IMG/VR virus record: IMGVR_UViG_3300037751_000382
Coordinates: 2,619-66,618 of that record
Direction: 5' to 3' (one strand)
Length of the DNA stretch: 64,000 nucleotides
From: a virus
Lineage: Duplodnaviria; Heunggongvirae; Uroviricota; Caudoviricetes
In this document: positions 1 to 64,000 of the stretch, in pieces
How the letters are laid out: each line of letters starts with the position of its first letter
Numbering within the stretch: position 1 is the stretch's first letter
Program-made: the position numbers and the translations under genes
The notes under the pieces: model-generated
The model's input: the letters and a program-made list of their open reading frames with translations, nothing else
Database searches by the model: none
What the model was told of the DNA's origin: nothing

Positions 1-256
1 AAAAATGGAATACACGTCACTGATTGTATGATGAACAACATGCAACAGTGCCCTGACATGAAATCCATGAACAAAATGATGGGGCAAATGTAATGCCACT
101 AAAACAAGGATATCCAAAAAAGAAAGCCCCGACCCTTAAAAAGGAAAAGGACACTATTAAAGCGATCCTGGAATCCAATCGCCAAAAGAAACAAATGCTT
201 TTAGGAAAATCTAAGACCACTTCCAAGTAACAAAGGAAAAGTTAAAGGAAAATTAA

Positions 257-535
257 ATGAGAAAGCTAATACTTATAATCTTACTTACAGGTATTTTAGG
301 GATGAGTAAACCTATTTACCGGGCGCCTATTTACCAAGCACCTACTTACCGGGCATCTACTTACCAAGTACCTATTCGCCAAGCACCTACTTACCGAGTA
401 CCCATAAAAATACAAGATAGAAAAATCAAACCTATTCTAGGACCAATCCAATGGGTAGGACAACTTACCAAAAACATAATTGACCAAGTAATAGAAGTTG
501 TTCCTGATCAACCTATAATGAGGAAAAGTAAGTAA
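257..535 (+). CDS. secreted repeat protein (signal peptide plus six P-x-Y-x-A pentapeptide repeats)
   Basis: N-terminal hydrophobic signal MRKLILIILLTGILG. Repeats PIYRA/PIYQA/PTYRA/STYQV/PIRQA/PTYRV are encoded by 15-bp tandem DNA repeats. Confidence 0.5.
   Translation: MRKLILIILLTGILGMSKPIYRAPIYQAPTYRASTYQVPIRQAPTYRVPIKIQDRKIKPILGPIQWVGQLTKNIIDQVIEVVPDQPIMRKSK
311..400 (+). repeat. six tandem 15-bp repeats (consensus cctacttaccragya) inside a coding region
   Basis: Direct reading: cctatttaccgggcg / cctatttaccaagca / cctacttaccgggca / tctacttaccaagta / cctattcgccaagca / cctacttaccgagta. Confidence 0.85.
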
Positions 536-708
536 TGGCTAAAGAAAAGTTTATACAAGCTGCGATTAAGAAACCAGGTGCCTTAACCGCAGCCGCTAAA
601 GCCAAGAAAATGTCCATTAGTGAATTTTGTGCTCAACCAGGTCTCTCTACTCTTTCTAAGCGACGATGTAACTTAGCAAAAACTTTAAATAAATTAAGGC
701 CCAAATGA
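535..708 (+). CDS. small basic protein (57 aa, Lys/Ala-rich)
   Basis: ATG overlaps the upstream stop (TAATG) and the downstream start (ATGA). Resembles the small ORF at 1384-1527. Confidence 0.35.
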   Translation: MAKEKFIQAAIKKPGALTAAAKAKKMSISEFCAQPGLSTLSKRRCNLAKTLNKLRPK

Positions 709-1343
709 AATTATTTACTGGTATCCTACTTACAAGTGTCCTACTTACCGGTAACTTATTTACTAGTAACCTATACTCACAAGACATACAAAATGTCCAA
801 ATCGGTGAGTTAGTTAAATTTGAGGCACCAGAAGCCGAAAGTTATAAATGGTTCGCTGATCTTAACACCAAAGACTTTCTATCTTATAACGGTGATAAGA
901 ATGCAGTGTTCTCTGGAAGGTCCCCTGGTATATATAAATTCTTTTGTGCTTATTACTTACAAGGTAAAATTGACCTGAAAGTGTTTGTGGTTAATGTAAT
1001 AGGACCACCCACTGAACCAAAAGACACAAATGCTCTAGATAAATGGATTCCTTATTGGTTAGGCTCAATGAATCTACCTAAGGATCAAGTTGAGTTACTT
1101 GCACAAGCATTTGATAAAACAGCTCTAAGAATTACAGCGGGTATGACCGGGGAGCAGATCATTCCTATAATGACTGAGGAAACAAAGAAGGCTCTTGGTG
1201 ACAATGTAACTCAATGGGTACCCCTATTAACTAAACTTAAAACAGTCTGTGAAAATAAAGCAAAGGAAGGTAAGCTTAGTACTCCAAAAGACCACATCGA
1301 TTTATTCCAAGAAATAAGTAAAGGGCTACGAACTTACAAGTAA
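705..1343 (+). CDS. secreted protein with N-terminal signal peptide
   Basis: MKLFTGILLTSVLLTGNLFTSNLYSQD. The 5' end is built from the same 15-bp repeat family as ORF 257. Confidence 0.5.
   Translation: MKLFTGILLTSVLLTGNLFTSNLYSQDIQNVQIGELVKFEAPEAESYKWFADLNTKDFLSYNGDKNAVFSGRSPGIYKFFCAYYLQGKIDLKVFVVNVIGPPTEPKDTNALDKWIPYWLGSMNLPKDQVELLAQAFDKTALRITAGMTGEQIIPIMTEETKKALGDNVTQWVPLLTKLKTVCENKAKEGKLSTPKDHIDLFQEISKGLRTYK
725..784 (+). repeat. four tandem 15-bp repeats related to the array at 311-400
   Basis: cctacttacaagtgt / cctacttaccggtaa / cttatttactagtaa / cctatactcacaaga. Confidence 0.8.
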
Positions 1344-1383
1344 TAGGTAATAAGTAACCGGTAATAAGTAACAGGTAACAATT

Positions 1384-1527
1384 ATGCCCGTTGTCTCTCA
1401 AAAACAATTTAAGCTAATGAAGGCTATTGAAAGTGGTACCATAAAAAAGAAAGGACTTTCTAAGGCCAAAGCTAAAGAGTTCACTAAAGGGGTAAATTTT
1501 AAAAATCTTCCGAAGAAAGCAACGTAA
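1384..1527 (+). CDS. small basic protein (47 aa), paralog of 535-708
   Basis: MPVVSQKQFKLMKAIESGTIKKKGLSKAKAKEF... occupies the same position relative to the upstream secreted-protein gene. Confidence 0.3.
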   Translation: MPVVSQKQFKLMKAIESGTIKKKGLSKAKAKEFTKGVNFKNLPKKAT

Positions 1528-1539
1528 CAAAGGAACATA

Positions 1540-2571
1540 ATGTTAAGAAGAAGTTTCTTAGGAACATTAGCTCTACCTTTTATCCCTAAACTTTTAAAGG
1601 CAAATGAATATACTCCTATTTACTCGGGGTGGATAAACGACCCTTTATCTGTTCATAGATATATAAACTCAAGACCGTTGCCTTTCATTTCTCAACAGAA
1701 TCAACAGATAAAGAATTCAGGTAACGGGAAAGTGGTAATGCTCCACCCGTTCCTTGAGAAGGCTCAAGGTCACCCAATTATTCCCAGGAAACAAGGAACA
1801 GGAGATTGTGTAGGCCAAGCATTTGCAAATGGCGCAGACATACTAACCGGGGTACAGATAAATTTACACAGTAAACCAGAGAAGTATATTGCTCCAGCTA
1901 GTGCTGAGGTAATTTACGGCGGAGCAAGAATAGAAATTGCTAAAAATAAAGATAACTTAAGGATACCCTCTTCAGGTAGTGCAGGTTCCTGGGCAGCTGA
2001 TTGGGTAGTAGAATATGGGGTTCTTCTCCAACAGAAATATATTACTAAGAAGAGTGAACATGATCTATCTACTTACAATGCACAAGTATCTAAGGAATTT
2101 GGTAAAATAGGTATACCGGATGATTTAGAACCATTTGCTAAAGAGCATCCTATAAAAACTACTGCTCTTGTAAAAACTTGGCAGGAACTAATCGACTCGG
2201 TTGTTAATGGGTACCCCGTTGTAATTTGTTCTGGACTTGGATTTGGACCAACAGATAGATCATGGGTAAGAGATAAAGATGGATATTTAAAAAGACAAGG
2301 TAATTGGAACCATGCCCTATTGGTGATCGGGTTTGACGACGCTTCACCGAGGAAGGGTGCTTGCTTCCTTAATTCTTGGGGCAGTTCACATAGTGGACCA
2401 ACGCTTCACAATAATCCCCCTACTTGCGCCTTTTGGGTTGATAAAAATGTAGTGGAACAAGGATTAGTGAATAGGTTTAGGGGAAAGAGTTCACCAGATA
2501 GCTTCGCACTTTCAAACTACATTGGGTATCCTTTCCAGGCAGATAAAATCCTTGATTATACTTTTTGGTAA
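1540..2571 (+). CDS. papain-like (C1-family-like) cysteine peptidase with twin-arginine (Tat) signal
   Basis: N-terminal MLRRSFLGTLALPF is a Tat motif (RRxFLG). GDCVGQAF is a Cys nucleophile box, NHALLVIGFDD a His box, NSWGSSHSG an Asn-Ser-Trp box, in papain order. Confidence 0.5.
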   Translation: MLRRSFLGTLALPFIPKLLKANEYTPIYSGWINDPLSVHRYINSRPLPFISQQNQQIKNSGNGKVVMLHPFLEKAQGHPIIPRKQGTGDCVGQAFANGADILTGVQINLHSKPEKYIAPASAEVIYGGARIEIAKNKDNLRIPSSGSAGSWAADWVVEYGVLLQQKYITKKSEHDLSTYNAQVSKEFGKIGIPDDLEPFAKEHPIKTTALVKTWQELIDSVVNGYPVVICSGLGFGPTDRSWVRDKDGYLKRQGNWNHALLVIGFDDASPRKGACFLNSWGSSHSGPTLHNNPPTCAFWVDKNVVEQGLVNRFRGKSSPDSFALSNYIGYPFQADKILDYTFW

Positions 2572-2574
2572 ACT

Positions 2575-3124
2575 ATGAAAAAGTGTTCAGATTGTCACGA
2601 AATCAAATCAGCGGAAATGTTCTCAAAAGCTAGTTCTAAAAAAGATGGTTTACATAATATCTGTAAAAATTGTGATGTAGAAAGAATTAGGAAATATCGT
2701 AAAAATAATCCTGAAAAAGTTAAAGAAACTCGTCAAAAATATTATAAAAATAATATAGAAAAAATTAGAGAAACCCAGCAAAAATATTATACAAATAATA
2801 TAGAAAAAATTAGAGAAATCCATCAAAAATATTATAAAAATAATGCTGAAAAAATTAGAGAACAGAAGTTAATAAATAACTATGGGCTTACCACCAATGA
2901 TTATGAAAATCTTTTAAATTCTCAAAAGCATAAATGTGCAATCTGTGGTACAAATGATCCCGGCAAAAAATGGATGGAACATTGATCATGATCATGATAC
3001 AGATTTAGTGCGTGGTATTCTATGTACCGCATGTAACATAGGTATAGGTTTGTTTAAAGATTCTCCTTACACTTTACTTAGTGCGGTCAATTATTTACAA
3101 TTTACAAGTAAAATGATTATATAA
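2575..3124 (+). pseudogene. HNH homing endonuclease (endonuclease VII family) with a +1 frameshift in an A6 tract
   Basis: ORFs 2575-2985 and 2936-3124 are the two halves of one HNH: the zinc ribbon CSDCHEIK...CKNC plus KYYKNNxEKI repeats ...CAICGTNDPGKK, then NGWNIDHDHDTDLVRGILCTACNIGIGLF. The frames meet at the A run 2965-2970. Removing one A restores PGKNGWNIDHDHD, matching paralogs. Confidence 0.6.
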
Positions 3125-3600
3125 TGAGTAAAACACTTAGGAAACTGGTTTATGCGTCCATTACGATTATTACAATTATTGCGATGGTGGAAGGAATTCA
3201 AAACCATTTTGGTAAAACCAACATCATTCAAAGAATTGTTGGTGCTGATAACCCGTTTGACCCATCTATCCCACTCCCTAATGGACCTGCTGAAGTACCC
3301 CAGGTTACCAGTGAAGTCACAATTACAACCTACACTGCAAAATGGTGCGCCGCCTGTCATCAATTTAAACCAGAACTCGAAAAACTCAGAAAACTTGGAT
3401 ACTCAGTCACATACATTGACGTTGACGAAAACCAAGAAAACGCTGACAAAGAAAAGGTCTTATCGCTCCCTTTTACAAAGATTACGAGCGACACGGGGAA
3501 AAAAGTGACTTTTTATGGGTTTCAAAGTAGTGATCAAATCATTGAAATGATTAAGCAATTGACAAGTAATAATGAACCAAATAACTCTGAACATAATTAA
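3124..3600 (+). CDS. membrane-anchored thioredoxin-fold protein (WCxxC)
   Basis: N-terminal TM helix ASITIITIIAMV. WCAACH redox motif followed by a thioredoxin-like layout. Confidence 0.5.
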   Translation: MSKTLRKLVYASITIITIIAMVEGIQNHFGKTNIIQRIVGADNPFDPSIPLPNGPAEVPQVTSEVTITTYTAKWCAACHQFKPELEKLRKLGYSVTYIDVDENQENADKEKVLSLPFTKITSDTGKKVTFYGFQSSDQIIEMIKQLTSNNEPNNSEHN

Positions 3601-3859
3601 TTGTGGAGCAATAGTAGCTGTAATAGCTACTGTAATTTCGTTTTCTAATTTGTTTACACCGATTAGGGAAAAATTACCTTATTTAAAGGGTCTGTTTTAT
3701 TGCCCATTGTGTCTTAGTTACTGGATTTCATTACCTATTACATTGTTACTTAGTGAAATAAAATACTGTTTCCTAGTAATTTTGATCAGTAATATAATGA
3801 CACTGTTAATCGTATTGTTATATAATCAGATAAATATATTTGAGAATGAGGAAAAATAA
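3572..3859 (+). CDS. small integral membrane protein (2-3 TM; holin-like candidate)
   Basis: 95 aa, hydrophobic segments AIVAVIATVISF, WISLPITLLL, FLVILISNIMTLLIVLL, charged C-terminus. Confidence 0.3.
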   Translation: MNQITLNIINCGAIVAVIATVISFSNLFTPIREKLPYLKGLFYCPLCLSYWISLPITLLLSEIKYCFLVILISNIMTLLIVLLYNQINIFENEEK

Positions 3860-4146
3860 TGGCACAACGTGTGATAGATGCAGAGCTAAAACCTAGAGGA
3901 TACGAACAATTAGACTCATTAGCTACAGCAACAGGACTTTCCAATGTGCCAAATGGTGCTATTGGAGCACTTCTGCAAGCTGAAGACCAATTTATCCGAT
4001 GGAGTGATGCAATAGTCCCTACTACCTCATTAGGTATGGTGTTAGCCGCTGGCGACACGATATGGTACGTTGGAAGCCTCGCCAAGATAAAATTCATCGA
4101 AATGGCTGCTTCTGCTAAATTAAATGTCTCTTATTACTCCTTGTAA
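3859..4146 (+). CDS. hypothetical protein
   Basis: Intact ORF tightly packed between neighbours. Confidence 0.3.
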   Translation: MAQRVIDAELKPRGYEQLDSLATATGLSNVPNGAIGALLQAEDQFIRWSDAIVPTTSLGMVLAAGDTIWYVGSLAKIKFIEMAASAKLNVSYYSL

Positions 4147-5118
4147 ATGTTACGACTCTTTAAACGATATACCAGTAACAAAGAAACCTTTAGAAATTAC
4201 TCTAAAGCTAATGCTGCCTATTTAAAAGCAACCAATACTACTTACTTAGTAACAGAAAACGCAGCAACACAAGATGGCCCAATCACAGTTACTGGTTGGT
4301 TTAAAATAGATATAGTTGGCGGAACCAAACCAATATTTTGGATCGGTGATAAGGATCAAGCCAATGAATATAAAGGGATATTTGTTACTGGTGGTGGAAT
4401 TTACAGGGTAATTTCTATCAATGCCACTGTTGCTCAAGGTTTATCTGATATAGCTGGTACTTGGAATGATGGAGGTTGGCATTTTTTTGCCGGAGTATGG
4501 ACCTCAAATACCAGTAGGCATGGACGTTTAGATGACACAGTTAGCTCGGCCAATACTAATAATGTAACTAGAACCGCTAATTATGACCGTACATCACTTG
4601 GATCACACTTAGATAGTACACCCGTTTATTCTCAGGCCACGGCTCTAGATAATATTACGCTATGGAATAGTGAACTAACTAATGATGAACTTACTTGGTT
4701 ACGCGATAACCAGACTCCAACATTATATTATGATTTACAATCTCAACAAGGATCACCAAATGTACCGGACACAACTAACCTAAAAGGTTTCTGGTCACTT
4801 GATGAAAGGCACGGTCCAAGAAAAGACTTTTCATCCTCTCGATTAGATATGGCTATGGTTAGAGGAACAGGATTAAGTGATTTTGATGATGTCATTATAG
4901 CTGTTCCTGGTAAAAACACAAAAAGAAATGCAAGAGCATATAATGATCTAGTTCTCAGTGATTTAGTTGATTGGGCATGGGGAGGAATAGGAACAGAGAC
5001 ACTTAATTTTAGTCAAACTATCGATCTTACAGGTACAACTAACCTGTCGTGGGCAGGTATAGTATCAAGTCAGTTAACATTAAACCATATAGCAAATTAT
5101 GAGGTTATTACTCCATGA
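4147..5118 (+). CDS. concanavalin-A-like lectin/LamG-fold domain protein
   Basis: WNDGGWHFFAGVWTS ... pattern typical of LamG/Laminin_G_3 domains. A related domain sits in the C-terminus of 16097-17578. Confidence 0.4.
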   Translation: MLRLFKRYTSNKETFRNYSKANAAYLKATNTTYLVTENAATQDGPITVTGWFKIDIVGGTKPIFWIGDKDQANEYKGIFVTGGGIYRVISINATVAQGLSDIAGTWNDGGWHFFAGVWTSNTSRHGRLDDTVSSANTNNVTRTANYDRTSLGSHLDSTPVYSQATALDNITLWNSELTNDELTWLRDNQTPTLYYDLQSQQGSPNVPDTTNLKGFWSLDERHGPRKDFSSSRLDMAMVRGTGLSDFDDVIIAVPGKNTKRNARAYNDLVLSDLVDWAWGGIGTETLNFSQTIDLTGTTNLSWAGIVSSQLTLNHIANYEVITP

Positions 5119-5435
5119 GACAACGAATGACAAATCGCAGGCTTGCTAGGACAATTCGTTCAGCAGCGAAGCAAAGTTTAGACAAGAGTGAAATTACTAC
5201 CGATCAATATTATCAACTTTCTGGTGCCTCGCATAGTAGGGAGTATTTAAAGGAAGCAAGAAAGCAATTAGAAAAGGAAGGTGCTCCGTGGGCAAAGAAA
5301 GGAATTAGTGAACTAAATTTCCAGTCAATTTGGGATTGGTTTATTGAGAATTGGCCCACAATTTTAAAGATTTTACAGGCACTACTTACCGTGGTTCCTT
5401 TATTTATGGATGATTTAGAGGGAGATAATCAATGA
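5115..5435 (+). CDS. hypothetical protein (position compatible with a small terminase subunit)
   Basis: Basic N-terminus, located just upstream of TerL. No motif support. Confidence 0.2.
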   Translation: MRQRMTNRRLARTIRSAAKQSLDKSEITTDQYYQLSGASHSREYLKEARKQLEKEGAPWAKKGISELNFQSIWDWFIENWPTILKILQALLTVVPLFMDDLEGDNQ

Positions 5436-5755
5436 TTTTAGAGTGCCCTTTTAGAGGTTTACATAGAGTAGGTTACACATGTTACGATCAACATGGAGAG
5501 CTATATGGAGGTAGCTCAAGTTTTTCTAGCAAAATTGAAATAGAAGTACCTGACTCCGTAATTTCTGTTTTAGTTAAAGTTATGGATCAAGGTAACACTA
5601 TTACAAGTGCTCATCTTTGGGAAAACAATAAATGGAAGATGGTGGAATTAGATGATATGGATAAATTGATCGAAAGACTCTCTAAACCAAAGAAACAATT
5701 ACCTCCGAAAAAGTTAGACATGAACAAGTATCCGTTTACAACAATAGATGGCTGA
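5432..5755 (+). CDS. hypothetical protein
   Basis: ORF overlapping both neighbours by 4 nt (translational coupling). Confidence 0.3.
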   Translation: MILECPFRGLHRVGYTCYDQHGELYGGSSSFSSKIEIEVPDSVISVLVKVMDQGNTITSAHLWENNKWKMVELDDMDKLIERLSKPKKQLPPKKLDMNKYPFTTIDG

Positions 5756-7433
5756 AGACCTCGCACAAATATTTCGGGAAGCAATAGTCCAAGGACTTGT
5801 AAATAAAACATTGTCCACACCCTCTAGGTGGGCGCTCAAAAAAAGGATCATGGGTGAACCTTTTATTGGACCATATTCCTTTAAATATCATCCTTGGTGC
5901 AAGGAATTACATGATGCAAAAACAAGTTTTGTAACAACGATGAAAGCTGCCCAGATGGGGGTGACTGAAGTAGCAATTAATTTAGCTTTTTATGTTGTTG
6001 ATGTAGCAAAGAAAGATGTTCTTTACGTACTTCCTACAGCCCTTGGAGCAAGTGATTTTTCCAAAGCCCGGTTTAGTACTGCTCTTTTATATAGCCCCCA
6101 TTTAAAGAATCTATTTACAGATACAAACACAGTTGGTTTAAAACAAGCCGGAGGAGTTAATTTATATATTCGCGGATCAAGAGGTGAATCAAATCTTGTT
6201 TCCATTCCTGTCTCTACATTAATTCTAGATGAGGTTGACAGGATGGATCAAAAACAGATATGGTTAGCCTTGGAACGTCTTTCAGGACACATTGATAAAA
6301 CGATATGGGCAATTTCTACCCCGACTGTTCCAGAGCACGGTATTCACAATTTATATTTACTAGGAACTCAGGAACATTATACATTTAAATGTCCACACTG
6401 CGAAAAACTTACCGAGTTAATTTGGCCAGATTGTATTGAAATTTGCGGTGAGTCAATAACAGATGAAAATTGTAGACGTTCTTTTTTAAAATGTAAAGAA
6501 TGTAAACATAAATTAGATCAAGAAACTAAACCAGAATGGTTGAGCCCAGATACCAGTAAATGGGAACCAACGGTCACTGGTATAAATGATCATAGAAGTT
6601 TTTACATTAACCAACTTTATAGTTACACGATAAACCCCTGCGAAATAGTAATCGCTTATTTTAGAGGTCAACAATCAGAAACTGCTGAAGTAGAATTTCA
6701 CAATTCAAAATTAGGGGTTCCATTTGTTCCTGAAGGTGGACAGGTAACAGTAGACGAAATATTAAAAGCAAAGCGTTCCTATACAATGAAGGACCCTAGA
6801 CCGGCACCCGGACAAGGAACTCAATTAATTTGTATGGGTATAGATCAAGGAAAGAAAAATCATGTTGTTGTAGTAGAATATTTGATTATGGATAGGGAAG
6901 GAAGAGATATAAATGCTTCTACAGGGGCAAAAGTACTATTTACAGGGACATTTCCAGGGGAGGATTTTGGTACTTTGGATCATTTAATGAGGGAATGGCA
7001 AGTTTTAGCTTGTGTTATTGATGCTGATCCTCAAATAAATGACGCCCGCAGATTTGCACGACGTTTCCCCGGTTATGTGCACTTGTGTAGATATAGACGA
7101 GGTGTAACAGGTGGTGAACAAAAAGTAGCTGAAGAAGACAGTGGAGCACCTATAGTTACAGTTGATCGAACGAATTGGTTAGATGCTACTTTAGGTCGAT
7201 TTCACAGTGATCGGATTCATTTGCCTCTTGATATACCCAATGAATTTATTGAAAATATAAAAGTTCTAGTGAGAACTTACGAGCGAGATGATCAAGGAAA
7301 CCCGAAAGCAGTTTATATTAACACTGGTATGCGACCAGATCACTATGCTCATGCACTTAATTATGCTGAAATAGCATTACCTTTTGCTGCTGGAATCGGT
7401 ACCAGTGAAGCAATAACTGAGAGAATAATATAA
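5748..7433 (+). CDS. terL: terminase large subunit
   Basis: ATPase-like N-terminal half (Walker B-like LILDEVDRMD). C-terminal RNaseH-like nuclease half with acidic residues (ICMGIDQGKKNHVVVVEY, ACVIDADP). Immediately precedes the portal. Confidence 0.7.
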   Translation: MAEDLAQIFREAIVQGLVNKTLSTPSRWALKKRIMGEPFIGPYSFKYHPWCKELHDAKTSFVTTMKAAQMGVTEVAINLAFYVVDVAKKDVLYVLPTALGASDFSKARFSTALLYSPHLKNLFTDTNTVGLKQAGGVNLYIRGSRGESNLVSIPVSTLILDEVDRMDQKQIWLALERLSGHIDKTIWAISTPTVPEHGIHNLYLLGTQEHYTFKCPHCEKLTELIWPDCIEICGESITDENCRRSFLKCKECKHKLDQETKPEWLSPDTSKWEPTVTGINDHRSFYINQLYSYTINPCEIVIAYFRGQQSETAEVEFHNSKLGVPFVPEGGQVTVDEILKAKRSYTMKDPRPAPGQGTQLICMGIDQGKKNHVVVVEYLIMDREGRDINASTGAKVLFTGTFPGEDFGTLDHLMREWQVLACVIDADPQINDARRFARRFPGYVHLCRYRRGVTGGEQKVAEEDSGAPIVTVDRTNWLDATLGRFHSDRIHLPLDIPNEFIENIKVLVRTYERDDQGNPKAVYINTGMRPDHYAHALNYAEIALPFAAGIGTSEAITERII

Positions 7434-7434
7434 G

Positions 7435-9249
7435 ATGACTGCACGTGTTCCTAATATAATGTCTATTCGTCATCCTCTGTACTCCCAAGATGAACTTTAT
7501 TGGTGGCAATGGCGAGAATGTTATGAAGGTGGAGAACAATATCTTAATAGAAACCTTAAAAAATTTAGTGACAGAGAAACAGAAGCAGAGTTTGCGGACA
7601 GAAAATCCATGTCTCCAATTGAAACATTCGCAAAATCTGCTGTAGATGATATCCGTAATTCCATTTTTCTTAGATTAGGTGATATAATTAGGAAAGATGG
7701 TAGTGATTCGTATATGAGTGCAGCTCAAGGAGAAAATGGTGGAGTAGATAACAATGGTTCCACAATGCAAAATTTCATGGGCATTGAAGTTGGTACAGAA
7801 TTATTGGTAATGGGTCGAGTTGGAATTTATGTAGATGCTCCAGAGATAGCTGGTCAAACACTTATAGATGCCCAAGGAAAACGTCCCTATATTTATAAGT
7901 ATGATGTAGAAGATATATTAGCTTGGACAGCTTCTAAACCAGAAGAACCAGGTCAATATCAGGCTCTATTGCTTCGTGATAAAGGAATAGATTTTACCGC
8001 AGAAGTTGTTCCCGGAGTGGATTTGCCGAGCGGAATATTTACCAGGTATCGATTACTTTGGATCGATAAAATTACCGGGAGGGTTAATTTGCAATTCTTT
8101 GATGAACAAGGCACTCCTATTGATAAAAACGGTAATAAAGTTTTAGAAATAATAGAGCTTGATCTTTATAAAATTCCTTTTGTAATGCCAGATATAAAAG
8201 GATCAATTTTAAAAAATGTAGTTAATCACCAAAAAGCCCTTCTCAATTTAACTTCTAGTGATGTTAGTTACGCTTTAAAAGCAAACTTTCCCTTCTTCAC
8301 TATGCAGAAGGATACAATGGCTGCTGGAGAACATTTAAAGGAATTTGTTAGTGATGAAGGAACTACAGGAACCACTAGGAATGAGAAACAAGGTAAAGAA
8401 AAGAAAGTAGGCACTAGATTAGGGATGACCTATCCCTTAAAGGCTGATCGTCCCCAGTTTATTCATCCCTCCTCTGAGCCTTTGGAAGCTTCTATGAAGC
8501 TTAGGGAGAACATTGAAGATAATATTAGAAAGTTAGTAAATTTAGAAGTACAAAATAAAATTGGAACTAAAGCAATTTCAGCCGAAGCTTTAAAGTTAAG
8601 TGATCAAGGATTAGAAGCCGGTTTAGCATTTATTGGATTAGTTTTAGAAGGTGCTGAACGAGGAATAGCACAACATTGGGCTTCTTATGAGAATAAGAAT
8701 CCCAAAAAGCGTAAGGTAGCAGTAATTAAATATCCTGATCGATATAGTTTAAAGTCCGATAAAGATCGTTTAGATGAAGCTAAACAATTAACTGAAATTA
8801 TTACATCAATACCAGGGCGCGAAGCCAAGCGAGAATTACAAAAGACAATTGCAAGTGCATTACTTTCAGGGAAAGTTAGTTCAGATAAATTAGTGGCAAT
8901 TTACAAGGAAATTGATAATGCTGACTATACGACAAGTGATCCTGAAATAATTTTACAAGCTGTGGAAAAAGGTCTTTGTGATGAAAAAACAGGGTCAATT
9001 GCATTAGGTTTTGCTGAAAGGGTTCATATTCAGGCTAGAAAAGATCACGCTGAAAGAGCTAAACGTATATTAGCGGCGCAAACTGCGGCTAAGGAGAGTG
9101 ATCCCGCTGCCCGTGGTTTAAATGATTTATCTGCGAATAATAAGGCTGGTGAAGAGGAAAAGGAAGAGTCTCGCGAGACTACTTTAAAGGAAACTAAAGA
9201 GGTACCAGTGAGGGGCGAAGGTAAATCTAACAATGAAGAAAACGAATGA
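7435..9249 (+). CDS. portal protein (candidate)
   Basis: 604 aa, directly after TerL, acidic Glu-rich C-terminal tail. Call is positional. Confidence 0.45.
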   Translation: MTARVPNIMSIRHPLYSQDELYWWQWRECYEGGEQYLNRNLKKFSDRETEAEFADRKSMSPIETFAKSAVDDIRNSIFLRLGDIIRKDGSDSYMSAAQGENGGVDNNGSTMQNFMGIEVGTELLVMGRVGIYVDAPEIAGQTLIDAQGKRPYIYKYDVEDILAWTASKPEEPGQYQALLLRDKGIDFTAEVVPGVDLPSGIFTRYRLLWIDKITGRVNLQFFDEQGTPIDKNGNKVLEIIELDLYKIPFVMPDIKGSILKNVVNHQKALLNLTSSDVSYALKANFPFFTMQKDTMAAGEHLKEFVSDEGTTGTTRNEKQGKEKKVGTRLGMTYPLKADRPQFIHPSSEPLEASMKLRENIEDNIRKLVNLEVQNKIGTKAISAEALKLSDQGLEAGLAFIGLVLEGAERGIAQHWASYENKNPKKRKVAVIKYPDRYSLKSDKDRLDEAKQLTEIITSIPGREAKRELQKTIASALLSGKVSSDKLVAIYKEIDNADYTTSDPEIILQAVEKGLCDEKTGSIALGFAERVHIQARKDHAERAKRILAAQTAAKESDPAARGLNDLSANNKAGEEEKEESRETTLKETKEVPVRGEGKSNNEENE

Positions 9250-9566
9250 GCGGCATAGTAGAGCTGGGCAAAGAAAGTACACAAGCCAGTAGTTTAAAAT
9301 ACGGCCGAACATTAGTTGGATTAACCGCTGTTCCAGTTAATTTATACGTTGAAAATTTACGATATAACATTGTAATTAGAGCTAATGGTTCTGGTGATCC
9401 TTTACCAAATACCGCTTTTATATATGTTGGTGATAAAAATGTAACTGTAAATACAGGCTTCCCTATCCCACCTGGATCAAGCGTAGAGTTATTTATAAAC
9501 AATGTCAATGAAATATATGTTATTAGTTCAGCTATAAATCAAGAAATAGCTTGGATTGGATTATAA
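9246..9566 (+). CDS. hypothetical virion protein
   Basis: Small ORF in the head module. Confidence 0.3.
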   Translation: MSGIVELGKESTQASSLKYGRTLVGLTAVPVNLYVENLRYNIVIRANGSGDPLPNTAFIYVGDKNVTVNTGFPIPPGSSVELFINNVNEIYVISSAINQEIAWIGL

Positions 9567-10777
9567 TGGCTGGAATCGCTGTCGATAATGGATTATATCC
9601 GTATACTGCACCTAATTTAGATGCTTTTACTAGATCAAGAGTAAGCCAATTATATACATTTTTTGACGGCAAAACAATAAATGATGATCAACCATTAAAT
9701 TGGGATGATCAAGAAACATCAGGAGCAAATACTTCAAGTACATTTATGTCTAATCAGGCTAGTGTAATTTTAGGAGTAACAAATAATATTGCCGGCACAA
9801 GAGTTAGACAGACATTTAAACGATTTAATTATCAACCAGGTAAATCTCAAATTATTTTAATGACTTTTAACCTAAATGAGGGCGCTGAAGGTATAATTAA
9901 ACGATTAGGTTATTTTACTAATACAAATGGAATATTTTTACAACAAAAAGATGACATAGTTTATATTGTTAGAAGAACAAATGCCACTGGTAATGTTGTT
10001 GATAATGAAGTGGCTCAAAGTAATTGGAATTTGGACCCTATGGACGGAACAGGACGCTCCAAAATCACAATAGATTGGACAAAAGCACAATTATTAGTCA
10101 TAGATTTTGAGTGGTTAGGAATAGGTAGAGTTAGAGTTGGACTTTATATTGCTGGTGAGCCCATTTATTTTCACCAGTTTTTAGCTTCCAATTTACTAAC
10201 TACTGTTTATATGTCCTCGCCAAATTTACCAATAAGATATGAAATAACTAACAACGGTGTAGGGCCTACTAATAATTTAACATGTATTTGTTCAACAGTT
10301 GCTTCTGAAGGGGGTCAAGAGGCGACAGGATTTCTACGAGCCGTTGATAGTAACAGTGATTTTACTTTACAAACCGGTACTCAATACCCATTAATTAATT
10401 TACGATTGAAAAGTACACATTTAGATTCACTTGTGAAATTTATCACTTTTTCAGCGGTTTCTAATGCTACATCTAGGGAAACTGTAAAAATTAGATTAGT
10501 ATTAAATGGCACAATTAATAATTCTGCAAATTGGGTAGATATTACAGATAGCCCATTACAATCAATGCTTGGAACGATAAACACTACCTTAACAGGTGGG
10601 ATTATTTTAAGATCGATAACGGCTCCCTCTCAAGTCTTTATCTCTTTACCGTCGCAGGAAGCAGAAATTTTAGGATCAACTATAAATGGTACACCTGACG
10701 TAATTTCACTTGTAGCAGAACCAATTACCCTTAACATGAAGGTATTTGCTGATCTCAACTGGCGAGAGGTCGCGTGA
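9566..10777 (+). CDS. hypothetical head-module protein
   Basis: ATG at 9566 overlaps the upstream stop (TAATG). 404 aa. Confidence 0.35.
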   Translation: MAGIAVDNGLYPYTAPNLDAFTRSRVSQLYTFFDGKTINDDQPLNWDDQETSGANTSSTFMSNQASVILGVTNNIAGTRVRQTFKRFNYQPGKSQIILMTFNLNEGAEGIIKRLGYFTNTNGIFLQQKDDIVYIVRRTNATGNVVDNEVAQSNWNLDPMDGTGRSKITIDWTKAQLLVIDFEWLGIGRVRVGLYIAGEPIYFHQFLASNLLTTVYMSSPNLPIRYEITNNGVGPTNNLTCICSTVASEGGQEATGFLRAVDSNSDFTLQTGTQYPLINLRLKSTHLDSLVKFITFSAVSNATSRETVKIRLVLNGTINNSANWVDITDSPLQSMLGTINTTLTGGIILRSITAPSQVFISLPSQEAEILGSTINGTPDVISLVAEPITLNMKVFADLNWREVA

Positions 10778-10786
10778 ATCATAGCT

Positions 10787-11240
10787 ATGAAACAATGCAC
10801 TAGGTGTAAGGAAATAAAAGAGAAAAAAGAATTTTCAAAAAAACAACGCTATGAAAGATAGGTTGAGTTCATATTGTAAACAGTGTATAAAAATTAAATA
10901 TTCAACGTATTATAAACACAATAAAACAAAAGAAACGAAACGAAAACGAACACATTTCCATAAAAATAAAGAAACTGAACGAGCGCGTCCAAGAAAATAT
11001 CTATACGGTATTGATCAAAATGAATTTGACCAACTTTTTAAGAAACAAAATTTCAGTTGTGCTATCTGTAAAACTACTGAAATAGGTAAGTTATGGTGGT
11101 GTGTTGATCATGATCACGAGAGTAACTGTGTTCGAGGTATTTTGTGTCACAGTTGCAATTGTGGACTTGGTATGTTTAAGGACAGAGCAGAAAACTTACG
11201 TGTAGCAGCTGATTATTTAGACTATTTTAACAGTAAGTGA
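10787..11240 (+). pseudogene. HNH homing endonuclease (endonuclease VII family) with a +1 frameshift in an A7 tract
   Basis: Short ORF 10787-10861 (MKQCTRCKEIKEKKEFSKKQ...) carries the family zinc ribbon. The downstream frame 10851-11240 continues KDRLSSYCKQC ... FSCAICKTTEIGKLWWCVDHDHESNCVRGILCHSCNCGLGMF. Removing one A from 10837-10843 joins them as FSKNNAMKDRLSSYCKQC. Confidence 0.55.
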
Positions 11241-11248
11241 AAGATTAG

Positions 11249-11776
11249 ATGGCCTATTACGGAACAATAACTGAAGCGGATACTTATTTTGGGGAACGAT
11301 TACATTCTGAATCGTGGGATGATGCCTCAACTATTGATAAAACTAAAGCCCTTAAACAGTCAGCTAAAATAATTGATCAATTAAATTATAAAGGGGTGAA
11401 AGCAGCTGTTTATGATGTTCTTTACGATGTAGATAATGAATTACTTTCGCCAGTACCAACTGAAACTGAAATATTGGCGGCAGCTGCTACACAAGAGTTG
11501 GAATTTCCCAGGGGTGCTGATAGTGATGTCCCAATTACAATTGAATATGCAGCTTATGAAATTGCATTTAGTTTATTAGATGGAATTGATCCAGAATTAG
11601 AATTGCAAAACCTTAGAGTTCGTCAACAAAAGTATGCTGTTGTGCAGACTACCTACGCTGACACAGCTGATAATGTCGAGTATTTATTATATGGTGTGCC
11701 GAGTAGTATTGCTTGGCGATGGTTATTACCATATCTAGACAATGATCAAAGCATTTTCTTAAGTAGGGTAAACTAA
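11249..11776 (+). CDS. head-tail connector/adaptor-like protein (weak)
   Basis: N-terminal TITEADTYFGERLHSESWDD...ALKQSAKIID resembles gp6-type adaptor N-termini. Position is before the scaffold. Confidence 0.3.
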   Translation: MAYYGTITEADTYFGERLHSESWDDASTIDKTKALKQSAKIIDQLNYKGVKAAVYDVLYDVDNELLSPVPTETEILAAAATQELEFPRGADSDVPITIEYAAYEIAFSLLDGIDPELELQNLRVRQQKYAVVQTTYADTADNVEYLLYGVPSSIAWRWLLPYLDNDQSIFLSRVN

Positions 11777-11795
11777 CAAAAGGTTAGGAAGTGAT

Positions 11796-12635
11796 ATGTA
11801 CATGAGTGATTTGTTTCTTGATTTGTCGTTAACGTATTTTGATGGAGAAGGAGATGGCGATGGAGGTGCTGGTGAACTTGGCGCTGGTACTAGTAATATT
11901 AGTAATACTAGCGGAGGGGATGTAAAGACTGCTTTTACACAAGAAGACATAAACAAGTTCCTTGCTGAAGATCGTAGAAAGCACCAAGAAAAGTATAAGA
12001 ATTTAGAGACACGGCTTGCTCAGTTAGCTGAAAGCAAGAACATTGAAGAGAAGGAACGAGCAAAGTATCAAGAGGAAGTGGAATCATTGAGGGCACAATG
12101 GTTAACTAAAGAGCAACAAGCTGAATATAATCGGAAGAAGGAAAAAGAACAGTATGAGCAAGAACTTAAGACTGCCAAGGATACGGCTACTCAGTATCAA
12201 GGTCTTTATACTTCCCATGTAATTGATGACTCGATACGGAGAGCCGCATCACCTGATGAAGTGATGAATCAAGAGTTAATTGTACAGTTACTTCGACCTA
12301 AGACACAAATTAGACCAATCACCAATGAAGAAGGTAAACCTACAGATAAACAGGCTCCAATGGTGGAGTTTGACGACATTGATGAGAATACTGGTCAACC
12401 GATCACAACGCTTCGTACACCTGCAGATGCTATTCAACGTATGAAAGAACTACCTAGTCAATATGGTGGTCTTTTTCGAGCCAACGTTATTAGTGGAGTA
12501 GGTCAAGGAGCCGCTACTGGTGGTGTAACATCAGGTACAGGCAAAGTTGATATATCGAAGATTGCACGTGATCCAGCGTTATATCGTAAGTACAGGAAAG
12601 AGAACCCAGCTCTACTTGGACTTAAGCCACGCTAA
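11796..12635 (+). CDS. scaffolding protein (candidate)
   Basis: Gly/Asp-rich N-terminus then long charged coiled-coil (EEKERAKYQEEVESLRAQW...). Located upstream of the major capsid gene. Confidence 0.45.
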   Translation: MYMSDLFLDLSLTYFDGEGDGDGGAGELGAGTSNISNTSGGDVKTAFTQEDINKFLAEDRRKHQEKYKNLETRLAQLAESKNIEEKERAKYQEEVESLRAQWLTKEQQAEYNRKKEKEQYEQELKTAKDTATQYQGLYTSHVIDDSIRRAASPDEVMNQELIVQLLRPKTQIRPITNEEGKPTDKQAPMVEFDDIDENTGQPITTLRTPADAIQRMKELPSQYGGLFRANVISGVGQGAATGGVTSGTGKVDISKIARDPALYRKYRKENPALLGLKPR

Positions 12636-12841
12636 TTGGGGTGTTGTTTAAACCAATAGTAGTAACAATTTTGGAGATTAAAAAATGAGTATTTTTACAC
12701 TGCCGGATTTGGCACTGTTTGCAAATAGCAATGATCCGATGTTCCCGGAACAATGGGCTTGAATTTTGGGTCCCTTACACAGTAATGTGTAAGTAAAAAA
12801 ATGGGCTATATGCTGGAACCTCCTGTTAAGCAAAAAGTACT

Positions 12842-13366
12842 ATGAATAAATCAAGTGAAAATCTTTTTGATAAGGACAATCAGCAGGGAAGGAAAGAAAT
12901 TTCCCCCTCAACGACTACACGCCCATCTCCTAAGAAATTAAGTACAAAAAACATGGAAGGATACCATTTTGATGTTATAAAACGTCGATGGGTAAGAACA
13001 GTAAAAGATGGAAAAGTTTGTTGTAGAGACTGTAAAGAATGGAAAACAGTTGAAAATTTTCCGTGGGCCAAACGTAGCACACAAAGATTATCACAATATT
13101 GCAGAAATTGTAAACGATTTTATAAAGCTGCAAAACGCTACAATATAACAGTTGAAGAAGTTAAGAAACTTTATAGCGCGGAAACTTGTGATTGTTGTGG
13201 AGAAAATTTTCATAATCAAACTCATCAACATATCCATCATTTAAAAGATAGTGTTATTGGAACACTTTGCTTTTACTGTAATTTAATACTTAAAGATGAA
13301 TCACCACAACAGTTACATAGACTTAAGAGTTGTGTTGATTTCATTGAAAATAGGATGAAGATATAG
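12842..13366 (+). CDS. divergent HNH endonuclease of the same zinc-ribbon/endonuclease VII family
   Basis: CCRDCKEWKTVENFPWAKRS...CRNC ribbon plus CDCCGENFHNQTHQHIHHLKDSVIGTLCFYCNLIL. Confidence 0.5.
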   Translation: MNKSSENLFDKDNQQGRKEISPSTTTRPSPKKLSTKNMEGYHFDVIKRRWVRTVKDGKVCCRDCKEWKTVENFPWAKRSTQRLSQYCRNCKRFYKAAKRYNITVEEVKKLYSAETCDCCGENFHNQTHQHIHHLKDSVIGTLCFYCNLILKDESPQQLHRLKSCVDFIENRMKI

Positions 13367-13736
13367 TCTGAACACTATGGAAACATAGTGAGGTAAGCAG
13401 AAATGTCTTGCCCCGTCCAATAGGATGAGTAACAAACTTGCAAGAGTCATTGGCTATCCTTGAAGAAAACATGGTTTCCTAAATTATTGGCTAGACCATG
13501 TAAAACGCAACTATATGCGGGAAACACTGGTTAAGACAAAAGTACGAACGCTAAATTTAACTTACAAGTAACAAAGAATGAATTTACAAATGTTTAGCAC
13601 ATGTAACAATCTTTTGTATACAGTCAATCCGCAGGAAAGACCTATCAGTACGGAAACTGAGCCGGAATCCTCAGAGACTACACGTTGCGAAACTTTTAAG
13701 GTATAGAAACCTTTAGAGTTTATGATATAGTCCGAT

Positions 13737-13774
13737 CTGCATGGGGACATGCAGAATTGAACAGAAATGTTCAA
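13737..13774 (+). promoter_or_regulatory. two adjacent 7-bp-stem hairpins with GNRA tetraloops in the capsid-gene leader
   Basis: ctgcatg-GGGA-catgcag, then aa, then ttgaaca-GAAA-tgttcaa, ending 28 nt upstream of the ATG at 13802. Confidence 0.5.
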
Positions 13775-13801
13775 TCGCTGTTTATAACAGTAGTAACATA
13801 A

Positions 13802-15106
13802 ATGATGCCATTCCTCGTTCACACGGACTTTAGTGATGAGGTCGCAAATGAAGGAGATATTGTTAACACCCGGCGTCCTGCCGAGTTCGTAACAAAGCGT
13901 AAGGTTGACGGTGATACGGTTGTGGCACAAGATGCCAATACAACCAACGTGCAAATCCCCCTGGATCAGCATGTTTATGTCACCTATGTGATCCATGACG
14001 GCGAGTTTTCTAAGTCTTTCCAAGACTTGGTTAATATGTTTGTTCGTCCGGCGTCGATGCAAATTTCTCGGTCAGTGGACAGGATTCTTTGTGGTCAAGC
14101 CCCTCAATTCCTGGCCAATTCGGTTGGACGGCTTGAGGAAATGACTTCCTCGAATGCAAAAGACTTCCTGATTGCAGCTGACCAGAAGCTGAGCGAGAAT
14201 AAGGCGTATATGGAGGGACGTAGCCTAGTTCTTTCACCGGCTTCTCGTGCCGATCTTCTGGGCACTGAGTTGTTTGTAGCGGCTAACACTCGTGGTGATG
14301 GTGGGGTTGCTCTTGAGCAGGCTCGCTTGGGCCAACTTTATAGCTTTGTGACCTATATGGACCAAAATGTTCCGTTCCGCACCCGGACTACAGCGGAAAC
14401 GGCGTCTGGTAACCATAACACTGGGGCTGCAGCTGGGGCTACAGGTAACATTGCCATGGTGGTGGCGAGTTATGTCGTGAAGGTTGGAGAGTACATTTGG
14501 ATTGAGAGTGAAGGTCAAGCCCACGAGATTAAGGCTGAGACCAATGCAGCTGGTGATACTACTGGTATTACTTTGGTTAATCCTTATGTAAATACAGTGG
14601 CTGCTGGCTCTGATCTGCTTGTTTACAAGGCGGCAGATGTCAACGGTGCATATGCTTCTGGCTATTCCAAGGCAATTCTGATGGATGGCTGGGCCGCGAA
14701 CACTGGGCCGATTGTCGGTCAAATCTTGTCCTTTGGAACAAGTAACGGAAGCGATCGTCACACCTATACCATTATAGAAACGACTGCTGACATTTCGACA
14801 AGGCATTATGTTTGGTTAGATCGGCCACTTGAAGCTGCTTTAGCTGACAATGATCTTGCGTTCCCTGGTCCTGCGGGAAGCTTTAACCTTGCTTTCCATC
14901 GGGACGCTATTGCTCTTGTGAGCCGTCCTTTGGCACTGCCGTCTAGCAATACTGGTGTTCAGGCTGGTTTGGCTGTTTACAACGGTGTTGGGATGAGAGT
15001 CACAATGCAATATGATAGCTCTATTCAAGGCACTCGTGTGACGCACGATATTCTGTGTGGCACTCAGGTTTTGGATACGAACTTAGGTTGCGTTCTGCTT
15101 GGTTAA
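13802..15106 (+). CDS. major capsid protein (candidate)
   Basis: 434 aa after the scaffold gene. Visibly higher GC and GC3 than the rest of the window. Followed by a strong intrinsic terminator. Confidence 0.55.
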   Translation: MMPFLVHTDFSDEVANEGDIVNTRRPAEFVTKRKVDGDTVVAQDANTTNVQIPLDQHVYVTYVIHDGEFSKSFQDLVNMFVRPASMQISRSVDRILCGQAPQFLANSVGRLEEMTSSNAKDFLIAADQKLSENKAYMEGRSLVLSPASRADLLGTELFVAANTRGDGGVALEQARLGQLYSFVTYMDQNVPFRTRTTAETASGNHNTGAAAGATGNIAMVVASYVVKVGEYIWIESEGQAHEIKAETNAAGDTTGITLVNPYVNTVAAGSDLLVYKAADVNGAYASGYSKAILMDGWAANTGPIVGQILSFGTSNGSDRHTYTIIETTADISTRHYVWLDRPLEAALADNDLAFPGPAGSFNLAFHRDAIALVSRPLALPSSNTGVQAGLAVYNGVGMRVTMQYDSSIQGTRVTHDILCGTQVLDTNLGCVLLG

Positions 15107-15116
15107 GTAAACCTTT

Positions 15117-15157
15117 ACACTCTCTACCCGCTTGGGTAGAGAGTGTCTTCCTTTTAA
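15117..15157 (+). terminator. rho-independent terminator after the capsid gene
   Basis: acactctctaccc-gctt-gggtagagagtgt (13-bp stem), followed by cttccttttaagg. Confidence 0.7.
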
Positions 15158-15398
15158 GGATATAGATAAGGATATAAACGTGGAAGAATTTTTCGGGTTA
15201 TGTAGAGATTTTGGTCCGTTAGTTGGTTTAGTGCTTTTTTTCGTGTGGAGGGATTGGAAAAGAGAAGACATTTTAATGGTAAGAATAACTAACCTTGAGG
15301 ACTATCAAAAAAATATTTTAGTGAAGCTTGTAGAAAGCACTACTAATGTTATAGCTCAGAACACTGCAATAATTTCAAACTTTCACCGAAATGATTAG

Positions 15399-16100
15399 AT
15401 GCGTAAATTAAACAATTTAACAGGTCAAATTTTCGGTAAACTTACTATTCTTGAACGATCAGAGAATAAACCTAATTATCCAAATGCTCAATGGTTATGT
15501 AAATGTGAATGTGGAAACACTACAATTGTTAGTTCTACAAATTTGATACACGGAACAACTAAAAGTTGTGGTTGTCTAAGAGGTAAGAAAAGAATTAAAG
15601 ATTTAACAGGCCAAACTTTTGGAAAACTTGTCGTTATTGAAAGAGTAGAAAATAAATCTACTAGTACAAATGCTCAATGGTTATGTAAATGTGCGTGTGG
15701 GGATATGACAATTGTTAGTTCCGGAAACTTACCTAAGACTAAAAGTTGTGGTTGTTTAGTAGGTCAAAAACACGGGCTATCAAGTACGTTTGAATACAGG
15801 ATGTGGAATTCAGCTAAAAACAGAGCAAAGAAAGAGAATATTCCGTTTACTTTGAGGCTTGAAGATTTAATTGCGTTAAAATTTCCGGACAAGTGTCCAA
15901 TTTTCAACATACCATTAAAACAAAATAAACAATTTCATAAGGACAATAGTCCAAGTTTAGATAGAATTATACCTGAACTAGGGTATGTTAAAGGAAATGT
16001 AGCAATAATAAGTTGGAAAGCTAATAGTTTAAAAAGTAATGGAACTATTGATGATTTCTTAGCAATTATTACCTATTTACGAAAACATCAAGTACAATGA
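15399..16100 (+). CDS. HNH_3-type homing endonuclease with duplicated N-terminal motif
   Basis: Two copies of LTGQxFGKLxxxER...AQWLCKCxCGxxTIVSSxNL...KSCGCL. C-terminal SLDRIIPELGYVKGNVAIISWKAN (HNH_3 signature). Confidence 0.6.
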   Translation: MRKLNNLTGQIFGKLTILERSENKPNYPNAQWLCKCECGNTTIVSSTNLIHGTTKSCGCLRGKKRIKDLTGQTFGKLVVIERVENKSTSTNAQWLCKCACGDMTIVSSGNLPKTKSCGCLVGQKHGLSSTFEYRMWNSAKNRAKKENIPFTLRLEDLIALKFPDKCPIFNIPLKQNKQFHKDNSPSLDRIIPELGYVKGNVAIISWKANSLKSNGTIDDFLAIITYLRKHQVQ

Positions 16101-17578
16101 CTCATTCCAATTACAATTTGACCCGCTTTATTAGGCGGGCAATTTACAGTTTAAAGCGCGAATATGGGTTACCCATTGTATTATACAAACTACTTACAAC
16201 TAACACTGATCGTGATACAGGTGTAAAAACTGAAACACATGCTTCTTACCCAATTTCAAGAGCTGTAGTTCTTCCATTAAAAGAAATACCTGAAGTAATT
16301 AAAAATATTTCAATATTAAGTGCTAATAAACGATTTGCATTTGGAGGATACTTTGATACCGGAACTAGAATGTTCCTTATAGACCGGAAAGATATACCTA
16401 ATGTAGAAGATTTAACAGTACACGATTGGATCATATACCACAATAAACGCTACGATATAAAGAGTTTAGAGGAATTAGAGGATAATACTTCGTGGATAGT
16501 TATTGGAAATGTTCAAGAGGGTGTTGTTCCTGTTCAAGATAGACTAGGACCAATAAACCAAACCCTTAACCTAACTCAAGAAGCCGCCTATATATTAGAA
16601 CAAGCCACACGATATTTTGAGTTAGTGGATGTTCTTAGTTTTACACACAACGCAACAGGGAATACGGGTCAAGAATTAAATGAATCTGGCAACAATACAT
16701 TAAACTTAATACAAAATGCCACAGTCATAAGTATTCTTAATAAACAATTAAGTGACACGTTAAACTTAACCCAAAACGTCACAGTTTCTGGGATTTTTGA
16801 CAAACAATTAAGTGAAACATTAAACTTAACACAAAATGTTACTGTTACAGCTACTTTTAATAAACAATTAAGTGACACATTAAACTTAACACAAAATGTT
16901 ACATCAACAACAGCTAACTCTCTTACCAGTAACCTTGTTTCTTCATGGCATTTAGAGGAAACAGGAAATGCTACTCGTGTGGATAGTTTTGGAACAAATG
17001 ATCTTACACCGTTTAATGATCCGAGTAGTGTTTCTGGAAAAATTAATAATGCATTAAGATGTGTTTCAGATACCGATGATCAAATGGTTTACCGGGATGC
17101 TTTACAACCATTAGATACTGATTTTTCTTTCGCTGGTTGGTTGTATTTACGTGATGTAACTCTTGCACGTCCAATTTTAACGGAACAAGGAAACACAAAC
17201 ACTAGATATAGACTTTTTTATGATCAAACAGCATCTAGGTTGCGGTGGGAGGTTCAAAGTAATACACCAACAGTAACAACTGTTAATGCTAATGCTTTTG
17301 GGGCTTTGAGCGTAAATACTTGGTACTTTTTTACAGTTTATAATGATTCAGTCAATGATCAAATTGGTATTAGTGTAAACAATGGTACAGTTAACACTGC
17401 TGCGCATGGTAATGGAGCTAGTAGAGACCCAGGGGATGGTGTATTTAGATTAGGTGCGGGTACTATAAACAACGCTGGAAGTAATGTTGACTTAGATGCT
17501 ATCCATTACTTTAGTAAAGTTTTAAGCAGTGCTGATATAACAGCCCTTTACAATAGTGGGACTGGAATAGAATTATAA
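16097..17578 (+). CDS. tail fibre/virion surface protein with internal 20-aa repeats and C-terminal LamG-like domain
   Basis: Repeats LNLTQNVTV...NKQLSDT. C-terminal FAGWLYLRD...WYFFTVY pattern typical of Laminin_G_3. Confidence 0.4.
   Translation: MTHSNYNLTRFIRRAIYSLKREYGLPIVLYKLLTTNTDRDTGVKTETHASYPISRAVVLPLKEIPEVIKNISILSANKRFAFGGYFDTGTRMFLIDRKDIPNVEDLTVHDWIIYHNKRYDIKSLEELEDNTSWIVIGNVQEGVVPVQDRLGPINQTLNLTQEAAYILEQATRYFELVDVLSFTHNATGNTGQELNESGNNTLNLIQNATVISILNKQLSDTLNLTQNVTVSGIFDKQLSETLNLTQNVTVTATFNKQLSDTLNLTQNVTSTTANSLTSNLVSSWHLEETGNATRVDSFGTNDLTPFNDPSSVSGKINNALRCVSDTDDQMVYRDALQPLDTDFSFAGWLYLRDVTLARPILTEQGNTNTRYRLFYDQTASRLRWEVQSNTPTVTTVNANAFGALSVNTWYFFTVYNDSVNDQIGISVNNGTVNTAAHGNGASRDPGDGVFRLGAGTINNAGSNVDLDAIHYFSKVLSSADITALYNSGTGIEL
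16700..16910 (+). repeat. roughly 3.5 copies of a 60-bp in-frame tandem repeat
   Basis: Unit ttaaacttaaYacaaaatgYYac...aataaacaattaagtgaMacR, repeated with period 60. Confidence 0.8.
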
Positions 17579-17595
17579 CCGGAAAGTAGTTAAAT

Positions 17596-18078
17596 ATGAA
17601 TGAACATCTGGCTCGATGGACGCTTATATCCATAATCAAGTATTTTGAAGCTATTTCTACCGGGATTAGTTTACCGTTCTTCGTTGAAGGCATTGATGAA
17701 CGAGATGAAGATAATCAACGGGAAAATCACGCGGAGTTGCGTGTAAATGGTCCTGATGTATCAATTCCTAGTAGCGGTTGGTATAGTGTTGAGGTTGCGA
17801 TTAACATTCTTCTCACTGAACAAATGTTACTATCTGGCTCGGATAGTTATAACATTATTCGATGGTGTGGAGAATTTCAAAACGCAATGTTATCAACAAT
17901 TCCTATTAAGAAATATGGTAACGGTGTAGACGATGATCAATCTCTTATCGGGTGCCTCACTGTTCGTAATAGGGAACCAAAAGCTATTATGATTTGGCAT
18001 TTTGGTCAGATTGACAAAGATAATCGTATAAGGCAATCAGAAGTTGATGCCTTATTTGATCTAGATATAAAAAGTTAA
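17596..18078 (+). CDS. hypothetical tail-module protein
   Basis: Intact 160-aa ORF. Confidence 0.3.
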   Translation: MNEHLARWTLISIIKYFEAISTGISLPFFVEGIDERDEDNQRENHAELRVNGPDVSIPSSGWYSVEVAINILLTEQMLLSGSDSYNIIRWCGEFQNAMLSTIPIKKYGNGVDDDQSLIGCLTVRNREPKAIMIWHFGQIDKDNRIRQSEVDALFDLDIKS

Positions 18079-18094
18079 CTTGGAGATTTAAAAT

Positions 18095-18844
18095 ATGGCG
18101 CGTATTGAACTCAGGGATGTTACAATCTTTTTTGAAGATGGTTTTAGTGGAAATGCAGTGATTGAGGCAAACGTATCCATTAATGCTACTACAATGAATG
18201 TTAACACGGTCAACGTGACCTCTGTTAACACAAGTGTGGAGAAAGTAGCAGTGGGGACACGATTTACTACAAATACTGCCAATGACTCGACCATCTACAC
18301 TGTCACCGCTACTACGGAGGATGGTAACGGCGACACAAATACAATGAACTTTTCACCCGCGAAAGTTGTTGCATCAGTGACAGGTGACGTTGTTACCTTC
18401 TCTGGTCAACATCTTGAAATTAAGATTGGTGAAGGTAATTTAACATGGACTGAAACTAAGGAATATGAGTATGTTCTTGATCGTGGTGATCTAGATACTG
18501 TTAAGGAAGGTGATGAGATACCTGTAGAAGTGAACTTGGAATTTGCTTATGAATTCATTAAATCTTCTTCAGGGACGGATATTACGCCTGTCGATGCCCT
18601 TAAGCAAACAGGAAACGCGAGCGAATGGGTTTCTTCAAGCACTGACCAATGTGAACCTTATTGCATTGACATTCTTGCCAAGCACTGTGTTCCTTGTGGT
18701 ACAGATGAAGATGAAGATGTTCTTCTACAATTTTTCCGTTGGGAAACATTGGATTATGATGTTGGTGAAGCTACAATTGCTGTCACTGGACGTTGCAATA
18801 TTAGTTCTGCCACAGTTACACGATCCACTGATGCTGAGTGTTAA
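18095..18844 (+). CDS. major tail protein (candidate)
   Basis: 249 aa, Thr/Val-rich beta-like sequence. Followed by a terminator, then chaperone-like ORFs and the tape measure. Confidence 0.35.
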   Translation: MARIELRDVTIFFEDGFSGNAVIEANVSINATTMNVNTVNVTSVNTSVEKVAVGTRFTTNTANDSTIYTVTATTEDGNGDTNTMNFSPAKVVASVTGDVVTFSGQHLEIKIGEGNLTWTETKEYEYVLDRGDLDTVKEGDEIPVEVNLEFAYEFIKSSSGTDITPVDALKQTGNASEWVSSSTDQCEPYCIDILAKHCVPCGTDEDEDVLLQFFRWETLDYDVGEATIAVTGRCNISSATVTRSTDAEC

Positions 18845-18852
18845 TTGATTTT

Positions 18853-18893
18853 ACACCTTCACCCAATTTTGGGTGAAGGTGCCTTTTACTTTT
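18853..18893 (+). terminator. rho-independent terminator
   Basis: caccttcaccc-aatttt-gggtgaaggtg, followed by ccttttactttt. Confidence 0.65.
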
Positions 18894-19431
18894 GGAGAAT
18901 TTTATGAAAATAGGCGGAGTAGAAGTTAATGGTCCGAGTGAAGAGATTCTTGTTTTGACAAGAATGGATAGTGAGGATATTGTAATTAAGGCTGTAGCGG
19001 TTCCCGATATGGATGAATTTAATAAACTTTGTCCAGAACCTAAACCACGTGGAATTAGAACCAAGAAAGAAGGTTATAAATTAGATTATGATGATCCAAA
19101 TTATAAGAAGCAAAAGGATCATTATAATGAACTTCATACAGCTTACATTGTACTTAAATCCTTAGAACCTAGTGAAATTGAATGGTCTCGTGTAAAAATG
19201 GACCAACCTTCTACTTGGCTTGAGTGGCAAAAAGAATTAAAGGAAACTGGTTTCTCAATTTTTGAGGTTAACCGAATTGTGATGACAGTTATGTCGGCTA
19301 ATGCTTTAGATGAAGGGAAACTTGAAAAGGCCAGAGAGGTTTTTCTACTTGGGCGCAGTCAGCCCGAAAAATCTTGTGGCCTACAGGACGAACAACAGAC
19401 TACGCTATCTGGCGAGCCTGTGAACGGTTAA
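18892..19431 (+). CDS. tail assembly chaperone-like protein (G-like)
   Basis: Upstream of the tape measure. Overlaps a -1 frame ORF that lacks its own ATG. Confidence 0.35.
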   Translation: MENFMKIGGVEVNGPSEEILVLTRMDSEDIVIKAVAVPDMDEFNKLCPEPKPRGIRTKKEGYKLDYDDPNYKKQKDHYNELHTAYIVLKSLEPSEIEWSRVKMDQPSTWLEWQKELKETGFSIFEVNRIVMTVMSANALDEGKLEKAREVFLLGRSQPEKSCGLQDEQQTTLSGEPVNG

Positions 19432-19613
19432 GTGTTCGACCACCAGGTGTAAAAGATGACTGGGACGAGTGTAGCGTATGGACACAAGCAAAAATATTAG
19501 CTTATAACCAAGTGAGGGAGCGCGATGAAATGGAACTTTTGAAAGCCCAAACTGGGGGAGGTAAATCTTCAGGTGAAAGTAGATCGTTTAAAAAACCTAA
19601 AAGACGTAGATGA
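19374..19613 (+). CDS. -1 frame extension ORF (T-like) with no ATG start
   Basis: Open in the -1 frame from 19326. Overlaps the 3' end of 18892-19431 across cccgaaaaatct (A5 at 19367-19371). Confidence 0.3.
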   Translation: MWPTGRTTDYAIWRACERLSVRPPGVKDDWDECSVWTQAKILAYNQVRERDEMELLKAQTGGGKSSGESRSFKKPKRRR

Positions 19614-20119
19614 TGAAGTTTACACCTAAATTTAAATTACTGGCGTTTGATCTTCAAGCTTGTTTTCGAGCAATCCATGAACGTCTTATAGAACAAACAA
19701 AACTTTCCGGGCAAATATGGATCAATGCTACTGTAATTTCCGTTCCTATTCCAACTTGGAGCGGGGCTTCAAGGGCAACTTTTCAGGAATTAGCGAGAGA
19801 ATTAGGTACCACTGTGCCAATTGGGCCTATTAAAGCTAAAAAAGACAGAACATCATTAGGAAGATCAGTTAGTAGTGGTGGATTTACGAAGGACAGAGTT
19901 ACATTCAATTATTCTTTCTTTTATGAAACTGATTTAAGATATCTTGCTTACAATGAATTTAATCGAGCGGTAAAAGGACCACCTCCACAACCTTTTAGTG
20001 ACAAGGTAAGATTTACCCCGTATCATTTTCAGGATAAAGGTTTAAAAGCCTGGAAAGAATTTGCAAAAGGCGTTAGGTTACCTAATCCTTATAACTTTTT
20101 AACTCCTGTGAATATATAA
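19610..20119 (+). CDS. hypothetical tail protein
   Basis: ATGA-coupled to the upstream ORF and 1 nt before the TMP start. Confidence 0.3.
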   Translation: MMKFTPKFKLLAFDLQACFRAIHERLIEQTKLSGQIWINATVISVPIPTWSGASRATFQELARELGTTVPIGPIKAKKDRTSLGRSVSSGGFTKDRVTFNYSFFYETDLRYLAYNEFNRAVKGPPPQPFSDKVRFTPYHFQDKGLKAWKEFAKGVRLPNPYNFLTPVNI

Positions 20120-20120
20120 A

Positions 20121-23100
20121 ATGCCAGCAATTTCACAAACACTTGGTTTTAATGCAACTGGTGCCATTAATGCTTTAACACGGTTAAAGTCGGCTTTGGA
20201 CGCTGTTAATGGTTCTTTAGTCGCTTTTTCCAATAGTGCTAAACAATTTCAAGGTGGATTGTTTACAACTGCTTTGCAAAAATTAAATACGCAATCTAAA
20301 ACTACTGCCCAATCAGTAACTCAAGTAGGAACAGCAGCACAAAAAACAGGGCAACATTTACATCAAGCTGGTCAAGCGGGCGCAGCTGCTGGTCACAATA
20401 TACAATTAAGTTGGGAAAATGTTTCAAGAATAATTGCTGGTCAGTTAATATTTAGGGCACTTACAACTTTAATTAGTGCTTTTACTGATGCTATTGGACG
20501 AGCCAGGGAATTGGGACTTGCTGTTGCTGAAATTGCTACGATTGACAGTGACGCACTTGGCCCACAAAAAGCTATAACAACAGAAATTTTAGCGATGTCA
20601 GATGCTCTTGGCATCACTGCAGAAACTATAGCGGAAGGTGTTTACCAGACACTTTCTAACCAAGTAGTAGAAGCAGGTGATGCTCTTAAATTTACAGCTG
20701 AAGCCGCTCAATTAGCACAAGTAACAATGTCTTCAACTGGCGCGGCCGTTGATGCTTTATCTTCTGTTATGAATGTGTTTGGTAAAGAAGCGGGAACGGC
20801 CCGAGAGATATCTGCTCAATTATTTGAATTGGTCAATTTAGGTCGTTTTCGTCTGGAGGAAATTGCTAATCAATTAGGAAAAGTTACTGGTTTAGCTAAA
20901 ATTGCAGGTATATCTTTTCAAGAGGTTGGTGCTTCATTAGCAACAATGACTCAAAGTGGATTGGATGTCCGCGTAGCTGTTACACAATTACAAAGTGTTA
21001 TTACTGCGATTCTAAACCCAACTGACGAAATGATGGAATTATTTAGAAGATGGAATGTTAGGGATGGTGTAGAAGCTATAAAGAAGTTTGGGGGACTAAC
21101 CGGTGTCCTTGCTAAAATGTCTCAAGAAACTGGGGGCAATGCTGCTCAAATGAGAGACCTCTTTAAAAGGGTCAGGGCTTTAGCTGGTTCACTAGGGATA
21201 TTAAATAAAGAAGGTAAAGTACAAACCGGTATACTAGAACGGTTAAAAGTAGCAACAGATGCATATAATAAGGCTATAGAGGAGTTTAATGAGGCACCTG
21301 CTCAACGTTTGACGATTGAGATGAATAAATTAAGGAATGAATTTACAAGGTTAGGAATTGAAGCTGGTCCAATACTTACACTTATTATAAAAGGAATTAA
21401 TGATTTAGTTGTGAGTACAGACCATTGGATAGACATATTTTCAATAGGCATCCATTCATTAATAACTGGTTTCAAAGAATTGGCTGCTGCTCCTGGAGCA
21501 TTCTTATCAGCCGATTTTTCAGCAATTGATAGATTAGAAGCTGAAAATGATGCATTTACAGATCGAGTTATTGCTAAATGGGATCGAAGTGAAAAAGTTA
21601 AAAGGACCTTATCAGCAGAAACCGGTGACGTGTTCGCAGCAACTCTCAATGGTATGGAGGGTAATAATGCGGTTGCTGTGGAAAATATTGCCAAGAAATG
21701 GAAAGAAGGATTAAGTAAAGTTGAAGTTGCTTGGGATTTGCTGAATGAGAATTTCACCGCAACACTAGCTTCTTTGGAAAAAGGTTTTGAAAATGCCACA
21801 GCCCCTTTGAAAGATTTTGTTAGTGGAGTAGATAATGTAATAAAGCAATCTGAGCAACGTGTCCTAGATTTTGAGCAAAAGTTAAAAGACATTAAGTTTG
21901 GAGAAGCTTTAGCTGGTAAAGATGCTTTTCAACAACAACAATTTCTTGGTCAAGAAGCTGCAAAGGCATTGGCTGAAGCTAAGAGCAATTTACTTCGTAA
22001 CGATTTAGATGAAACTAAACGTAATGAAGCTTTAAAACGAGCCGATCAAGCTATAACTTTAGCAGAACAAAGAGTAGCTGCTTCTGAAAAAACAAAATTT
22101 GCTGGGGACGATGTACAAGCAAGTAATCAACTCAAACGTTTACTAAATGAAAGAATTGAATTAGAAAAAAATCTTCAAAGAAGTCTTAAAACTGAAAAAG
22201 AACAAGTAATTATATTAGAGAATAAAGTTTTAGCAATCACAAAGGAAAGAGAAACAATTGAAAAACGGATCGGTGAGTTAAGAAAAGAATTTGCCAAAGC
22301 CCCTGAATTTGATAAAGGACCTATTCTTGCTGCTATTGAAGAGGCGAAAGCACGTATTGGTGAACTTAAATTTTTCCCTGAAACAGGTGGCGAAGCAAAT
22401 ATCCTTAATAAATTAGGAATAACACCTGAAGCCTTAACACTCGCTCAAACAAAAATACAGGAAGCTATAAACAATGTTAATTTTTCATTAGAGGAAAAAT
22501 TAATTGGTCAACTTGATACTGCTTTAAAAGGTAAAGAGTATAATGTGCAAATTACAATTCCAGCTGGAATTGAAGCACAATTAAGTCAAGTTGTAACACA
22601 AACAGATACTTTAGCTGAAGCTGTTGTTAGGTCTGGATCAACACCAGTAATCGATAGTAACAGTTTAATTACAGGTGGTCAACAAATTGTAAATGCCACT
22701 ACATCCACTAATACATTAACACAAGCTTTTAACAATACAGCTCAAACTGTTAATAGAGTTAGTGAAGCAGTAGCACAATTGAATATTGGTACCCAAAGGA
22801 CTGTTGATACAGCAAATCTTTTAAAATCAGCTTGGGATAGGGTTGCGGCTGCGGCGCGAGCTGCTGCAGTTGCTTCAGCTGCTGCAGCGGCAGCAGCTGG
22901 TGGTGCAGCGTATCACGGAGGATTCCCACAATATTTGGCAAATGGTGGTGTTAGAGGACAAGACGTAATCAATGCTCAATTAGCTAAGGGTGAATTTGTT
23001 GTAAATTCTAGGTCTTCAGCTAAATTTTTCTCAGAATTAAATGCAATGAATGCTGGTTCCCAACCTGTGTTCCGTGAACAGGGTGGGGCAGTAACGAATG

Positions 23101-23213
23101 TCGGCGAAATCAATGTCACGGTAAAAGGTGGAGATAGTTCCCAGCAAACGTTACGTGAAATAGGTAATGGTTTACGAAGGGAAATTCTCCGAGGTAATAT
23201 TCGTCTTAACTAA
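20121..23213 (+). CDS. tail tape measure protein
   Basis: 1030 aa, predominantly helical/coiled-coil, poly-Ala segment AAAARAAAVASAAAAAAAGGAA. Placed between chaperone-like ORFs and distal tail genes. Confidence 0.75.
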   Translation: MPAISQTLGFNATGAINALTRLKSALDAVNGSLVAFSNSAKQFQGGLFTTALQKLNTQSKTTAQSVTQVGTAAQKTGQHLHQAGQAGAAAGHNIQLSWENVSRIIAGQLIFRALTTLISAFTDAIGRARELGLAVAEIATIDSDALGPQKAITTEILAMSDALGITAETIAEGVYQTLSNQVVEAGDALKFTAEAAQLAQVTMSSTGAAVDALSSVMNVFGKEAGTAREISAQLFELVNLGRFRLEEIANQLGKVTGLAKIAGISFQEVGASLATMTQSGLDVRVAVTQLQSVITAILNPTDEMMELFRRWNVRDGVEAIKKFGGLTGVLAKMSQETGGNAAQMRDLFKRVRALAGSLGILNKEGKVQTGILERLKVATDAYNKAIEEFNEAPAQRLTIEMNKLRNEFTRLGIEAGPILTLIIKGINDLVVSTDHWIDIFSIGIHSLITGFKELAAAPGAFLSADFSAIDRLEAENDAFTDRVIAKWDRSEKVKRTLSAETGDVFAATLNGMEGNNAVAVENIAKKWKEGLSKVEVAWDLLNENFTATLASLEKGFENATAPLKDFVSGVDNVIKQSEQRVLDFEQKLKDIKFGEALAGKDAFQQQQFLGQEAAKALAEAKSNLLRNDLDETKRNEALKRADQAITLAEQRVAASEKTKFAGDDVQASNQLKRLLNERIELEKNLQRSLKTEKEQVIILENKVLAITKERETIEKRIGELRKEFAKAPEFDKGPILAAIEEAKARIGELKFFPETGGEANILNKLGITPEALTLAQTKIQEAINNVNFSLEEKLIGQLDTALKGKEYNVQITIPAGIEAQLSQVVTQTDTLAEAVVRSGSTPVIDSNSLITGGQQIVNATTSTNTLTQAFNNTAQTVNRVSEAVAQLNIGTQRTVDTANLLKSAWDRVAAAARAAAVASAAAAAAAGGAAYHGGFPQYLANGGVRGQDVINAQLAKGEFVVNSRSSAKFFSELNAMNAGSQPVFREQGGAVTNVGEINVTVKGGDSSQQTLREIGNGLRREILRGNIRLN

Positions 23214-23230
23214 AGAAAGAAAGGTAAAAA

Positions 23231-23725
23231 ATGATAGAAAAACTTGGTTTCCAGGGTCGTTTTCAGGTTGAACACAGGGATGAAAAGGGTGATCTTAAGG
23301 GAATTTACGATGTCCCGAATGGTATTGTTGATGTTGGATTAAACCATATCCTAGATGTTGAGTTTAATGGCACAACTCAAGTTACTACTTGGTATATTGG
23401 TGCTGTTGACAATGTTGGTTTTAGTGCATTTGCTGATGCAGATACTCTTGCCAGTCACTCTGGTTGGACTGAAAATACCAATTACACAGAAGCTAACCGT
23501 GTAACATGGAACTCGGACGCTGCTGCCAGTCGTTCGATTACCAACGGTAATACATCTGACTTCTCAATTAATGCTTCTGGTAACCTGAAAGGAATCTTTG
23601 TGTCCAGTAACAATGTTAAGAGTACGGGTAATACTGGTACTCTTTGGTCCACTGCAGCGTTTAGCTCTGTGGTTGCTGTAAGTAATGGTGATACTCTTAA
23701 GGTCACCTACACAATTAGCGGTTAA
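23231..23725 (+). CDS. distal tail protein (candidate)
   Basis: First ORF after the TMP, Ser/Thr/Asn-rich. Followed by a strong terminator. Confidence 0.35.
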   Translation: MIEKLGFQGRFQVEHRDEKGDLKGIYDVPNGIVDVGLNHILDVEFNGTTQVTTWYIGAVDNVGFSAFADADTLASHSGWTENTNYTEANRVTWNSDAAASRSITNGNTSDFSINASGNLKGIFVSSNNVKSTGNTGTLWSTAAFSSVVAVSNGDTLKVTYTISG

Positions 23726-23737
23726 GTTTCACTTACT

Positions 23738-23779
23738 CCTAGTTACCAGTTACCGCTACTGGTAACTAGGTTTTCTATT
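23738..23779 (+). terminator. rho-independent terminator
   Basis: cctagttaccagt-taccgct-actggtaactagg (13-bp perfect stem), followed by ttttctatt. Confidence 0.75.
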
Positions 23780-23803
23780 CACCTATTATATAAGGTTCTA
23801 TAA

Positions 23804-24475
23804 ATGAGTTTTTGGCAAAATTATACTGGTTACTCGGCTCGTTATGATCTATCTGATGTAGCAAATATGGTCCTCGATGAAAATGGACGTGTAAAAAGAG
23901 CCTATGATCTTAGTGGAAATAAAAGAGGCGTTTTTCAAGATGATCCTACAATGCGTCCAACACTAGAATCTATGACGGGAAATTTAACAGGGATAAAGGG
24001 TAATATTACTGAGGAACCTTATAAAAGATATTTAGCTGTTACTGGTTTATCTTTGCCGAGCCCACGAACTATTTTTATTGTTCTTAAAGCTTCAGCACAT
24101 ACTTGGTTAAGAAACTTTTCAGGGGGTACTTTTAGTAGAATAGCTTTACGACAAGCCTTAAGACGTATGCAAGGCAGTCTTATTCTTGAAGGCGGAACAT
24201 ATGTCCCGGACGCTCTTGAAATTTGGCTTTGCACTTTTAATACGTATACGAGTTCACTTTATGTTAATACGGGTCAGAAAATAGCTGGCGCGATAGGGGG
24301 CGCATTTCCAGACACTTCTATTAATTTATTATCTAGTGGTAGTGGAACATCTCCTACTGATGGTATAGTTGGAGAATATGTTCGATTTGGGCGTTTACTG
24401 GAAACTACTGAGAAAAATGAAATAGGAAGCTATTTAGCTAATAAATGGGCAGTTAACTGGGTTCCTGTAATATAA
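23804..24475 (+). CDS. hypothetical tail protein
   Basis: Intact ORF, ATGA-coupled to the next gene. Confidence 0.3.
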   Translation: MSFWQNYTGYSARYDLSDVANMVLDENGRVKRAYDLSGNKRGVFQDDPTMRPTLESMTGNLTGIKGNITEEPYKRYLAVTGLSLPSPRTIFIVLKASAHTWLRNFSGGTFSRIALRQALRRMQGSLILEGGTYVPDALEIWLCTFNTYTSSLYVNTGQKIAGAIGGAFPDTSINLLSSGSGTSPTDGIVGEYVRFGRLLETTEKNEIGSYLANKWAVNWVPVI

Positions 24476-25506
24476 TGGCCCTTCTCTGGATAGACAGTTT
24501 TGATAATTATGGTACCAGTACTGGTAATGCTCCTTCACCCACTGGAATCATCGGTAGAAAATATGTTACTTCTCAAGAAAGCATTTTAACCATTGACAGT
24601 GGTCAAACAATTGGTTATAGTTTAAAATTAAATACTGGAACAGCACGCCTTCAAACCCCAGTTTTTAATACGACAAATAAAACTTTATTTGTTGGTTTTA
24701 ATTTTAAACTTTCAGGAGTTAGTTCTAACGATGTTTTGTTCCTTTTTACAAATCAATCTTTAGTTCAGACTTCATTTCAAGGTGTTAATGTTAGAAATCG
24801 TACTGGTGGTGAATTAGCAATTTATAGAACAGGCACACAAATAGGAGTAACTTCAGGGTTAGGTTTAACTGCTAATACTTGGCACTATCTTGAAACCAAA
24901 TGTTATTGTGATAATTCAGGGGCGTTTGAATTAAAGTTAGACGGGGCAAGTATTTTAACTGGGAACGCGGATACTCAAGAGGGCTCTGTTGCTTACTATA
25001 ATTATATAACATTTCTTTCCCCCGGTGTTGTTGATATGCACATGGATGATTTATATATTTGTGACGGAGCAGGAAGTATAAATAATGATTTTCTAGGTAA
25101 ACGAAAAGTAGTGACGCTGCGGCCGAATGGAGATGATACTACTAACTGGTCCATATCATCAGGTGGAAATCATTATGGAGGATTAGATGAAGAAATAGAG
25201 GATGATGATACTTCGTATATTGAAACTGGAACATCTAATCATAAAGATTTATTTAATTATGAAAATACATCCGAGACAACTATTTTAGGTGCAATGTTAA
25301 CTACGGACGCAAAATTAACAAGTACCCAAGGATACGCATTAAAACACGTTGTAAATTCAAATGGAAATGAATTAATCTCCTCAAATCAATACGTAGGGGA
25401 AGGTTACAATTCTTTAAGTGAAATTTTTGAACAAGATCATGATGCCAGTGCAAATTGGACGCAAAGCACAATTAATTCAGCTAAATTTGGAGTTCAAGTA
25501 GGATGA
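24475..25506 (+). CDS. tail fibre/receptor-binding-like protein, paralog A
   Basis: N-terminal MALLWIDSFDNYGTSTGNAPSPTGIIGRKY and C-terminal SANWTQSTINSAKFGVQV are shared with the next gene. Confidence 0.4.
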   Translation: MALLWIDSFDNYGTSTGNAPSPTGIIGRKYVTSQESILTIDSGQTIGYSLKLNTGTARLQTPVFNTTNKTLFVGFNFKLSGVSSNDVLFLFTNQSLVQTSFQGVNVRNRTGGELAIYRTGTQIGVTSGLGLTANTWHYLETKCYCDNSGAFELKLDGASILTGNADTQEGSVAYYNYITFLSPGVVDMHMDDLYICDGAGSINNDFLGKRKVVTLRPNGDDTTNWSISSGGNHYGGLDEEIEDDDTSYIETGTSNHKDLFNYENTSETTILGAMLTTDAKLTSTQGYALKHVVNSNGNELISSNQYVGEGYNSLSEIFEQDHDASANWTQSTINSAKFGVQVG

Positions 25507-26543
25507 CATTACTTTGGGCGGACGGATTTGATACTTACGGAAACACTAATAATACGGCTCCTTCGCCCTCGGGTATTATTGATAGAAAATATCAGGGAGG
25601 AGCATCAGGTACTGCTTCATTTAGAATACGTGCAGGCAGAATTTCTGGTAATTCAATTGCTCTTAGCACGTCAACTACATTTTGCCGAACCACAAATTTA
25701 AACACAAGTAACACGTTTATTGTTGGGGGCGCATATAAATTTGCCAGTCCAGGAGGTAATAATTTTTCCTATGATTTGTGGCGAGCAAGAGATCATTCTT
25801 CAAGTGAATTTTTAATTGCGCGTATGCAATATGGAGAAATAGAACTTCTGACCGGTGGAGTCAGTCAAGTTAGAACAACTAATTTACATTTGAAACTTAA
25901 TACGTGGTACTATATTGAATTTAAAATTTTTATTGATGGATCAGCTGGCACATGTATAATAAGACTTAATGGAATTGAAGTATCAAATGCTACTGGTCTA
26001 GATACCCAAACGAATTCCCCGGCTTCAGTTATGGATTTTAGATTAATCGGGTCAGTAAATCTTGGATTTGAAGTTGATGATTTTTATATCGCCGACGATT
26101 CTGGTTCAGTTAATAATGACTTCTTAGGGTCTATTGAAGTTCATACAATTAGACCAAACGGAGATGATACCGCGAACTTTACTACATCTACCCCTAGTGC
26201 AAATCATTTTGAAAATGTAGATGAAGTTGTGACCGATGATAACACTTCTTATGTTGAAAGTAATACATCAGGACATAGAGAATTATATGATTATGGAAGT
26301 ATTTCGGGGTTCACAACTATAAGAGGTGTAGGGTTAAATGTAGATTTAAATGATGGTGGAGCAAATCAAAATTTTCAACATTTACTAAAATCAAATACAA
26401 CTGAAAATAGTTCAGGAAATGTCACAATAAATAGCTCTACCTATAAAACTTATCTTTATATTTCTGAACAAGACCCTGATGCCAATGCTAATTGGACCCA
26501 AACCACAATTAATGCGGCTAAATTTGGATTTCAAATTCCATGA
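25503..26543 (+). CDS. tail fibre/receptor-binding-like protein, paralog B
   Basis: N-terminal MTLLWADGFDTYGNTNNTAPSPSGIIDRKY and C-terminal ANANWTQTTINAAKFGFQI. Tandem duplicate of 24475-25506. Confidence 0.4.
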   Translation: MTLLWADGFDTYGNTNNTAPSPSGIIDRKYQGGASGTASFRIRAGRISGNSIALSTSTTFCRTTNLNTSNTFIVGGAYKFASPGGNNFSYDLWRARDHSSSEFLIARMQYGEIELLTGGVSQVRTTNLHLKLNTWYYIEFKIFIDGSAGTCIIRLNGIEVSNATGLDTQTNSPASVMDFRLIGSVNLGFEVDDFYIADDSGSVNNDFLGSIEVHTIRPNGDDTANFTTSTPSANHFENVDEVVTDDNTSYVESNTSGHRELYDYGSISGFTTIRGVGLNVDLNDGGANQNFQHLLKSNTTENSSGNVTINSSTYKTYLYISEQDPDANANWTQTTINAAKFGFQIP

Positions 26544-27925
26544 CAATTCGTGGCACTACACATTATGTTGAAGTTGCTGGGGAAGGTTCCGGTAATGTTC
26601 GTGTCACACGACAATATATTGAGTTATTGGTTCCCGCTTCAACTACTCACAATGAATCTGTAACCAGCAATTTAAATTTTGTACAACAAGTAAACCTAAT
26701 TCGCACTGCAAATGCTTCTAGTACCCTTAATTTTACCCAAACTGTTTCAACGTTACCCACACAAAATGCGAACAATGTATTAAGTTTAATAGATTCAGGG
26801 GATTTTATCCATCTCCTTTTAGATAGAAAACCAGCTGAAAACACACTAAATTTTATACAATCAGTATTTTTAAGCTCAAATCCACAAGTAACACAGAATC
26901 TTAATTTTAGTGATACTGTTACATTTGTGGGGCCACGTCCAGTTTCAATTTATCAACCAGTAAATTTTACCCAAGTAGCAAGAAACACGGCCCATAATAT
27001 ACGATTAGAGGATACTCTTGAATTTACAGATTTAGCGCGTGTTCCTATACCAATAACTGTAAATCAAGTAATAAATTTTACTGATGTAGCCACTATAACT
27101 AATCCTGTTCATACATTAAATTTTTCACAATCTGTGACTTATGGTAAATCAATTGGTGTAGAGGTATCCCATCTTGAATTAACTGATAATGTTGTTTTTC
27201 ATGGAACTTGGGTCCGGGCAATATCGCAAGATTCAGAATTAGGTCATGCAATGACCTACTTTCTTGATTCAATGTGTGCTAAGAAATCATTTAATCCTTT
27301 TATAGGTGAGGATACAGTTAATTCCAAAACACAAGATGAAAATCCTCCTAAAACTCAAATTGATTTTGCGACCCGTAAATTTTTAATGTATTATCCTGGC
27401 ACAAATGAAAGAACTTCAACAGTTGAATTACGGGCACCTGAACTTGATAATCGAGATAGATTGGCTTTTACAAGAGTTAATCAAGAAACAAGAGGAGGGT
27501 ATTTAATTGTTTTTTCGGACCCTAGTTGGCCAAAAATTACAACTTTAGTTTTTACCTTTGTTGCTTTAAAGAAAAGTGAAATTAATGAAATACAAACTTT
27601 CTTTGAAAATTATCTTGGATTAGAAATTGGTATAACTGATTGGGAGGGAAGAGAATGGTTAGGAATCATTACTGATCCCGATCAACCTGCAAGTGAAGAT
27701 GGGAGAGGTCGTTGGACAATTTCGTTTACCTTTGAAGGTGCTAGATTAGAAGAAGAACCGGATCAATTAACATTAGTAGACCAGTTAAGTTTTAATATGG
27801 TCAGGGCTAGAAGTCTTGATGATACTTTAACATTAAACCAGGAAGCAACTTACACGTTAATAAGAAATATTAGTGAAAGTATGACATTTACACAGAACCT
27901 TGTCCATGTTGTGGTGCCACCATAA
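26540..27925 (+). CDS. tail/baseplate protein (hypothetical)
   Basis: 461 aa, ATGA-coupled within the tail module. Confidence 0.3.
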   Translation: MTIRGTTHYVEVAGEGSGNVRVTRQYIELLVPASTTHNESVTSNLNFVQQVNLIRTANASSTLNFTQTVSTLPTQNANNVLSLIDSGDFIHLLLDRKPAENTLNFIQSVFLSSNPQVTQNLNFSDTVTFVGPRPVSIYQPVNFTQVARNTAHNIRLEDTLEFTDLARVPIPITVNQVINFTDVATITNPVHTLNFSQSVTYGKSIGVEVSHLELTDNVVFHGTWVRAISQDSELGHAMTYFLDSMCAKKSFNPFIGEDTVNSKTQDENPPKTQIDFATRKFLMYYPGTNERTSTVELRAPELDNRDRLAFTRVNQETRGGYLIVFSDPSWPKITTLVFTFVALKKSEINEIQTFFENYLGLEIGITDWEGREWLGIITDPDQPASEDGRGRWTISFTFEGARLEEEPDQLTLVDQLSFNMVRARSLDDTLTLNQEATYTLIRNISESMTFTQNLVHVVVPP

Positions 27926-28305
27926 TGTTTCAATTTAGGGCACCATATCCCGCGTATTCTACGACATTATTATTACCAAGTCCTTTGTTTGGTGATTCAA
28001 ATGCATTAAAATCACATATTACTTCATTAAGATCAATGAATGGAACTCTTTATACTTATGTAAGAAAACTTGGAAAAAGAAAATTAAGATGGGATTTTGA
28101 AGTTAGTCGTGATAAGGCTCTTGAAATACAAGCATTTATGAATGCTTATTACGATCTTAAAATACAGGCAGTTGATCATAATAATGATAAATGGATAGGT
28201 TATCTTAAAAATAATCCGTTTGAATTTGTTGGTGCGGGTAAAGCATTACCTTGGCCAGGTAATGAAGCAATGACTATCTTGATAGAATTTGAGGAAGCTT
28301 CATGA
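27925..28305 (+). CDS. hypothetical tail protein
   Basis: 126 aa, coupled to neighbours. Confidence 0.3.
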   Translation: MFQFRAPYPAYSTTLLLPSPLFGDSNALKSHITSLRSMNGTLYTYVRKLGKRKLRWDFEVSRDKALEIQAFMNAYYDLKIQAVDHNNDKWIGYLKNNPFEFVGAGKALPWPGNEAMTILIEFEEAS

Positions 28306-31268
28306 GAACAGTTACCGCTAATATGTCAAGTAAATTAACACAAAAACTTGGCACAGAACCACTATTGATTGTCGAAGTCGAATGGGTTGAAGGTTCAAAT
28401 ATTCAATATTGTGATCGTAAAATCAATAATTCTCCATACCCTTATCCAAAAGTAATTAGCATTGGCGGATTTGATTCCTCAATGAAATTAAGTGGCGCCT
28501 CAGATAGCCAAGAAATAGTAGTCACTTTAGATGATACAGATGGCTCAATAAAAACTATTTACAGTGAAAATGATATACATAAAAGACCTGCAAGCATTTA
28601 TCTAGTTTATGATAGTCCAAGCGATTTTAACATTGTTACTGATAAAGTATTATTATTTACAGGTGAAATAGTAACACCTTTTGAATGGGGAGAAAGTGAT
28701 AGAACTGTTTCATTTACAATTCTTTCTAAATTAGAAGATACTGAAGTAGGTTTTTCAATGGAAGAGGGAAACTTTCCAAATATACCTGATGAAGCGTTAG
28801 GGAAAGCGTGGCCATTGGTTTTTGGACAAGTTTGTAATATCCCAGCTGTACAAGTAAGAGCCCCTAGAAGAGGTTATTTATTACATGGTACAGGTATCCA
28901 TGATTTTACTTTACGCGATCGATTGGCACAAGCACATTTAATTCAGTGTCCGGTAACTGACGCCGGCACACAATTAACTTTAGAAAGAACACCTGAAGGT
29001 GTGACCAAAACATCTGAACGAGTATATGTACCTGAAAAAAATTGTGTAGTTCGTCGAGCCAGAGAAATTTGTAAAGTCAATGATTTACTTACACAACAAT
29101 TATCCTTTGAAACTGCTACTATTGATATTTACAATGGCATAAATTTTCCACAAGCCCAAGTACTTACACTTCATGTTAATGATGCAAAATTTACTGGATC
29201 GTTTAGCGGGAATATTTTCACCATAACAAATCGAATACATCCTGATTTTGATGATATTGGAATACAAACAGTAACTGATACAGGTACCCGGCATTATACC
29301 GCGATTTATAGTGTTCCTACTACTAATTGGGTGCCAACGGGTAATATCACTACATTAGCTGATGCGACACACGTAAAATATAATGGAAGTGTAGAAGATT
29401 CTTTAAATGAGTGTGGTACAACTGCACCAAGATTAAGTTCAGACGGAGGTCCAGCGGAATCTTGGGATGCTTATGCAAATATGAAAACTTCCAATTTCTT
29501 TTGGGCAGCAGCTGGAAGTGAAGTTTATATTGAAGCTGAAGCAGAAATTCTTTTTATTGTAAGTCTTTTGCCGGGTACAGTTGATAGAGTTTGTGCTTAT
29601 AGAACACTAACAGATGGCTCGAAACTTCTTATGGAAGTTCCTCCGGCTTATTATACTGTTTATGAAACAGATTATATAGGTTACCAGGTAGTTGAAATTG
29701 GTTTAGCGAAAAAATTAAGCTCTATTGAAGATAATTGGGATGATCAATTATTTGTGTCTTTTACGTCAAGTGTAGGCCCTAACCCAGTCGATATAATTGA
29801 ATATTTAGTTGAAAAATATACTGATTTAACAATAAATACTACATCTTTTGATTCTGTTAAAACAGATATGACAAATTATCCTTGTAATTTTTACGTGTTA
29901 GACAGGAGAAGTGTTTATCAAGTAATACAAGATATTGCTTATCAAAGTCGATGTCAAGTTTTCATAAGAAATGAAGAAATTTTTATTGTTTATTTGTCCC
30001 GCGAACCTAGTTCAGTTAGAACAATTAGTGAGGATGACATTTTATTAAGTTCGTTTAAAGAATCACTTAGTGACACTAATGATATTTATACAACACACAA
30101 AATTACATATCAAAAAGGTGGCGCGAGGTTACATGAAGCTGATCCAATTGATTTTAGATTCTTTTTAAAATATAATGTTAAAAAATATGGGACAAGAATT
30201 TTAGAAGATAATTTTTATATATATAATTTAAGTAGTATTGTGTTAAAATCAGCTACTTTCTGGTTAATTAGGAAATCTAATGTCTGGAAAAAAGTCGAAT
30301 TTAAAGTTCCAATGCGACATATTGATCTCGATGTTACAGATTGTATTACAATTAACATTGCACAATTTTCTTCTACTTTGGTTAAATGTATTATAGAACA
30401 AATGCAATTTGATCCGGTCCAAAATATTATTTCCATAGTATGTTGGACTCCTATACGAATAGGCGAAACTTCCCCTTATTTTTGGGCTTGGCCATCACAA
30501 CAAAATCAATTGACAATATGGCCTTTACCTGGGGATATTAATGGAGGGGCTGGATATGATTTTGAAGTTACTCCTCCAATTGGTCACATATTAACAGGGG
30601 GTCAAGATAATGAAGATCAATTACAATTAATTACGGGAGATCAACACCCTTCTGATTTAGATGACACCATACCCACTTTATTTTGTGAATTTTCAGAGAC
30701 GTTTGATCCAAAGGATATTGATCCTAATATTGGTGATGCTGATGGTCCATTGGACCCAGAACCCTTACTTAATGAGACAATAACCACTGGTTTAGAAACA
30801 CCTATGAGTGATGGCCCAAGCACCGGTGCATTGGACACAGGATTTAATGCTAAAGATGATGATAAACAAGCCGAAGTTTGTGGGCACCCCATATACGGGG
30901 GATGTGGTTTCGGAGTGGTCCGATACTTTCATATGAGTACAACTCAACATAACAATGGTGCATGTGTATGTGGAGGTGGAAAAAGTTGTTCTGGTCCAAT
31001 ATGGAGTTTTTGCAATACATTTGGAACAAAATGGGCGGCACAAATGATGTTGGATTATGCTAGAGCCAATGCTAAAACATTTGCTGATAACTGGGATTGT
31101 ATGGAGACCCATGAAATACCTCCAAGTGGAAATATTCTATCTGCACGATCCGAAGACCCTATAACAGGTCACCGTTGTGATTCTGATGCAGTTGGAGAAG
31201 GAATTGGCACCGAAGTTAATAGTGGCGTGCCCGGACCTACAGCTCCTGAGGGTTTTACACCCCCATGA
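28302..31268 (+). CDS. large tail (tip/spike-like) protein with Cys-rich C-terminal domain
   Basis: 988 aa. C-terminal CGHPIYGGCGFGVV...NGACVCGGGKSCSGPIWSFC cluster. Confidence 0.4.
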   Translation: MRTVTANMSSKLTQKLGTEPLLIVEVEWVEGSNIQYCDRKINNSPYPYPKVISIGGFDSSMKLSGASDSQEIVVTLDDTDGSIKTIYSENDIHKRPASIYLVYDSPSDFNIVTDKVLLFTGEIVTPFEWGESDRTVSFTILSKLEDTEVGFSMEEGNFPNIPDEALGKAWPLVFGQVCNIPAVQVRAPRRGYLLHGTGIHDFTLRDRLAQAHLIQCPVTDAGTQLTLERTPEGVTKTSERVYVPEKNCVVRRAREICKVNDLLTQQLSFETATIDIYNGINFPQAQVLTLHVNDAKFTGSFSGNIFTITNRIHPDFDDIGIQTVTDTGTRHYTAIYSVPTTNWVPTGNITTLADATHVKYNGSVEDSLNECGTTAPRLSSDGGPAESWDAYANMKTSNFFWAAAGSEVYIEAEAEILFIVSLLPGTVDRVCAYRTLTDGSKLLMEVPPAYYTVYETDYIGYQVVEIGLAKKLSSIEDNWDDQLFVSFTSSVGPNPVDIIEYLVEKYTDLTINTTSFDSVKTDMTNYPCNFYVLDRRSVYQVIQDIAYQSRCQVFIRNEEIFIVYLSREPSSVRTISEDDILLSSFKESLSDTNDIYTTHKITYQKGGARLHEADPIDFRFFLKYNVKKYGTRILEDNFYIYNLSSIVLKSATFWLIRKSNVWKKVEFKVPMRHIDLDVTDCITINIAQFSSTLVKCIIEQMQFDPVQNIISIVCWTPIRIGETSPYFWAWPSQQNQLTIWPLPGDINGGAGYDFEVTPPIGHILTGGQDNEDQLQLITGDQHPSDLDDTIPTLFCEFSETFDPKDIDPNIGDADGPLDPEPLLNETITTGLETPMSDGPSTGALDTGFNAKDDDKQAEVCGHPIYGGCGFGVVRYFHMSTTQHNNGACVCGGGKSCSGPIWSFCNTFGTKWAAQMMLDYARANAKTFADNWDCMETHEIPPSGNILSARSEDPITGHRCDSDAVGEGIGTEVNSGVPGPTAPEGFTPP

Positions 31269-31717
31269 TAGAATGTTCTAAAAGACAGAAAATTGTTAGT
31301 AGGCCCAGTAATAATATTAAACATAAATGTTTAAATTTAGCTGCTAATGATTACTTGCAAATAGTTACTGAGGAAATATGTAATAATTGTCCTGTAAGAG
31401 TTTATAGTAAAAAATCGCTTTGTAAAAAGGTATTACCTAAACCAGATTGTCCAGATTGTAATAAAAAACCGGCTTGGCCGAGTTTATCTAATTTGGCAAT
31501 GGTTTGGAGAGAGGCTATTAATAAATGGAGAAAAGCAGGTAAACCTAAACGATCCGATGACGAAGTACATAATATAGTTGTTAATCACTGTGAAAAATGT
31601 GATTGGTATGAAAACAGAAGGTGTAGAGGTTGCGGATGTAATGTTAATGAATGGTCAGTAGCTGTTCTCAATAAAGCTAGAATGGCCACTGAACACTGTC
31701 CAAAAGGATACTGGTAA
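31265..31717 (+). CDS. Cys-rich zinc-binding protein
   Basis: Several CxxC pairs (CNNCP, CPDCN, CEKCDW, CRGCGC). Confidence 0.35.
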   Translation: MIECSKRQKIVSRPSNNIKHKCLNLAANDYLQIVTEEICNNCPVRVYSKKSLCKKVLPKPDCPDCNKKPAWPSLSNLAMVWREAINKWRKAGKPKRSDDEVHNIVVNHCEKCDWYENRRCRGCGCNVNEWSVAVLNKARMATEHCPKGYW

Positions 31718-31729
31718 AGGTAATAAGTT

Positions 31730-32278
31730 ATGGATGCTTTTGCATGGCTAGGGGAAGTATTCCAAGCATTACTTTCTTTTGTTCCAAGAAGAGTAATTGT
31801 TAGATCAACTCATGGGGGCGTAAAATGGAGAATGTTACGAGGGCCGAAGGAATTAAAACCAGGGGTACGATGGTACTGGCCACTAATAAGTGAAATAGAA
31901 ATTATTCCGGTGGCGCGTCAAACTCTTAATTTACAACCACAAGCTTTAGTCACAAAAGAAGGAAAAGAAGTAGTAGTTGGAGGAGTTGTAGTATATTCCA
32001 TAAGTGACGTGGTAATGGCGATTGGCGAGCGCAATTTTGATGTTGATACAACAGTCAACGATATTTCTCAATGCGCGATAGTCGAAGTCATTACCACTGT
32101 AGAATTTAAAGAGTTACTAAATAACCTTAAAAAGATAGAGAATGAATTAACTAAAACTTGTAAAAGGCAATTAAAACATTTTGGTGTTTTGATTCACAGG
32201 GTTGCATTAACTGATTTCTCGCCCTGTAGATCATTAAATATTATGGGTATTTATCCATCTCAAGTACTAAGCCCTTAA
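31730..32278 (+). CDS. SPFH/band-7 (stomatin/prohibitin-like) domain protein
   Basis: RVIVRSTHGGVKWRMLRGPKELKPGVRWYWPLISEIEIIPVARQTLNL...VVVYSISD follows the SPFH core pattern. Confidence 0.45.
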   Translation: MDAFAWLGEVFQALLSFVPRRVIVRSTHGGVKWRMLRGPKELKPGVRWYWPLISEIEIIPVARQTLNLQPQALVTKEGKEVVVGGVVVYSISDVVMAIGERNFDVDTTVNDISQCAIVEVITTVEFKELLNNLKKIENELTKTCKRQLKHFGVLIHRVALTDFSPCRSLNIMGIYPSQVLSP

Positions 32279-32405
32279 AAAGGAACCTATTAATGTCGTG
32301 TAAAACATGTGGTCGTCCTAGTAAACCAGGGAATAAAATAAAGACACAAGGCAGTTTGCGTAAAGCGAAACGGGCCGAGCAACGGGCAATGTCACGCGGT
32401 AAATA

Positions 32406-33041
32406 TTAATATTTAGCGCCAAGGGCTAATATTAATTTCTTGTAAACTTTAGCTGTGGCAATTGCGTCATCCAATGAGTTATGTTTATTTGTATATTCTA
32501 TCCCTAATTTAGTACAAACCTTGGACAAACTGACACTTGCAAATGGGCATAATCTGCCGTGCCAAGCTGCTAGATCATTTAATAATGTGGTGATTACCAT
32601 TGGGTCTCTGTACTGCCCTAGAAAAAATTGGTTAAATGTTTCTAAACCCAACCAATGCTCAATAAAAGCTTTGTCGAATGGCCAATTAAAAGCTAAAGGT
32701 GCGATTCGCTTACCTTCTGGTAATTCTAGGTTTGTGAACCAATCGTCAAGAAGATCGGCTACTCTATATTTGTCAAGAGCGTTTAGCTCCAAAAATTCTT
32801 GTGTGATTTTTGTCTTTTTTTGTGCCTCAATCTCATATCGATCAAAATGTTTAGGAAGAATATAAAAAGAGAAAAAGGGATATTGTTCACTTATTTCAAA
32901 TTCATTATTTAAAGGGATTATAGAGATTTGAGTTAGTTCATTATATCCAGACATGAGACCAGTAGTCTCTGAATCAATTGCACAAAGAAGATTTCCATTA
33001 AGTGTAAGTAGCCCTGAAGGAACAACCATTTTGATCTCCAA
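32406..33041 (-). CDS. DEDDh 3'-5' exonuclease (DnaQ/epsilon-like)
   Basis: Exo I AIDSETTGL, Exo II NWPFDKAF, Exo III HNSLDDAIATAKVY (H-x4-D). Confidence 0.7.
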   Translation of the reverse strand: MEIKMVVPSGLLTLNGNLLCAIDSETTGLMSGYNELTQISIIPLNNEFEISEQYPFFSFYILPKHFDRYEIEAQKKTKITQEFLELNALDKYRVADLLDDWFTNLELPEGKRIAPLAFNWPFDKAFIEHWLGLETFNQFFLGQYRDPMVITTLLNDLAAWHGRLCPFASVSLSKVCTKLGIEYTNKHNSLDDAIATAKVYKKLILALGAKY

Positions 33042-33083
33042 TAAAATGTAAAAGTGAAATTGTTTATGTAACTTAATTGTAAT

Positions 33084-33707
33084 TCAAGTTACTAATGACT
33101 TCAAAAGATATTTAGTCGCAGTTTCAGTGATCGTCGGCGAATTTTTAAGCATTCCAATTCCTACATTACAACAGTTACAGAGTATACCACGAATACTCCT
33201 TGTTTCATGACAGTGATCAATACACCAACCCTTTTTACCTGGTTCTAAAGTACCGCAAATCTTACAAGTTCCATTTTGCTCTTGCAACATTTTATTAAAA
33301 CACTCATTGTCAACCCCATATTTTCTTAGTTTCTTTTGAGCTGAAATCTTATCTTTATTCTCTTGATTGTATTGTTTTGTTTGGGTTAAAATTTTCTCTC
33401 TATTATTTTGATAGTGTTCCTTCTTTTTGGCTTTGACTTTTTCTTCATTATCATGTCTATATTGTTTCATTTGGATTGAAATTTTCTCTTTATTATCTTG
33501 ACAGTATTTCTTTTGTCGGGATACTAATTTTTCTTTATTATTGTGTCTATATTGTTTAACACGAGCTAAAATTTTTTCTTTATTAGTTTGATAGTAGTTC
33601 TTACTTCGGGCACTAATTTTCTCTTTATTATCTTGATAGTATTGCTTCTTGTAAGCCACCACTTTCTCTTTATTGTCGTGATCTTGATCTTGATCTTTTG
33701 TGTTCAT
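33084..33707 (-). CDS. HNH homing endonuclease (endonuclease VII family) with six KxYYQxNKEKI repeats and no zinc ribbon
   Basis: GTCKICGTLEPGKKGWCIDHCHETRSIRGILCNCCNVGIGMLKN. Repeats encoded by roughly 60-bp DNA repeats at 33330-33690. Confidence 0.65.
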   Translation of the reverse strand: MNTKDQDQDHDNKEKVVAYKKQYYQDNKEKISARSKNYYQTNKEKILARVKQYRHNNKEKLVSRQKKYCQDNKEKISIQMKQYRHDNEEKVKAKKKEHYQNNREKILTQTKQYNQENKDKISAQKKLRKYGVDNECFNKMLQEQNGTCKICGTLEPGKKGWCIDHCHETRSIRGILCNCCNVGIGMLKNSPTITETATKYLLKSLVT

Positions 33708-33756
33708 CTATACATTCTCTCTCTCTTTCTCTAATGTTTAAAATTTTCAAGTTAAT

Positions 33757-34176
33757 TTAATTGTTTTCATTATGACCTTTAAAAGCATGTTCAAGGTATG
33801 ATTTAAATTGAGTCCATTCCTTTGGTCTATCATCGCCTTCCTTGAAAGTGTAATAATAGTGAATTAACATAAGAAGATTTGCCATAACATGATCCAAATG
33901 TAATTCACCTGATTCGGGATCATTGTCTTCTAAACAATACCAAAACTTTTCTAAGTGGCGTTGTAAACACTCGAAAGGTATTGACCAATTACTCCCCTTG
34001 GTCCAATTCCAAGCTGCATACTTTTTATACCCAAATTCAAATACTCTGGCGACTCCTGAAAATAAAATCATTGGTACTAGGGACAGTTTTACCTTGCCTT
34101 TAGTGGCCCGCGCTGTAGTTCCCCTATCCGTACTATCAATATCTCCTACATTATACTTATTTTCCAAATTTTTCAT
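33757..34176 (-). CDS. dATP/dGTP pyrophosphohydrolase-like protein (PF04447-like; by recollection)
   Basis: KVKLSLVPMILFSGVARVFEFGYKKYAAWNWTKG...DPESGELHLDHVMANLLMLIHYY resembles the phage dATP_dGTP_PPHyd N-terminal domain as recalled. Confidence 0.4.
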   Translation of the reverse strand: MKNLENKYNVGDIDSTDRGTTARATKGKVKLSLVPMILFSGVARVFEFGYKKYAAWNWTKGSNWSIPFECLQRHLEKFWYCLEDNDPESGELHLDHVMANLLMLIHYYYTFKEGDDRPKEWTQFKSYLEHAFKGHNENN

Positions 34177-36952
34177 AAATTATTTCTCTTTCTTCTTTGA
34201 TCAATTTACCATTTCTTACTATAAAATTACTACTTTCCTTTAACTCTTCAAACGATAAATTTCCAATGGCGACTTGATTATTATTAAATCTTCCTACTGG
34301 GAATCTCTCGGAGAGTTTTTTTCGTACTATATTTTTAGTAAATCTGCTTTTTTCAAAAGCATCTACTTTTTCTATAAACTTATCATAGAACTCTTGTAAT
34401 AAAATAAATGTTCCAGATATCTCAAAACAATGAGCATTAATAAATTCTTCTAAAGCGTCCCTATTGTTAGCAGCTGCAGTTAACTTTGTTTCAGTGTTAA
34501 TATAGGGAAGTCTTAATCTACCAGTAGCAGCTGAAGGGAAAGGCATTTTCATAAATGTATGCATGATATCCGGGGCTTCATCCCTTAAATGATCTATTAG
34601 TGTTCCTTTTGGAATTTCGTTCTCAATTTGATCTACATATAAAGCAGTAACTCTTTTATCATCGCCAAAAATAGGTAAGGATGAAAGAGTGTTTGACATT
34701 TGAACTAAATGTAATGAACTCCGCATTTGGATTACAGGTTTAAATTTTGCATGTATGCTTATGTTCAACCCGGTAGTCCACTCCTTCAACTTATTATAAG
34801 CATTTAACCCAGCTCGACTAACATCAACCTCATCGACAACTCCGAGCACCGCATTTGCCAGCTCCCCATTAAAATCATTTTGATTAGTTAACGCCCTATC
34901 AGCTTTCACCACCCCATTACTAATTAATAGATCAATAGCTTCATGAAAAACAGATTTACCAGTACTTTGTTCCCCATAAAAGAATAAATATGGAAGTTTC
35001 TCAAAAGGCTCTCTAAGCATAACAGAAACCCATGCCTTTAGATAATCTCCGCCTGTAACGATTCCCCAATCACTACACCAAGGATATTGAGGAATATATT
35101 CATTTAACTCTTGTCCAAGGTGTTCAAAAATTAAATCCCAGTGAGGGTGATTAGGTGCTTCATCATTATCTAATGCTCGTGGGGAATAGATTAATTGTGG
35201 TGCTTTGTAATTCCATTCCCTGCCACCTGGATACTCTTCCCTAAAAGGAATGTTTACATGTGTCCAGGCATTATTAGCTGCTAACCCAAAATATTGTGTT
35301 AAGAGATTATTATTTAATCCATATACGCCTTTAAGAATTTTTGAGATATTTGCTTCTGTATGTATTACCCATTTACCAGTTGCATCTTTAAAGAACCATG
35401 TAGAAGCAGAACCTCCCATGCTCCCAGTATCAGTCACATCGACTTCTTTTACCAATCTTAATTTATTATCTATTGTAACAAATAAATCTGGATCATCTCT
35501 TTCATTTGTTATTTTTTCATTTAAGACTTTTATGAAAAATTTACCTTTGCGAATCCAGGTTTTAAATTCTGTAACAAAATCTTCTTCATCCCGTGACTTA
35601 GCTTCAGTTTCAATAACTAACCTATTTTCGGCTCCCTTATTAGAAAGATAGAATGTTCTTATTAGTTCTTCAGGTACTTGGTAATCTGCCCCTATATAAG
35701 ATAAAGCTAAATTTAGTGAAGATACATTATCAAACATAAATTTATTCTTATCTAAATGATCTTTTCCTCCGGCCCCTATACAGGCCAATCGTAATGTAGG
35801 GATTTGATTATAAGGTAAAAAAGTCCATTTCCCTTGATCACTCCATAAAGGATGTTCTTTTGTGCCTTCTCCAAAACGGTAAACATTCCAGCCGCCGTTA
35901 ACAACTGGGCGTAGAAAACAATTCGGTTTACCTGGATCACTTCCAGGGGCGTTCGTTTCAAAAGGACCTTTCATTGGATGTCCATTTTCTGCCCATTTCC
36001 TATGTACATTTTTTAAAGCTACTGTATGAGTCTGAAGTAAATGGTGATCGTGTACCCAACATACACTATAACCTGATTGTTCTAAATCATTGATAATGGC
36101 TTTGTGGACATCATCAAGTTCAATTTTCAGACTTTCCTTAGTCATATCATCTAGTTCATCACCTTTAGTTAGACCATTAGAAGTGTATCCTTGAACCTTT
36201 ACTTTCGTTCTGTTACCTGTTGTTACATCCAAATGATCTTTCCAGTTAGGAGGTACATCTTTACTAATTAATATAGGTCCAGAAGATGGCTTTAAAAGTT
36301 TATAACCTTCGGGAGTAGAGTTTTTATGATATAGCCAAAGTATCTGGCCACAAACATCCATGTGAATTTGAAAATTAAACCCAGTATCAAAAGACATTTT
36401 AGATAACATGGCTCTGGCAAGAGCAGCATGTTCAGTATGTGTATTAGTCTTTGGAGCGTCCAGTGGATTAAAAAAGATGTACAAATGTCTCCCATTACCT
36501 CTGGTAGATTTAAAAACTGTACAATAAGGAGGAGATTTTTCAACAATTTTAACTAAATCATTTTCTGTGACTCCGATACCGTTTGCATGGCCTATAATAG
36601 AATCAAAATCAAAACCAACCCAATATGATTCTTTAGTTTTCCAATTCCAACCAGTGCTACCGATTGCTTGAAGATGTTTGGAAAGATCAAAAGTAATTGG
36701 ATAATCGTTCCATTCAGGGGAGGAGGTATTAGCTTTGTACGGCCAACGAACATGTTTCCAAGTCTCATCTCCATCAGACCAGATATTTTTACTATCTATT
36801 TGTTGTTGCTTTGTGCCAGGTACAACCATTATCTGGGTTTCAAGGGCTTCCAATTGAGTGTGCCAAAGATCAAAAAGATCAGGGTTATTATGATTTAAAC
36901 GAATATGATTACCATATTCCTTGAAAGCGGTCCATATCGTATTATTATTCAT
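34157..36952 (-). CDS. bifunctional primase-polymerase (AEP)/SF3 helicase, D5-like
   Basis: N-terminal GFDFDSI...STRGNGRHLYIFF (Prim-Pol motifs). C-terminal Walker A FFYGEQSTGKSVF and Walker B VLGVVDEVD. 931 aa. Confidence 0.65.
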   Translation of the reverse strand: MNNNTIWTAFKEYGNHIRLNHNNPDLFDLWHTQLEALETQIMVVPGTKQQQIDSKNIWSDGDETWKHVRWPYKANTSSPEWNDYPITFDLSKHLQAIGSTGWNWKTKESYWVGFDFDSIIGHANGIGVTENDLVKIVEKSPPYCTVFKSTRGNGRHLYIFFNPLDAPKTNTHTEHAALARAMLSKMSFDTGFNFQIHMDVCGQILWLYHKNSTPEGYKLLKPSSGPILISKDVPPNWKDHLDVTTGNRTKVKVQGYTSNGLTKGDELDDMTKESLKIELDDVHKAIINDLEQSGYSVCWVHDHHLLQTHTVALKNVHRKWAENGHPMKGPFETNAPGSDPGKPNCFLRPVVNGGWNVYRFGEGTKEHPLWSDQGKWTFLPYNQIPTLRLACIGAGGKDHLDKNKFMFDNVSSLNLALSYIGADYQVPEELIRTFYLSNKGAENRLVIETEAKSRDEEDFVTEFKTWIRKGKFFIKVLNEKITNERDDPDLFVTIDNKLRLVKEVDVTDTGSMGGSASTWFFKDATGKWVIHTEANISKILKGVYGLNNNLLTQYFGLAANNAWTHVNIPFREEYPGGREWNYKAPQLIYSPRALDNDEAPNHPHWDLIFEHLGQELNEYIPQYPWCSDWGIVTGGDYLKAWVSVMLREPFEKLPYLFFYGEQSTGKSVFHEAIDLLISNGVVKADRALTNQNDFNGELANAVLGVVDEVDVSRAGLNAYNKLKEWTTGLNISIHAKFKPVIQMRSSLHLVQMSNTLSSLPIFGDDKRVTALYVDQIENEIPKGTLIDHLRDEAPDIMHTFMKMPFPSAATGRLRLPYINTETKLTAAANNRDALEEFINAHCFEISGTFILLQEFYDKFIEKVDAFEKSRFTKNIVRKKLSERFPVGRFNNNQVAIGNLSFEELKESSNFIVRNGKLIKEEREIIYEKFGK

Positions 36953-37388
36953 AAATTAAGAGGTCCTATTATCTTATCCTATCAAAATTTGTTATTTGTA
37001 AAAATAAATTTAAAACAAAACAAAGTATAAAGGATACAAAAGTCTTTTTATTATAAAATTTTTGGTTAATTGCGTACATTTATGTGTATTATAATAATTA
37101 TTTCTGTATAAAATATAAATTATAGGGATTATAGGATTAATCATAATGATTCTAATGATTATAATTTGGTGTTACTCTACCCTTTTATTACTATATAAAT
37201 ATAACTTTTACTTTTACTTTTACTTTTACTTTCATGTGATTAGAATAATAGTAAAATGAGAGTAACATAATAAAAGGACCTCCGAATCTTTTTAGTTTAG
37301 TTTAATTTACAGTAACTTTTATTAAAATTATGTTCACTTTATTTCGACGCGGTGGGAATTTTGATAGGATAAGTTAATAGAGGCAGTA
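36953..37388. promoter_or_regulatory. origin-like AT-rich intergenic region between divergent replication genes
   Basis: Bounded by a 17-bp perfect inverted repeat (cttatcctatcaaaatt at 36973-36989, aattttgataggataag at 37357-37373). Contains (ttttac)x4 at 37206-37229 and the palindrome aatcataatgatt. Confidence 0.5.
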
Positions 37389-38330
37389 ATGGGAACAATA
37401 ATTGGCACTAAAGATATTTTGGTTAAGGAAATACAGGAATGTAGATTTATGCTTCGTTCTGTACTTCCTTTATCCATGGATTATCAAGAATTAAAAACAT
37501 CTGTACGAAGACATGGAATTTTACAATCTTTATTGGTTCGACCAATAACGACAAATGAAATTAAATATAAATATGAAATAGTTGATGGAAGTTGGAGATT
37601 TGATGTCGCAAAAAAGTTGCACATGGCAGAAGTACCATGTATAATTGGAGAGTTTACTGATGAGGAAGTACTTGAGCTACAAATAAATACAAATTCAATT
37701 AGAGCAATTACGCCCGACATAAAGTATGCGGAACGTTTACACTATATTTTTGCAAATTCTAATATTACACTAAGTGAACTAGCTTTTAAACTAAATAAAA
37801 GTGAAACTTGGATACGAGGTGTTTTAAGATTAATACATTTAGATAAGGATGCAGAACCCTATTTACAAAAAGGGACAGTATCTCTAGCTGCCGCAGAAAC
37901 TTTAGCACGTGTACCATTGGGTTTACAAAAACCTTTAATACATGATGCTGTGACAATGAATACCAATGAATTTGTCACAAAAGCACGAGAAGTGATAAAA
38001 AAGTATAGGGAGGATGTTAAGGAAAGCAGAGTTCTTGCTGAGGTTGACAGACAAAAAAGTCCACAACCTTCGTTAAGGTCTTTCAAAGTTATTGTGGAAG
38101 AGTTTATAAATAAACCAAATATGTTAACAGTTTTAAAAGAAGAAGGAGCAAACACAGCTGAAGAAGGGTGGTTGGCAGCCATAAAATGGGTTGTAAGCAT
38201 GGATAAAAGTGCTTATAGGAGTAAGCAAGAAGGAATCTATACTACAGGACGTGAACGTATGAATTCAATTAAATTACGACAAGAAAACAGACGATTTTTA
38301 GAAGAATTGGAGAAACAAAATGAGCGGTGA
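37389..38330 (+). CDS. ParB/sulfiredoxin-fold nuclease domain protein
   Basis: GILQSLLVRP...YEIVDGSWRFDVAKKLHMAEVPCII matches the ParB N-terminal domain. Confidence 0.6.
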   Translation: MGTIIGTKDILVKEIQECRFMLRSVLPLSMDYQELKTSVRRHGILQSLLVRPITTNEIKYKYEIVDGSWRFDVAKKLHMAEVPCIIGEFTDEEVLELQINTNSIRAITPDIKYAERLHYIFANSNITLSELAFKLNKSETWIRGVLRLIHLDKDAEPYLQKGTVSLAAAETLARVPLGLQKPLIHDAVTMNTNEFVTKAREVIKKYREDVKESRVLAEVDRQKSPQPSLRSFKVIVEEFINKPNMLTVLKEEGANTAEEGWLAAIKWVVSMDKSAYRSKQEGIYTTGRERMNSIKLRQENRRFLEELEKQNER

Positions 38331-38973
38331 ATTAGTTCCTTTTAGTGTTGATCAACTTCCGGCAGTTAGCACTGATCAACTTACAGAGTTAAAGAAATCA
38401 GCAACTGATTATCTTAAGCGACTTCAATTATATGGGTGTAATACTGACGTTTGCAAGGCAGGTAAGTTCCCTGCTGGCAATTGGGGTATTCCTTTAGGCG
38501 ATGAGAATATTCTTAATTTGGGTACTTCAATCGATATTCTCCCTATAGCCTTTGCTTATAAGGCTATGGATTTCACTGTAGGAGAGGAGCCTATCACAGT
38601 TTGGGGTAAAGATAAGGATGAGTATAAGCGTATCGCAGGACGTACAGGGAAGGGTTTTTATCACGGTCCTTCTTTCTTAGTGATTGAGCGTAGTACAGAT
38701 AGTTTGTATGAGTTATACTTTGGTAACACTTCCGGGCGACAAGAAGCCGGTAAGTTGGCACCATTTATTGCTGAACGTAAGCCATGTACTATTAGCATTT
38801 TCCTGAAGACTGGTAAGTATACATACCATGTGCCGGTTGTCAAGAAATGCTCAGAACCTATTGTAACAAAGCTTACTGGTGCCTCGGTATTGGATGCTAT
38901 TACAAAGTTCTTAGCCCCTAAGGAAGGCCCTGAGAAGGTTAAGGACGAAGAGAAGAAAGGTCGTGCTCGTTAA
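38320..38973 (+). CDS. hypothetical protein
   Basis: 217 aa, coupled to the ParB-like gene. No recognisable motif. Confidence 0.3.
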   Translation: MSGELVPFSVDQLPAVSTDQLTELKKSATDYLKRLQLYGCNTDVCKAGKFPAGNWGIPLGDENILNLGTSIDILPIAFAYKAMDFTVGEEPITVWGKDKDEYKRIAGRTGKGFYHGPSFLVIERSTDSLYELYFGNTSGRQEAGKLAPFIAERKPCTISIFLKTGKYTYHVPVVKKCSEPIVTKLTGASVLDAITKFLAPKEGPEKVKDEEKKGRAR

Positions 38974-39044
38974 TTCCTAGTAACACAATGACTACTATGT
39001 AGGCACTGTGTTACATTCTGCCCGGTGCCGCTTGTCGGCTTAAT

Positions 39045-39323
39045 ATGGTTCGCCCAGCCGGGACTATTTTATATAGAAATAATAGTAAAATGCAAATCAA
39101 TAAAGTAGCTTTAGATCGTTTGTGCAATAACACTGATTTAGGACAACGGTTAGCTTATGCAGCTAACGAGTTACTAGAAAATGTTAAGCAAGGTGTAGAT
39201 GTTAGTTTGGAATCGGGTGGTATATTTTGTTTTTCATATGATAGTGATGCTCATGAAGAAGGGGATTATATACCTTTTGTAACTATTACGTTGGAACCTT
39301 ATTTTAAGCCAAAGGGCAACTAA
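39045..39323 (+). CDS. hypothetical protein
   Basis: 92-aa ORF after a hairpin. Confidence 0.25.
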   Translation: MVRPAGTILYRNNSKMQINKVALDRLCNNTDLGQRLAYAANELLENVKQGVDVSLESGGIFCFSYDSDAHEEGDYIPFVTITLEPYFKPKGN

Positions 39324-39403
39324 TGACAAAAGAACTTATATATTTGATGTGGTTTTATTTTGTGTTTTGTGGTTTTCTATGGTATTTACTTAAGGATTAA
39401 TTT

Positions 39404-39532
39404 ATGGGTAACGTTGTAACTGTGAAAGTGAGTCCACTCACTATTCTCGGGGTTTTTGTTGCTTGGTGGTGTGTAACTCATGGTCTTGATTGGTTGATGT
39501 TCATGTTATTATTTCCAGGAGCGCCTTGTTAA
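39404..39532 (+). CDS. small hydrophobic peptide (42 aa)
   Basis: MGNVVTVKVSPLTILGVFVAWWCVTHGLDWLMFMLLFPGAPC, preceded by aaggattaatttATG. Confidence 0.25.
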   Translation: MGNVVTVKVSPLTILGVFVAWWCVTHGLDWLMFMLLFPGAPC

Positions 39533-39624
39533 TGTTAAGTTGTTTAATAAATGTAATATTACTAATGATATTAGGTTGTTTAACTGTAGTGTTTCTTGTT
39601 CCTCTTTTAATGAATAAGGATTAA
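39532..39624 (+). CDS. small hydrophobic peptide (30 aa)
   Basis: MLSCLINVILLMILGCLTVVFLVPLLMNKD. TAATG coupling to the previous peptide. Confidence 0.25.
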   Translation: MLSCLINVILLMILGCLTVVFLVPLLMNKD

Positions 39625-39627
39625 TTT

Positions 39628-40065
39628 GTGAAAACTATTTTATTTTTACTGTTATTTACTTCGGTTAGTTATGGTCAAAGTTTCAACATTCTTTCACCGC
39701 TTCCGGATGAAGTATATTCTATGTCACGGAACGAGTATGAGCAATGGTGTTGGGATCAAAATGAAGAAGCCCTTAGTAAAGCGCAACATGATGCTAGTAA
39801 ATTTAACGCGACCCGACGAAGTAGTTACTTGCGAATAGGAACATATCCAAATGATACTTTGATTCGATCTTATTCTGAACCGTCTTGGGGTGGTGGACCG
39901 GTAGTAGTTTTGAATCCTTATGCTAAACGCCATCCTAAGATTGTTAATAGGAATCCTGATAAGAGGCAATTTAGTATACTTGACCCTGATGGTGCTGTGA
40001 ATGATAAGAATTTACCGGAAATTATTACTTTGGAATTGAATCGTTTGAACAAGGAAACTCATTAA
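39628..40065 (+). CDS. secreted protein (GTG start, signal peptide)
   Basis: MKTILFLLLFTSVSYGQSF. Preceded by aaggattaatttGTG, the same spacer as 39404. Confidence 0.4.
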   Translation: MKTILFLLLFTSVSYGQSFNILSPLPDEVYSMSRNEYEQWCWDQNEEALSKAQHDASKFNATRRSSYLRIGTYPNDTLIRSYSEPSWGGGPVVVLNPYAKRHPKIVNRNPDKRQFSILDPDGAVNDKNLPEIITLELNRLNKETH

Positions 40066-40457
40066 TGATTTATCTCTGTTCCCCATACACACATACTTCT
40101 GAAGTAGTTAGAAATGACCGTTATCTTAGGACATGTGTAGCTACCTCTAAACTGATTAAAAAGGGTCAAGTTATATTTAGTCCAATTGTTCATAGTCTTC
40201 CGTTAGTTAAGTTCGGGGAATTAGGAACACTTTGGAGTGATTGGATTGAGTATAATAAAGCTATGATGGATATTAGCGTTGCGGTAGCAGTGTTACCGTT
40301 AAGTGGTTGGGCAGAAAGCAATGGAGTGGCATTTGAAATTGACTATGCATTAAAGAATAACATTACTTTATGGAAAGTGGACTTAGAGAAATATGAATAT
40401 GTAGCTTTCAGTACAAATATAGTCCCTGATACAATTAAGGAATATTACATTGAATAA
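40065..40457 (+). CDS. nucleoside 2-deoxyribosyltransferase-like fold protein (DUF1937-like)
   Basis: N-terminal IYLCSPY and C-terminal LSGWAESNGVAFEIDYA (catalytic Glu-type motif D/S-G-x-x-F-E-x-G-x-A). Confidence 0.45.
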   Translation: MIYLCSPYTHTSEVVRNDRYLRTCVATSKLIKKGQVIFSPIVHSLPLVKFGELGTLWSDWIEYNKAMMDISVAVAVLPLSGWAESNGVAFEIDYALKNNITLWKVDLEKYEYVAFSTNIVPDTIKEYYIE

Positions 40458-40683
40458 TTATTCACTACCTTTTGATCTTAGTATATCTGATCTTTTAGAG
40501 TGGTCAATGAAAAACAATGTAACGTTTACAATTTACAAGGAAAATGGTGAATATTGTTTAAGGGGCAGTAAAGGTTGTATTGGAGCCATTATTCCTTTTG
40601 ATGTCGAAAATTACAGCGAAACTTTAAAATGGCTTATCTATTCGCTCAAAACTGGTGTAGAATATCGTGCTACAAACCCCTAA
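40450..40683 (+). CDS. hypothetical protein
   Basis: 77-aa ORF. Confidence 0.25.
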   Translation: MNNYSLPFDLSISDLLEWSMKNNVTFTIYKENGEYCLRGSKGCIGAIIPFDVENYSETLKWLIYSLKTGVEYRATNP

Positions 40684-40990
40684 AGAAAACATAGTGAATA
40701 TGGTAGAGGAACTTAGTGATAAGGAACTTGAGAAGGTTAAAATCGGGTTACAAATTAAAGTGGAACAAACTAACTTGGAAACGTGCCAGTACGCTTTACA
40801 TAGAGTTAAGATGAGTTTACGTCCTAGTATGTATTTCCCTGTCACTATTTCCTGGGATGATGTTAGATCAGAATGGAAATGTCAACATGCTTTAATTGAT
40901 GAAGCTGTGGGTTTTGGGAAGAGCCCAAATGATGCAATGGTTGATTTTGACTATGTATGGTTAGGAATTAAAGGGGAAGGTAATGAATAA
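40667..40990 (+). CDS. hypothetical protein
   Basis: 107-aa ORF. Confidence 0.25.
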   Translation: MLQTPKENIVNMVEELSDKELEKVKIGLQIKVEQTNLETCQYALHRVKMSLRPSMYFPVTISWDDVRSEWKCQHALIDEAVGFGKSPNDAMVDFDYVWLGIKGEGNE

Positions 40991-41462
40991 TGTAGTTTTA
41001 GTGATGTTTTCTGATTATGATTTAGCTACTTTAGCTACATTAACACATACAATGTTTGGGCAAAGTATTTGCAGGGAAGCCGATAAAAAAGAATTACCAG
41101 AAAAGTTACATAATTTAGAATGTTTAAAGAATTTTGGTGAGAATCAGAACATAAATAAAATTTATTTTGTCTCTTTCTTGATTTTAGCTGATTCGCGTGA
41201 TATACTTGATCTATTAACTATTTGCAATGGATTATCCTTTATACATTCTCCTACACGTAATAGGGACTGTGAGACTTTAATAGTGACCGGTAGTTTATGT
41301 GCTTGGGATCAAGTTTTGGTTAATGCTTTTAGTGTAGTTAGGCGGTATGAAATAGAAAATATATTTAAAACTATTTATAAAGAAGTAGAAAAACTCGGCA
41401 TTTATTCTTTCAAAATTCCTAAACCAATTTCCACTGTTAGTGCAATTGAGTATATACAATGA
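40983..41462 (+). CDS. hypothetical protein
   Basis: 159-aa ORF coupled to the downstream HNH. Confidence 0.3.
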   Translation: MNNVVLVMFSDYDLATLATLTHTMFGQSICREADKKELPEKLHNLECLKNFGENQNINKIYFVSFLILADSRDILDLLTICNGLSFIHSPTRNRDCETLIVTGSLCAWDQVLVNAFSVVRRYEIENIFKTIYKEVEKLGIYSFKIPKPISTVSAIEYIQ

Positions 41463-42016
41463 AAACTTGTTCCAAATGTAAACTGTCTAAAGATACTAAT
41501 GAATTTCATAAGAATAAAAGTAGAAAAGATGGCTTTAATTGTCAATGTAAAGAATGTATAAAAGAATATAGTAATCGCCCAGACGTAAAACAACATAACA
41601 AAGAATATATTAAGGAATATGGTAAGGGATATCGTGATCGCCCAGAAGTAAAACAACGTAACAAAGAATATAATAAAAAATATTATAAGGAATATTTAAA
41701 TCGTCCAAAAGTAAAACAACATAAAAAAGAATATTATAAGGAACGTGGGTATAACACAAAATATGGTTTAACATTAGAAACAGTAAATCAATTAAAGATT
41801 TTGTTGGAAAATAAATGTTGTCTTTGTGGTTGTTTAACAGAAGAATTAGTAATTGACCATGATCATAATACAAATGAAATTAGAGGATTACTTTGCCATA
41901 ATTGTAATTTAGGGTTAGGAAGATTAGGTGACACAATTGAAGGACTTACAAAAGCTATAAAATATCTACAAAGTAAACTTGGTCAAAAATTACTTTTAAT
42001 GATAGGAAACTCATGA
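41459..42016 (+). CDS. HNH homing endonuclease (endonuclease VII family), intact
   Basis: CSKCKLSKDTNEFHKNKSRKDGFNCQCKEC ribbon, KEYxKxY repeats, CCLCGCLTEELVIDHDHNTNEIRGLLCHNCNLGLGRLGD. Confidence 0.7.
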   Translation: MKTCSKCKLSKDTNEFHKNKSRKDGFNCQCKECIKEYSNRPDVKQHNKEYIKEYGKGYRDRPEVKQRNKEYNKKYYKEYLNRPKVKQHKKEYYKERGYNTKYGLTLETVNQLKILLENKCCLCGCLTEELVIDHDHNTNEIRGLLCHNCNLGLGRLGDTIEGLTKAIKYLQSKLGQKLLLMIGNS

Positions 42017-42690
42017 CGAAAATTACAGTGGTTGAACCCTCGTTCACTGTCCCTCCACATACAATCAATACGTTAAAAGGATTACCTGAACATATTGAAT
42101 TGTGTGGACGAAAGTGTTATCAGTCCGAGGATCGGATCACAAAAGACAGTGCTGAACGTTTTATCAATATGATCTGTAAAAATCAACATTTGTCCGTGTT
42201 AGAACATTCATGCCTTACGGTTTTTATAGTTTGTTCAAGATGTTGTTCACACCAATTGGTACGCCACCGTTTGGGCTCATATAGTCAGTCCAGTCAGAGG
42301 TATATTAATTATAATAAGAAGGGTATTGAGGTAATTTGTCCGTCATCTATTGGTGCCCCTGTTGGCGAGTATGAAATAGATGTTTACAGGGGGCTTATTA
42401 ATGGTGAACATAAATCAGAATGGAATTGGCTTTTAGCTGTAGCAAATACGTATAATGAATATAATTATCAAATTGAACAAGGCATTAAGCCAGAAGATGC
42501 TCGTTACATACTTCCAAATTGTGTGGCAACACAAATCGCAGTCACCTTCAATTTACGAATGTGGAAATATGTCTTCAAGGAGCGCGCATTGAATAAATAT
42601 GCCCAGTGGGAGATTCGTCAATTGTTTTCAAGTATCCTTGAACTATTTTCTAAAGAGTTGCCTTGCTTTTTTGGGGATTTAATAGTATAA
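42013..42690 (+). CDS. thyX: flavin-dependent thymidylate synthase
   Basis: ThyX signature RHRLGSYSQSSQRY (RHRxxxxxxxSxR). Confidence 0.8.
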   Translation: MTKITVVEPSFTVPPHTINTLKGLPEHIELCGRKCYQSEDRITKDSAERFINMICKNQHLSVLEHSCLTVFIVCSRCCSHQLVRHRLGSYSQSSQRYINYNKKGIEVICPSSIGAPVGEYEIDVYRGLINGEHKSEWNWLLAVANTYNEYNYQIEQGIKPEDARYILPNCVATQIAVTFNLRMWKYVFKERALNKYAQWEIRQLFSSILELFSKELPCFFGDLIV

Positions 42691-42697
42691 TATTATT

Positions 42698-42892
42698 ATG
42701 GCACGAAAGAAAAAGGAATACATTCCGAAGGAAGCCCAGTTAGCTTTTAGCGGGGTAACAAAAGAAGAGTTACCTAAACTTATTAAATGGTTAAAGTCAG
42801 TTGGAGCCAAGGAAATTGAAGTTAGTGATGATGATGGCGATTATGAAGGTTATGATCCTGGACCTTATCACATAGTGAATTATAAACGATGA
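42698..42892 (+). CDS. hypothetical small protein
   Basis: 64-aa ORF. Confidence 0.25.
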   Translation: MARKKKEYIPKEAQLAFSGVTKEELPKLIKWLKSVGAKEIEVSDDDGDYEGYDPGPYHIVNYKR

Positions 42893-43101
42893 TTCTTTAT
42901 GCTGTTATTGCAATGAATCGTGCTTATGTTAATGTTGTTTCTGTTTGGACAACTAGGGAACAAGCTGAAAAAGCAAAAGCGATTGTTGAAGATTATAAAT
43001 TTACAAGTCACGATAAACCCCGGTGGGATAAAGTTGAAATTTATGAATGGTTAGTGGATGATGATGTTTATGGTGGGTTGTTTGAATGGAGTGAATGCTA
43101 A
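42889..43101 (+). CDS. hypothetical small protein
   Basis: 70-aa ORF, ATGA-coupled. Confidence 0.25.
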   Translation: MILYAVIAMNRAYVNVVSVWTTREQAEKAKAIVEDYKFTSHDKPRWDKVEIYEWLVDDDVYGGLFEWSEC

Positions 43102-43168
43102 GTATACTATGAATAAGAATATTTGGCTAGTAGTGGCATATAACGGCGAATAATTAAGGGTAAGGAAG

Positions 43169-44947
43169 TTGATCGAAAATATTAAGTTACTTTCACCTGA
43201 TGGTAAGTATTGGCTACCTTCACAAATAGAAAGAGTAGAAGGGAAAATTCGTTTTATAAAATCACCATTTGCTCTTAAGGATGAAATTAAGTCTATGAAA
43301 GGAAGCAGGTGGATGGGTTATGATGACGATGACCCTGAGAATATTTGGATAGTGGATGATTGCCATAGAAACAATTTTCAACTTTCCTATTTACAAGGAA
43401 AAGACCCTTATGCTTTTTGGGATAAGGAAATAGTAGAATACAACTACATTAGGCCATTAATGTCCCATCAAGTTGATATGGCCAATTTCATGTTAACGAG
43501 GCACTTTTGTATAATGGCTGCTGCTACAGGTGTAGGGAAAACACTCAGTGCTATTGAGGTGATGGAGAAATCAGGAAGTAAAGATTGGTGGTATGTAGCA
43601 CCTAAATCTGCTCTTTATGCTGTTACTAAGGAATTTGAGAAATGGAATGTTTCTTTTATCCCTAAGATGATGACATATGAATCAATGAGGGCCACCATGA
43701 AAAAGTGGCCAGGAGGTGATGCACCTTTTGGGGTAATTTTTGACGAATCCCAAAGACTTAAATCTATTAAGTCTCAAAGGACCAAGTGTGCTCAGTACCT
43801 GGCGGATGCTATTAGAGATGAGTATGGAGTAGATGGTTATGTGTTACTAATGAGTGGAACCCCATCTCCTAAATCACCTGTTGACTGGCACTCACAGATG
43901 GAAATAGCTTGCCCCGGATTCCTTAAAGAAGGGAGCGAAAAGGCTTTTAGGTGGCGGTTGGGGATTTTTGAAAAGAAACAAAAGGAACAAGGTTTCTTTT
44001 GGGATAGAGTTTCTTGGAAAGATGATTCTAATAAATGTAATATTTGCGGGAAGTTCAAAGAGGAGCATGAGGGGATAAATGATATTGATCATGCGTGGGT
44101 AGAGAGTATTAATGAGGTTGCTTTTCTTAATGAACGACTTGAGGGAGCGGTTTTTAAAGTAAATAAGGATGTTCTTAATCTTCCTGATAAGCATTATAGG
44201 GTTGTTGAGTGTGAGGTTTCATCGACAATCAAACGTGTGGCTAGTATTCTTGCTGAGAACGCGCCCACCGCGATCCAAGCGTTAACGTGGTTAAGAGAAT
44301 TAAGTGATGGTTTTCAATATAGAGAGGAAGAAAATGGAATCAGAGATTGTAATGTGTGCTGTGGCACTGGGACTTTTGAGTGTGATGGCTGCGGTGGCGC
44401 TGGCAAAATCCCTAATAAAGTAAGAGTAGCTAAGCAAATTACATGCCCAAAAGAACAAGCATTAGTCGATCTTCTTGACGAAAATAGTGACCAAGGAAGA
44501 TTGGTAATTTTTGCAGGATTCACTGGCTCCATTGATCGGATCACAAGTATTTGTTTACGAGAACAATGGGATGTTGTTCAAGTAGATGGACGTGGCTGGA
44601 AAGTAATTACTCCTAAAGGAATAATGGATAAACCTTTAGATTATTGGAGTGATGTAAGTAATGAGAGAGTAGCATTTGTGGCACACCCTCAAAGCGGAGG
44701 AACCGGATTAACCCTTACTGAGTCACGGATGGCAGTATTTTATAGTAATGACTTTAATCCTGATTCTAGGATGCAAGCTGAAGATCGTATCCATAGAATA
44801 GGAACAGACATTAATAAAGGGGCCACAATAGTTGATATTATCCATTTACCAACGGACTTGAAAGTTCGAGAAGTGTTACGAGAAAATAGAAAATTAGAGC
44901 TATTAACTTTAGGTGAAATCATCAATGTTTTTGGCAGTAAAGAATAG
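43169..44947 (+). CDS. SNF2/DEAD-like superfamily 2 helicase with zinc-finger inserts
   Basis: Walker A AATGVGKT, DEAH-like FDESQ, motif III LLMSGTPSPKSPVDW, CNICGK...CNVCCGTGTFECDGCGGAGKI. Putative TTG start. Confidence 0.55.
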   Translation: MIENIKLLSPDGKYWLPSQIERVEGKIRFIKSPFALKDEIKSMKGSRWMGYDDDDPENIWIVDDCHRNNFQLSYLQGKDPYAFWDKEIVEYNYIRPLMSHQVDMANFMLTRHFCIMAAATGVGKTLSAIEVMEKSGSKDWWYVAPKSALYAVTKEFEKWNVSFIPKMMTYESMRATMKKWPGGDAPFGVIFDESQRLKSIKSQRTKCAQYLADAIRDEYGVDGYVLLMSGTPSPKSPVDWHSQMEIACPGFLKEGSEKAFRWRLGIFEKKQKEQGFFWDRVSWKDDSNKCNICGKFKEEHEGINDIDHAWVESINEVAFLNERLEGAVFKVNKDVLNLPDKHYRVVECEVSSTIKRVASILAENAPTAIQALTWLRELSDGFQYREEENGIRDCNVCCGTGTFECDGCGGAGKIPNKVRVAKQITCPKEQALVDLLDENSDQGRLVIFAGFTGSIDRITSICLREQWDVVQVDGRGWKVITPKGIMDKPLDYWSDVSNERVAFVAHPQSGGTGLTLTESRMAVFYSNDFNPDSRMQAEDRIHRIGTDINKGATIVDIIHLPTDLKVREVLRENRKLELLTLGEIINVFGSKE

Positions 44948-45341
44948 ATCAATATATCTAGCGATAAGACCAAAACATGACTATACCTTGGTTCATTTTA
45001 CTTGTAAGTGTGGTTGTGATTCTATTTGCATGTCAGCTATACTTGGGGAAAGTGGATTAATATGTAAGTATGTTTGCTTGGGTTGCAGAGAAGAGCAAAT
45101 TGTGCCGTTTTCAGGTGTGGAAGAATTTACGTGTTATTTAGTGTACGTGTATAAAGGTAAAGTTGTAAAGTGGAGGTTGTTAAAAGTGACTGATGAACGT
45201 TAACAGATTGATAAGTGAAATTGAATCCTATGAAGGAAGAATATTCATTGAAGTAAATGATGTTGTTTACGATATTGAAAGAATAACAGATGATAGTCAA
45301 GGCGTGTATATTATCGCTAAGACTAGTGATAGGGATTATAG

Positions 45342-46481
45342 ATGAAGTGCCCCATTTGTAATAGTAAAAATATACAGCGTTTTTACAATCTTGGTCTTAG
45401 GCCTTTAAGCGTATCACACTTAAGTGACACATTTGTAAAATCTCTTAGTCTACCTAAACATGAAATCGATATGTGGACGTGTAGAATTTGCTCACATGTT
45501 TTTAATATTAGATATGATGAACGCAATATTAATTATGGTTGTTCAAGTTGTACTATGTACAATAGTGGTAAGCTTTGGGATAACACAGTAAAAAATTGGT
45601 ATAAAGATTATAATATTTTTACTGAGAAAGATGTGATTGTAGAGATTGGCGCGGGTAATGGTTCTTTTTTAAAGTGGTTACCAGGCAATAGTACAAAAAT
45701 TGCTTTTGAGCCGGGACCCGATAATGAAAAATGTAAAGAAAAAGGTTTAAATACTGTGGAAGGTTATTTTGATCCCGAAACAGATATTCAATTTTTTAAA
45801 CCCACTTACATAATAATGCGGCATGTTTTAGAGCATATAACTAATCCTAAAGAATTTATTGATAGTATCTTGGAAAATTGTATTAAAGAAAATATTTTTC
45901 CTACGATGATCATAGAAGTCCCGTTAATAGAGAATGCTTTAACAGACGCTAGGATCGAGGATTGGGTATATGAACATCCCCACCATTTTACTATAACTAG
46001 TTTGAAAAAGTTATTTGCTAATTGGAATGTTTTTAAGATTGATACTATTTATGACAATGAAGTAGTGATTATAAAAGCAAATCCGAAACCAATTTTAAAC
46101 AATTTTTCTATTGTAGCTCTTAAAAATTTTGCTAATTTAAGTTTAACTAATGCTCGTGAGCAACTAATTAGTTGGATTAAAGCGGAAAAGAAAATAGCAC
46201 TTTGGGGTGGCGCCGGTAAGAGTTCTATGTTCCTTTATGCCTTAGGTATAGATGATTCCTTTGGTATAGTAGTTGATAGTGATGAAAGGAAGGTTGGCAA
46301 GTATGTTCCTGGGAAAGCAATAAAAATACACTCTGTTAATGAGTTAATAAATAATCCAGTTGACATTATTATTGCGACTACCAGCTGGCGATCAGATGAT
46401 ATTTTTGAGGAAATTAAAAATAAAAATATTAAATGTGAAAGTTTTTATATTTTTAAAAATGGTAAATTTGTAAAGGTATAA
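45342..46481 (+). CDS. TylCIII-family NDP-hexose C-methyltransferase-like SAM methyltransferase
   Basis: N-terminal zinc ribbon CPICNS...LGLRPL...CRICSHVF. SAM motif VIVEIGAGNGSFL. IIEVPLI and EHPHHF. C-terminal domain KKIALWGGAGKSSMFLYALGIDDSFGIVVDSDERKVGKYVPGKAIKIHSVNEL. Confidence 0.7.
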   Translation: MKCPICNSKNIQRFYNLGLRPLSVSHLSDTFVKSLSLPKHEIDMWTCRICSHVFNIRYDERNINYGCSSCTMYNSGKLWDNTVKNWYKDYNIFTEKDVIVEIGAGNGSFLKWLPGNSTKIAFEPGPDNEKCKEKGLNTVEGYFDPETDIQFFKPTYIIMRHVLEHITNPKEFIDSILENCIKENIFPTMIIEVPLIENALTDARIEDWVYEHPHHFTITSLKKLFANWNVFKIDTIYDNEVVIIKANPKPILNNFSIVALKNFANLSLTNAREQLISWIKAEKKIALWGGAGKSSMFLYALGIDDSFGIVVDSDERKVGKYVPGKAIKIHSVNELINNPVDIIIATTSWRSDDIFEEIKNKNIKCESFYIFKNGKFVKV

Positions 46482-46484
46482 ACA

Positions 46485-46658
46485 ATGAGCAGAATTAGTG
46501 ACGGCGAAGTGTATCGTATTGATGATGAAGGAAGTATTATTTATATGGCAGATGTAATTGCCGAAATGATGGGTTATAAGAAACCTTTTGTAGTTCATTA
46601 TTTTGATGGCAATCCTTTAAATAATACACGTGAAAATTTACGAGTAATGGAGTTATAA
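46485..46658 (+). CDS. mini HNH-motif protein (57 aa)
   Basis: VVHYFDGNPLNNTRENLRVM resembles the H-x-D-G-N-x-x-N-N...NL core of HNH_3 nucleases. Confidence 0.3.
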   Translation: MSRISDGEVYRIDDEGSIIYMADVIAEMMGYKKPFVVHYFDGNPLNNTRENLRVMEL

Positions 46659-48442
46659 TGGCCAAGAAAGACTTAATACTTTACCCCGCAGATTTTACTA
46701 AAGCAACACCGATAGCAAAACGTAACCTATTCCTGAGGAAGTTACTTGATCAAGATTATCATACAATTGCTCAATCTATTATCAAGTATCTTATTTTCTT
46801 TGAGGAAAATCACTATTTTGCCTATAACCTTGAAGATCAATTAAGATTTGATGAGTTTGTTTCAGCAGTATTTTCTACTATTGTTGACCCTAATTTTGTT
46901 CCGAATGATAATGATGCAAAGTGCTTGGTAGCATGTAACCATTTATTCAGTAATGTTGTAGCTACTTCTTCCTACGGCACTACTGATGGTCCCTTGCTCC
47001 ATATTCTTAAGCAACAGAACAACGCCGCTAAAGTGTTATTTCTTTATAACTCACGGTGTAAAATTAAAATTGATCTTAAAAAGTTTTTTGATGTATCTCC
47101 ATTAATTGCTTCTATTTGGTATAATACTTTTATGTTGGGAACAAGTTGCCCTTCTCTGATCCAACAGGAGAATCTATTCTTACATTTAGAAAATATGGAT
47201 GAACGCTGGACACCTCCTAATAGGCACGTGAGTTCATTGTATTTTACTTGTACATACATGAATCCTATAAATGATAGACGGGTAAAAGGAATAATTAATA
47301 AATCGCTTAAGAATCATTTAACTGTAAAGATAGTTAATGAACCTAATCCAAATAAAATTGCCATTGTTACTAGTAAATGGCATCGTAATCACGCGGTGTA
47401 CAAAAGCGCAGGTCCATTAGTAGAACAATTAAGAGGTCACTATGATTTAACTCTTATTCATTTAGGTTGGAAACTTCCTGATAATTTGTGTACAGAAGGT
47501 TTTAATAAAGTGATACGGGCAGCTTTTCCTCAGGAAACAAATAACAGTGATCTTAGATTGCCGGATGAATTGTTGAAAAATGATTTTGGTTTAATCTATT
47601 TCCCAGATATCGGCATGACGGACGAGTGTACGTGGATGAGCAATATTAGAATGTCACCTATTCAAGTTGTAGGGTATGGTCATCCAGCGACAACTGGCGA
47701 TAACAACGAAATTGATTATTTTCTTGGCGGAGATATCGAGAAAGATGTAACAGATTGTTATTCAGAGAAAATGATACTTATTCCAGGGTTAGCTCAACAT
47801 CCTGCTTGGCCAACATATGCACGGAAGTATAACTGGAAAGAGAATGAAGCTGTCCAGATCAATTGTGTCTGGGGTCCCGATAAGTTTTCATATACACTGT
47901 TAAAGGTACTTCAAAGAATTAGTCAATTATCTACTGTTCCTCATACTTATAATTTTTATCCTTCACCAGGTATAAATCGTTATGCTGGATTTGTGCCTTT
48001 TAAAAAGGACATCCAATCTATACTCCCTAATTCAATTATTCACGGTGATAAAGAATATTATGACTATATGGAGAGTGCTGAGAAGGGGGACTTTAGTATT
48101 AACTCTTTTATTTTTGGAGGATTTAATACTATTATAGAGTCTTTATTCTTAGGATTACCTGTAACGACTATAGAAGGTGATAGATTTTACAATAAGGCTG
48201 CTAGTTTCTTACTGCGAAAGATTGGTTTCGGAGAACTTAGTTCCACAAATATTAATGAGTTTATTAATATCACAGTTAGGATGATAAATGATAAAGATTA
48301 CAGAGGAGGAAAAAGGAAGGAATTAGCTGAAATGAATATTAAGGAATTATTATTTTGTGACCCTGGAGATAGTTTCAAAAGAGCTATTGATTATATAATT
48401 GCTAATCACCCTATAAAAGAAAAGTGTACACTGATATCATGA
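46658..48442 (+). CDS. GT41-family (O-GlcNAc transferase-like) glycosyltransferase
   Basis: IAIVTSKWHRNH, SPIQVVGYGHPATTG...IDYFLGGD...YSEKMILIPG and DFSINSFIFGGFNTIIESLFLGLPVTTIEGD...ASFLL align to OGT catalytic lobes ([61 protein letters not shown]..ASRVA). Confidence 0.65.
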   Translation: MAKKDLILYPADFTKATPIAKRNLFLRKLLDQDYHTIAQSIIKYLIFFEENHYFAYNLEDQLRFDEFVSAVFSTIVDPNFVPNDNDAKCLVACNHLFSNVVATSSYGTTDGPLLHILKQQNNAAKVLFLYNSRCKIKIDLKKFFDVSPLIASIWYNTFMLGTSCPSLIQQENLFLHLENMDERWTPPNRHVSSLYFTCTYMNPINDRRVKGIINKSLKNHLTVKIVNEPNPNKIAIVTSKWHRNHAVYKSAGPLVEQLRGHYDLTLIHLGWKLPDNLCTEGFNKVIRAAFPQETNNSDLRLPDELLKNDFGLIYFPDIGMTDECTWMSNIRMSPIQVVGYGHPATTGDNNEIDYFLGGDIEKDVTDCYSEKMILIPGLAQHPAWPTYARKYNWKENEAVQINCVWGPDKFSYTLLKVLQRISQLSTVPHTYNFYPSPGINRYAGFVPFKKDIQSILPNSIIHGDKEYYDYMESAEKGDFSINSFIFGGFNTIIESLFLGLPVTTIEGDRFYNKAASFLLRKIGFGELSSTNINEFINITVRMINDKDYRGGKRKELAEMNIKELLFCDPGDSFKRAIDYIIANHPIKEKCTLIS

Positions 48443-48954
48443 AAACTATTAAATTAACTAAAGGTAAAGAAGCCATTATTGATAAGAAAAATTATGAACA
48501 TTTCATGAAATGTAAATGGAGTTATAGCGGTAATGGATATGCTATTAGACGTTTAACAATAGCCGAACGAAATTTAAAGCAAATTAAATGTAAACATGTT
48601 GGTATGCATAGAGAAGTACTTGAATTAATGGGATTTAAAAATTTTCAAGATTCGGAACACATAAATTTTAATAAACTAGATAATAGAGAAAGTAATTTAC
48701 GGATAGCTACACGTAGTCAAAATATTGCACACAGGCCAAAGTTTAATGGTTGTGTTTCAATATATAAAGGGGTATCTTGGCAAAATGACAAACAAATATG
48801 GAGGGCAAGAATAGCCCCAAATAGAAAAGAGATTTTCTTGGGCACTTTTAAATGTGAAGAAGACGCCGCTAAGGCATATGATAAAGCTGCATTAAAAATT
48901 TATGGTAAATTTGCCGTTTTAAACTTTCCAGGAGAATTAAATGTTAACATTTGA
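48439..48954 (+). CDS. HNH endonuclease with C-terminal AP2 DNA-binding domain
   Basis: AP2-like YKGVSWQNDKQIWRARIAPNRKEIFLGTFKCEEDAAKAYDKAA. Paralog of the partial gene at 63563. Confidence 0.55.
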   Translation: MKTIKLTKGKEAIIDKKNYEHFMKCKWSYSGNGYAIRRLTIAERNLKQIKCKHVGMHREVLELMGFKNFQDSEHINFNKLDNRESNLRIATRSQNIAHRPKFNGCVSIYKGVSWQNDKQIWRARIAPNRKEIFLGTFKCEEDAAKAYDKAALKIYGKFAVLNFPGELNVNI

Positions 48955-50173
48955 TCAAGTAAAAGAATTAAGAAAAGACGCTAAAGAAAAGATTTTAACT
49001 CAAAAGGAAATTGGGAAGAAATTCGGACTTTCAAGGTCCACAGTTTCAGATATTTCCTGCGGCAGAATTTACAAGCAACCTTCTACTAAAGACTTTATTA
49101 CTACCGACCCTCTTACTAAACTTCAAGCTGAAAATATTCACCTCAAAGAAGAACTTTCAATTTACAAGCAACAAACAAAAAAGTTATTAAAATGCCAAGG
49201 TCTTTATCAGGAGATAATGGGAAATCTATCAGATGTAATTAAACCTTTTACATCATTACCGTTAGCTAGGAAACCTTATAAGAATAAGAACATTAGTATT
49301 GAACATTTAGTGATGCATCTTTCTGATGGTCATCATGATCAAATAGTGACTCCTGAGGAATGTGGAGGATTAGAGAAGTATGATTTCTCTATTAGTTGCT
49401 GTAGAGCTGAGAAGTATGTAGATACACTTCTCAAATGGACTCAAGAAACATTATACCCTAACTTTCGGTTTCCCTCTCTCACTGTTTTAGCTTATGGAGA
49501 CCACACATCAGGGGAAATTCATAACAATGTGCCAAGAAGTCAATTCAGGAATCAATTCCAAAATTGTCTTGCAATTGGTCAATTACATGCTATGATTTAC
49601 CGGGACCTTGCACCGTATTTTGAGCAGATAAATGTACTTTATGTTCCGGGTAACCACGGAAGACGATCCTTTAAAAAGGATTATCACGGTGCTCATGATA
49701 ATTGGGATTATTTAGTAGCAAAGACGGCTGAAATTTATTGTAGGAAGTTAAATAATGTCTCTTTCACAATACCCAATGCGTATTCGATCAATATTGAAAT
49801 TGCTGGAAACGGATTTTCTGTGTTCCATGGAGATGACATCCGAAGCCAAATGGGAATCCCCTGGTACGGGTTGGAACGAAAGAAATACCGATTACTGGCA
49901 CTTAATTCTTTGTCTATCTCCACCCCCATACGATACTCGTGTTGTGGACATTTTCACCGCCCCACAACCATAGCAAATTTAAATGGAGAAATGCTTATTA
50001 ACGGGTCATGGGTAGCTACTGACGCCTTTATTTATGAGTCATTTGGTGGTTACACTGAACCCACTCAACTACTTCACGGGGTAAACGAGAAAGGGATTAC
50101 CTGGAAGCTACCGGTGAGATTGAAGTGTGATTATGAGAACGAAGGTCCTAAAAGGTATAAGGTGACAATATGA
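48941..50173 (+). CDS. calcineurin-like metallophosphoesterase with N-terminal HTH
   Basis: HTH KEIGKKFGLSRSTVSDI. Motifs DGHHD, GDHTSGE, GNHGR, HGDD, GHFH in canonical order. Confidence 0.55.
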   Translation: MLTFDQVKELRKDAKEKILTQKEIGKKFGLSRSTVSDISCGRIYKQPSTKDFITTDPLTKLQAENIHLKEELSIYKQQTKKLLKCQGLYQEIMGNLSDVIKPFTSLPLARKPYKNKNISIEHLVMHLSDGHHDQIVTPEECGGLEKYDFSISCCRAEKYVDTLLKWTQETLYPNFRFPSLTVLAYGDHTSGEIHNNVPRSQFRNQFQNCLAIGQLHAMIYRDLAPYFEQINVLYVPGNHGRRSFKKDYHGAHDNWDYLVAKTAEIYCRKLNNVSFTIPNAYSINIEIAGNGFSVFHGDDIRSQMGIPWYGLERKKYRLLALNSLSISTPIRYSCCGHFHRPTTIANLNGEMLINGSWVATDAFIYESFGGYTEPTQLLHGVNEKGITWKLPVRLKCDYENEGPKRYKVTI

Positions 50174-50448
50174 ATGAATTTATAATTTGTTTTTATGTAG
50201 GATGGGTAGTTGGGATTATAATGGGTTTTATTATAGTGGCGATTTTTTCATAATGAAAATTTTATCAATCGATATTGAAACTGCTTGGAGAAACAAATGA
50301 AAGATATTTACGAGATTCTGGATGACTATGTAGAAAATTGTTTTCCTCTTTACACTATGAAGAAGGCAATTGATGAGGGAACAATCACAAAAGAAGATTT
50401 GTTAGGTTACATTACTTTATCGTTACAAACTTTATTAAAGGAAACCAA

Positions 50449-50793
50449 ATGAACATTGACTGGAGAAATGATAAGTTTGAAGAGTTGTTGCTTACTGAAA
50501 ACATTCCACATGACAAGCGAAAGCGAATCATGGTCAAATTGCAGCAATTTGGTGATTCATTATTTGATGAAGGGTATCAGCTTGGGACACAAGAAGCAAA
50601 TTGTGATGCGAATTGTGATGCGAATTGTGATGAGAATTGGCAGGACGTGTATAAGGATGGTTTTAACGATGGTTACACAAGCGCATGTGACGATATAGAT
50701 GGAGATTATGATGAAGGAAATTATGGTGAAGAGGACTTTGAAGCAAATGATAATAATGTTGTTGTGAACATTACTAATAATTTTTATCAATAA
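50449..50793 (+). CDS. acidic repeat protein (ANCD x3, DGFNDGY motif)
   Basis: Very Asp/Glu-rich. Contains the 12-bp x3 DNA repeat. GY motifs shared with the small ORF at 50821-50995. Confidence 0.4.
   Translation: MNIDWRNDKFEELLLTENIPHDKRKRIMVKLQQFGDSLFDEGYQLGTQEANCDANCDANCDENWQDVYKDGFNDGYTSACDDIDGDYDEGNYGEEDFEANDNNVVVNITNNFYQ
50599..50634 (+). repeat. three tandem 12-bp repeats (aattgtgatgMg)
   Basis: aattgtgatgcg / aattgtgatgcg / aattgtgatgag. Confidence 0.85.
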
Positions 50794-50996
50794 TTTTTTA
50801 CTTTTAAAAAGGAATTAATTGATGACTGATATCTATGATTTTCTTAGATTAAGATTACAACCCGGCGAATTTCTCGAAGTTAAGAATGAAATTTCCTTGT
50901 TGTTAGCTGCAAGCTATCATAATGGTTATGCTGAAGGATATTTTAATGGTAATTCTGAGGGTTATGATGACGGACTTGTAAAAGGGAATATTTAAG

Positions 50997-52682
50997 ATGG
51001 AAATATTTAAATCAGAACAAAATCCCATGTTCCGCAACAAATTTAGCGATGACATTTTTAATGCTAAATATGCACATGAAGGTTGTGAAACATGGGAAAA
51101 ATTAGCTAATACATTGGTAAACGATGTTTGTGGAGATTATTTATCTAATACTGAACAGGAACAGCTTAAAGAGTATATTAAAGATTTAAAGTTTATACCT
51201 GGTGGTAGGTATCTTTATTATGCAGGGAGACCAAAACGCTTTTGGAACAATTGCTATACTCTGAAAGCAGAAGAGGATACGAGAGAGGATTGGGCTGATC
51301 TTTCGTGGAAAGCTGAATCTTGTTTATTAACTGGTGGTGGTATTGGAATTGACTATAGCCGGTACAGGGCATCAGGTAAAACATTAAAAGGTACAGGAGG
51401 AATTGCCAGTGGACCAATTCCTAAGATGTTGATGATTAATGAAATAGGTAGAAATGTAATGCAGGGTGGTGCCCGCCGCAGCGCATTGTACGCTTCATTA
51501 AATTGGCAACACGATGATATACCCCAGTTTCTTAAAGTTAAAAATTGGCATGCAATTAATATTCCAGGAACCAAATTAACTTTATCTGATGTAAAGGAAT
51601 TCGATTTTAATTGGCCGGCTCCTTTGGATATGACTAATATAAGTGTAAATTATGACACTAAGTGGTATTTAGATTTTTGTAAAAACAATAATCCAGGTGA
51701 AATATTTTATGGAAATGTTTTACAAGCACTTAGTACCGGGGAACCAGGATTTAGTTTTAACTTTTTTGAGAAAGAAAATGAAACACTTAGAAACGCTTGC
51801 AGTGAATTAACTAGTGAAGATAATTCAGATATTTGTAACTTGGGCTCTATTAATCTCAGTCGAATAGAAACTTTAGAAGAGTTCAAAGAAATAGTAGAAG
51901 CAGCCACTAAATTTCTATTGTGTGGAACATTGAAAGCTGATGTCCCTTATACACAAGTCGCTAAAGTAAGGGAAAAGAATAGACGGATTGGCTTAGGTTT
52001 GATGGGCATTCATGAATGGCTCCTTAAAAGAAATAATCGCTATGAAGTTACGCATGAGTTACACCAGTGGTTGAGAGTGTATCGTGGAATAAGTAATGAT
52101 GTTACCCGAAAGTTTTGCCATAAATTAAGTCTTAGTGAATCAGTTGGTAAGAGGGCTATTGCGCCTAATGGGACGATTTCAATTTTGGCAGGAACTACAA
52201 CAGGTATTGAACCCCTTTACGCAGTAGTATATAAACGTAGATATTTACGTGAAGGACGTAAATGGCATTATCAATATGTTGTGGATAGCACAGCCCAAGA
52301 ACTTATTAGTAAATATGGTTTGAATCCTGATAATATTGAAACTGCAATTGATTTAGCTGTTGATTATAAACGAAGGATGAAGTTTCAAGCAGCGGTTCAA
52401 GAGTATGTTGACCATGCGATAAGTAGTACAATCAATCTTCCTCAATGGGGGAGTAAACATAATAACGAGGACACTGTTAAGGAGTTTGCTGAAACCTTGG
52501 CCCATTATTCACCCCGATTAAGAGGATTTACATGTTATCCTGATGGTGCACGCGGTGGACAACCTATTACAAGTGTCCCGTATAATGAGGCAAAGGATAA
52601 TTTAGGTAAGGAATTTGAAGAATCTCTAGAAACTCATGATGTGTGCCAACTTACTGGGCGCAGTGGAATTTGTGGTGTTTAG
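50997..52682 (+). CDS. nrdJ: ribonucleotide reductase, probably class II (adenosylcobalamin, monomeric phage type)
   Basis: GGGIGIDYSRYRASG...GTGGIASGPIPKM nucleotide-loop motif, CNLGSINLS active-site region, RIGLGLMGIHEWL. No adjacent small subunit gene. Confidence 0.6.
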   Translation: MEIFKSEQNPMFRNKFSDDIFNAKYAHEGCETWEKLANTLVNDVCGDYLSNTEQEQLKEYIKDLKFIPGGRYLYYAGRPKRFWNNCYTLKAEEDTREDWADLSWKAESCLLTGGGIGIDYSRYRASGKTLKGTGGIASGPIPKMLMINEIGRNVMQGGARRSALYASLNWQHDDIPQFLKVKNWHAINIPGTKLTLSDVKEFDFNWPAPLDMTNISVNYDTKWYLDFCKNNNPGEIFYGNVLQALSTGEPGFSFNFFEKENETLRNACSELTSEDNSDICNLGSINLSRIETLEEFKEIVEAATKFLLCGTLKADVPYTQVAKVREKNRRIGLGLMGIHEWLLKRNNRYEVTHELHQWLRVYRGISNDVTRKFCHKLSLSESVGKRAIAPNGTISILAGTTTGIEPLYAVVYKRRYLREGRKWHYQYVVDSTAQELISKYGLNPDNIETAIDLAVDYKRRMKFQAAVQEYVDHAISSTINLPQWGSKHNNEDTVKEFAETLAHYSPRLRGFTCYPDGARGGQPITSVPYNEAKDNLGKEFEESLETHDVCQLTGRSGICGV

Positions 52683-52694
52683 AAAGGAAATTAA

Positions 52695-53135
52695 ATGAAA
52701 CTTTTAGTGAAATTATTACACCCAAACGCTAAGTTACCAAAAGTAGCTTATGGAAGAAATGAGAACGGACGATATGGATCAGCGGGCATTGATTTATTTA
52801 GTGTAGAAGATGTTACTATTTTACCATTTAATATTGGAATAGTTAGGCTAGGAATTGCAACTGAATTTCCTCCTGAATATGTGGGAATTTTAAAAGATCG
52901 TTCTAGTATGGGTAAACGTGGTTTCCACGTTTTTGGAGGGGTATTTGATTCAAATTATAGGGGAGAATGGATACTTCTTCTCTATAATGCAACATCTTAC
53001 TTGTCTACTATTTTCTCAGGCGAAAAAGTGACACAAGTAATTTTTCAAAAATTACCAGAAGTATCTATTCACTTAGTTAATGAGTTAAGTTCAACCGATA
53101 GAGGTGAAGGAAAATGGGGAAGTAGTAATGAATAA
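52695..53135 (+). CDS. dut: dUTP diphosphatase
   Basis: dUTPase motifs GSAGIDL, KDRSSMGKRG, FDSNYRGEW and a C-terminal Gly-rich arm. Confidence 0.8.
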   Translation: MKLLVKLLHPNAKLPKVAYGRNENGRYGSAGIDLFSVEDVTILPFNIGIVRLGIATEFPPEYVGILKDRSSMGKRGFHVFGGVFDSNYRGEWILLLYNATSYLSTIFSGEKVTQVIFQKLPEVSIHLVNELSSTDRGEGKWGSSNE

Positions 53136-53670
53136 AGAAACAATTGAAACATATATGTCGGCAGCGTATCGTTTAGCTAAGCAAAGTTCCGATAGTTCCT
53201 GTCAAAATGGAGCTATCATACTTTTAAATGAGACTTTATTAGGAACAGGTTACAATGAATTTCCCCCCGGAGTTCAATTTGATCTTATAAAAGCCACTCA
53301 ACGACCTGAAAAGTATATTTATTATGAACATGCTGAACGTGCAGCTATTTACCATTGCGCAAAATATGGAAATGGCACAATGGACGGAATAATGATTTGC
53401 CCATGGGCTTGCTGTTGCGATTGTGCCCGAAGTATCATTTGTGCCGGTATTAGGAAAGTTATTGTTCACGCTGAACGTATGGATGTGACCAGAGATTTTT
53501 GGCAGGAAAATATAAAAATTGCTTGGGGAATGTTGACAGAAGCTAAAGTTAAAGTAGAATTGTACAGAGGGCCGGTTGGTGTAAAACCTATTCGAGTGAA
53601 TGGGAAATTGTGGAGCCCGGATACTTGTGACTTTGTGGAGAAAGAAAATGACAGTGACATATGCAGATGA
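53128..53670 (+). CDS. dCMP (deoxycytidylate) deaminase
   Basis: Zinc motifs HAERAAIY and CPWACCCDCA (H-A-E...P-C-x-x-C). Start overlaps the dut stop by 8 nt. Confidence 0.75.
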   Translation: MNKETIETYMSAAYRLAKQSSDSSCQNGAIILLNETLLGTGYNEFPPGVQFDLIKATQRPEKYIYYEHAERAAIYHCAKYGNGTMDGIMICPWACCCDCARSIICAGIRKVIVHAERMDVTRDFWQENIKIAWGMLTEAKVKVELYRGPVGVKPIRVNGKLWSPDTCDFVEKENDSDICR

Positions 53671-53815
53671 TCATGGAAACAATGAGAATTCAAAAAATGA
53701 AAATTGGCGAGATGAATGGTACGATGAAGAGGATTGGTATGATGATTGGGAAGATGATTGGGAAGATAATTGGGAAGATAATTGGTATGATGAATTTGAC
53801 AGGGACGAGGCTTAA
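53648..53815 (+). CDS. 56-aa hyper-acidic Trp-rich protein (DNA-mimic candidate)
   Basis: MTVTYADDHGNNENSKNENWRDEWYDEEDWYDDWEDDWEDNWEDNWYDEFDRDEA. GGAG RBS, overlaps the deaminase 3' end. Confidence 0.45.
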   Translation: MTVTYADDHGNNENSKNENWRDEWYDEEDWYDDWEDDWEDNWEDNWYDEFDRDEA

Positions 53816-54374
53816 GGAGAAAGAAAGATGATTGATTATTGGGATGAATGGGGTGTTTGGCGTGGTTTTACCTGAGGAATATAGATATGATGAACAATAT
53901 GAACCATGTGAAGTTGAGGAGGATTAAGGTGTAATGATGGAAGTTGTTAAAGAACCTTGTTTCAGTGATTTGGATGTTGGGCAGTGTTTTACGTATAAGA
54001 ATCACTCTCACCTTTACCTAAAAATAAGCGGAGATTCTTATTTCTGTTTTAGTTCCAATCTGATATGGAAAATGAATAATTTTGATCTACAGTCCCTAGT
54101 GTCAAAAGTAAATGCTAAACTTACTTGGACATATCAACAATAAAGGATAAACAAATGAAAGTCGAGCAAGAAGAAAAAAGAACAGCTGTACGTTTTCTGC
54201 TCTATTAGTGGGGGAAAGTTTTATCCTTGCCGGGCGGGATAATTATGTAAGAATGAAATTAGGAAAAGATTCTTATTTTAATTTTAATGAGGGTGCTGTT
54301 TACACTACAGTCCGAGGTGTAATAGATAATTCAATAGTAGAACGAGTAGATGTAAAATTGATTTGGAGTAAACT

Positions 54375-56849
54375 TTGAGACGAAATTGCATTTATTTAGA
54401 TACAGAAAGTGTTGGGTTCCATGGTTTAATGGTTCTTATGCAATATGCGTATGATGATGGCCCCATTTCTTTATATGAGCCATGGTTAAATTATCCAAAA
54501 GATACACTTGATCTAATTGAAAAGATATTGGATAAAACGTTAATAGGTTTCAATTTATGTTTCGATCATTTTCATCTTTGCAAATTATATACTACATTTA
54601 GATTGTTACCATTAAATGAGTTACCCGTTAATCTCCCAGTGTTACAGATAGCTGAAGCGGAAAGAGATGGGAGAGATGGTCCGTGTTTAAAGCCAAGAGG
54701 TGCCCTTGACCTTATGCTTCACTCACGAAAAGGTCCTCACCAATTCCTAATGAGCAGAAATGAAGTAAGAATAAGAAAAATTCCTATTCTTATAGCTGAG
54801 GTTCTTAGAGAGGAATTAGAAAAAAGGATCATCTTTGATCCAATTCTTTCAGCTAAATGGGGGATATATGATCGACAACGTAAGGGTATAGTGGACCCAG
54901 AGTTCAAGGACATAGCTCTTAAATTTCATCCTGATAGAGGTTTAAAGTCATTAGCTAAACATTGTTTAGGACTTGACCCTGAGTTTAATTCGTTTCAGGA
55001 AATTTATCCCGAACGGGAATATAAACTGTTTGAATTAGGTTATATACCGTTTGCAACGGGTGCTTCTGATGAAGAATGGAAAGGTTATTCCCGATCGGGA
55101 GAATTTAAAGGTTACACGTGGCCGAAACATATTCACAAGGACATCGAACACTGGAGAAGTAATAATGATGCTAGGAGATATGCTGAAGATGATGTTAAGT
55201 ATACTCGATTACTTGATGAATATTTTGGTTATCCTGACCCCAATGATGATGACTCTATTCTTGCTTGCATGGTGGCTGCTGTAAGATGGCACGGGTTTAA
55301 AATTGATAGTGAAAAGATAAAGGAGTTACTGACTAGTGCAGAGCAATTAATTAAATTGTCACCGGTTAATGTTAATAAACCAACTGAGGTACGGCAATAT
55401 ATTAAAGAGGTAATGGACCCTAGCGAGTGTTTAGCGCTCGATGAAAGCACTAAAAAGGAAAATTTAGAAAAAATTCGGGATAAATTAGTAGTTGAGGAAG
55501 AAGAAATTTGTATAAAGTGTATGGGCGCAGGTTGCCCACGTTGCGACGGCAAAGGCAACCTGTATCCTGGGCCAATGTTAGCATCACTAAGGGCTGGGGA
55601 GATATTAAAGATTAAGTCAGCTGTTAAGGAAGCTGATATGTTTAAAAAGTTACTGGCTGCAGGGCGATTTCACGCTTCATTCAAAGTGATTGGCACGCTA
55701 TCTTCGAGAATGGCGGGCGGGGATGGTTTAAACGCTCAAGGGATAAAAAAGAGCAAAGAAGTAAGAGAGTCATTTCCCTTGGCTTGGGATGGGATGATCC
55801 TGAGTGGAGGAGACTTTGAATCTTTTGAGGTCACAATAGCAGATGCCGTGTTTAAGGATAAAGGTATACGAAGAGATTTATTAACAGGTGTAAGTATACA
55901 TGCCGTGATGGCCACTAAGTTGTATAGCAAGACCATGGAAGAGGTTTTAGCGTCCAAAGGATATGCGGATGGTGGAACCATTGATATGTACACCCAAGGC
56001 AAGCGAGCGATCTTTGGAACACTTTACGGAGGTGACGCGGGCACGATACATAGAAAATTATCTATTCAAATGAAGATTGCAGAGAAGGCATTTAATGAAT
56101 TCCAAGTACAGTATCCAGGGGTAAAGGAAGAGAGAGATAGGAATGCAAAATTATTTAGTGCTCTTATACAGAAAGAAGGCATTGGAACACGCATTGAATG
56201 GAATGAGCCAATTGATTATAGTGAGACATTTTTAGGATTTAAAAGGTACTTTACACTTGAGAATCAGGTAATAAAGGAATTGTATATCCTTGCTCAAACA
56301 ATTCCTGCTTACTGGAATTTGAAAGACGAGAACGGGGACCCTATTAAATTAGTGCGGAGTGATAGGGATCAAACTATAGGGGGCGTTGTCGCCAGCGCAT
56401 TATACGGAGCGGCATTTCAGATACAGAGTAGTAATATTAGGGCAGCTAATAACCACCTGATCCAGTCGCCAGGGGCACAAATTACCAAGGCAGTACAACG
56501 AGCTATCTGGGATATTCAACCGATTGGGATTAATGAGTTCATTGTAGCCCCTATGAACGTGCATGACGAAGTATTGAGTGTGACTAATCCTGATTATATA
56601 ACTATTGTAAAAGAAGTAGTTAAAAATAAAGTCGAAGAATATCGTCCCTTTGTCCCTTTAATTGGAATGCAGTGGAACTCTGGAATGAAATCTTGGGGCG
56701 AAAAAATTGACAGAGATGATCCTAGAGTGTATAATATAGAACCAGATAAAGTTAAGATTTTAAGCGACATGGACGATCCTGACTGTGATGACCTGATGAC
56801 ATTTGAACAAGACCTTGATGAGTGGGAGAGTGAAGATGAGGAAGCCTAA
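54375..56849 (+). CDS. family A DNA polymerase with 3'-5' exonuclease domain
   Basis: Exo I YLDTESVGF. Pol motif A DFESFEVTI, motif B KRAIFGTLYGG, motif C VHDEVL. Confidence 0.8.
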   Translation: MRRNCIYLDTESVGFHGLMVLMQYAYDDGPISLYEPWLNYPKDTLDLIEKILDKTLIGFNLCFDHFHLCKLYTTFRLLPLNELPVNLPVLQIAEAERDGRDGPCLKPRGALDLMLHSRKGPHQFLMSRNEVRIRKIPILIAEVLREELEKRIIFDPILSAKWGIYDRQRKGIVDPEFKDIALKFHPDRGLKSLAKHCLGLDPEFNSFQEIYPEREYKLFELGYIPFATGASDEEWKGYSRSGEFKGYTWPKHIHKDIEHWRSNNDARRYAEDDVKYTRLLDEYFGYPDPNDDDSILACMVAAVRWHGFKIDSEKIKELLTSAEQLIKLSPVNVNKPTEVRQYIKEVMDPSECLALDESTKKENLEKIRDKLVVEEEEICIKCMGAGCPRCDGKGNLYPGPMLASLRAGEILKIKSAVKEADMFKKLLAAGRFHASFKVIGTLSSRMAGGDGLNAQGIKKSKEVRESFPLAWDGMILSGGDFESFEVTIADAVFKDKGIRRDLLTGVSIHAVMATKLYSKTMEEVLASKGYADGGTIDMYTQGKRAIFGTLYGGDAGTIHRKLSIQMKIAEKAFNEFQVQYPGVKEERDRNAKLFSALIQKEGIGTRIEWNEPIDYSETFLGFKRYFTLENQVIKELYILAQTIPAYWNLKDENGDPIKLVRSDRDQTIGGVVASALYGAAFQIQSSNIRAANNHLIQSPGAQITKAVQRAIWDIQPIGINEFIVAPMNVHDEVLSVTNPDYITIVKEVVKNKVEEYRPFVPLIGMQWNSGMKSWGEKIDRDDPRVYNIEPDKVKILSDMDDPDCDDLMTFEQDLDEWESEDEEA

Positions 56850-57464
56850 AGATCATATAACGCCTGCCGGATATAAGTGGTGCAGTGGCTGTAATAAAGA
56901 TGTACCTGTAAATGTGTTCCATAAGGATAAAAATGCTAAAGATGGGTTAAGTTATACATGTAAAAAATGTACAAGAACATACGATCAAAAATACTATAAA
57001 AATAATTCAGATAAAATAAAAGAACAGTGTCAAAAATATGGCCGAAATAATATAGATAAAAGGAAAGAATATAGTAGGAAATATCGTCAAAATAATTTTG
57101 AAAAATAAAAGAAACAAACCGAAAATATAATTATGGAATCACCAATAATGATTTTGATAAAATATTAAATTGTCAAGGAAATTGTTGTATTTTATGCGGG
57201 TCAACTAGCCCTGGTTCAAAACTTAATTGGTGTATTGATCATGACCATAATGATCTTATTAAAGGTAAAAATATTCGCGGAATTTTATGTCATGAATGCA
57301 ATTTTTTACTAGGCAACATTGAAAAATTTGCAAAGAAACTTAATCTTGAAACAAGTGTTGCCCTTTGTGTTATTGTTGATTATCTTAGAAACGGCAAAGA
57401 AAAAGTACAAAACATTTTAAAGGAGAACGAAAGTGGATTTAAACCAACGGAAGTCGTGGCTTAG
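56836..57464 (+). pseudogene. HNH homing endonuclease (endonuclease VII family) with a -1 frameshift in an A5 tract
   Basis: N-terminal part YKWCSGCNKDVPVNVFHKDKNAKDGLSYTCKKC...RKYRQNNFEK stops at 57108. The C-terminal part (YGITNNDFDKILNCQGNCCILCGSTSPGSKLNWCIDHDHNDLIKGKNIRGILCHECNFLLG) is open in the -1 frame from 57102 and has no ATG. Adding one A to 57101-57105 fuses them as NNFEKIKETNRKYNYG. Confidence 0.55.
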
Positions 57465-57808
57465 TGGGCTTTTCACAAATCAGCTAATGGCCCTGGCCGC
57501 CATGCACAATATTAAGGATTATATGGTAAAGACTCGTAGGGAACTAACGGAACAATTAAGTGAAATAGAAGGAGTTGAAATACCGACAAAAGCATGAAAC
57601 CAATTAATTTTCCAAGACAAAATTGTGTTTTCGGTAAACATCAACCGGAATATTTACCTTTACCAGTTTACAGGTCTGATGAAGGCGAGGTGATTTCTTG
57701 TTGGAAACTTACCTGTAAAGAGCGTCTTTATCTACTATTTACAGGTAAACTGTATCTTAGGCAATTAACTTTTAATGAGCCACTACAACCACAATTACCT
57801 CAAGTAAG

Positions 57809-58057
57809 ATGTCCACTATGAATATAGACCAATTAATCGCTAAATTTAAATTAATCTATGGAGATTTTTATGTGACCTTTTTCCGTGAGACTACGCATAC
57901 AGGTGACCTAGAAATAAGATTTAAGGAAGGGTTCCCACCAGTAATTATATTACCTGTGGTTAATTTTAATCCTGATTTTAATGATATTTCTCCTAGTATG
58001 GATGATCCTGGTTGGGAGTTAGAACCTAATTATATTGCTTCTATTGGTTTAAAGTGA
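57809..58057 (+). CDS. hypothetical protein
   Basis: 82-aa ORF, ATGA-coupled to the HNH gene. Confidence 0.3.
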   Translation: MSTMNIDQLIAKFKLIYGDFYVTFFRETTHTGDLEIRFKEGFPPVIILPVVNFNPDFNDISPSMDDPGWELEPNYIASIGLK

Positions 58058-58659
58058 ATAAAAATATAGTGCCCGTTGGCTATAAACGATGTAGTTGTTG
58101 CCATAATGAATTACCGACAGCTCAATTTTCTAAAGATAAAAGTAGAAAAGATGGGTTAAATTGTCAATGTAAACAATGTCGTAAAGAATATAAAAACAAA
58201 TATTATAAAACCCATCATCAACAAAACAAAGATTATTATATAGCCAATAAAATGGCTATTAGAAACTATCAAAATGAATATAATAAAAATTATCGTAAGA
58301 CAAACAAAAATTATTTTAAAGAATATTCGTTAAAATATAATTTTAACCTCACTTTAACGGAGCGTGATTTGATCTTTTCCCAACAAGGAAACTGTTGTGC
58401 GTTATGTGGGAGTTTAACACCAAAAAGCAAACGTGATTGGTGTGTTGACCATGATCATAAAATTGTGGACAAAAGGAACTCAATCAGAGGTATTCTTTGT
58501 CTCAAGTGTAATATGAACATTATAGGGATGGTCGAAAATTTTGCTAATGAACAAGGTTTAGAAATTGACGTGGCAATAGCAAAAATCGCCGATTATCTAA
58601 ATAACCAAGTTTCAAGAACACAAAATTTTTTAAACAATATACCACATAAACGTGATTAA
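58054..58659 (+). CDS. HNH homing endonuclease (endonuclease VII family), intact
   Basis: YKRCSCCHNELPTAQFSKDKSRKDGLNCQCKQC ribbon, NxYxKNY repeats, CCALCGSLTPKSKRDWCVDHDHKIVDKRNSIRGILCLKCNMNIIGM. Confidence 0.7.
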   Translation: MNKNIVPVGYKRCSCCHNELPTAQFSKDKSRKDGLNCQCKQCRKEYKNKYYKTHHQQNKDYYIANKMAIRNYQNEYNKNYRKTNKNYFKEYSLKYNFNLTLTERDLIFSQQGNCCALCGSLTPKSKRDWCVDHDHKIVDKRNSIRGILCLKCNMNIIGMVENFANEQGLEIDVAIAKIADYLNNQVSRTQNFLNNIPHKRD

Positions 58660-58699
58660 AGGAAGGGTTTAATTAAAGCTTTTATACCTCGAAACAGAC

Positions 58700-59055
58700 A
58701 TGGACCAGAGTGGAAAATACAAAAGGACTTTACGAAATTTCTAGAAGATCGAAACTGGCACGTTGAACGTCTTATAGGACACAGTTTACAAGTAGGTATC
58801 CCGGATATATACATCGCCCATAAAAAATACGGGCAAAAATGGGTTGACATTAAGCAAAAAGAACACTATAATTTTACAGCGGCACAAAGATGGAAGTGGC
58901 CAATTTGGGATTCATTTGGAATCGGTATATGGATCATAACAGCATCTACTGAAGAAGAGTATCAAAAATTATTCGGACCTCCGAATTGGAGAAATTACTG
59001 GAAAGAGAGTTACAATGAACGAAGTATTGAAAACGCATTCAAAGACTTACAATGA
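58700..59055 (+). pseudogene. VRR-NUC family PD-(D/E)XK nuclease, frameshifted 1 codon after its ATG
   Basis: The frame open from the HNH stop to 59055 encodes GPEWKIQKDFTKFLEDRNWHVERL...GIPDIYIAH...WVDIKQKEHYNFTAAQRWKW (VRR-NUC D, E-x-K, Q..W motifs) but contains no ATG. The only ATG (58700) is in the +1 frame. catgGGacc instead of catgGGGacc would give MGPEWKIQ... Confidence 0.5.
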
Positions 59056-59611
59056 AAAATTGAAGATTTACGTAGATATGGATGGTGTACTTACGGATAT
59101 GGTTCCCGCTGCTTTGGAGTGGTACGGAGTAGATGATTATACTGATGATATGTGGCCCGAAGAAGCTGGTTATGATATTGTGAAAGCTTATCATATTTTA
59201 ACACGTAAAAATTATATAAAGGAGAATTATTTCTGGAGAGGATTGACACAAGATTTTTGGGCCACAATTCCCAAGACACCTTTTTGTGATGAACTTATTG
59301 ATTTTCTTCTTAGTAATTATTCTAAGGTTTATGTGTGTACGAGCTGTACTTTTGATCCTGAATCGGCAGCTGGTAAATTAGAGTGGATTCAAAAGTTTCT
59401 TCCTGAATGTTTACATCGGAACTATATAATTACTCCTCATAAATATCTGTTAGCAAAATCAGATAGTGTATTAATTGATGACTGTGACTCTCATACTGAG
59501 GATTTTGAAAAGTATGGTGGCCATAATAGTATTCTGGTGCCCAGGCCTTGGAATAAAAACAAAGAGAACCACTTAAATCCATTTGAGTATATTCTTAAGG
59601 CTCTAGGGTAA
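59015..59611 (+). CDS. 5'(3')-deoxyribonucleotidase (HAD superfamily, NT5C-like)
   Basis: HAD motif I KIYVDMDGVLTDM. Size and layout of phage/Bacillus YorS-like deoxynucleotidases. Confidence 0.65.
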   Translation: MNEVLKTHSKTYNEKLKIYVDMDGVLTDMVPAALEWYGVDDYTDDMWPEEAGYDIVKAYHILTRKNYIKENYFWRGLTQDFWATIPKTPFCDELIDFLLSNYSKVYVCTSCTFDPESAAGKLEWIQKFLPECLHRNYIITPHKYLLAKSDSVLIDDCDSHTEDFEKYGGHNSILVPRPWNKNKENHLNPFEYILKALG

Positions 59612-59616
59612 TTTAA

Positions 59617-60078
59617 ATGAATATTTATATACAACCTAATAATCATTCATGTTTAATTACTTCTTCAGCTATGTTGCTAAAAACACCTGTAGAAAATTTA
59701 ATTAGACAAATAGGCCACGATGGCTCAGAACTTATAAATGGTAATCCTAGAGGGCACCACATTCAGGAGATAATTGACCTTTTGGATAATATTCATTGTT
59801 CACTTACTCCTATTCAATTTGAACCTGAGTATAGGGCTTCAGTGGATTCTGTAGCTTATCCCTTGAAAGTTAGAGAATATAGTCGTTTAGAACAACATTT
59901 AGAGGGCGATGGTTTACTAACAGGTAGAAGAGGTAATGTAGGACATTGCTGTGCCTATGTGAAGGGTTTAGTTTTTGATCCAATGAGTTGTTCAAAAACT
60001 ACAGTTTACCCTATAATTGATTGTGCTTTAAATAATTTTTTCCCGACTATTTTTTGGAAGTTAAATGTACACGATTAG
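59617..60078 (+). CDS. papain-fold cysteine peptidase-like protein (C39-like; weak)
   Basis: N-terminal QPNNHSCLITSSAMLL (Gln...Cys) and C-terminal GNVGHCCAYVKGLVFDP (His...Asp). Confidence 0.3.
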   Translation: MNIYIQPNNHSCLITSSAMLLKTPVENLIRQIGHDGSELINGNPRGHHIQEIIDLLDNIHCSLTPIQFEPEYRASVDSVAYPLKVREYSRLEQHLEGDGLLTGRRGNVGHCCAYVKGLVFDPMSCSKTTVYPIIDCALNNFFPTIFWKLNVHD

Positions 60079-60742
60079 ACTATCAAAGAACCAAGTATAT
60101 AAACATAAAAGATTTAAGCATCCTTTATTAAATGATCTTATATCCTATTCACTTGAAGAGATTACTCCTTTAGTTGAAAGAAAATTAAATGGGGGTAATA
60201 GTGAAGAATTAATATTAGCTTTACGCTTAATTTTAAAGATTTTAATTGAAAATTATCTTTATTATTGGCCGGAAACTAGACGAATGATCGATGATATGGT
60301 TAGTGTTGGATTTGTCGCTTTAACCACATTAGTTAACAATTTAACTAAAGAGGAACTTGAAAATAGGGATATTTTCAAATTAACATCTATACGTATCCGT
60401 AGAGCTATTGAGTGTTTTGTAAATACAGAAAGAGGTATTTGTTTACCTTCTTTGCCACAGCAAGATCGTTTAAAAAGAAAAAAAGTAGAATTTAAAGGAT
60501 TCACAGAAATAGTTGATAAAAGTATCTATGACAAACCGATTGAGAATACTGATATAGATATCATTGATACATTGGGCACTTTGAAAAAATTGGCAGGTGA
60601 TGATGAAATTTATACTACGATATTGAAAGAAGAAAATTATTCAAAAACCGCTAAGGAATTAGAATCTGAACTAGGGGTAACGAAAGATAAAATTAAATCT
60701 AAAAGACGAATGTTACATAAAAGGTATAAAAATGAGAGGTAG
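60065..60742 (+). CDS. sigma-70 family (ECF-like) RNA polymerase sigma factor candidate
   Basis: Region-2-like helical segment. C-terminal region-4-like HTH YSKTAKELESELGVTKDKIKSKRRMLHKRY. Confidence 0.4.
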   Translation: MYTIRLSKNQVYKHKRFKHPLLNDLISYSLEEITPLVERKLNGGNSEELILALRLILKILIENYLYYWPETRRMIDDMVSVGFVALTTLVNNLTKEELENRDIFKLTSIRIRRAIECFVNTERGICLPSLPQQDRLKRKKVEFKGFTEIVDKSIYDKPIENTDIDIIDTLGTLKKLAGDDEIYTTILKEENYSKTAKELESELGVTKDKIKSKRRMLHKRYKNER

Positions 60743-60757
60743 TTATGAGGTGTAATT

Positions 60758-61819
60758 ATGAAACGTGAATTTTTAATGTTGGCTAATAAACTTACTCCAA
60801 AGCACAATGTTGCGGGTTGGTACGTAAGCCGTAAACTTGATGGTACTCGAGCATTTTGGGATGGTGGTGTCAGTAGAGATAAACTAGTAACTGATGTGCC
60901 TTATGCCAATATTTATCACCATGTGACCGGTGAACTTAAAGTGGAGGGAAGTGATAAAGCTACTGGTTTATGGTCACGATATGGAAATGTAATACACGCG
61001 CCTGATTGGTTCCTTAATCAGTTACCGTGTTGCTTTTTAGATGGTGAATTGTGGCTTGGACAGGGAAGTTTTCAAGAGTGTCGATCTATTGTTTCTAGGG
61101 ATATTCCTGATGATCGTTGGGATAAAGTTAAGTTTGTGGTGTTTGGTTCGCCGTCTTTAGGAGAATTATTTAAAAGTGGAGAAATAAAGAATCCACAATT
61201 TACTAGGAACATTAGTAAAATAAAGTGTGAAGAATTTTTATTACAATACTCTGGCGATTTTAACTGTGTAAAAGATAACTCTACTTTCGAGGATGAATTA
61301 ACATTTCTCAGTGACGCTATGCTATCAGAAGGACCTGCTTATCTACACAGACAAGTAAAATTAGGCGATAATCCTTGGCCGGAAATAGAAATTGAGATGG
61401 AAAAAGCATTAGCTAATGGAGATGAAGGTTTAGTTTTAAGAGCCCCCAATAAACCTTGGACTCCGAAGCGAGTAAGTTTGCTATTGAAATTTAAACCCTT
61501 CCTGGACGATGAAGCCATGATCACAGGATTTATTAGTGGTAAGGAAACAGATAAAGGATCAAAGTTACAAGGTTTAATTGGAGCCATTATAACAAATTAT
61601 AAAGGAAAAAGATTAGAACTTTCAGGGTTCACAAATGAAGAAAGACTTTTCCTCAATTCTCAGATGGAGGACTATGCTAAAGAGTTTCCAGGTTTGGATA
61701 TGCCGGACTTTTTCCAAGGAAAGCATTTTAAGGTGGGTGAAAAAGTTACATTTAAATATCGTGAGTTAAGTGATGGTGGGATTCCCAAGGAAGCTAGATA
61801 TTGGAGAAAATATGTGTAA
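60758..61819 (+). CDS. ATP-dependent DNA ligase
   Basis: Adenylation motif I SRKLDGTRAF (KxDG). Motif IV/V-like EGLVLRAPNKPWTPKRVSLLLKFKP. Confidence 0.75.
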   Translation: MKREFLMLANKLTPKHNVAGWYVSRKLDGTRAFWDGGVSRDKLVTDVPYANIYHHVTGELKVEGSDKATGLWSRYGNVIHAPDWFLNQLPCCFLDGELWLGQGSFQECRSIVSRDIPDDRWDKVKFVVFGSPSLGELFKSGEIKNPQFTRNISKIKCEEFLLQYSGDFNCVKDNSTFEDELTFLSDAMLSEGPAYLHRQVKLGDNPWPEIEIEMEKALANGDEGLVLRAPNKPWTPKRVSLLLKFKPFLDDEAMITGFISGKETDKGSKLQGLIGAIITNYKGKRLELSGFTNEERLFLNSQMEDYAKEFPGLDMPDFFQGKHFKVGEKVTFKYRELSDGGIPKEARYWRKYV

Positions 61820-61910
61820 AAGTAAAATTGGATATCTTAAGGAAATTATAAAACTTCTTAATGAAATTAAAACCCTTTTAATCATTTACAAACCACATTA
61901 AGGAAACAAA

Positions 61911-62885
61911 ATGAAACAACTAAAACATTTATCACCCACATCTCTTGGACTGTGGGAACAAGATCGTGAACAATTTTACATGAAGTATTTAGCAGAAGGC
62001 ACAGAACGTAAAGATAGTCAATCACCAGCGGCTAGTGTAGGTAGTTCATTTGATGCATATATAAAGAGTGATTTATATAAAAGTTTAATAGGTAAAAATG
62101 ATCCTAAATATTCTTTTGAAAATCTATTTGAAACTCAAGTGGAACCTCAGAACAGGGATTTTGCGCTAAACGCGGGGAAGCATTGTTTTGATTGCTATAT
62201 TCATTCAGGAGCCTATTCAGATTTAATTGATGATCTTGAACAAAGTAAATATGAACCTCAGTTTGAATTTACATTGGAGGGAGAAATTGAAAGGGTCCCT
62301 TTGATAGGTAAGCCTGATCTTAGGTACATTCACTGGACCGATGCTGATATTATTTTTGACTGGAAGGTAAATGGATATTGCTCAAAAGGAAACACATCAC
62401 CAGCTAAACTATACTCCATGGTCAAGGATGGTCAAGACGGAAAGCCAAGCAGGAATAACGGACAAGCACATCCTGATTTTGTGCCTTTTAATTATAATGG
62501 ATTTAAAATAGGTTCTCATTATCTGGAAGATGTTAATAAGGATTGGGGAACACAATTAAGTATTTATTCTTGGTTACTTGGTGAATCTATAGGATCAGAA
62601 GATTTCATTGTTAGGATTGATCAACTGTGTTGTAAAGAAAATAAAAATGGAAATCCGTTCTTGCGTGTAGCCAATCAATATGCTAGAATTTCTAAAGACT
62701 TCCAAGTAACACTTTTAACAAGACTACAAGATTGTTGGAGAGTTATTAATAGTGGACATATTTTTCAAGAATTAACTTTAGAGGAAAGTGAAGAGAAATG
62801 CGAACTTCTGGATCAGATGGCAACGATACAAGATCAATCATTACAGGAACTAAGGGATCAGTCAAAAAGGGGTTGGAAGGGATAA
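61911..62885 (+). CDS. PD-(D/E)XK family nuclease (RecB/Cas4-like fold) with Cys cluster
   Basis: N-terminal LSPTSLGLWEQDREQFYMKY. Core GKPDLRYI...IIFDWKVNGY (D...D-x-K). Cysteines CFDC and CC. Confidence 0.45.
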   Translation: MKQLKHLSPTSLGLWEQDREQFYMKYLAEGTERKDSQSPAASVGSSFDAYIKSDLYKSLIGKNDPKYSFENLFETQVEPQNRDFALNAGKHCFDCYIHSGAYSDLIDDLEQSKYEPQFEFTLEGEIERVPLIGKPDLRYIHWTDADIIFDWKVNGYCSKGNTSPAKLYSMVKDGQDGKPSRNNGQAHPDFVPFNYNGFKIGSHYLEDVNKDWGTQLSIYSWLLGESIGSEDFIVRIDQLCCKENKNGNPFLRVANQYARISKDFQVTLLTRLQDCWRVINSGHIFQELTLEESEEKCELLDQMATIQDQSLQELRDQSKRGWKG

Positions 62886-63340
62886 TGATTCGCTCGGCTA
62901 ATAAACAGGACATTTCTTCTATCCATCATTTGGATATTAAAAGTTATGATTATCCAATGGAAATTGAATTCTTTAGGACTAAGTTTAGTGAAGAGGAAGA
63001 TGTTCCCTGTAAGGCTTATTTAGCTATCATTCAAAACAAGTCTGTTGGCTATATTATGTTAAGTGGCACAGAGATATTAAGATTGTGTGTTACACCTAAA
63101 TTTCAACGAAAAGGAATAGGAACAGCTGTACTAAATCATGCTGAAAATAATTTACGAAATGCCGGTTTTAGGTCCGTAAGTATAGTGGTGCCGGAATGTC
63201 ATTGTAATAAGGATAATCCGGATGATGTAAGTGTGTTTCTTCTTGGAAACGATTACTTGGCTAAAGAAATTTTGTGGAATAAATTTGACATGTACGGACG
63301 CAATTGGGATGGGTATAAATTTACGAAAGGTTTAAAATGA
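62885..63340 (+). CDS. GNAT family N-acetyltransferase
   Basis: Motif A RLCVTPKFQRKGIGTAVL (Q/R-x-x-G-x-G/A). Confidence 0.6.
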   Translation: MIRSANKQDISSIHHLDIKSYDYPMEIEFFRTKFSEEEDVPCKAYLAIIQNKSVGYIMLSGTEILRLCVTPKFQRKGIGTAVLNHAENNLRNAGFRSVSIVVPECHCNKDNPDDVSVFLLGNDYLAKEILWNKFDMYGRNWDGYKFTKGLK

Positions 63341-63576
63341 ATTGGCTTCAAGATAATTACTTGGCATATAAGAACAGACAATTAAAAAGGAAGTTACTTA
63401 GGGACGGTGTTATTGAGAATCGAAGGGAACTATTATGGGATTACACTGTAAATGGTAAAGCTGGGCAAGTTAAAGCTTTCAACAGATCAGAAGCCAATGC
63501 TAGAGTGAAAGATTTGTTAGGAATTAAAGAAAGATTACCTAAAGAAGCAATTGTCACTTTAAATGAAAACCATTAA
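63337..63576 (+). CDS. hypothetical protein
   Basis: 79-aa ORF, ATGA-coupled to the GNAT gene. Confidence 0.3.
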   Translation: MNWLQDNYLAYKNRQLKRKLLRDGVIENRRELLWDYTVNGKAGQVKAFNRSEANARVKDLLGIKERLPKEAIVTLNENH

Positions 63577-64000
63577 TTTAACACAAGGACAATTTACTAT
63601 TGTAAGTGACAAGTATTATAAATACTTGATCCAATGGAAATGGTGGGCTAAGAAAGTAATAAGTGGAAAGTTTTACGTTGTTCGCAATGAACGGGTAAAC
63701 GGTAAAAATAAAACTATTTACATGCATAGAGTAATAGCAGAACTTATGGATTTAGATTTAAGTTGTGATATTGATCACAAAGATAGGGACAGTTTAAATA
63801 ATACTTGTGAAAATTTAAGGTCTGCCACTAAAAGTGGAACTTGTCAAAATAGAGGCAAACAGAGAAATAATACTTCAGGACATCCAGGAGTTTCTTGGCG
63901 TAAGAAAAAGGTAAAATGGGAAGCATATATAAGAGTTAACCATAAACGAAAACATTTAGGCTATTTTGATAACATGGAGGAAGCAGCTAAAGTTTACGAG
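63563..64000 (+). CDS. HNH endonuclease with AP2 domain (3' end beyond the window)
   Basis: HRVIAELMDLDLSCDIDHKDRDSLNNTCENLR (HNH) then SGHPGVSWRKKKVKWEAYIRVNHKRKHLGYFDNMEEAAKVY (AP2). Paralog of 48439-48954. Confidence 0.55.
   Translation, partial: MKTINLTQGQFTIVSDKYYKYLIQWKWWAKKVISGKFYVVRNERVNGKNKTIYMHRVIAELMDLDLSCDIDHKDRDSLNNTCENLRSATKSGTCQNRGKQRNNTSGHPGVSWRKKKVKWEAYIRVNHKRKHLGYFDNMEEAAKVYE

What the first reader, a model, noticed from the sequence alone, without database searches (positions are those of the whole stretch)
2575..58659. Seven-member endonuclease VII-type HNH family with shared zinc ribbon and variable KxYYxxN repeats scattered through the genome
Copies at 2575, 10787, 12842, 33084 (minus), 41459, 56836 and 58054 share a C-terminal core C-x2-C...W-C-(I/V)-D-H-D-H...R-G-(I/L)-L-C-x2-C-N-x-G-(I/L)-G (the T4 endonuclease VII HNH fold). 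Most also share an N-terminal ribbon C-x2-C...F-x-K-D-K-S-x-K-D-G-L...C-K-x-C. The copies differ in the number of lysine/tyrosine repeats between the two domains: 0 to 6 units, encoded by roughly 60-bp DNA repeats. They are inserted between unrelated genes in both the morphogenesis and replication modules. Adding the HNH_3 gene (15399), two HNH-AP2 genes (48439, 63563) and a mini HNH (46485) gives at least 11 HNH genes in 64 kb. This looks like an actively proliferating free-standing homing endonuclease family whose variable repeat array may set DNA target spacing.
Basis: seen in the sequence. Interest (0 to 1): 0.55.

Follow-up and report, generated by a model that had tools for sequence, protein, structure and literature searches.

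The report
Seven homing-endonuclease genes in one phage
An uncultivated phage carries seven old, diverged copies of a known selfish-nuclease family (Endo VII-type homing endonucleases): six sit between genes, one lies inside a self-splicing intron that splits the capsid gene, and three are broken by one-base slips, so it is ordinary in kind but unusually dense.

Summary
The seven loci are real. A family HMM finds exactly these seven in the window, and all have the Endo VII (PF02945) ββα-metal core. They belong to the described DHHRN/F-CphI homing-endonuclease family, which is widespread in phages. The mobile-element reading holds. Copies B, C and D, and the HNH gene at 15399, are precisely absent from 73–85%-identical relatives whose flanking genes abut. 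A, E, G, K and I are absent from more distant relatives.

- Copy C is not free-standing. It is encoded in a 681-nt group I intron. A second, ORF-less 328-nt intron lies 36 nt downstream. The two introns split the major capsid gene into three exons, and C belongs to a conserved "IHH" variant lineage always found in that intron.
- A, B and F each carry one ±1 frameshift at a poly-A run, identical in three independent assemblies.
- Paralogues are only 26–44% identical, so this is accumulation, not recent proliferation.
- The repeat unit is 45 bp (15 aa, one helix). It is 63 bp only in E. Arrays expand in situ.

The idea that repeats set target spacing is untested. Verdict: new members of a known kind, of modest interest.

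The parts
2575..3124 (+). Copy A: ribbon + 4 canonical 15-aa units + DHDH nuclease. Free-standing between g1540 and a thioredoxin-like gene. Frameshifted, with one A too many in the A6 run at 2965-2970.
   Evidence: The same lesion is present in L083 and L084.
10787..11240 (+). Copy B: ribbon + degenerate repeats + DHDH nuclease. Free-standing. Frameshifted, with one A too many in the A7 run at 10837-10843, inside the ribbon.
   Evidence: Window 10771-11240 is absent from L001 and L002, where the flanking genes are 3 bp apart.
12685..12759 (+). Major capsid gene exon 1 (25 aa, MSIFTLPDLALFANSNDPMFPEQWA).
   Evidence: Colinear with the uninterrupted L001 capsid gene.
12760..13440 (+). Group I intron 1 (681 nt), which carries the copy C ORF. 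Its boundaries are GGGCU|UGAAUU at the 5' end and AACUUG|CAAGAG at the 3' end.
   Evidence: Rfam RF00028 split match: 12754-12927 (46.3 bits) plus 13232-13388 (26.8 bits). Exon junctions were defined against L001. Orthologous introns in L017 and L036 pass the gathering score.
12842..13366 (+). Copy C: intron-encoded ribbon + Endo VII-like nuclease of the 'IHH' variant. It has no K/Y repeats, and both ends of its ORF overlap intron core helices.
13441..13476 (+). Major capsid gene exon 2 (36 nt, QESLAILEENMV).
13477..13804 (+). Group I intron 2 (328 nt, ORF-less). Its boundaries are AUGGUU|UCCUAA at the 5' end and UAAAUG|AUGCCA at the 3' end.
   Evidence: RF00028 match of 68.8 bits (gathering score 50), E 2.4e-15, full model.
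13805..15106 (+). Major capsid gene exon 3. The spliced product is 470 aa.
33084..33707 (-). Copy D: no ribbon, 7 canonical 15-aa units (90-bp two-unit periodicity) + DHCH nuclease. Intact and free-standing.
   Evidence: Window 33036-33755 is absent from L087. AF2 model pLDDT 89.3; its top fold matches are T4 Endo VII and Hpy99I.
41459..42016 (+). Copy E: ribbon + three 21-aa (63-bp) repeats + DHDH nuclease. Intact; its start and stop overlap the neighbouring genes; it lies upstream of thyX.
   Evidence: No counterpart next to thyX in L091 or L090.
56836..57464 (+). Copy F: ribbon + about 3.5 units + DHDH nuclease with a loop insertion. Its start overlaps the DNA polymerase 3' end. Frameshifted, with one A too few in the A5 run at 57101-57105.
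   Evidence: An orthologue at the same site in L086/L088 has a different frameshift and fewer units.
58054..58659 (+). Copy G: ribbon + degenerate helical repeats + DHDH nuclease with a loop insertion. Intact. Its closest relative is F (44%).
   Evidence: AF2 model pLDDT 91.6.
15399..16100 (+). An unrelated HNH endonuclease gene (phrog_374/3322), free-standing.
   Evidence: Absent from L001.
46485..46658 (+). A 57-aa HNH_3-like fragment, probably the remnant of an HNH-AP2 gene.
   Evidence: Absent from L090, L091 and L092.
48424..48954 (+). HNH_3 + AP2 endonuclease gene, free-standing.
   Evidence: Absent from L090 and L092.
63563..64000 (+). HNH-AP2 endonuclease gene, cut by the window end.

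Best explanation
The seven genes are diverged members of the Endo VII-motif (DHHRN, F-CphI-type) homing-endonuclease family. They accumulated in one phage genome through independent invasions.

Six copies (A, B, D, E, F, G) are free-standing genes wedged into intergenic junctions. The seventh (C) is the endonuclease of a mobile group I intron in the major capsid gene. A second, ORF-less group I intron lies 36 nt downstream.

Inferred mechanism: during co-infection, the ββα-metal nuclease, stabilised by a Cys4 zinc site, nicks or cuts the allele of a related phage that lacks the element, close to the insertion point. Recombinational repair from the carrier genome then copies the gene (or the intron plus gene) into the broken site. 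The N-terminal zinc ribbon and the Lys/Tyr-rich helical repeats are inferred to be the DNA-binding part. The repeat arrays grow and shrink by local tandem duplication.

A, B and F are most likely recently inactivated copies. Each has a single ±1 slip at a poly-A run, which fits the degeneration phase of the homing cycle.

Shown here: family membership by sequence and fold, exact indels against relatives, intron identity and exon junctions, the frameshifts, and in-situ repeat expansion. Inferred: cleavage activity, targets, and actual homing.
For: Family and fold:
- PF02945 and PHROG 'endonuclease VII' match.
- The family's invariant C, C, D, H, R, C, C, N columns are present.
- The motif is C-terminal, as in the 'endonuclease clade' of PMC6083498.

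Mobility:
- Precise absences in relatives. B: window 10771-11240. C plus both introns: 12760-13804 except the 36-nt exon. H: about 15377-16174. All three are missing from L001 (78-85% nt identity).
- D (33036-33755) is missing from L087.
- E, K and I are absent from L090, L091 or L092, and F and G from L090.
- Other relatives carry family members at different sites (L009, L027, L064).
- C-type genes recur at the same capsid site in L017, L032, L036 and L041, at the second site in L013 and L033, and as an ORF-deleted intron in L026.

Introns:
- RF00028 scores 68.8 bits for intron 2, and a split hit covers intron 1.
- U precedes each 5' splice site and G ends each intron. The spliced ORF is colinear with L001 (96% identity over the first 90 aa).

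Age of the copies:
- Paralogues are 26-44% identical.

Frameshifts:
- They are identical in three independent assemblies.
- A-runs of 5 or more are 3.7-fold denser in these genes than elsewhere.

Repeats:
- Units A1-A3 are 80-93% identical at the nucleotide level, against 46-68% between genes.
Against: - No cleavage, homing or splicing was observed; everything functional is inferred.
- For A and G only distant comparators (about 40-60% aa identity) lack the gene. Closer ones were not found.
- F is present in the closest polymerase relative (L086/L088), so that site shows divergence of the gene, not presence/absence.
- Each frameshifted copy has exactly one lesion and keeps every catalytic residue downstream. 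This is also compatible with expression by slippage.
- C lacks three of the five DHHRN signature residues, so its chemistry may differ.
Confidence: 0.8

Rival explanations
1. A, B and F are not dead. The poly-A runs act as slippage sites (RNA polymerase or ribosome) that yield a small fraction of full-length nuclease. That would throttle a toxic enzyme or make its expression phase-variable.
For: - All three lesions are ±1 at A5-A7 runs.
- Each copy has exactly one lesion and an otherwise intact downstream domain with all invariant residues.
- The lesions are stable across three independent assemblies.
- The F-orthologue in L086/L088 is also off by one A, at AGAAAGG.
Against: - The required shifts differ in direction: A and B need one A fewer, F needs one more.
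- The sites sit at non-homologous positions (nuclease, ribbon, end of the repeats).
- The L086 lesion is at yet another place, so no conserved recoding site exists.
- A5-A7 runs are short for efficient slippage (own knowledge).
- These genes have 3.7-fold more A-runs than the rest of the window, so random slippage mutations are expected there.
Confidence: 0.12
2. Some copies are domesticated and serve the phage, for example as a junction resolvase, a packaging helper, a host-DNA degrader, or a weapon against co-infecting relatives, and are not purely selfish homing genes.
For: - T4 Endo VII is a resolvase with the same catalytic core.
- Intron endonucleases can mediate interference competition between phages (PMC11620839).
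- The phage keeps at least four intact copies (C, D, E, G).
Against: - All seven have the motif at the C-terminus, as in the endonuclease clade. The resolvase clade has it at the N-terminus.
- Fold matches to T4 Endo VII cover only about 80-88 residues of the catalytic core, and no T4-like C-terminal dimerisation domain was found.
- Close relatives do without B, C and D, so those copies are dispensable.
- Three copies are frameshifted.
Confidence: 0.15
3. The family is proliferating within this genome by recent duplication and transposition-like spread.
For: - There are seven copies in 64 kb, against roughly 9-12 in 1.17 Mb of relatives.
- F and G are each other's best match and lie about 600 bp apart.
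Against: - Pairwise identity is 26-44%, and 22-49% within the nuclease domain.
- A, D and E have outside proteins as best hits, and B's best outside hit scores almost as high as its best in-genome hit.
- No DNA-level similarity between copies was seen beyond the repeats.
- Three copies are inactivated.
Confidence: 0.05
4. The frameshifts are homopolymer sequencing or assembly errors, and all seven genes are intact.
For: All three lesions are at homopolymers.
Against: - JGI contig Ga0395783_0002151 and two Logan assemblies from different SRA runs match the window at 99.995-100%, with the same run lengths at A and B.
- The L086 (JGI) and L088 (ENA) assemblies share the frameshift in their F-orthologue.
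- No other frameshift was noticed in the long ORFs (up to 1030 aa) that were compared with relatives.
- F's own lesion was not re-checked in an independent assembly.
Confidence: 0.03

Closest known systems
F-CphI / DHHRN homing-endonuclease family (cyanophage S-PM2 ORF177; PMC6083498)
   Same: - C-terminal Endo VII catalytic motif: CX2-4C, DH(D)H, R, CX2C-N.
- Found in phages both free-standing and intron-associated or intron-encoded.
- Proposed nick-then-cut homing.
- Six of the seven copies carry all the signature residues.
   Different: - The window proteins add an N-terminal Cys4 ribbon and a variable array of 15-aa (or 21-aa) Lys/Tyr-rich helices. The paper does not discuss these.
- There are seven members in one genome.
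- C replaces D40, H43 and R54 (IHH…I).
- No biochemistry was done here.
T4 endonuclease VII (gp49), a Holliday-junction resolvase
   Same: - Same ββα-metal core and zinc site.
- Top structural match to the D model, with 28-31% identity over about 85 residues.
   Different: - In T4 the motif is N-terminal and is followed by a dimerisation/DNA-binding domain.
- In the window copies the motif is C-terminal, behind the ribbon and repeats.
- The genes are dispensable in close relatives.
Hpy99I restriction endonuclease (PDB 3FC3)
   Same: - Best solved-structure match by sequence (E 3.6e-6).
- It also shows a weak match to the N-terminal CxxC…CxxC segment.
   Different: - It is a bacterial type II restriction enzyme paired with a methylase.
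- It has no helical repeat array.
- It is not a mobile gene in a phage.
Intron-encoded Endo VII-motif endonucleases in phage group I introns (Yersinia phage Berlin, LUZ24, rV5-like phages; cited in PMC6083498)
   Same: An endonuclease of this superfamily inside a group I intron of an essential phage gene, with sporadic distribution.
   Different: - Those introns sit in DNA polymerase and other replication genes.
- Here the host gene is the major capsid gene.
- There are two introns 36 nt apart.
- The enzyme has the IHH variant motif.
Cluster J mycobacteriophages (PMC3706429) and Pectobacterium phage CB7 (PMC7344957)
   Same: - Phage genomes with a capsid-gene group I intron plus many free-standing HNH or Endo VII-like genes.
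- CB7 has 23 homing endonucleases covering about 7% of 143 kb.
   Different: - In the window, about 9% of 64 kb is HNH genes.
- Seven of the eleven come from one family.
- The LittleE capsid intron encodes a LAGLIDADG-related enzyme, not an Endo VII-type one.

Membership tests
DHHRN (Endo VII-motif) homing endonucleases, as defined in PMC6083498 | An N-terminal CX2-4C and a C-terminal CX2C that coordinate zinc around the active site. | tested here: met
   All seven copies have CxxC…CxxC(N). These columns are invariant in alignments A1 and A2.
DHHRN (Endo VII-motif) homing endonucleases, as defined in PMC6083498 | Signature residues D40, H41, H43, R54 and N62 (T4 numbering). | tested here: met
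   Met in A, B, D, E, F and G (D has DHCH; only the non-essential D42 is changed). Not met in C, which keeps only H41 and N62 (I-H-H-L-K … V-I-G). That pattern is conserved in C-type orthologues.
DHHRN (Endo VII-motif) homing endonucleases, as defined in PMC6083498 | The motif lies in the C-terminal half (endonuclease clade). The resolvase clade has it N-terminal. | tested here: met
   The nuclease domain follows the ribbon and repeats in every copy.
DHHRN (Endo VII-motif) homing endonucleases, as defined in PMC6083498 | ββα-metal fold like T4 Endo VII and Hpy99I. | tested here: met
Homing endonuclease gene (functional definition) | Sporadic presence/absence at a defined site among related genomes. 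| tested here: met
   B, C, D and H are absent from 73-85% nt-identical relatives, with flanking genes abutting. E, K and I are absent from L090, L091 or L092, F and G from L090, and A from L003 and L068. Only distant comparators exist for A and G.
Homing endonuclease gene (functional definition) | Site-specific cleavage of the empty allele, and gene conversion in crosses. | not testable with these tools
   This needs purified protein and co-infection experiments.
Group I intron (Rfam RF00028) | A covariance-model score at or above the gathering score (50 bits). | tested here: met
   Intron 2 scores 68.8 bits over the full model. Intron 1 appears as a split hit of 46.3 + 26.8 bits around the ORF, each below the gathering score alone. 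Orthologous ORF-containing introns in L017 (58.6) and L036 (55.8), and the ORF-less one in L026 (53.6), pass it.
Group I intron (Rfam RF00028) | Canonical boundaries (U before the 5' splice site, G as the last intron base), with exon ligation restoring the host ORF. | tested here: met
   GGGCU|…CUUG| and AUGGUU|…AAUG|. The spliced 470-aa ORF is colinear with the uninterrupted L001 gene. A TGA stop follows exon 1 in unspliced RNA.
Group I intron (Rfam RF00028) | Self-splicing demonstrated. | not testable with these tools
   This needs RT-PCR or in vitro splicing.
T4 Endo VII-type Holliday-junction resolvase | N-terminal catalytic domain plus a C-terminal helical dimerisation/DNA-binding domain, aligning with gp49 over the whole length. 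| tested here: not met
   Only about 80-88 residues of the catalytic core align with 1EN7 and 2QNF. The domain order is reversed.

The most novel reading that the evidence does not exclude
The Lys/Tyr-rich 15-aa helices form a modular, rapidly evolving DNA-reading or spacer arm between the zinc ribbon and the nuclease. In-situ gain and loss of units retargets the enzyme to new sites. In addition, the single-base poly-A lesions in A, B and F are reversible switches (slippage-dependent expression) and not dead ends. Together these would make the family a self-diversifying, phase-variable nuclease arsenal used in phage-phage competition.
Probability: 0.08. Interest if true: 0.6.

Novelty: new member of a known kind. 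Interest (0 to 1): 0.3.

Why it matters
For annotation, the capsid gene of this phage lineage is mis-called unless the two introns are removed. Automatic calls start it at 13802 and lose 37 N-terminal residues.

For biology, the locus shows the homing cycle within one family and one set of relatives: intact genes, single-lesion genes, an ORF-deleted intron in L026, and empty sites. It also provides ready-made empty-site sequences (L001, L087) for cleavage assays.

The ribbon, helical-repeat and nuclease architecture is widespread in metagenomes (544 hits at E<=1e-10 among the candidates scored). It was not described in the papers I read or among the titles my searches returned. Its DNA-recognition logic is an open, testable question, of possible interest for engineering compact nucleases.

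Tried and rejected
- Megablast of the tape-measure gene against GenBank phages gave no match. The large terminase is under 27% identical to anything there, so no annotated close relative exists.
- IMG/VR scans with the DNA polymerase, the primase and g1540 found nothing. Scans with g60758 and g59015 found only 25-43% relatives.
- The single metagenome scan gave one 2.8-kb contig, L086.
- An exact look-up of g57809 found nothing. The A and G sites therefore lack close comparators.
- I considered that C was a decayed copy. I rejected this because the IHH motif is conserved in six diverged orthologues.
- I considered that D had lost its ribbon by truncation. This is not needed, because the indel against L087 leaves no room for one and ribbon-less homologues exist (P0004, P0015).
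- I looked for introns around the other copies. A sensitive Rfam scan of the whole window found none.
- Fold searches of the full-length models gave no informative match for the ribbon plus helical arm.

Full report
**Context.** The window is part of an uncultivated tailed-phage genome. It encodes a large terminase (5748-7433), portal (7435-9249), scaffold (11796-12635), major capsid protein, tape measure (20121-23213), primase (34157-36952, minus strand) and family A DNA polymerase (54375-56849). Nothing in GenBank phages is close. There is no megablast match, and the terminase is under 27% identical to anything there. Its own proteins occur on a 101-kb JGI contig.

**Checking the observation.**
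- All seven stated loci encode proteins of the Endo VII family. Pfam PF02945 matches six above its cut-off (copy A on its second ORF piece). Copy C (12842) matches below it, at E 7.5e-4.
- PHROG families annotated 'endonuclease VII' match every copy tested, C included.
- A family HMM run over the six-frame translation of the window recovers exactly these seven loci and nothing else below E 0.01.
- Three-frame translation shows that A, B and F are each split between two frames.
- The breaks are at poly-A runs: A6 at 2965-2970, A7 at 10837-10843 and A5 at 57101-57105.
- Removing one A (in A and B) or adding one A (in F) restores a full protein with ribbon, repeats and nuclease.
- The N-terminal CxxC…CKxC ribbon is present in six copies and absent in D.
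- The nuclease motif is DHDH in A, B, E, F and G, DHCH in D, and IHHLK in C.
- Tandem Repeats Finder gives a 45-bp period in A (2692-2862), D (33342-33632, with a 90-bp higher order) and F (56999-57113). Only E (41564-41739) has a 63-bp period. The '60-bp' description is therefore inexact.
- D has seven canonical units, A has four and F about three and a half. B and G are degenerate, and C has none.
- The four other HNH genes exist. The one at 46485 is only a 57-aa fragment.

**What the family is.**
- tblastn finds relatives in 162 GenBank phage records, generally annotated 'endonuclease VII' or 'HNH endonuclease'.
- The large protein collection gives 544 hits at E<=1e-10 among the candidates scored. 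Their lengths run from 116 to 316 aa. They carry variable numbers of (K/R)x(Y/W)xxNxEK units, and some have two ribbons or two nuclease domains.
- The invariant columns are C, C, D, H, R, C, C, N. This is the signature that Fang et al. used to define the DHHRN family around the characterised free-standing homing endonuclease F-CphI. In that paper the 'endonuclease clade' has the motif at the C-terminus and includes both free-standing and intron-encoded phage genes (PMC6083498).
- The closest solved structure by sequence is Hpy99I.
- The AlphaFold model of D (pLDDT 89.3) has one helix of about 14 residues per 15-aa unit next to a ββα core. The model of G (pLDDT 91.6) has a four-strand ribbon, two long helices and the ββα core.
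- The best structural matches are T4 Endo VII and Hpy99I, restricted to the catalytic core. The helical arm matches nothing solved.

**Presence/absence in relatives.**
- Loci fetched around capsid homologues include two close relatives, L001 and L002 (78-85% nt identity).
- In those relatives the genes flanking B are 3 bp apart. The window insert is 10771-11240.
- The genes flanking the HNH at 15399 also abut there, and the whole C region is missing.
- L087 (primase 80% aa identical) lacks window 33036-33755, which is copy D. The two flanking genes overlap there.
- More distant genomes lack other copies. L090, L091 and L092 lack E, K and I, and L090 also lacks F and G. L003 and L068 lack A.
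- Relatives carry family members at sites that are empty in the window: terminase/portal in L027, g16097/g17596 in L009, and upstream of the terminase in L064.
- Density is about 7 per 64 kb in the window, against 9-12 per 1.17 Mb in relatives.

**Copy C is intron-encoded.**
- Rfam finds a complete group I intron at 13438-13754 (68.8 bits, gathering score 50). It also finds a split match, 12754-12927 plus 13232-13388, that brackets the C ORF. No other intron signal exists in the window.
- The uninterrupted L001 capsid gene begins MSIFTLPDLALFANSNDAMFPEQWAQESLAILEENMVMPFLVH….
- In the window this sequence is split as follows: exon 1 at 12685-12759, intron 1 at 12760-13440 (681 nt, containing C), exon 2 at 13441-13476, intron 2 at 13477-13804 (328 nt, ORF-less), and exon 3 at 13805-15106.
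- Each 5' splice site follows a U and each intron ends in G.
- The spliced product is 470 aa and 96% identical to L001 over the first 90 residues.
- C's apparently conserved N- and C-terminal peptides correspond to intron core helices.
- Most of about 66 relatives are intron-less.
- Site 1 carries an intron with a C-type gene in L017, L032, L036 and L041, and an ORF-deleted intron in L026. Site 2 carries a C-type gene in L013 and probably in L033.
- The IHH motif is conserved in all of these. C is therefore a distinct, selected lineage that departs from the DHHRN signature at D40, H43 and usually R54.

**Age and dynamics.**
- Paralogues are 26-44% identical.
- For A, D and E the best hits are outside proteins. 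B's best outside hit scores almost as high as its best in-genome hit. Only F and G are each other's closest match.
- This argues for accumulation of old lineages, not recent proliferation.
- Repeat arrays do change locally. Units A1-A3 are 80-93% identical at the DNA level, against 46-68% between genes. D shows alternating unit types that match its 90-bp period.
- The F-orthologue in L086/L088 sits at the same polymerase-end site with about 0-1 units.

**The frameshifts.**
- L083 (JGI), L084 and L085 (two SRA runs) are 99.995-100% identical to the window and share the A and B lesions.
- L086 (JGI) and L088 (ENA) share a different one-A lesion in their F-orthologue.
- Assembly error is therefore unlikely.
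- These genes have 10.9 A-runs of 5 or more per kb, against 2.95 per kb elsewhere. Slippage mutations are the expected first lesion once selection for homing lapses.
- Because each copy has a single lesion and keeps all catalytic residues, slippage-dependent expression cannot be excluded. The lack of a conserved site or direction argues against it.

**Verdict.**
- This is a real and well-populated set of Endo VII-motif homing endonuclease genes: six free-standing, and one inside one of two closely spaced capsid-gene group I introns.
- Comparable situations are documented. Phage CB7 has 23 homing endonucleases, and Cluster J mycobacteriophages have a capsid-gene intron plus Endo VII-like free-standing genes.
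- The finding is therefore a new member of a known kind.
- Two modestly new details are the undescribed ribbon plus helical-repeat arm and the IHH intron lineage.

Noticed in passing
window 12685-15106: The major capsid gene is split by two group I introns only 36 nt apart. Automatic gene calls (ATG at 13802) lose the first 37 residues. The G of that ATG is the last base of intron 2.
   Followed up: yes
L026 1-260; L013 353-1189; L032 3359-4138: L026 carries the site-1 intron with the endonuclease ORF deleted, so that the N- and C-terminal peptides are fused. L013 and L032 have intron ORFs with two tandem ribbon+nuclease modules. L013's intron sits at the second capsid site.
   Followed up: partly
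L086 2567-2844 / L088 2794-3086: The F-type gene at the polymerase 3' end is only about 38-50% identical to window F, although the polymerase is 87% identical. It matches G slightly better than F in the nuclease domain. This means either rapid divergence or replacement by a different family member at the same site.
   Followed up: partly
window 42013-42690 vs L090 13858-14544: thyX lies next to copy E in the window and in L091, but sits downstream of the DNA polymerase in L090. This is a rearrangement near an endonuclease gene.
   Followed up: no
window 16697-16903: A 60-bp tandem repeat (3.5 copies, 80% matches) lies inside the 493-aa Laminin_G_3-like structural gene at 16097-17578. It is unrelated to the endonuclease repeats. 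This gene is much shorter or differently built in relatives.
   Followed up: no
window 310-402 and 712-774: 15/30-bp tandem repeats lie in small ORFs at the left end of the window (257-535, 705-1343), and 7-21-bp repeats lie in the gap at 1336-1381.
   Followed up: no
window 24475-25506 and 25503-26543: Two adjacent tail-region genes (343 and 346 aa) both match a single gene in L068 (39% and 37%), so they form a tandem paralogue pair.
   Followed up: no
proteins P0160, P0184, P0188, P0206: Some primase homologues in other phages are about 1240 aa instead of about 930 aa and carry a LAGLIDADG (PF14528) domain, so they probably contain inteins. The window primase has none.
   Followed up: no
window 33708-33780 (minus strand): Just upstream of D, a short out-of-frame peptide 'MKTIKLT*' is identical to the first seven residues of the HNH-AP2 protein at 48439. 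It may be chance or a remnant of another endonuclease gene.
   Followed up: no
the seven Endo VII genes: Their GC content is 27-32%, against about 31-42% for 2-kb windows of the genome, and A makes up 40-46% of the coding strand.
   Followed up: partly

What the first reader, a model, noticed from the sequence alone, without database searches (positions are those of the whole stretch)
2575..59055. Single-base homopolymer indels are concentrated in nuclease genes, suggesting real inactivation or slippage-dependent control rather than random error
I could identify five frame breaks in the window. Three are in endonuclease VII-type HNH genes: A6, A7 and A5 tracts at 2965, 10837 and 57101. One is in a VRR-NUC gene: a GG/GGG tract right after its ATG at 58700. 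One is at an A5 tract (19367) in the chaperone-like pair upstream of the tape measure. No break was detected in any long core gene (TerL, portal, TMP, primase, polymerase, RNR, ligase), although those offer far more homopolymer targets. HNH genes make up roughly 6% of the sequence but hold 3 of the 5 breaks. That enrichment argues for biology: decay of selfish nucleases, or expression throttled by transcriptional or translational slippage because the nucleases are toxic. Systematic homopolymer sequencing error remains the trivial alternative and must be excluded first.
Basis: partly seen in the sequence, partly recalled or inferred. Interest (0 to 1): 0.6.

Follow-up and report, generated by a model that had tools for sequence, protein, structure and literature searches.

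The report
Decaying selfish nuclease genes in a phage
Three of seven mobile HNH nuclease genes in this uncultured phage carry real one-base frameshifts, best read as ordinary decay of selfish genes; the other two "breaks" are a conserved programmed tail-gene frameshift and a misread start codon.

Summary
Three of the five reported breaks are real frameshifts. They lie in Endonuclease_7-type HNH genes, at A6 (2965-2970), A7 (10837-10843) and A5 (57101-57105). All three are base-for-base identical in other JGI and Logan assemblies, so random consensus error is unlikely.

The A5 site at 19367 belongs to a conserved -1 frameshift of the tail-chaperone type. Two relatives keep the same two-ORF layout, and selection switches to the -1 frame.

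The 58700 site is not a break. The nuclease ORF is intact and its conserved N-terminus lies upstream of that ATG. A neighbouring HNH gene inserted at its GTG start, leaving ATT.

The HNH genes are mobile insertions: the sites of four are empty in relatives and a fifth sits in an intron those relatives lack. They hold 6% of the sequence and 13% of runs of at least 5 nt. Three of three hits there gives P about 0.002.

Best reading: early decay of selfish homing-endonuclease genes, while selection purges frameshifts elsewhere. The closest relative carries a different HNH gene after polA with at least two independent breaks. Slippage-based throttling has no support: sites are not conserved, there is no downstream structure, and runs are short.

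Unreported: two group I introns split the major head gene.

The parts
2575..3124 (+). HNH1, an Endonuclease_7-type HNH gene. It is broken inside the catalytic domain at A6 2965-2970 (0-frame stop 2983-2985), and the downstream part continues in the +1 frame. It sits between a 343-aa gene and a thioredoxin gene.
   Evidence: PF02945, 77 bits on the repaired protein, domain residues 98-175 spanning the break; 34 relatives' ORFs align across two frames; the 343-aa and thioredoxin homologs lie only about 40-160 nt apart in the relatives that carry both (worked out for six). The same allele is in L081, L166 and L167.
10787..11240 (+). HNH2, an Endonuclease_7-type gene. It is broken at A7 10837-10843, between the two CxxC pairs of the N-terminal zinc ribbon (0-frame stop 10859-10861). 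A 129-aa ORF from ATG 10851 keeps the whole catalytic domain.
   Evidence: Window 10771-11244 is absent from the 78%-identical relatives L171 and L172, where the flanking genes abut (TAA ATG). The same allele is in L081, L082 and L166.
56836..57464 (+). HNH3, an Endonuclease_7-type gene overlapping the end of polA. It is broken at A5 57101-57105, followed at once by TAA 57106-57108. The rest continues in the -1 frame.
   Evidence: The same allele is in JGI 3300037722 (L083). The truncated 90/96-aa product is on record from JGI and Logan contigs, including a 101,438-bp contig.
33084..33707 (-). HNH4, an intact Endonuclease_7 gene that lacks the N-terminal zinc ribbon. Its motif is DHCH.
41459..42016 (+). 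HNH5, an intact Endonuclease_7 gene.
58054..58659 (+). HNH6, an intact Endonuclease_7 gene. It is inserted exactly at the GTG start of the downstream nuclease gene and now uses that GTG itself.
   Evidence: Relatives L182 and L168 lack window 58059-58665. The left junction GGTTTAAAGTGAA is shared with them.
58672..59055 (+). An intact PD-(D/E)xK nuclease-like ORF with a VRR-NUC-like fold. It has no ATG, GTG or TTG in frame. The likely start is ATT 58672, behind the Shine-Dalgarno-like AAGGAAGG. It lies in the same frame as HNH6, 12 nt after its TAA. The ATG at 58700 is out of frame and irrelevant.
   Evidence: Model pLDDT is 82.9. The top PDB fold hit is 4qbn 'VRR_NUC domain', followed by Hjc resolvases. 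There was no Pfam, PHROG or PDB sequence hit.
18904..19613 (+). A tail-assembly-chaperone-like ORF pair. The 0-frame ORF ends at TAA 19429-19431. The -1 frame is open from 19326 to 19613. The shift site lies within 19340-19371; candidates are T5 19340-19344 and A5 19367-19371.
   Evidence: The layout is conserved in L169 (95% nt) and L170 (76% nt). Synonymous/nonsynonymous counts switch from the 0 frame upstream to the -1 frame in and after the overlap.
12842..13366 (+). HNH7, a diverged Endonuclease_7-like ORF (IHHLKD in place of DHDH), located inside group I intron 1 of the major head gene.
   Evidence: (19.8 bits, below the 23.6 cutoff)
12685..15106 (+). Major head protein gene split by two group I introns. 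Exon 1 is 12685-12759, intron 1 is 12760-13440, exon 2 is 13441-13476 (36 nt), intron 2 is 13477-13804, and exon 3 is 13805-15106.
   Evidence: Rfam RF00028 gives 68.8 bits at 13438-13754, plus partial hits at 12754-12927 and 13232-13388. The intron-less relative L171 has one continuous ORF. Both 5' splice sites follow a U and both introns end in G. The spliced protein raises the PHROG major-head score from 176 to 195 bits and fills profile positions 3-25.

Best explanation
The window comes from an uncultured phage (about 35% G+C) that carries seven Endonuclease_7-type HNH genes. Six are free-standing insertions between conserved genes and one lies inside a group I intron. All behave like mobile homing-endonuclease genes (HEGs).

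Three of the free-standing copies have each taken one single-base indel in or next to an A-run. These genes are 43% A and have 2-4 times the usual density of homopolymers. Nothing selects for keeping the nuclease once the element is fixed. In essential genes the same slips are removed by selection, so surviving frameshifts pile up in the HEGs. This is the early degeneration phase of the HEG invasion-fixation-decay cycle. Shown here: the lesions, their reproducibility, the mobility of the genes, and independent lesions in a relative. Inferred: that the lesions are neutral decay and that the products are inactive.

The other two sites have separate explanations. The 19340-19371 site is a conserved programmed -1 frameshift producing a long form of a tail-chaperone-like protein. 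The '58700 break' is a scar of HNH6 inserting at the start codon of a VRR-NUC-like nuclease gene. That gene is left intact, with ATT behind a strong Shine-Dalgarno-like sequence.
For: - Frame breaks and single-base repairs.
- Pfam Endonuclease_7 on all six classic copies.
- Identical alleles in other JGI and Logan assemblies that differ from the window elsewhere (a SNP and a 23-bp deletion).
- No repaired version among about 15 billion proteins, while the fragments are on record from several contigs.
- Insertion status. HNH2 is absent in L171/L172. HNH6 is absent in L168/L182. The HNH1 site is empty in six relatives examined. No Endonuclease_7 hit is recorded between polA and NT5C in L181.
- The family norm is a single ORF: 544 homologs, and about 40 HNH loci in relatives are single-frame.
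- The nearest relative (JGI 3300025324 / ENA ERZ27254795) has a different HNH gene after polA, broken near residue 37 and again near the C-terminus.
- Homopolymer statistics.
- Chaperone site.
- Nuclease start.
Against: - No reads were inspected and the sequencing platforms are unknown. Some assemblies may derive from the same runs, so the number of truly independent samples is uncertain (at least two JGI sample IDs plus two Logan runs).
- Each broken gene has exactly one lesion and an otherwise perfect reading frame. That fits very recent decay, but it fits retained function through low-level slippage equally well.
- No diverged orthologs of the three broken genes exist in the databases searched, so relaxed selection could not be measured.
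- About 40 HNH loci in more distant relatives look intact, against 3 of 7 broken here. This lineage therefore has unusually many breaks.
- HNH2's 129-aa ORF has its own ATG and may still be active.
Confidence: 0.75

Rival explanations
1. Systematic homopolymer sequencing or assembly error: the true genome has intact HNH genes.
For: All three sites are A-runs of 5-7 nt, the classic error context. Platforms and reads could not be checked, and no paper mentions the sample or run IDs. More distant relatives show almost no broken HNH loci.
Against: The alleles are identical in JGI and Logan assemblies built with different assemblers, from at least two JGI sample IDs and two runs. None of the other 328 runs of at least 5 nt is associated with a detected frame break, including eight other 7-nt runs inside genes. 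P(3 of 3 in HNH) is about 0.002-0.006. Two sites have an extra base and one a missing base, so there is no one-directional bias. A relative's HNH gene is broken at short A3/G2 runs, which are not error-prone.
Confidence: 0.07
2. Slippage-dependent throttling. The A-runs are recoding sites, ribosomal (+1/-1) or transcriptional, that let through a small amount of full-length, otherwise toxic nuclease.
For: Each gene is one base from intact and all catalytic motifs are preserved. A-runs support low-level Lys-tRNA slippage. At site 3 a stop codon follows the run at once, a 'shifty stop' context (Weiss et al. 1987, cited in PMC5009743). The neighbouring nuclease gene also has a weak start: ATT here, TTG or GTG in relatives.
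Against: No homolog shares a break at these positions. Shift directions are mixed (+1, +1, -1). Downstream folding is no stronger than in shuffled sequence, with z-scores of +0.4, -1.0 and -0.1. Runs of 5-7 are shorter than those known to give efficient transcriptional slippage in bacteria (my own knowledge, not tested). The stop after site 3 arises automatically when one A is lost from GAAAAAATAAAAG. The relative's HNH gene has two breaks at non-slippery sequence.
Confidence: 0.08
3. Some 'broken' genes still work as shortened or split proteins. One example is the 129-aa HNH2 ORF from ATG 10851, which retains the whole HNH domain and half of the zinc ribbon.
For: HNH4 is an intact paralog that naturally lacks the zinc ribbon. 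Gene callers on JGI and Logan contigs call the 129-aa ORF with an Endonuclease_7 hit.
Against: No Shine-Dalgarno-like sequence precedes ATG 10851. HNH1 is cut inside the catalytic domain, between CxxC and DHDH, and HNH3 is separated from its DNA-binding N-terminal part. This reading can therefore apply to HNH2 at most.
Confidence: 0.1

Closest known systems
Free-standing homing endonuclease genes of phages and their degeneration (HEG life cycle; T4 seg/mob genes; ICP1 HEGs, PMC10448857)
   Same: They have nuclease domains typical of HEGs. They sit between conserved genes and are present or absent among close relatives at exact gene junctions. There are several paralogs per genome, some inactivated by frameshifts.
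   Different: The nuclease domain here is Endonuclease_7-type HNH, with an N-terminal CxxC...CxxC zinc ribbon and Lys/Asn-rich repeats. It is not GIY-YIG, T5orf172 or HNH-AP2. Homing and cleavage were not tested. All three lesions lie at A-runs.
Programmed -1 frameshift in tail assembly chaperone genes (lambda G/GT; Xu, Hendrix & Duda 2004, from my own knowledge)
   Same: Two overlapping ORFs lie just upstream of the tape-measure gene. The shift is -1, the arrangement is conserved in relatives, and the -1 extension is under purifying selection.
   Different: There is no sequence match to known chaperone families and no canonical X XXY YYZ heptamer (A AAA T or T5). One extra 169-aa ORF lies between the pair and the tape-measure gene.
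VRR-NUC / archaeal Hjc-type PD-(D/E)xK nucleases
   Same: The predicted fold matches a VRR_NUC domain structure (4qbn) and Hjc resolvases. A G-x-P-D ... D-x-K ... Q motif is invariant in 19 sequences.
   Different: The Pfam VRR_NUC model does not hit. There is an extra conserved W-rich C-terminal part. The start codon is non-canonical (ATT) after the HEG insertion.
Group I introns with HNH ORFs in phage structural genes (Cluster J mycobacteriophage capsid/tail introns, PMC3706429; Twort, SPO1, T4 introns)
   Same: A self-splicing-type intron interrupts a conserved, highly expressed gene. One intron carries an HNH ORF, and intron-less relatives define the insertion site.
   Different: Two introns lie only 36 nt apart in the major head gene, leaving a 12-codon micro-exon. 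The intron ORF is an Endonuclease_7-like HNH with an altered motif.

Membership tests
Endonuclease_7 (PF02945) HNH nucleases | Pfam model hit above the gathering score | tested here: met
   77, 66 and 48 bits for repaired HNH1-3, and 60, 62 and 47 bits for HNH4-6 (cutoff 23.6). HNH7 scores only 19.8 bits.
Endonuclease_7 (PF02945) HNH nucleases | Catalytic/zinc motif CxxC ... DH(D/C)H ... RG-LC-xx-CN | tested here: met
   these residues are invariant in all six classic copies, including the three broken ones after repair.
Free-standing homing endonuclease gene | Presence/absence polymorphism at an otherwise conserved gene junction in related genomes | tested here: met
   HNH2. HNH6. HNH1. HNH3 and HNH6: L181 shows no Endonuclease_7 hit in the region. 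At the polA site the nearest relative carries a different HNH allele. HNH4 and HNH5 were not tested.
Free-standing homing endonuclease gene | The endonuclease cleaves the HEG-less allele and the gene is copied into it (homing) | not testable with these tools
   This needs co-infection or in vitro cleavage assays.
Programmed frameshift / transcriptional slippage site (for HNH1-3) | The shift site and two-frame layout are conserved among diverged homologs | tested here: not met
   of 544 homologs of HNH1, many span 96-100% of the repaired query in one protein; relatives' HNH loci are single-frame. The one broken relative is broken elsewhere.
Programmed frameshift / transcriptional slippage site (for HNH1-3) | Stimulatory element, here tested as downstream structure | tested here: not met
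   z-scores of +0.38, -1.01 and -0.08 against shuffles. Upstream Shine-Dalgarno-like stimulators were not assessed systematically.
Tail assembly chaperone G/GT-type programmed -1 frameshift | Overlapping ORF pair next to the tape-measure gene, second ORF in the -1 frame | tested here: met
   The caveat is a 169-aa ORF (19610-20119) between the pair and the tape-measure gene.
Tail assembly chaperone G/GT-type programmed -1 frameshift | Arrangement conserved in relatives, with selection on the -1 extension | tested here: met
   In the overlap the counts are 4 synonymous and 1 nonsynonymous in the -1 frame, against 1 and 6 (L169) and 0 and 5 (L170) in the 0 frame. Downstream the -1 frame gives 13 and 8 (L169) and 17 and 7 (L170).
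Tail assembly chaperone G/GT-type programmed -1 frameshift | Canonical X XXY YYZ slippery heptamer | tested here: not met
   only A AAA T (A4 in L169) or GTT TTT C is available. The exact site is unresolved.
Tail assembly chaperone G/GT-type programmed -1 frameshift | Sequence similarity to known chaperone families | tested here: not met
   no Pfam or PHROG hit at E up to 0.05.
VRR-NUC (PF08774) | Pfam model hit | tested here: not met
   no family at E up to 0.05; no PDB sequence hit with a 19-sequence profile.
VRR-NUC (PF08774) | PD-(D/E)xK fold and catalytic motif | tested here: met
   the top hit is 4qbn_A 'VRR_NUC domain' (E 1.8e-3, TM 0.76 by target, rmsd 2.5 over 88 columns), followed by Hjc resolvases. 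P48, D49, D63, K65 and Q76 are invariant.
Group I intron (RF00028) | Covariance-model hit above the gathering score | tested here: met
   Intron 2 scores 68.8 bits against a cutoff of 50. Intron 1 gives only two partial hits flanking the ORF, 46.3 and 26.8 bits, together covering model positions 5-251.
Group I intron (RF00028) | Exon ends in U, intron ends in G, and removal restores a continuous conserved ORF | tested here: met
Group I intron (RF00028) | Self-splicing | not testable with these tools
   This needs RT-PCR or in vitro splicing.

The most novel reading that the evidence does not exclude
The three A-run breaks are not dead ends. They would be 'pseudo-pseudogenes': reversible or leaky switches in which rare Lys-tRNA or polymerase slippage on A5-A7 yields trace amounts of full-length Endo VII-type homing nuclease. 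That would keep a multi-copy, potentially toxic nuclease load tolerable while preserving mobility. The weak starts of the neighbouring VRR-NUC-like nuclease gene (ATT here, TTG or GTG in relatives) would belong to the same low-expression strategy.
Probability: 0.08. Interest if true: 0.55.

Novelty: new member of a known kind. Interest (0 to 1): 0.22.

Why it matters
The main lesson is practical. Frame breaks that cluster in nuclease genes of a metagenomic phage are real, but they follow from ordinary population genetics of selfish homing-endonuclease genes. They are not a sign of a new control mechanism.

The case also shows how to separate three things that look alike in raw sequence:
- a decaying gene;
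- a programmed tail-gene frameshift;
- a gene whose start codon was displaced by a mobile-gene insertion.

The phage is a compact natural example of heavy HEG load. It carries seven Endo VII-type HNH genes and twin group I introns 36 nt apart in the major head gene. Intron-less and HEG-less relatives are available, so the homing sites can be read off directly.

Tried and rejected
Searches that found nothing useful:
- Megablast of two window segments against INPHARED phages: no match. TerL tblastn there gave 27% identity at most, so no annotated close relative exists.
- TerL scan of JGI metagenome contigs: only relatives at 68% or less, plus two short near-identical fragments that miss the sites.
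- IMG/VR scans with thioredoxin, polA and the 343-aa gene: nothing.
- Exact look-ups of five hypothetical repaired proteins (A5 and A8 versions of HNH1, repaired HNH2, repaired HNH3, and MGPEW... for the nuclease): none on record.
- Look-ups of the HNH6 protein, the 169-aa protein and the 96-aa HNH3 fragment: not on record. The 101,438-bp JGI contig could therefore not be fetched.
- Paper search for the sample and run IDs: nothing, so the platforms remain unknown.
- tRNA scan: none.

Ideas rejected:
Relatives with normal starts have the same CATGGACCAG or CATGGGCCAG, and in both the ATG is out of frame.
- Other candidate breaks at gaps or overlaps (39323-39628, 53104-53831, 44913, 62798). Nothing suggested a split gene. 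The gaps at 12635-12842 and 13366-13802 turned out to be intron RNA.
- Pinning the chaperone shift to A5. Synonymous changes in Ala-Arg just upstream in the -1 frame leave T5 19340-19344 as an alternative.

Full report
**What the window is.** The window has no near match among deposited phages, and its TerL is at most 27% identical to any of them. It is a tailed-phage genome segment of about 35% G+C. Identified genes:
- TerL, 5748-7433
- portal, 7435-9249
- major head protein
- tape measure, 20121-23213
- primase/helicase-like gene, 34157-36952 on the minus strand
- RNR, dUTPase and dCMP deaminase
- PolA, 54375-56849
- ligase-like gene

The same sequence turns up in several public metagenome assemblies.
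- Logan SRR33174183 covers window 2865-29823, with one SNP at 19704.
- JGI 3300037722 covers window 1-12985, and 56736-64000 with a 23-bp deletion at 62088.
- Logan SRR12682375 covers 173-4260 and 58937-62080.
- JGI 3300053780 covers 48165-57038 and 58188-60104.

Because these assemblies differ from the window at a SNP and an indel, they are not copies of the same consensus.

**The three HNH breaks are real.** A motif scan and Pfam found six classic Endonuclease_7 (PF02945) genes. A seventh, diverged copy was found later. Three change frame.
- HNH1 (2575-3124) changes frame at A6 2965-2970, and removing one base restores it.
- HNH2 (10787-11240) changes frame at A7 10837-10843, and removing one A restores it.
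- HNH3 (56836-57464) changes frame at A5 57101-57105, and adding one A restores it.

Each repaired product aligns with the intact paralogs through the zinc ribbon, the Lys/Asn-rich repeats, CxxC, DHDH and RG-LC-xx-CN.

In HNH1 the break lies inside the Pfam domain. In HNH3 it lies just before the domain. In HNH2 it lies between the two CxxC pairs near the N-terminus.

For HNH1 the extra base could also be the T that follows the run, because paralog HNH4 reads PGKKGW at that point. 'Homopolymer indel' is therefore likely for HNH1 but not certain.

The broken alleles are identical wherever another assembly covers them. The truncated products are on record from JGI and Logan contigs. No repaired version exists among about 15 billion proteins.

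**Is the clustering more than chance?** The seven Endo VII genes occupy 6.2% of the window. They are 43% A, against 34% overall. They hold 48 of 376 runs of at least 5 nt (12.8%) and 14 of 77 runs of at least 6 nt (18.2%). No run in the window exceeds 7 nt.

If indels or errors hit runs uniformly, three of three landing in these genes has P = 0.002 for runs of at least 5 nt and P = 0.006 for runs of at least 6 nt. As a control, I aligned the ORFs of all fetched relatives to the window. That screen re-found sites 1 and 3 and found no other + strand frame change in the 27.7 kb it covered. Inspection of every gap and long overlap found no further split gene. The correct tally is three of three, because the other two sites are something else.

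**Site 58700 is not a frame break.** The ORF at 58660-59055 has no ATG, GTG or TTG in frame. Eighteen homologs start M/V-K-A-F-x-P-R-N-K-H-G-P-E. Those residues are encoded in frame in the window from ATT 58672 onward (ATT AAA GCT TTT ATA CCT CGA AAC AGA CAT GGA CCA GAG). The 'ATG' is simply part of CAT GGA.

Relatives confirm this.
- L168 starts with TTG and reads CAT GGG CCA.
- L182 starts with GTG and reads CAT GGA CCA, exactly as the window does.

Both relatives lack HNH6. The left junction in the window (GGTTTAAAGTGAA...) is the relative's sequence up to and including the GTG, which now starts HNH6. The right junction (GGTTTAATTAAAGC) is an altered copy of the same site.

So HNH6 inserted at the start codon of this gene and took over its GTG and its overlap with the upstream stop codon. 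The nuclease ORF is left 12 nt after HNH6's TAA, in the same frame, behind AAGGAAGG, with ATT where the start was. Whether ATT initiates, whether there is reinitiation or readthrough, or whether the gene is silent is inference.

The 'VRR-NUC' label is half supported. No Pfam, PHROG or PDB sequence hit was found. The AlphaFold model (pLDDT 82.9) does match a VRR_NUC domain structure best and archaeal Hjc resolvases next. G-x-P-D ... D-x-K ... Q is invariant.

**Site 19367 is a conserved programmed frameshift.** The 0-frame ORF (18904-19431) and the -1 ORF (open 19326-19613) lie just upstream of the tape measure. Two relatives keep the same layout: L169 at 95% nucleotide identity and L170 at 76%. 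Codon counts (synonymous/nonsynonymous, L169 then L170) show the selected frame switching.

| Region | 0 frame | -1 frame |
|---|---|---|
| Upstream of the site | 4/1, 10/2 | 1/3, 1/12 |
| Overlap | 1/6, 0/5 | 4/1, 4/1 |
| Downstream | 4/20, 1/25 | 13/8, 17/7 |

This is the pattern expected of a G/GT-type tail assembly chaperone. There is no sequence hit to known chaperone families and no canonical heptamer. The run is A5, A4 and A5 in the three phages. An invariant T5 at 19340-19344 is an alternative slip site. I could not resolve which is used.

**The HNH genes are mobile insertions.**
- Relatives at 78% nucleotide identity (L171, L172) go straight from the virion-protein stop to the adaptor ATG, where the window has HNH2.
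- Where relatives carry homologs of both HNH1 flanking genes, these lie about 40-160 nt apart (worked out for six), leaving no room for an HNH gene.
- L168 and L182 lack HNH6.
- L181 (61% PolA identity) shows no Endonuclease_7 hit between polA and NT5C.

HNH1 has no ortholog above 51% identity among 544 homologs.

**Decay versus designed slippage.** The closest relative is JGI 3300025324 / ENA ERZ27254795, at 80-90% nucleotide identity. It also has an HNH gene right after polA, but it is a different allele. That allele is broken near residue 37, at AGAAAGGTGG, which is not a long run. It is broken again near its C-terminus. Independent lesions at different positions in the same kind of gene are what decay predicts. 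A programmed site would be conserved.

Other points against design:
- The shift directions are mixed.
- RNA downstream of the three sites folds no better than shuffled sequence.
- The stop right after site 3 arises automatically from losing one A.

One lesion in three of seven genes and none with two fits a Poisson mean of about 0.4 (my own arithmetic). That is an early stage of decay.

The literature describes exactly this behaviour for phage HEGs (PMC10448857).

What I cannot exclude is low-level spontaneous slippage that still yields a little enzyme. There is no evidence for it. I put it at about 8%.

**Sequencing error.** I could not see reads or learn the platforms. Four observations argue against error:
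- the alleles are identical across assemblies and assemblers;
- none of the other 328 runs of at least 5 nt is associated with a detected frame break;
- two sites carry an extra base and one a missing base;
- the relative is broken at non-homopolymer sequence.

I put error at about 7%.

**Found on the way.** The 'intergenic' stretches around 12842-13366 are intron RNA. Rfam finds a complete group I intron at 13438-13754 (68.8 bits). It also finds two partial hits flanking the HNH7 ORF.

The intron-less relative L171 has one continuous head-protein ORF. This fixes the layout as follows:
- exon 1, 12685-12759
- intron 1, 12760-13440, carrying HNH7
- a 36-nt exon 2, 13441-13476
- intron 2, 13477-13804
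- exon 3, 13805-15106

Both exon ends are U and both intron ends are G. The spliced protein restores the first 37 residues and improves the PHROG major-head match from 176 to 195 bits. A core gene is therefore interrupted after all, but by introns and not by indels.

A real frame-breaking indel does segregate in one non-nuclease gene. A 23-bp deletion in 61911-62885 is present in the JGI 3300037722 contig.

**Verdict.** This is a known kind of phenomenon in a new phage, of modest interest.

Noticed in passing
window 12685-15106: The major head protein gene is split by two group I introns (12760-13440 and 13477-13804), only 36 nt apart, leaving a 12-codon micro-exon (13441-13476). Intron 1 carries a diverged Endonuclease_7-like ORF (12842-13366, IHHLKD motif). 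Relatives L171 and L172 lack both introns.
   Followed up: yes
window 58054-58680; L182 760-850; L168 263-353: HNH6 inserted exactly at the GTG start codon of the VRR-NUC-like gene and now uses that GTG, which overlaps the upstream TGA. The nuclease gene is left with ATT 58672 behind AAGGAAGG, in the same frame as HNH6 across a single TAA.
   Followed up: yes
window 62088-62110 versus L083 5353: The JGI 3300037722 contig has a 23-bp deletion that splits the 324-aa gene 61911-62885 (no PHROG hit) into 61-aa and 264-aa ORFs. This is a natural frame-breaking variant in a non-nuclease gene.
   Followed up: partly
L179 2816-3087, L180, L182 1-150: In the nearest relative the HNH gene after polA is a different allele. 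It has at least two frame breaks, one near residue 37 and one near the C-terminus. Assemblies tend to end inside HNH genes (L081 starts at window 2865, L178 ends at 57038, L180 ends in and L182 starts in the relative's HNH gene).
   Followed up: partly
window 2680-2860: HNH1 contains about four tandem copies of a roughly 45-nt repeat encoding KYYKNNxEKIRE. Similar Lys/Asn-rich repeats in varying numbers occur in the paralogs. They account for much of the A-run density.
   Followed up: no
window 48424-48954 and about 63540 onward (L083 6805-7293): Two further HEG-like genes of another type, HNH_3 plus an AP2 DNA-binding domain. Both appear intact.
   Followed up: no
window 53600-53815: An ORF rich in acidic residues and tryptophan (DDWEDDWEDNWEDNW repeats) overlaps the last 70 nt of the dCMP deaminase gene (53104-53670) in the +1 frame. 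It is unclear whether it is a separate gene.
   Followed up: no
window 15399-16100 and 16642-17574: The 233-aa gene is absent from relative L172, and part of the 493-aa Laminin_G_3 gene does not align with it. These are further variable cassettes in the structural module.
   Followed up: no
window 45342-48442: A SAM methyltransferase / C-methyltransferase gene and a GT41-like glycosyltransferase gene sit in the replication module, conserved in relative L181. They may act in DNA or sugar modification.
   Followed up: no

Follow-up and report, generated by a model that had tools for sequence, protein, structure and literature searches.

Phage glycosyltransferases such as the T4 alpha- and beta-glucosyltransferases and those of mycobacteriophage virion glycosylation decorate DNA or virion proteins with host sugar nucleotides. 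The T4 enzymes are of families GT72 and GT63 and require a 5-hmC pathway, those of the mycobacteriophages are GT2-like, and neither has a methyltransferase partner. A different kind of glycosyltransferase is represented by the HMW1C-like N-glycosyltransferases (NGTs; ApNGT, AaNGT and H. influenzae HMW1C, CAZy GT41), in which an all-alpha N-terminal domain is joined to a GT-B domain, and in AaNGT an Arg177/Asp215 dyad (plus His214) recognises the Ser/Thr at +2 of N-X-S/T. Flagellin glycosylation islands of bacteria provide a known case of GT41 enzymes associated with methyltransferases, the two being functionally tied in a protein-glycosylation setting (PMC4875605). Among the sugar C-methyltransferases of the TylC3/EryBIII class (MtmC, TcaB9 and KijD1), MtmC has two activities on TDP-4-keto sugars, as a 3-C-methyltransferase and as a 4-ketoreductase (PMC10269268).

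We analysed a 64,000-nucleotide stretch of phage DNA (the window), for which an original prediction had proposed a TylCIII-type sugar C-methyltransferase (MT) next to an O-GlcNAc transferase (OGT)-like GT41 glycosyltransferase (GT). Both open reading frames are genuine and lie where they had been placed (Table 1), and every motif quoted for them is recovered in the translations, namely CxxC at residues 3-6 and 47-50, VIVEIGAGNG, WGGAGKSS...VVDSDERKVGKYVPG, SPIQVVGYGHPATTG, YSEKMILIPG and GGFNTIIESLFLGLPVTTIEGD. The family resemblances of MT and GT are far beyond chance level; the enzyme kinds are known, and the module that they form is undescribed in phages.

Table 1. Coordinates of the MT-GT pair and surrounding features in the window.
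Feature	Coordinates	Strand	Evidence
SNF2-family helicase, invariant neighbour upstream of the module	43169..44947	+	Pfam, PHROG, synteny
ORF of ~50 aa with motif DSQGVY, just 5' of MT and overlapping its start codon	45193..45345	+	Alignment
SAM-dependent methyltransferase (MT), TylC3/TcaB9/MtmC three-domain class, 379 aa	45342..46481	+	Pfam, profiles, AF2/Foldseek
HNH_3 fragment ORF, 57 aa, filling the MT-GT gap	46485..46658	+	Pfam HNH_3 E=2e-5
GT41 glycosyltransferase (GT), HMW1C/NGT architecture, 594 aa	46658..48442	+	Profiles, AF2/Foldseek, residue mapping
HNH-AP2 homing endonuclease, inserted between GT and exonuclease	48424..48954	+	Pfam, PHROG
Mre11/SbcD-like exonuclease with N-terminal HTH, invariant neighbour downstream	48941..50173	+	PHROG 284 exonuclease 8.6e-35, synteny

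As had been predicted, the pair sits in the DNA-metabolism block, flanked by the helicase and nucleases, and not in the virion block, which occupies ~1-32 kb of the window. The order helicase-MT-GT-exonuclease is found in all 20 non-redundant related phage contigs, and the MT and GT genes are adjacent in each of them, abutting or overlapping wherever the loci have gene calls and without the HNH_3 gap seen here at 46485..46658. We conclude that MT and GT form a module that is fixed within the replication operon of an uncultured clade of siphovirus-like phages. The module is strictly kept across the clade, which implies that its function matters for fitness during replication. Searches with the DNA polymerase, exonuclease or capsid returned no cultured close relative, and a scan of representative genomes gave two distant bacterial loci only and no prophage copies.

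The HNH_3 fragment between MT and GT is the leftover of a mobile element and lies outside the module, and the HNH-AP2 endonuclease, with no counterpart in related phage loci except a contig of the same phage (L001), is peculiar to this phage. In the relatives the exonuclease gene either overlaps the stop codon of GT or lies almost next to it, with a gap of at most a few tens of bases in tblastn layouts; phage homologues of its product carry annotations such as calcineurin-like phosphoesterase and DNA repair exonuclease. HMM searches of the loci find the ~50-aa upstream ORF in 17 of the 20 phage contigs, each time in the same place, and find no match to it in any bacterial MT-GT locus; it has no Pfam match, and it is a possible third component of the module. 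A promoter and terminator scan of 42.5-51.2 kb was uninformative because the counts equal the shuffled expectation.

From N- to C-terminus, MT has a Cys4 zinc ribbon (C3, C6, C47 and C50), a SAM domain of the Rossmann type with EIGAGNG at 101-107, and an NDP-binding domain marked by WGGAGKS (288-294) and VVDSDERKVGKYVPG (310-324). Of the Pfam models that define the three-domain class (Methyltransf_13, then _23 or _11/_12, then _14), Methyltransf_23 (1e-10) and Methyltransf_14 (5e-9) score above the cut-off, and the zinc-ribbon model Methyltransf_13 gives 18.6 bits, under its cut-off of 31.3, with the four cysteines still conserved in the family. A profile of the MT family matches MtmC (1.8e-50), TcaB9 (1.7e-42) and KijD1 (1e-40) from the PDB over their full length, and the 18 top Foldseek matches of the AF2 model (pLDDT 92) are all MtmC, TcaB9 or KijD1. 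These results agree in placing MT in the TylCIII-like class that had been proposed for it, even though structure-based identity to these enzymes is 14-16% and MT lies outside any deoxysugar or polyketide cluster, with a GT41 and not a GT1 partner.

Of the TcaB9 active-site residues probed according to PDB mutant entries (Y76, H181, Y222, E224 and H225, numbered from SEQRES with an inferred +2 offset), H181, E224 and H225 align with MT H165, E211 and H212. Among 44 family members these three residues never vary, nor do the Cys4 ribbon or the motifs of the NDP domain. MT is thus predicted, from family membership and the conserved active-site residues, to be an NDP-hexose C-methyltransferase. Its chemistry or stereochemistry may differ from that of the characterised enzymes, because the two probed TcaB9 tyrosines have no aligned equivalents: Y222 aligns with V209, one position before a near-invariant Y210, and Y76 falls within a poorly aligned loop. 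In PHROGs, MT matches only one family of unknown function, and in 50,697 phage genomes it has only weak matches (22-24% identity), in two uncultured jumbo phages, a short uncultured phage record of 4.8 kb (MT838861.1) and cyanophage S-SKS1.

The assignment of GT to GT41 stands, and its description as OGT-like does not. Pfam Glyco_transf_41 (PF13844) scores 27.0 bits against a cut-off of 25, over residues 478-565 only, and structure prediction (AF2 pLDDT 91.4) gives an all-alpha N-terminal domain (about 1-220) followed by a GT-B catalytic domain. Against PDB sequences the best matches are HMW1C-like NGTs (E=3e-24 over residues 114-567), whereas OGT and SPINDLY (SPY) are far weaker (1e-8 to 1e-3, C-terminus only); the GT profile likewise matches HMW1C-like NGTs nearly full length at 4.5e-41, and SPY, OGT and XcOGT at 1e-14 to 1e-8. 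Foldseek aligns ApNGT and AaNGT with TM 0.75-0.78 over about 620-640 columns (probability 1.00), as compared to TM about 0.5 for OGT and SPY. What GT shares with the latter is the C-terminal lobe of the GT-B domain; it has no TPR repeats, and the sequence likeness is limited to about 90-100 residues. We therefore dropped the OGT-like label, since the NGT fold fits GT much better; GT belongs to GT41 and matches the HMW1C-like soluble NGTs in whole fold and sequence. We also rejected the assignment of GT as an NGT orthologue because both the equivalog model and the sequon dyad fail: NCBIfam NF049992 gives 111 bits, below its cut-off of 1000, identity to the NGTs is only about 19-20%, and the dyad is missing, as described below.

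An alignment of 41 GT homologues has 81 invariant columns, and the donor-site motifs of GT are WHRNHAVYKS (241-250), GYGHP (339-343), WGPDK (405-409) and NSFIFGGFNTIIE (482-494). AaNGT H276, G369-H370 and Y500 correspond to GT H245, G341-H342 and Y470, and K440, N520 and D524 to K409, N490 and E494, suggesting that the phosphate, ribose and core sugar contacts of the UDP-Glc site are conserved. The uracil contacts H494 and S495 are replaced by D/E464 and K/Q465, and the sugar-site residues S277 (A246 in GT), L368, T437 and T519 are all altered. On the acceptor side, a high-confidence profile alignment places S/T192 at AaNGT H214 and G/S/C/V/A193 at D215, with Asp at the latter position in none of the 41 homologues, and R177 falls, in a less certain part of the alignment, on M/L at 159-160; the substitutions hold in 41/41. 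The sequon-reading dyad of the NGTs is thus absent from GT, and the GT acceptor probably differs from theirs for this reason. Together with the replacement of H494 and S495, its absence means that the NGTs are no guide to either the donor or the acceptor of GT. The phage gene also differs from the NGT genes in having no adhesin or two-partner-secretion neighbour and in being partnered with a TylC3-class methyltransferase.

We found no GT match across 50,697 phage genomes in nucleotide and protein searches, no matching PHROGs family, no NGT-fold protein in a viral structure library searched with Foldseek, and no paper on a phage HMW1C/NGT or GT41 enzyme or on a phage C-methyltransferase-GT pair. 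The original prediction had called the combination unusual and knew of no described phage system with it; the second statement agrees with these searches, and the first needs qualifying, as the pair is no single-phage oddity, being present in all 20 contigs and also in bacteria. Homologous adjacent pairs stand alone in the chromosomes of Planctomycetes, Myxococcota and delta-proteobacteria (MAGs), in at least four contexts with unrelated neighbours. In these, MT is about 31% identical to the phage enzyme and adjoins a homologous GT, often with overlapping genes; the GT catalytic halves are 24-28% identical, and hhalign (E=7e-51) covers phage residues 119-593. They differ in that the first ~130 GT residues have no phage counterpart, and in lacking the ~50-aa upstream ORF. 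The phage locus has separate genes, a TylC3-class MT, no sugar genes and a replication operon as its setting, whereas the flagellin islands have fusions with generic AdoMet methyltransferase domains and adjoining sugar-biosynthesis and flagellin genes.

The window ORFs scanned include no dehydratase, no nucleotidyltransferase and no other gene of sugar-nucleotide metabolism, in agreement with the original prediction that none, including a 4,6-dehydratase, accompanies the pair; this negative covers window ORFs, and such genes are possible elsewhere in the source genome. No 4,6-dehydratase, nucleotidyltransferase or ketoreductase was seen in the window or, in the related phages examined, within the +/-10 kb flanks of the module, and 3.5 kb added next to the first ORF of the window contains small ORFs only. 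A donor pathway thus rests on an assumed supply from the host. Association with deoxysugar genes is seen only in distant MT relatives, one (L011) in an operon with PGM, a sugar-1-P nucleotidyltransferase, a 4,6-dehydratase-like SDR and a TPR-GT41, and the other (P0218) fused to an SDR epimerase/dehydratase.

We give a probability of about 0.5 to the reading in which MT and GT form a two-enzyme cytoplasmic module, with MT C-methylating a host NDP-4-keto-hexose and GT transferring the sugar to a macromolecule, most likely a protein. The C-terminal nucleotide-binding domain of MT would bind an NDP-4-keto-(6-deoxy)hexose drawn from the host pool and not made by the phage, such as the sugar that RmlB or Gmd generates, and MT would C-methylate it with SAM via an enolate to give a branched-chain sugar nucleotide, perhaps also reducing the 4-keto group as MtmC can; this step follows from family membership and the active-site residues. 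The NGT-fold GT would then use this methylated sugar nucleotide, or one related to it, for inverting transfer to a macromolecule seated in the groove between its all-alpha and catalytic domains, as the fold, the conserved donor-site residues and the strict gene pairing suggest. Coupling of the two enzymes is favoured by their adjacency in phages, the bacterial pairs, the GT fusions and the flagellin-island precedent. The acceptor is most likely a phage or host protein that is not read through the canonical Arg/Asp sequon dyad: every characterised member of GT41 among the matches (NGT, OGT and SPY) glycosylates proteins, and the acidic GT family (median pI 6.25, net charge -8) and the lack of a hypermodification gene among the scanned window ORFs favour protein over DNA, the charge being a weak and not decisive argument against DNA binding.

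It is also conceivable, if unlikely, that the order is reversed, with GT adding an ordinary sugar of the host, for instance glucose donated by UDP-Glc, and MT then O- or N-methylating either the transferred sugar or the acceptor. In close relatives of GT the fusion partner is a second GT (GT4 or GT14 'Branch'), a sulfotransferase or a short class I methyltransferase without an NDP domain, kinds of enzyme that usually work on glycans already in place, and the sulfotransferase and second-GT fusions suggest that partner enzymes could act on the attached glycan and not on the nucleotide sugar; the absence of keto-sugar pathway genes, both among the scanned window ORFs and at the stand-alone bacterial pairs, and the fused methyltransferase domains of flagellin-island GT41 enzymes (PMC4875605) point the same way. 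However, MT keeps its C-terminal NDP-binding domain with invariant motifs and the His/Glu/His set for enolate C-methylation, the structural relatives that share its architecture are NDP-sugar C-methyltransferases only, and MT relatives are fused to NDP-sugar SDRs. A role in glycosylating a small molecule, making or inactivating a signalling nucleotide, antibiotic or cofactor, has in our view the slimmest chance of the readings considered. Natural-product deoxysugar pathways are the best-known setting of TylC3-class enzymes and a stand-alone bacterial two-gene operon fits a small metabolic function, but GT retains the big all-alpha domain, which in NGTs shapes the groove for the peptide, natural-product GTs are of GT1 and not GT41 type, and there are no aglycone-biosynthesis genes nearby.

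The position of the module, in the replication operon of every clade genome and in a fixed slot with the SNF2 helicase on one side and the exonuclease directly downstream, would also fit a DNA-directed role. GT might glycosylate replicating phage DNA, on a modified base or an exocyclic amine, using a sugar that MT has prepared, and so shield it from host nucleases in the way of the T4 alpha- and beta-glucosyltransferases, which we consider improbable. GT-B enzymes can act on DNA, NGT chemistry targets amide-type nitrogens, the peptide-sequon dyad is missing from the phage GT, and Foldseek gives a weak generic match to a cyanophage DNA alpha-GT (rank 49, E=4.5e-4, TM 0.29). Against this, no base-hydroxymethylase or other hypermodification gene is seen among the window ORFs scanned or kept with the module, ThyX occurs, among the loci examined, only in the window and at one related locus (L002), the GT family is acidic, the bacterial pair has no restriction or nuclease partner, and neither MT nor GT fits any defence system in PADLOC. 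GT also differs from the T4 enzymes in having no specific GT63/GT72 similarity and in the absence of the 5-hmC pathway, no pyrimidine hydroxymethylase being found among the scanned window ORFs, and no GT41 member is known to act on nucleic acid. Slightly more doubtful again is a new kind of phage DNA hypermodification in which the NGT-fold enzyme fixes a C-methyl-branched sugar directly onto the bases of replicating DNA, which would account for the invariant slot between helicase and exonuclease.

If C-methylation by MT followed by transfer to a macromolecule by GT is correct, GT would be the first viral NGT-fold glycosyltransferase, cytoplasmic and independent of a lipid carrier, and the module the first phage system predicted to employ a branched-chain (C-methyl) sugar; candidate benefits are host takeover, shielding of a phage component and defence evasion. 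NGTs serve as tools for glycoprotein production in bacteria, and for this reason a relative with a new specificity for acceptor or donor would have practical value. The analysis also brings to light a large NGT-like family, with 603 cluster representatives at E<=1e-30, whose members are often fused to or paired with glycan-modifying enzymes and are without the known N-X-S/T reading head.

The window, which spans its source contig except for about 37 kb, is a tailed-phage genome with a virion block and a replication and nucleotide-metabolism block, the latter including genes for a DUF5906 primase/helicase, a MazG-like protein, ParB, ThyX, an SNF2 helicase, RNR, dUTPase, dCMP deaminase, PolA, a ligase and a PD-(D/E)XK nuclease. 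The two open reading frames of the original prediction, which code for a methyltransferase (MT) of 379 aa and a glycosyltransferase (GT) of 594 aa, are both present in the second block, and all of the motifs quoted for them were recovered in their translations.

Features of the window, in window coordinates
Feature	Position	Strand	Remarks
Virion block	~1-32 kb		
Laminin_G_3 protein	4147-5118	+	virion block
Terminase	5748-7433		gpA-type
Coat protein	13802-15106		P22-like
Laminin_G_3 protein	16097-17578	+	virion block
Tape measure	20121-23213		
Replication and nucleotide-metabolism block	~32-64 kb		
Endonuclease VII ORF	33084-33707	-	
MazG-like protein	33757-34176	-	
DUF5906 primase/helicase	34157-36952	-	
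DUF1937 protein	40065-40457	+	early region
Endonuclease VII ORF	41459-42016	+	Lys-rich repetitive N-terminus (KQHNKEY.. repeats)
~50-aa ORF	45193-45345	+	consensus ...VEDDSQGVY...DRE.R
MT	45342-46481		
HNH_3 fragment, 57 aa	46485-46658	+	between MT and GT
GT	46658-48442		
HNH-AP2 homing endonuclease	48424-48954	+	complete; between GT and exonuclease
Acidic low-complexity ORF	50449-50793	+	
Acidic low-complexity ORF	53600-53815	+	
Endonuclease VII ORF	58054-58659	+	

The proposal that MT is a TylCIII-type enzyme was borne out by Pfam, by profile searches and by structure comparison. Pfam assigns Methyltransf_23 (1e-10) and the C-methyltransferase C-terminal domain Methyltransf_14 (5e-9), with the Methyltransf_13 zinc-ribbon model below threshold. 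Features conserved or invariant across 44 aligned homologues are all four cysteines of the ribbon, EIGAGxG as the SAM motif, and RHVLEH, EVP, DWxYEH, WGGxGKS and VVDSDxxKxGxYVPG. Only three solved enzymes, all NDP-hexose C-3-methyltransferases, are matched by the family profile from end to end: MtmC (1.8e-50; the nearest solved relative), TcaB9 (1.7e-42) and KijD1 (1e-40), the next matches being generic small methyltransferases at 1e-10. The same three enzymes make up all of the top 18 Foldseek matches to the AF2 model (pLDDT 92.0). Profile alignment places TcaB9 H181, E224 and H225, marked by PDB mutant entries as probed active-site residues, opposite the invariant H165, E211 and H212 of MT; the equivalent of TcaB9 Y222 is one position off, and Y76 is in a poorly aligned loop. 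From these Pfam, end-to-end profile and Foldseek matches and the active-site residues, we conclude that MT truly belongs to the TylC3/TcaB9/MtmC structural class, although as a divergent member, and it may share the C-methylation chemistry of these enzymes.

The description of GT as an OGT-like GT41 enzyme held for the family but not for the architecture. Pfam detects Glyco_transf_41 marginally (27 bits, cut-off 25) and over the last ~90 residues only. The single GT sequence matches the HMW1C-like soluble N-glycosyltransferases ApNGT and AaNGT at 3e-24 (residues 114-567), and for a profile built from 41 homologues the E-value is 4.5e-41 across ApNGT residues 87-612, whereas the profile's matches to SPINDLY, OGT and XcOGT (1e-14 to 1e-8) cover only the C-terminal lobe. 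Likewise, the AF2 model of GT (pLDDT 91.4, pTM 0.90) aligns with ApNGT/AaNGT along the whole chain with TM scores of 0.75-0.78, but with OGT/SPY at ~0.5. The architecture is therefore that of the NGTs, an all-alpha domain with GT-B, and not the TPR type of OGT. GT is not an NGT orthologue: the NCBIfam equivalog model, whose cut-off is 1000 bits, gives it 111. A big protein database contains 283 full-length homologues with 42-86% identity, all of them metagenomic.

We mapped residue roles from the AaNGT structural paper (PMC10507012) onto the GT family using sequence-profile alignments, in which confidence is high across H214/D215 and lower at R177. Conserved residues are K440 (phosphate contact; K409 in the GT family), N520 (phosphate and donor sugar; N490), H276 and G369-H370 (sugar; H245 and G341-H342) and Y500 (uracil; Y470), and there is a conservative change at the ribose contact D524 (E494). 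Replaced residues are S277 (sugar/phosphate; A246), L368 (sugar site; Y340), T437 and T519 (phosphate; G406 and F/Y489), and H494 and S495 (uracil; D/E464 and K/Q465). The peptide-contacting H214 corresponds to S/T192, D215 to G/S/C/V/A193 (Asp in 0 of 41 sequences), and R177, with less certain alignment, to M/L159-160. In AaNGT, H214 contacts the Thr at +3 and its mutation lowers activity ~11-fold, and D215 and R177 are essential for reading the N-X-S/T sequon (PMC10507012). GT thus keeps the catalytic scaffold but differs from AaNGT in the donor base/sugar subsite and in the acceptor-reading head, where the sequon reader is lacking.

Loci were gathered by context look-ups and an IMG/VR scan and tabulated with tblastn; all 20 of the non-redundant phage contigs have the gene order SNF2 helicase, small ORFs, MT, GT and Mre11-like exonuclease. 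Where the phage loci have gene calls, the genes for MT, GT and the exonuclease abut or overlap; in L030, L032 and L033, which are among the most divergent contigs, the exonuclease lies ~2-2.7 kb further downstream, and in these and two others (L016 and L018) the helicase is up to ~4.4 kb upstream of MT. Identities to the window in the phage loci are 52-59% for the helicase and 55-62% for the exonuclease (both full-length matches), 52-59% for PolA, 40-54% for GT and 33-39% for MT. Two mobile elements, the HNH_3 fragment and the HNH-AP2 endonuclease, interrupt the helicase-exonuclease block in the window and are absent from related phages; in another relative, P0182, an HNH-AP2 is fused in frame to MT, and the block seems to be an insertion hotspot for homing endonucleases. 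Directly 5' of MT, 17 of the 20 contigs have the ~50-aa ORF, which Pfam does not recognise and which the bacterial MT-GT loci lack; it may serve the module as a partner or as an acceptor. Searches with DNA polymerase, exonuclease and capsid found no cultured phage close to this clade, and a single related phage contig is binned with a Planctomycetota MAG.

Several bacterial genomes have a distant MT homologue (~31% identity) beside an NGT-like GT, namely a Myxococcota MAG, an unassigned bacterial contig, a delta-proteobacterial MAG with the genes in convergent orientation, and a 415-kb Planctomycetes contig in which they overlap. Such stand-alone pairs (L010, L012/L013, L015 and L036) have neighbours that are unrelated from locus to locus, and all are annotated hypothetical, as are the ~26 Planctomycetes and Myxococcota sequences of the bacterial GT family, which aligns with the phage family at E=7e-51 (hhalign, phage residues 119-593). 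An ECF-type sigma-70 gene directly follows the pair in L036; in L010 such a gene lies on the other strand, ~2 kb upstream. At locus L011 an MT relative shares an operon with a phosphoglucomutase, a sugar-phosphate nucleotidyltransferase, a 4,6-dehydratase-like SDR and a TPR-GT41, and P0218 and related proteins are fusions of MT with an SDR epimerase/dehydratase. These associations, together with the activity of MtmC, which acts on TDP-4-keto sugars and is also able to reduce the 4-keto group (PMC10269268), connect the MT family with nucleotide-sugar metabolism.

Searched exhaustively with HMMER, the GT profile revealed a large uncharacterised family with NGT architecture: it picked up 603 cluster representatives at E<=1e-30, and bacterial contigs were confirmed for several of them. 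The best 150 of the 603 (all E<=1.2e-84) are mostly ~600 aa and match nearly the whole profile. Some of the proteins found (P0278-P0426) are fused to a GT4, GT14 'Branch', sulfotransferase or short class I methyltransferase domain (P0278-P0280, P0292, P0313, P0315, P0358 and P0374), and others are tandem duplications.

That MT and GT are strictly paired in phages and in bacteria, and that family members occur as fusions, suggests that the two cooperate in building a decorated glycan. We favour, at a probability of about 0.5, a pathway in which MT would C-methylate a host-derived NDP-4-keto-hexose and GT would then transfer the methylated sugar, because MT has retained its NDP-binding domain along with the residues for enolate chemistry. 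The main rival is that the same module works in the other order, with MT acting after sugar transfer; the fusion of GT relatives to enzymes acting on attached glycans is in its favour, but the features of MT just named make us regard it as rather unlikely.

The favoured acceptor is a protein, since all characterised GT41 enzymes matched here modify proteins, the GT family is acidic, and no base-hypermodification genes were seen accompanying the module. These same observations make glycosylation of DNA improbable, although the module's place in a replication operon and the missing peptide-sequon dyad speak for it. A small-molecule role for the module is the least likely reading, and we give it little credence.

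The superfamilies of both enzymes were already known, as was the association of GT41 enzymes with methyltransferases in bacteria; among the GT41 enzymes of enterobacterial flagellin glycosylation islands, nearly all have a fused methyltransferase domain (PMC4875605). Searches of phage genomes, a viral structure library and the literature yielded no described virus-encoded NGT-fold enzyme. Also undescribed are the obligatory pairing of an NGT-fold enzyme with a TylC3-class MT, a viral NGT-fold enzyme without the NGT sequon reader, and the fixation of such an enzyme in a phage replication operon.

Elsewhere in the window, the recombination Endonuclease VII domain occurs in three separate ORFs, which is unusually many for one phage. 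The MazG-like protein has a dATP/dGTP diphosphohydrolase N-terminal domain and adjoins the DUF5906 primase/helicase, an arrangement kept in the related phages L003 and L005; neither PurZ nor any other Z-genome gene was seen. The DUF1937 protein resembles nucleoside 2-deoxyribosyltransferases. Two small, highly acidic low-complexity ORFs in the replication block have ANCD repeats and WEDDWEDNWEDNW-type repeats. The Laminin_G_3 domains of two virion-block proteins are concanavalin-A-like lectin/glucanase domains, and both proteins may be decoration proteins that bind glycans, or may bind a receptor.
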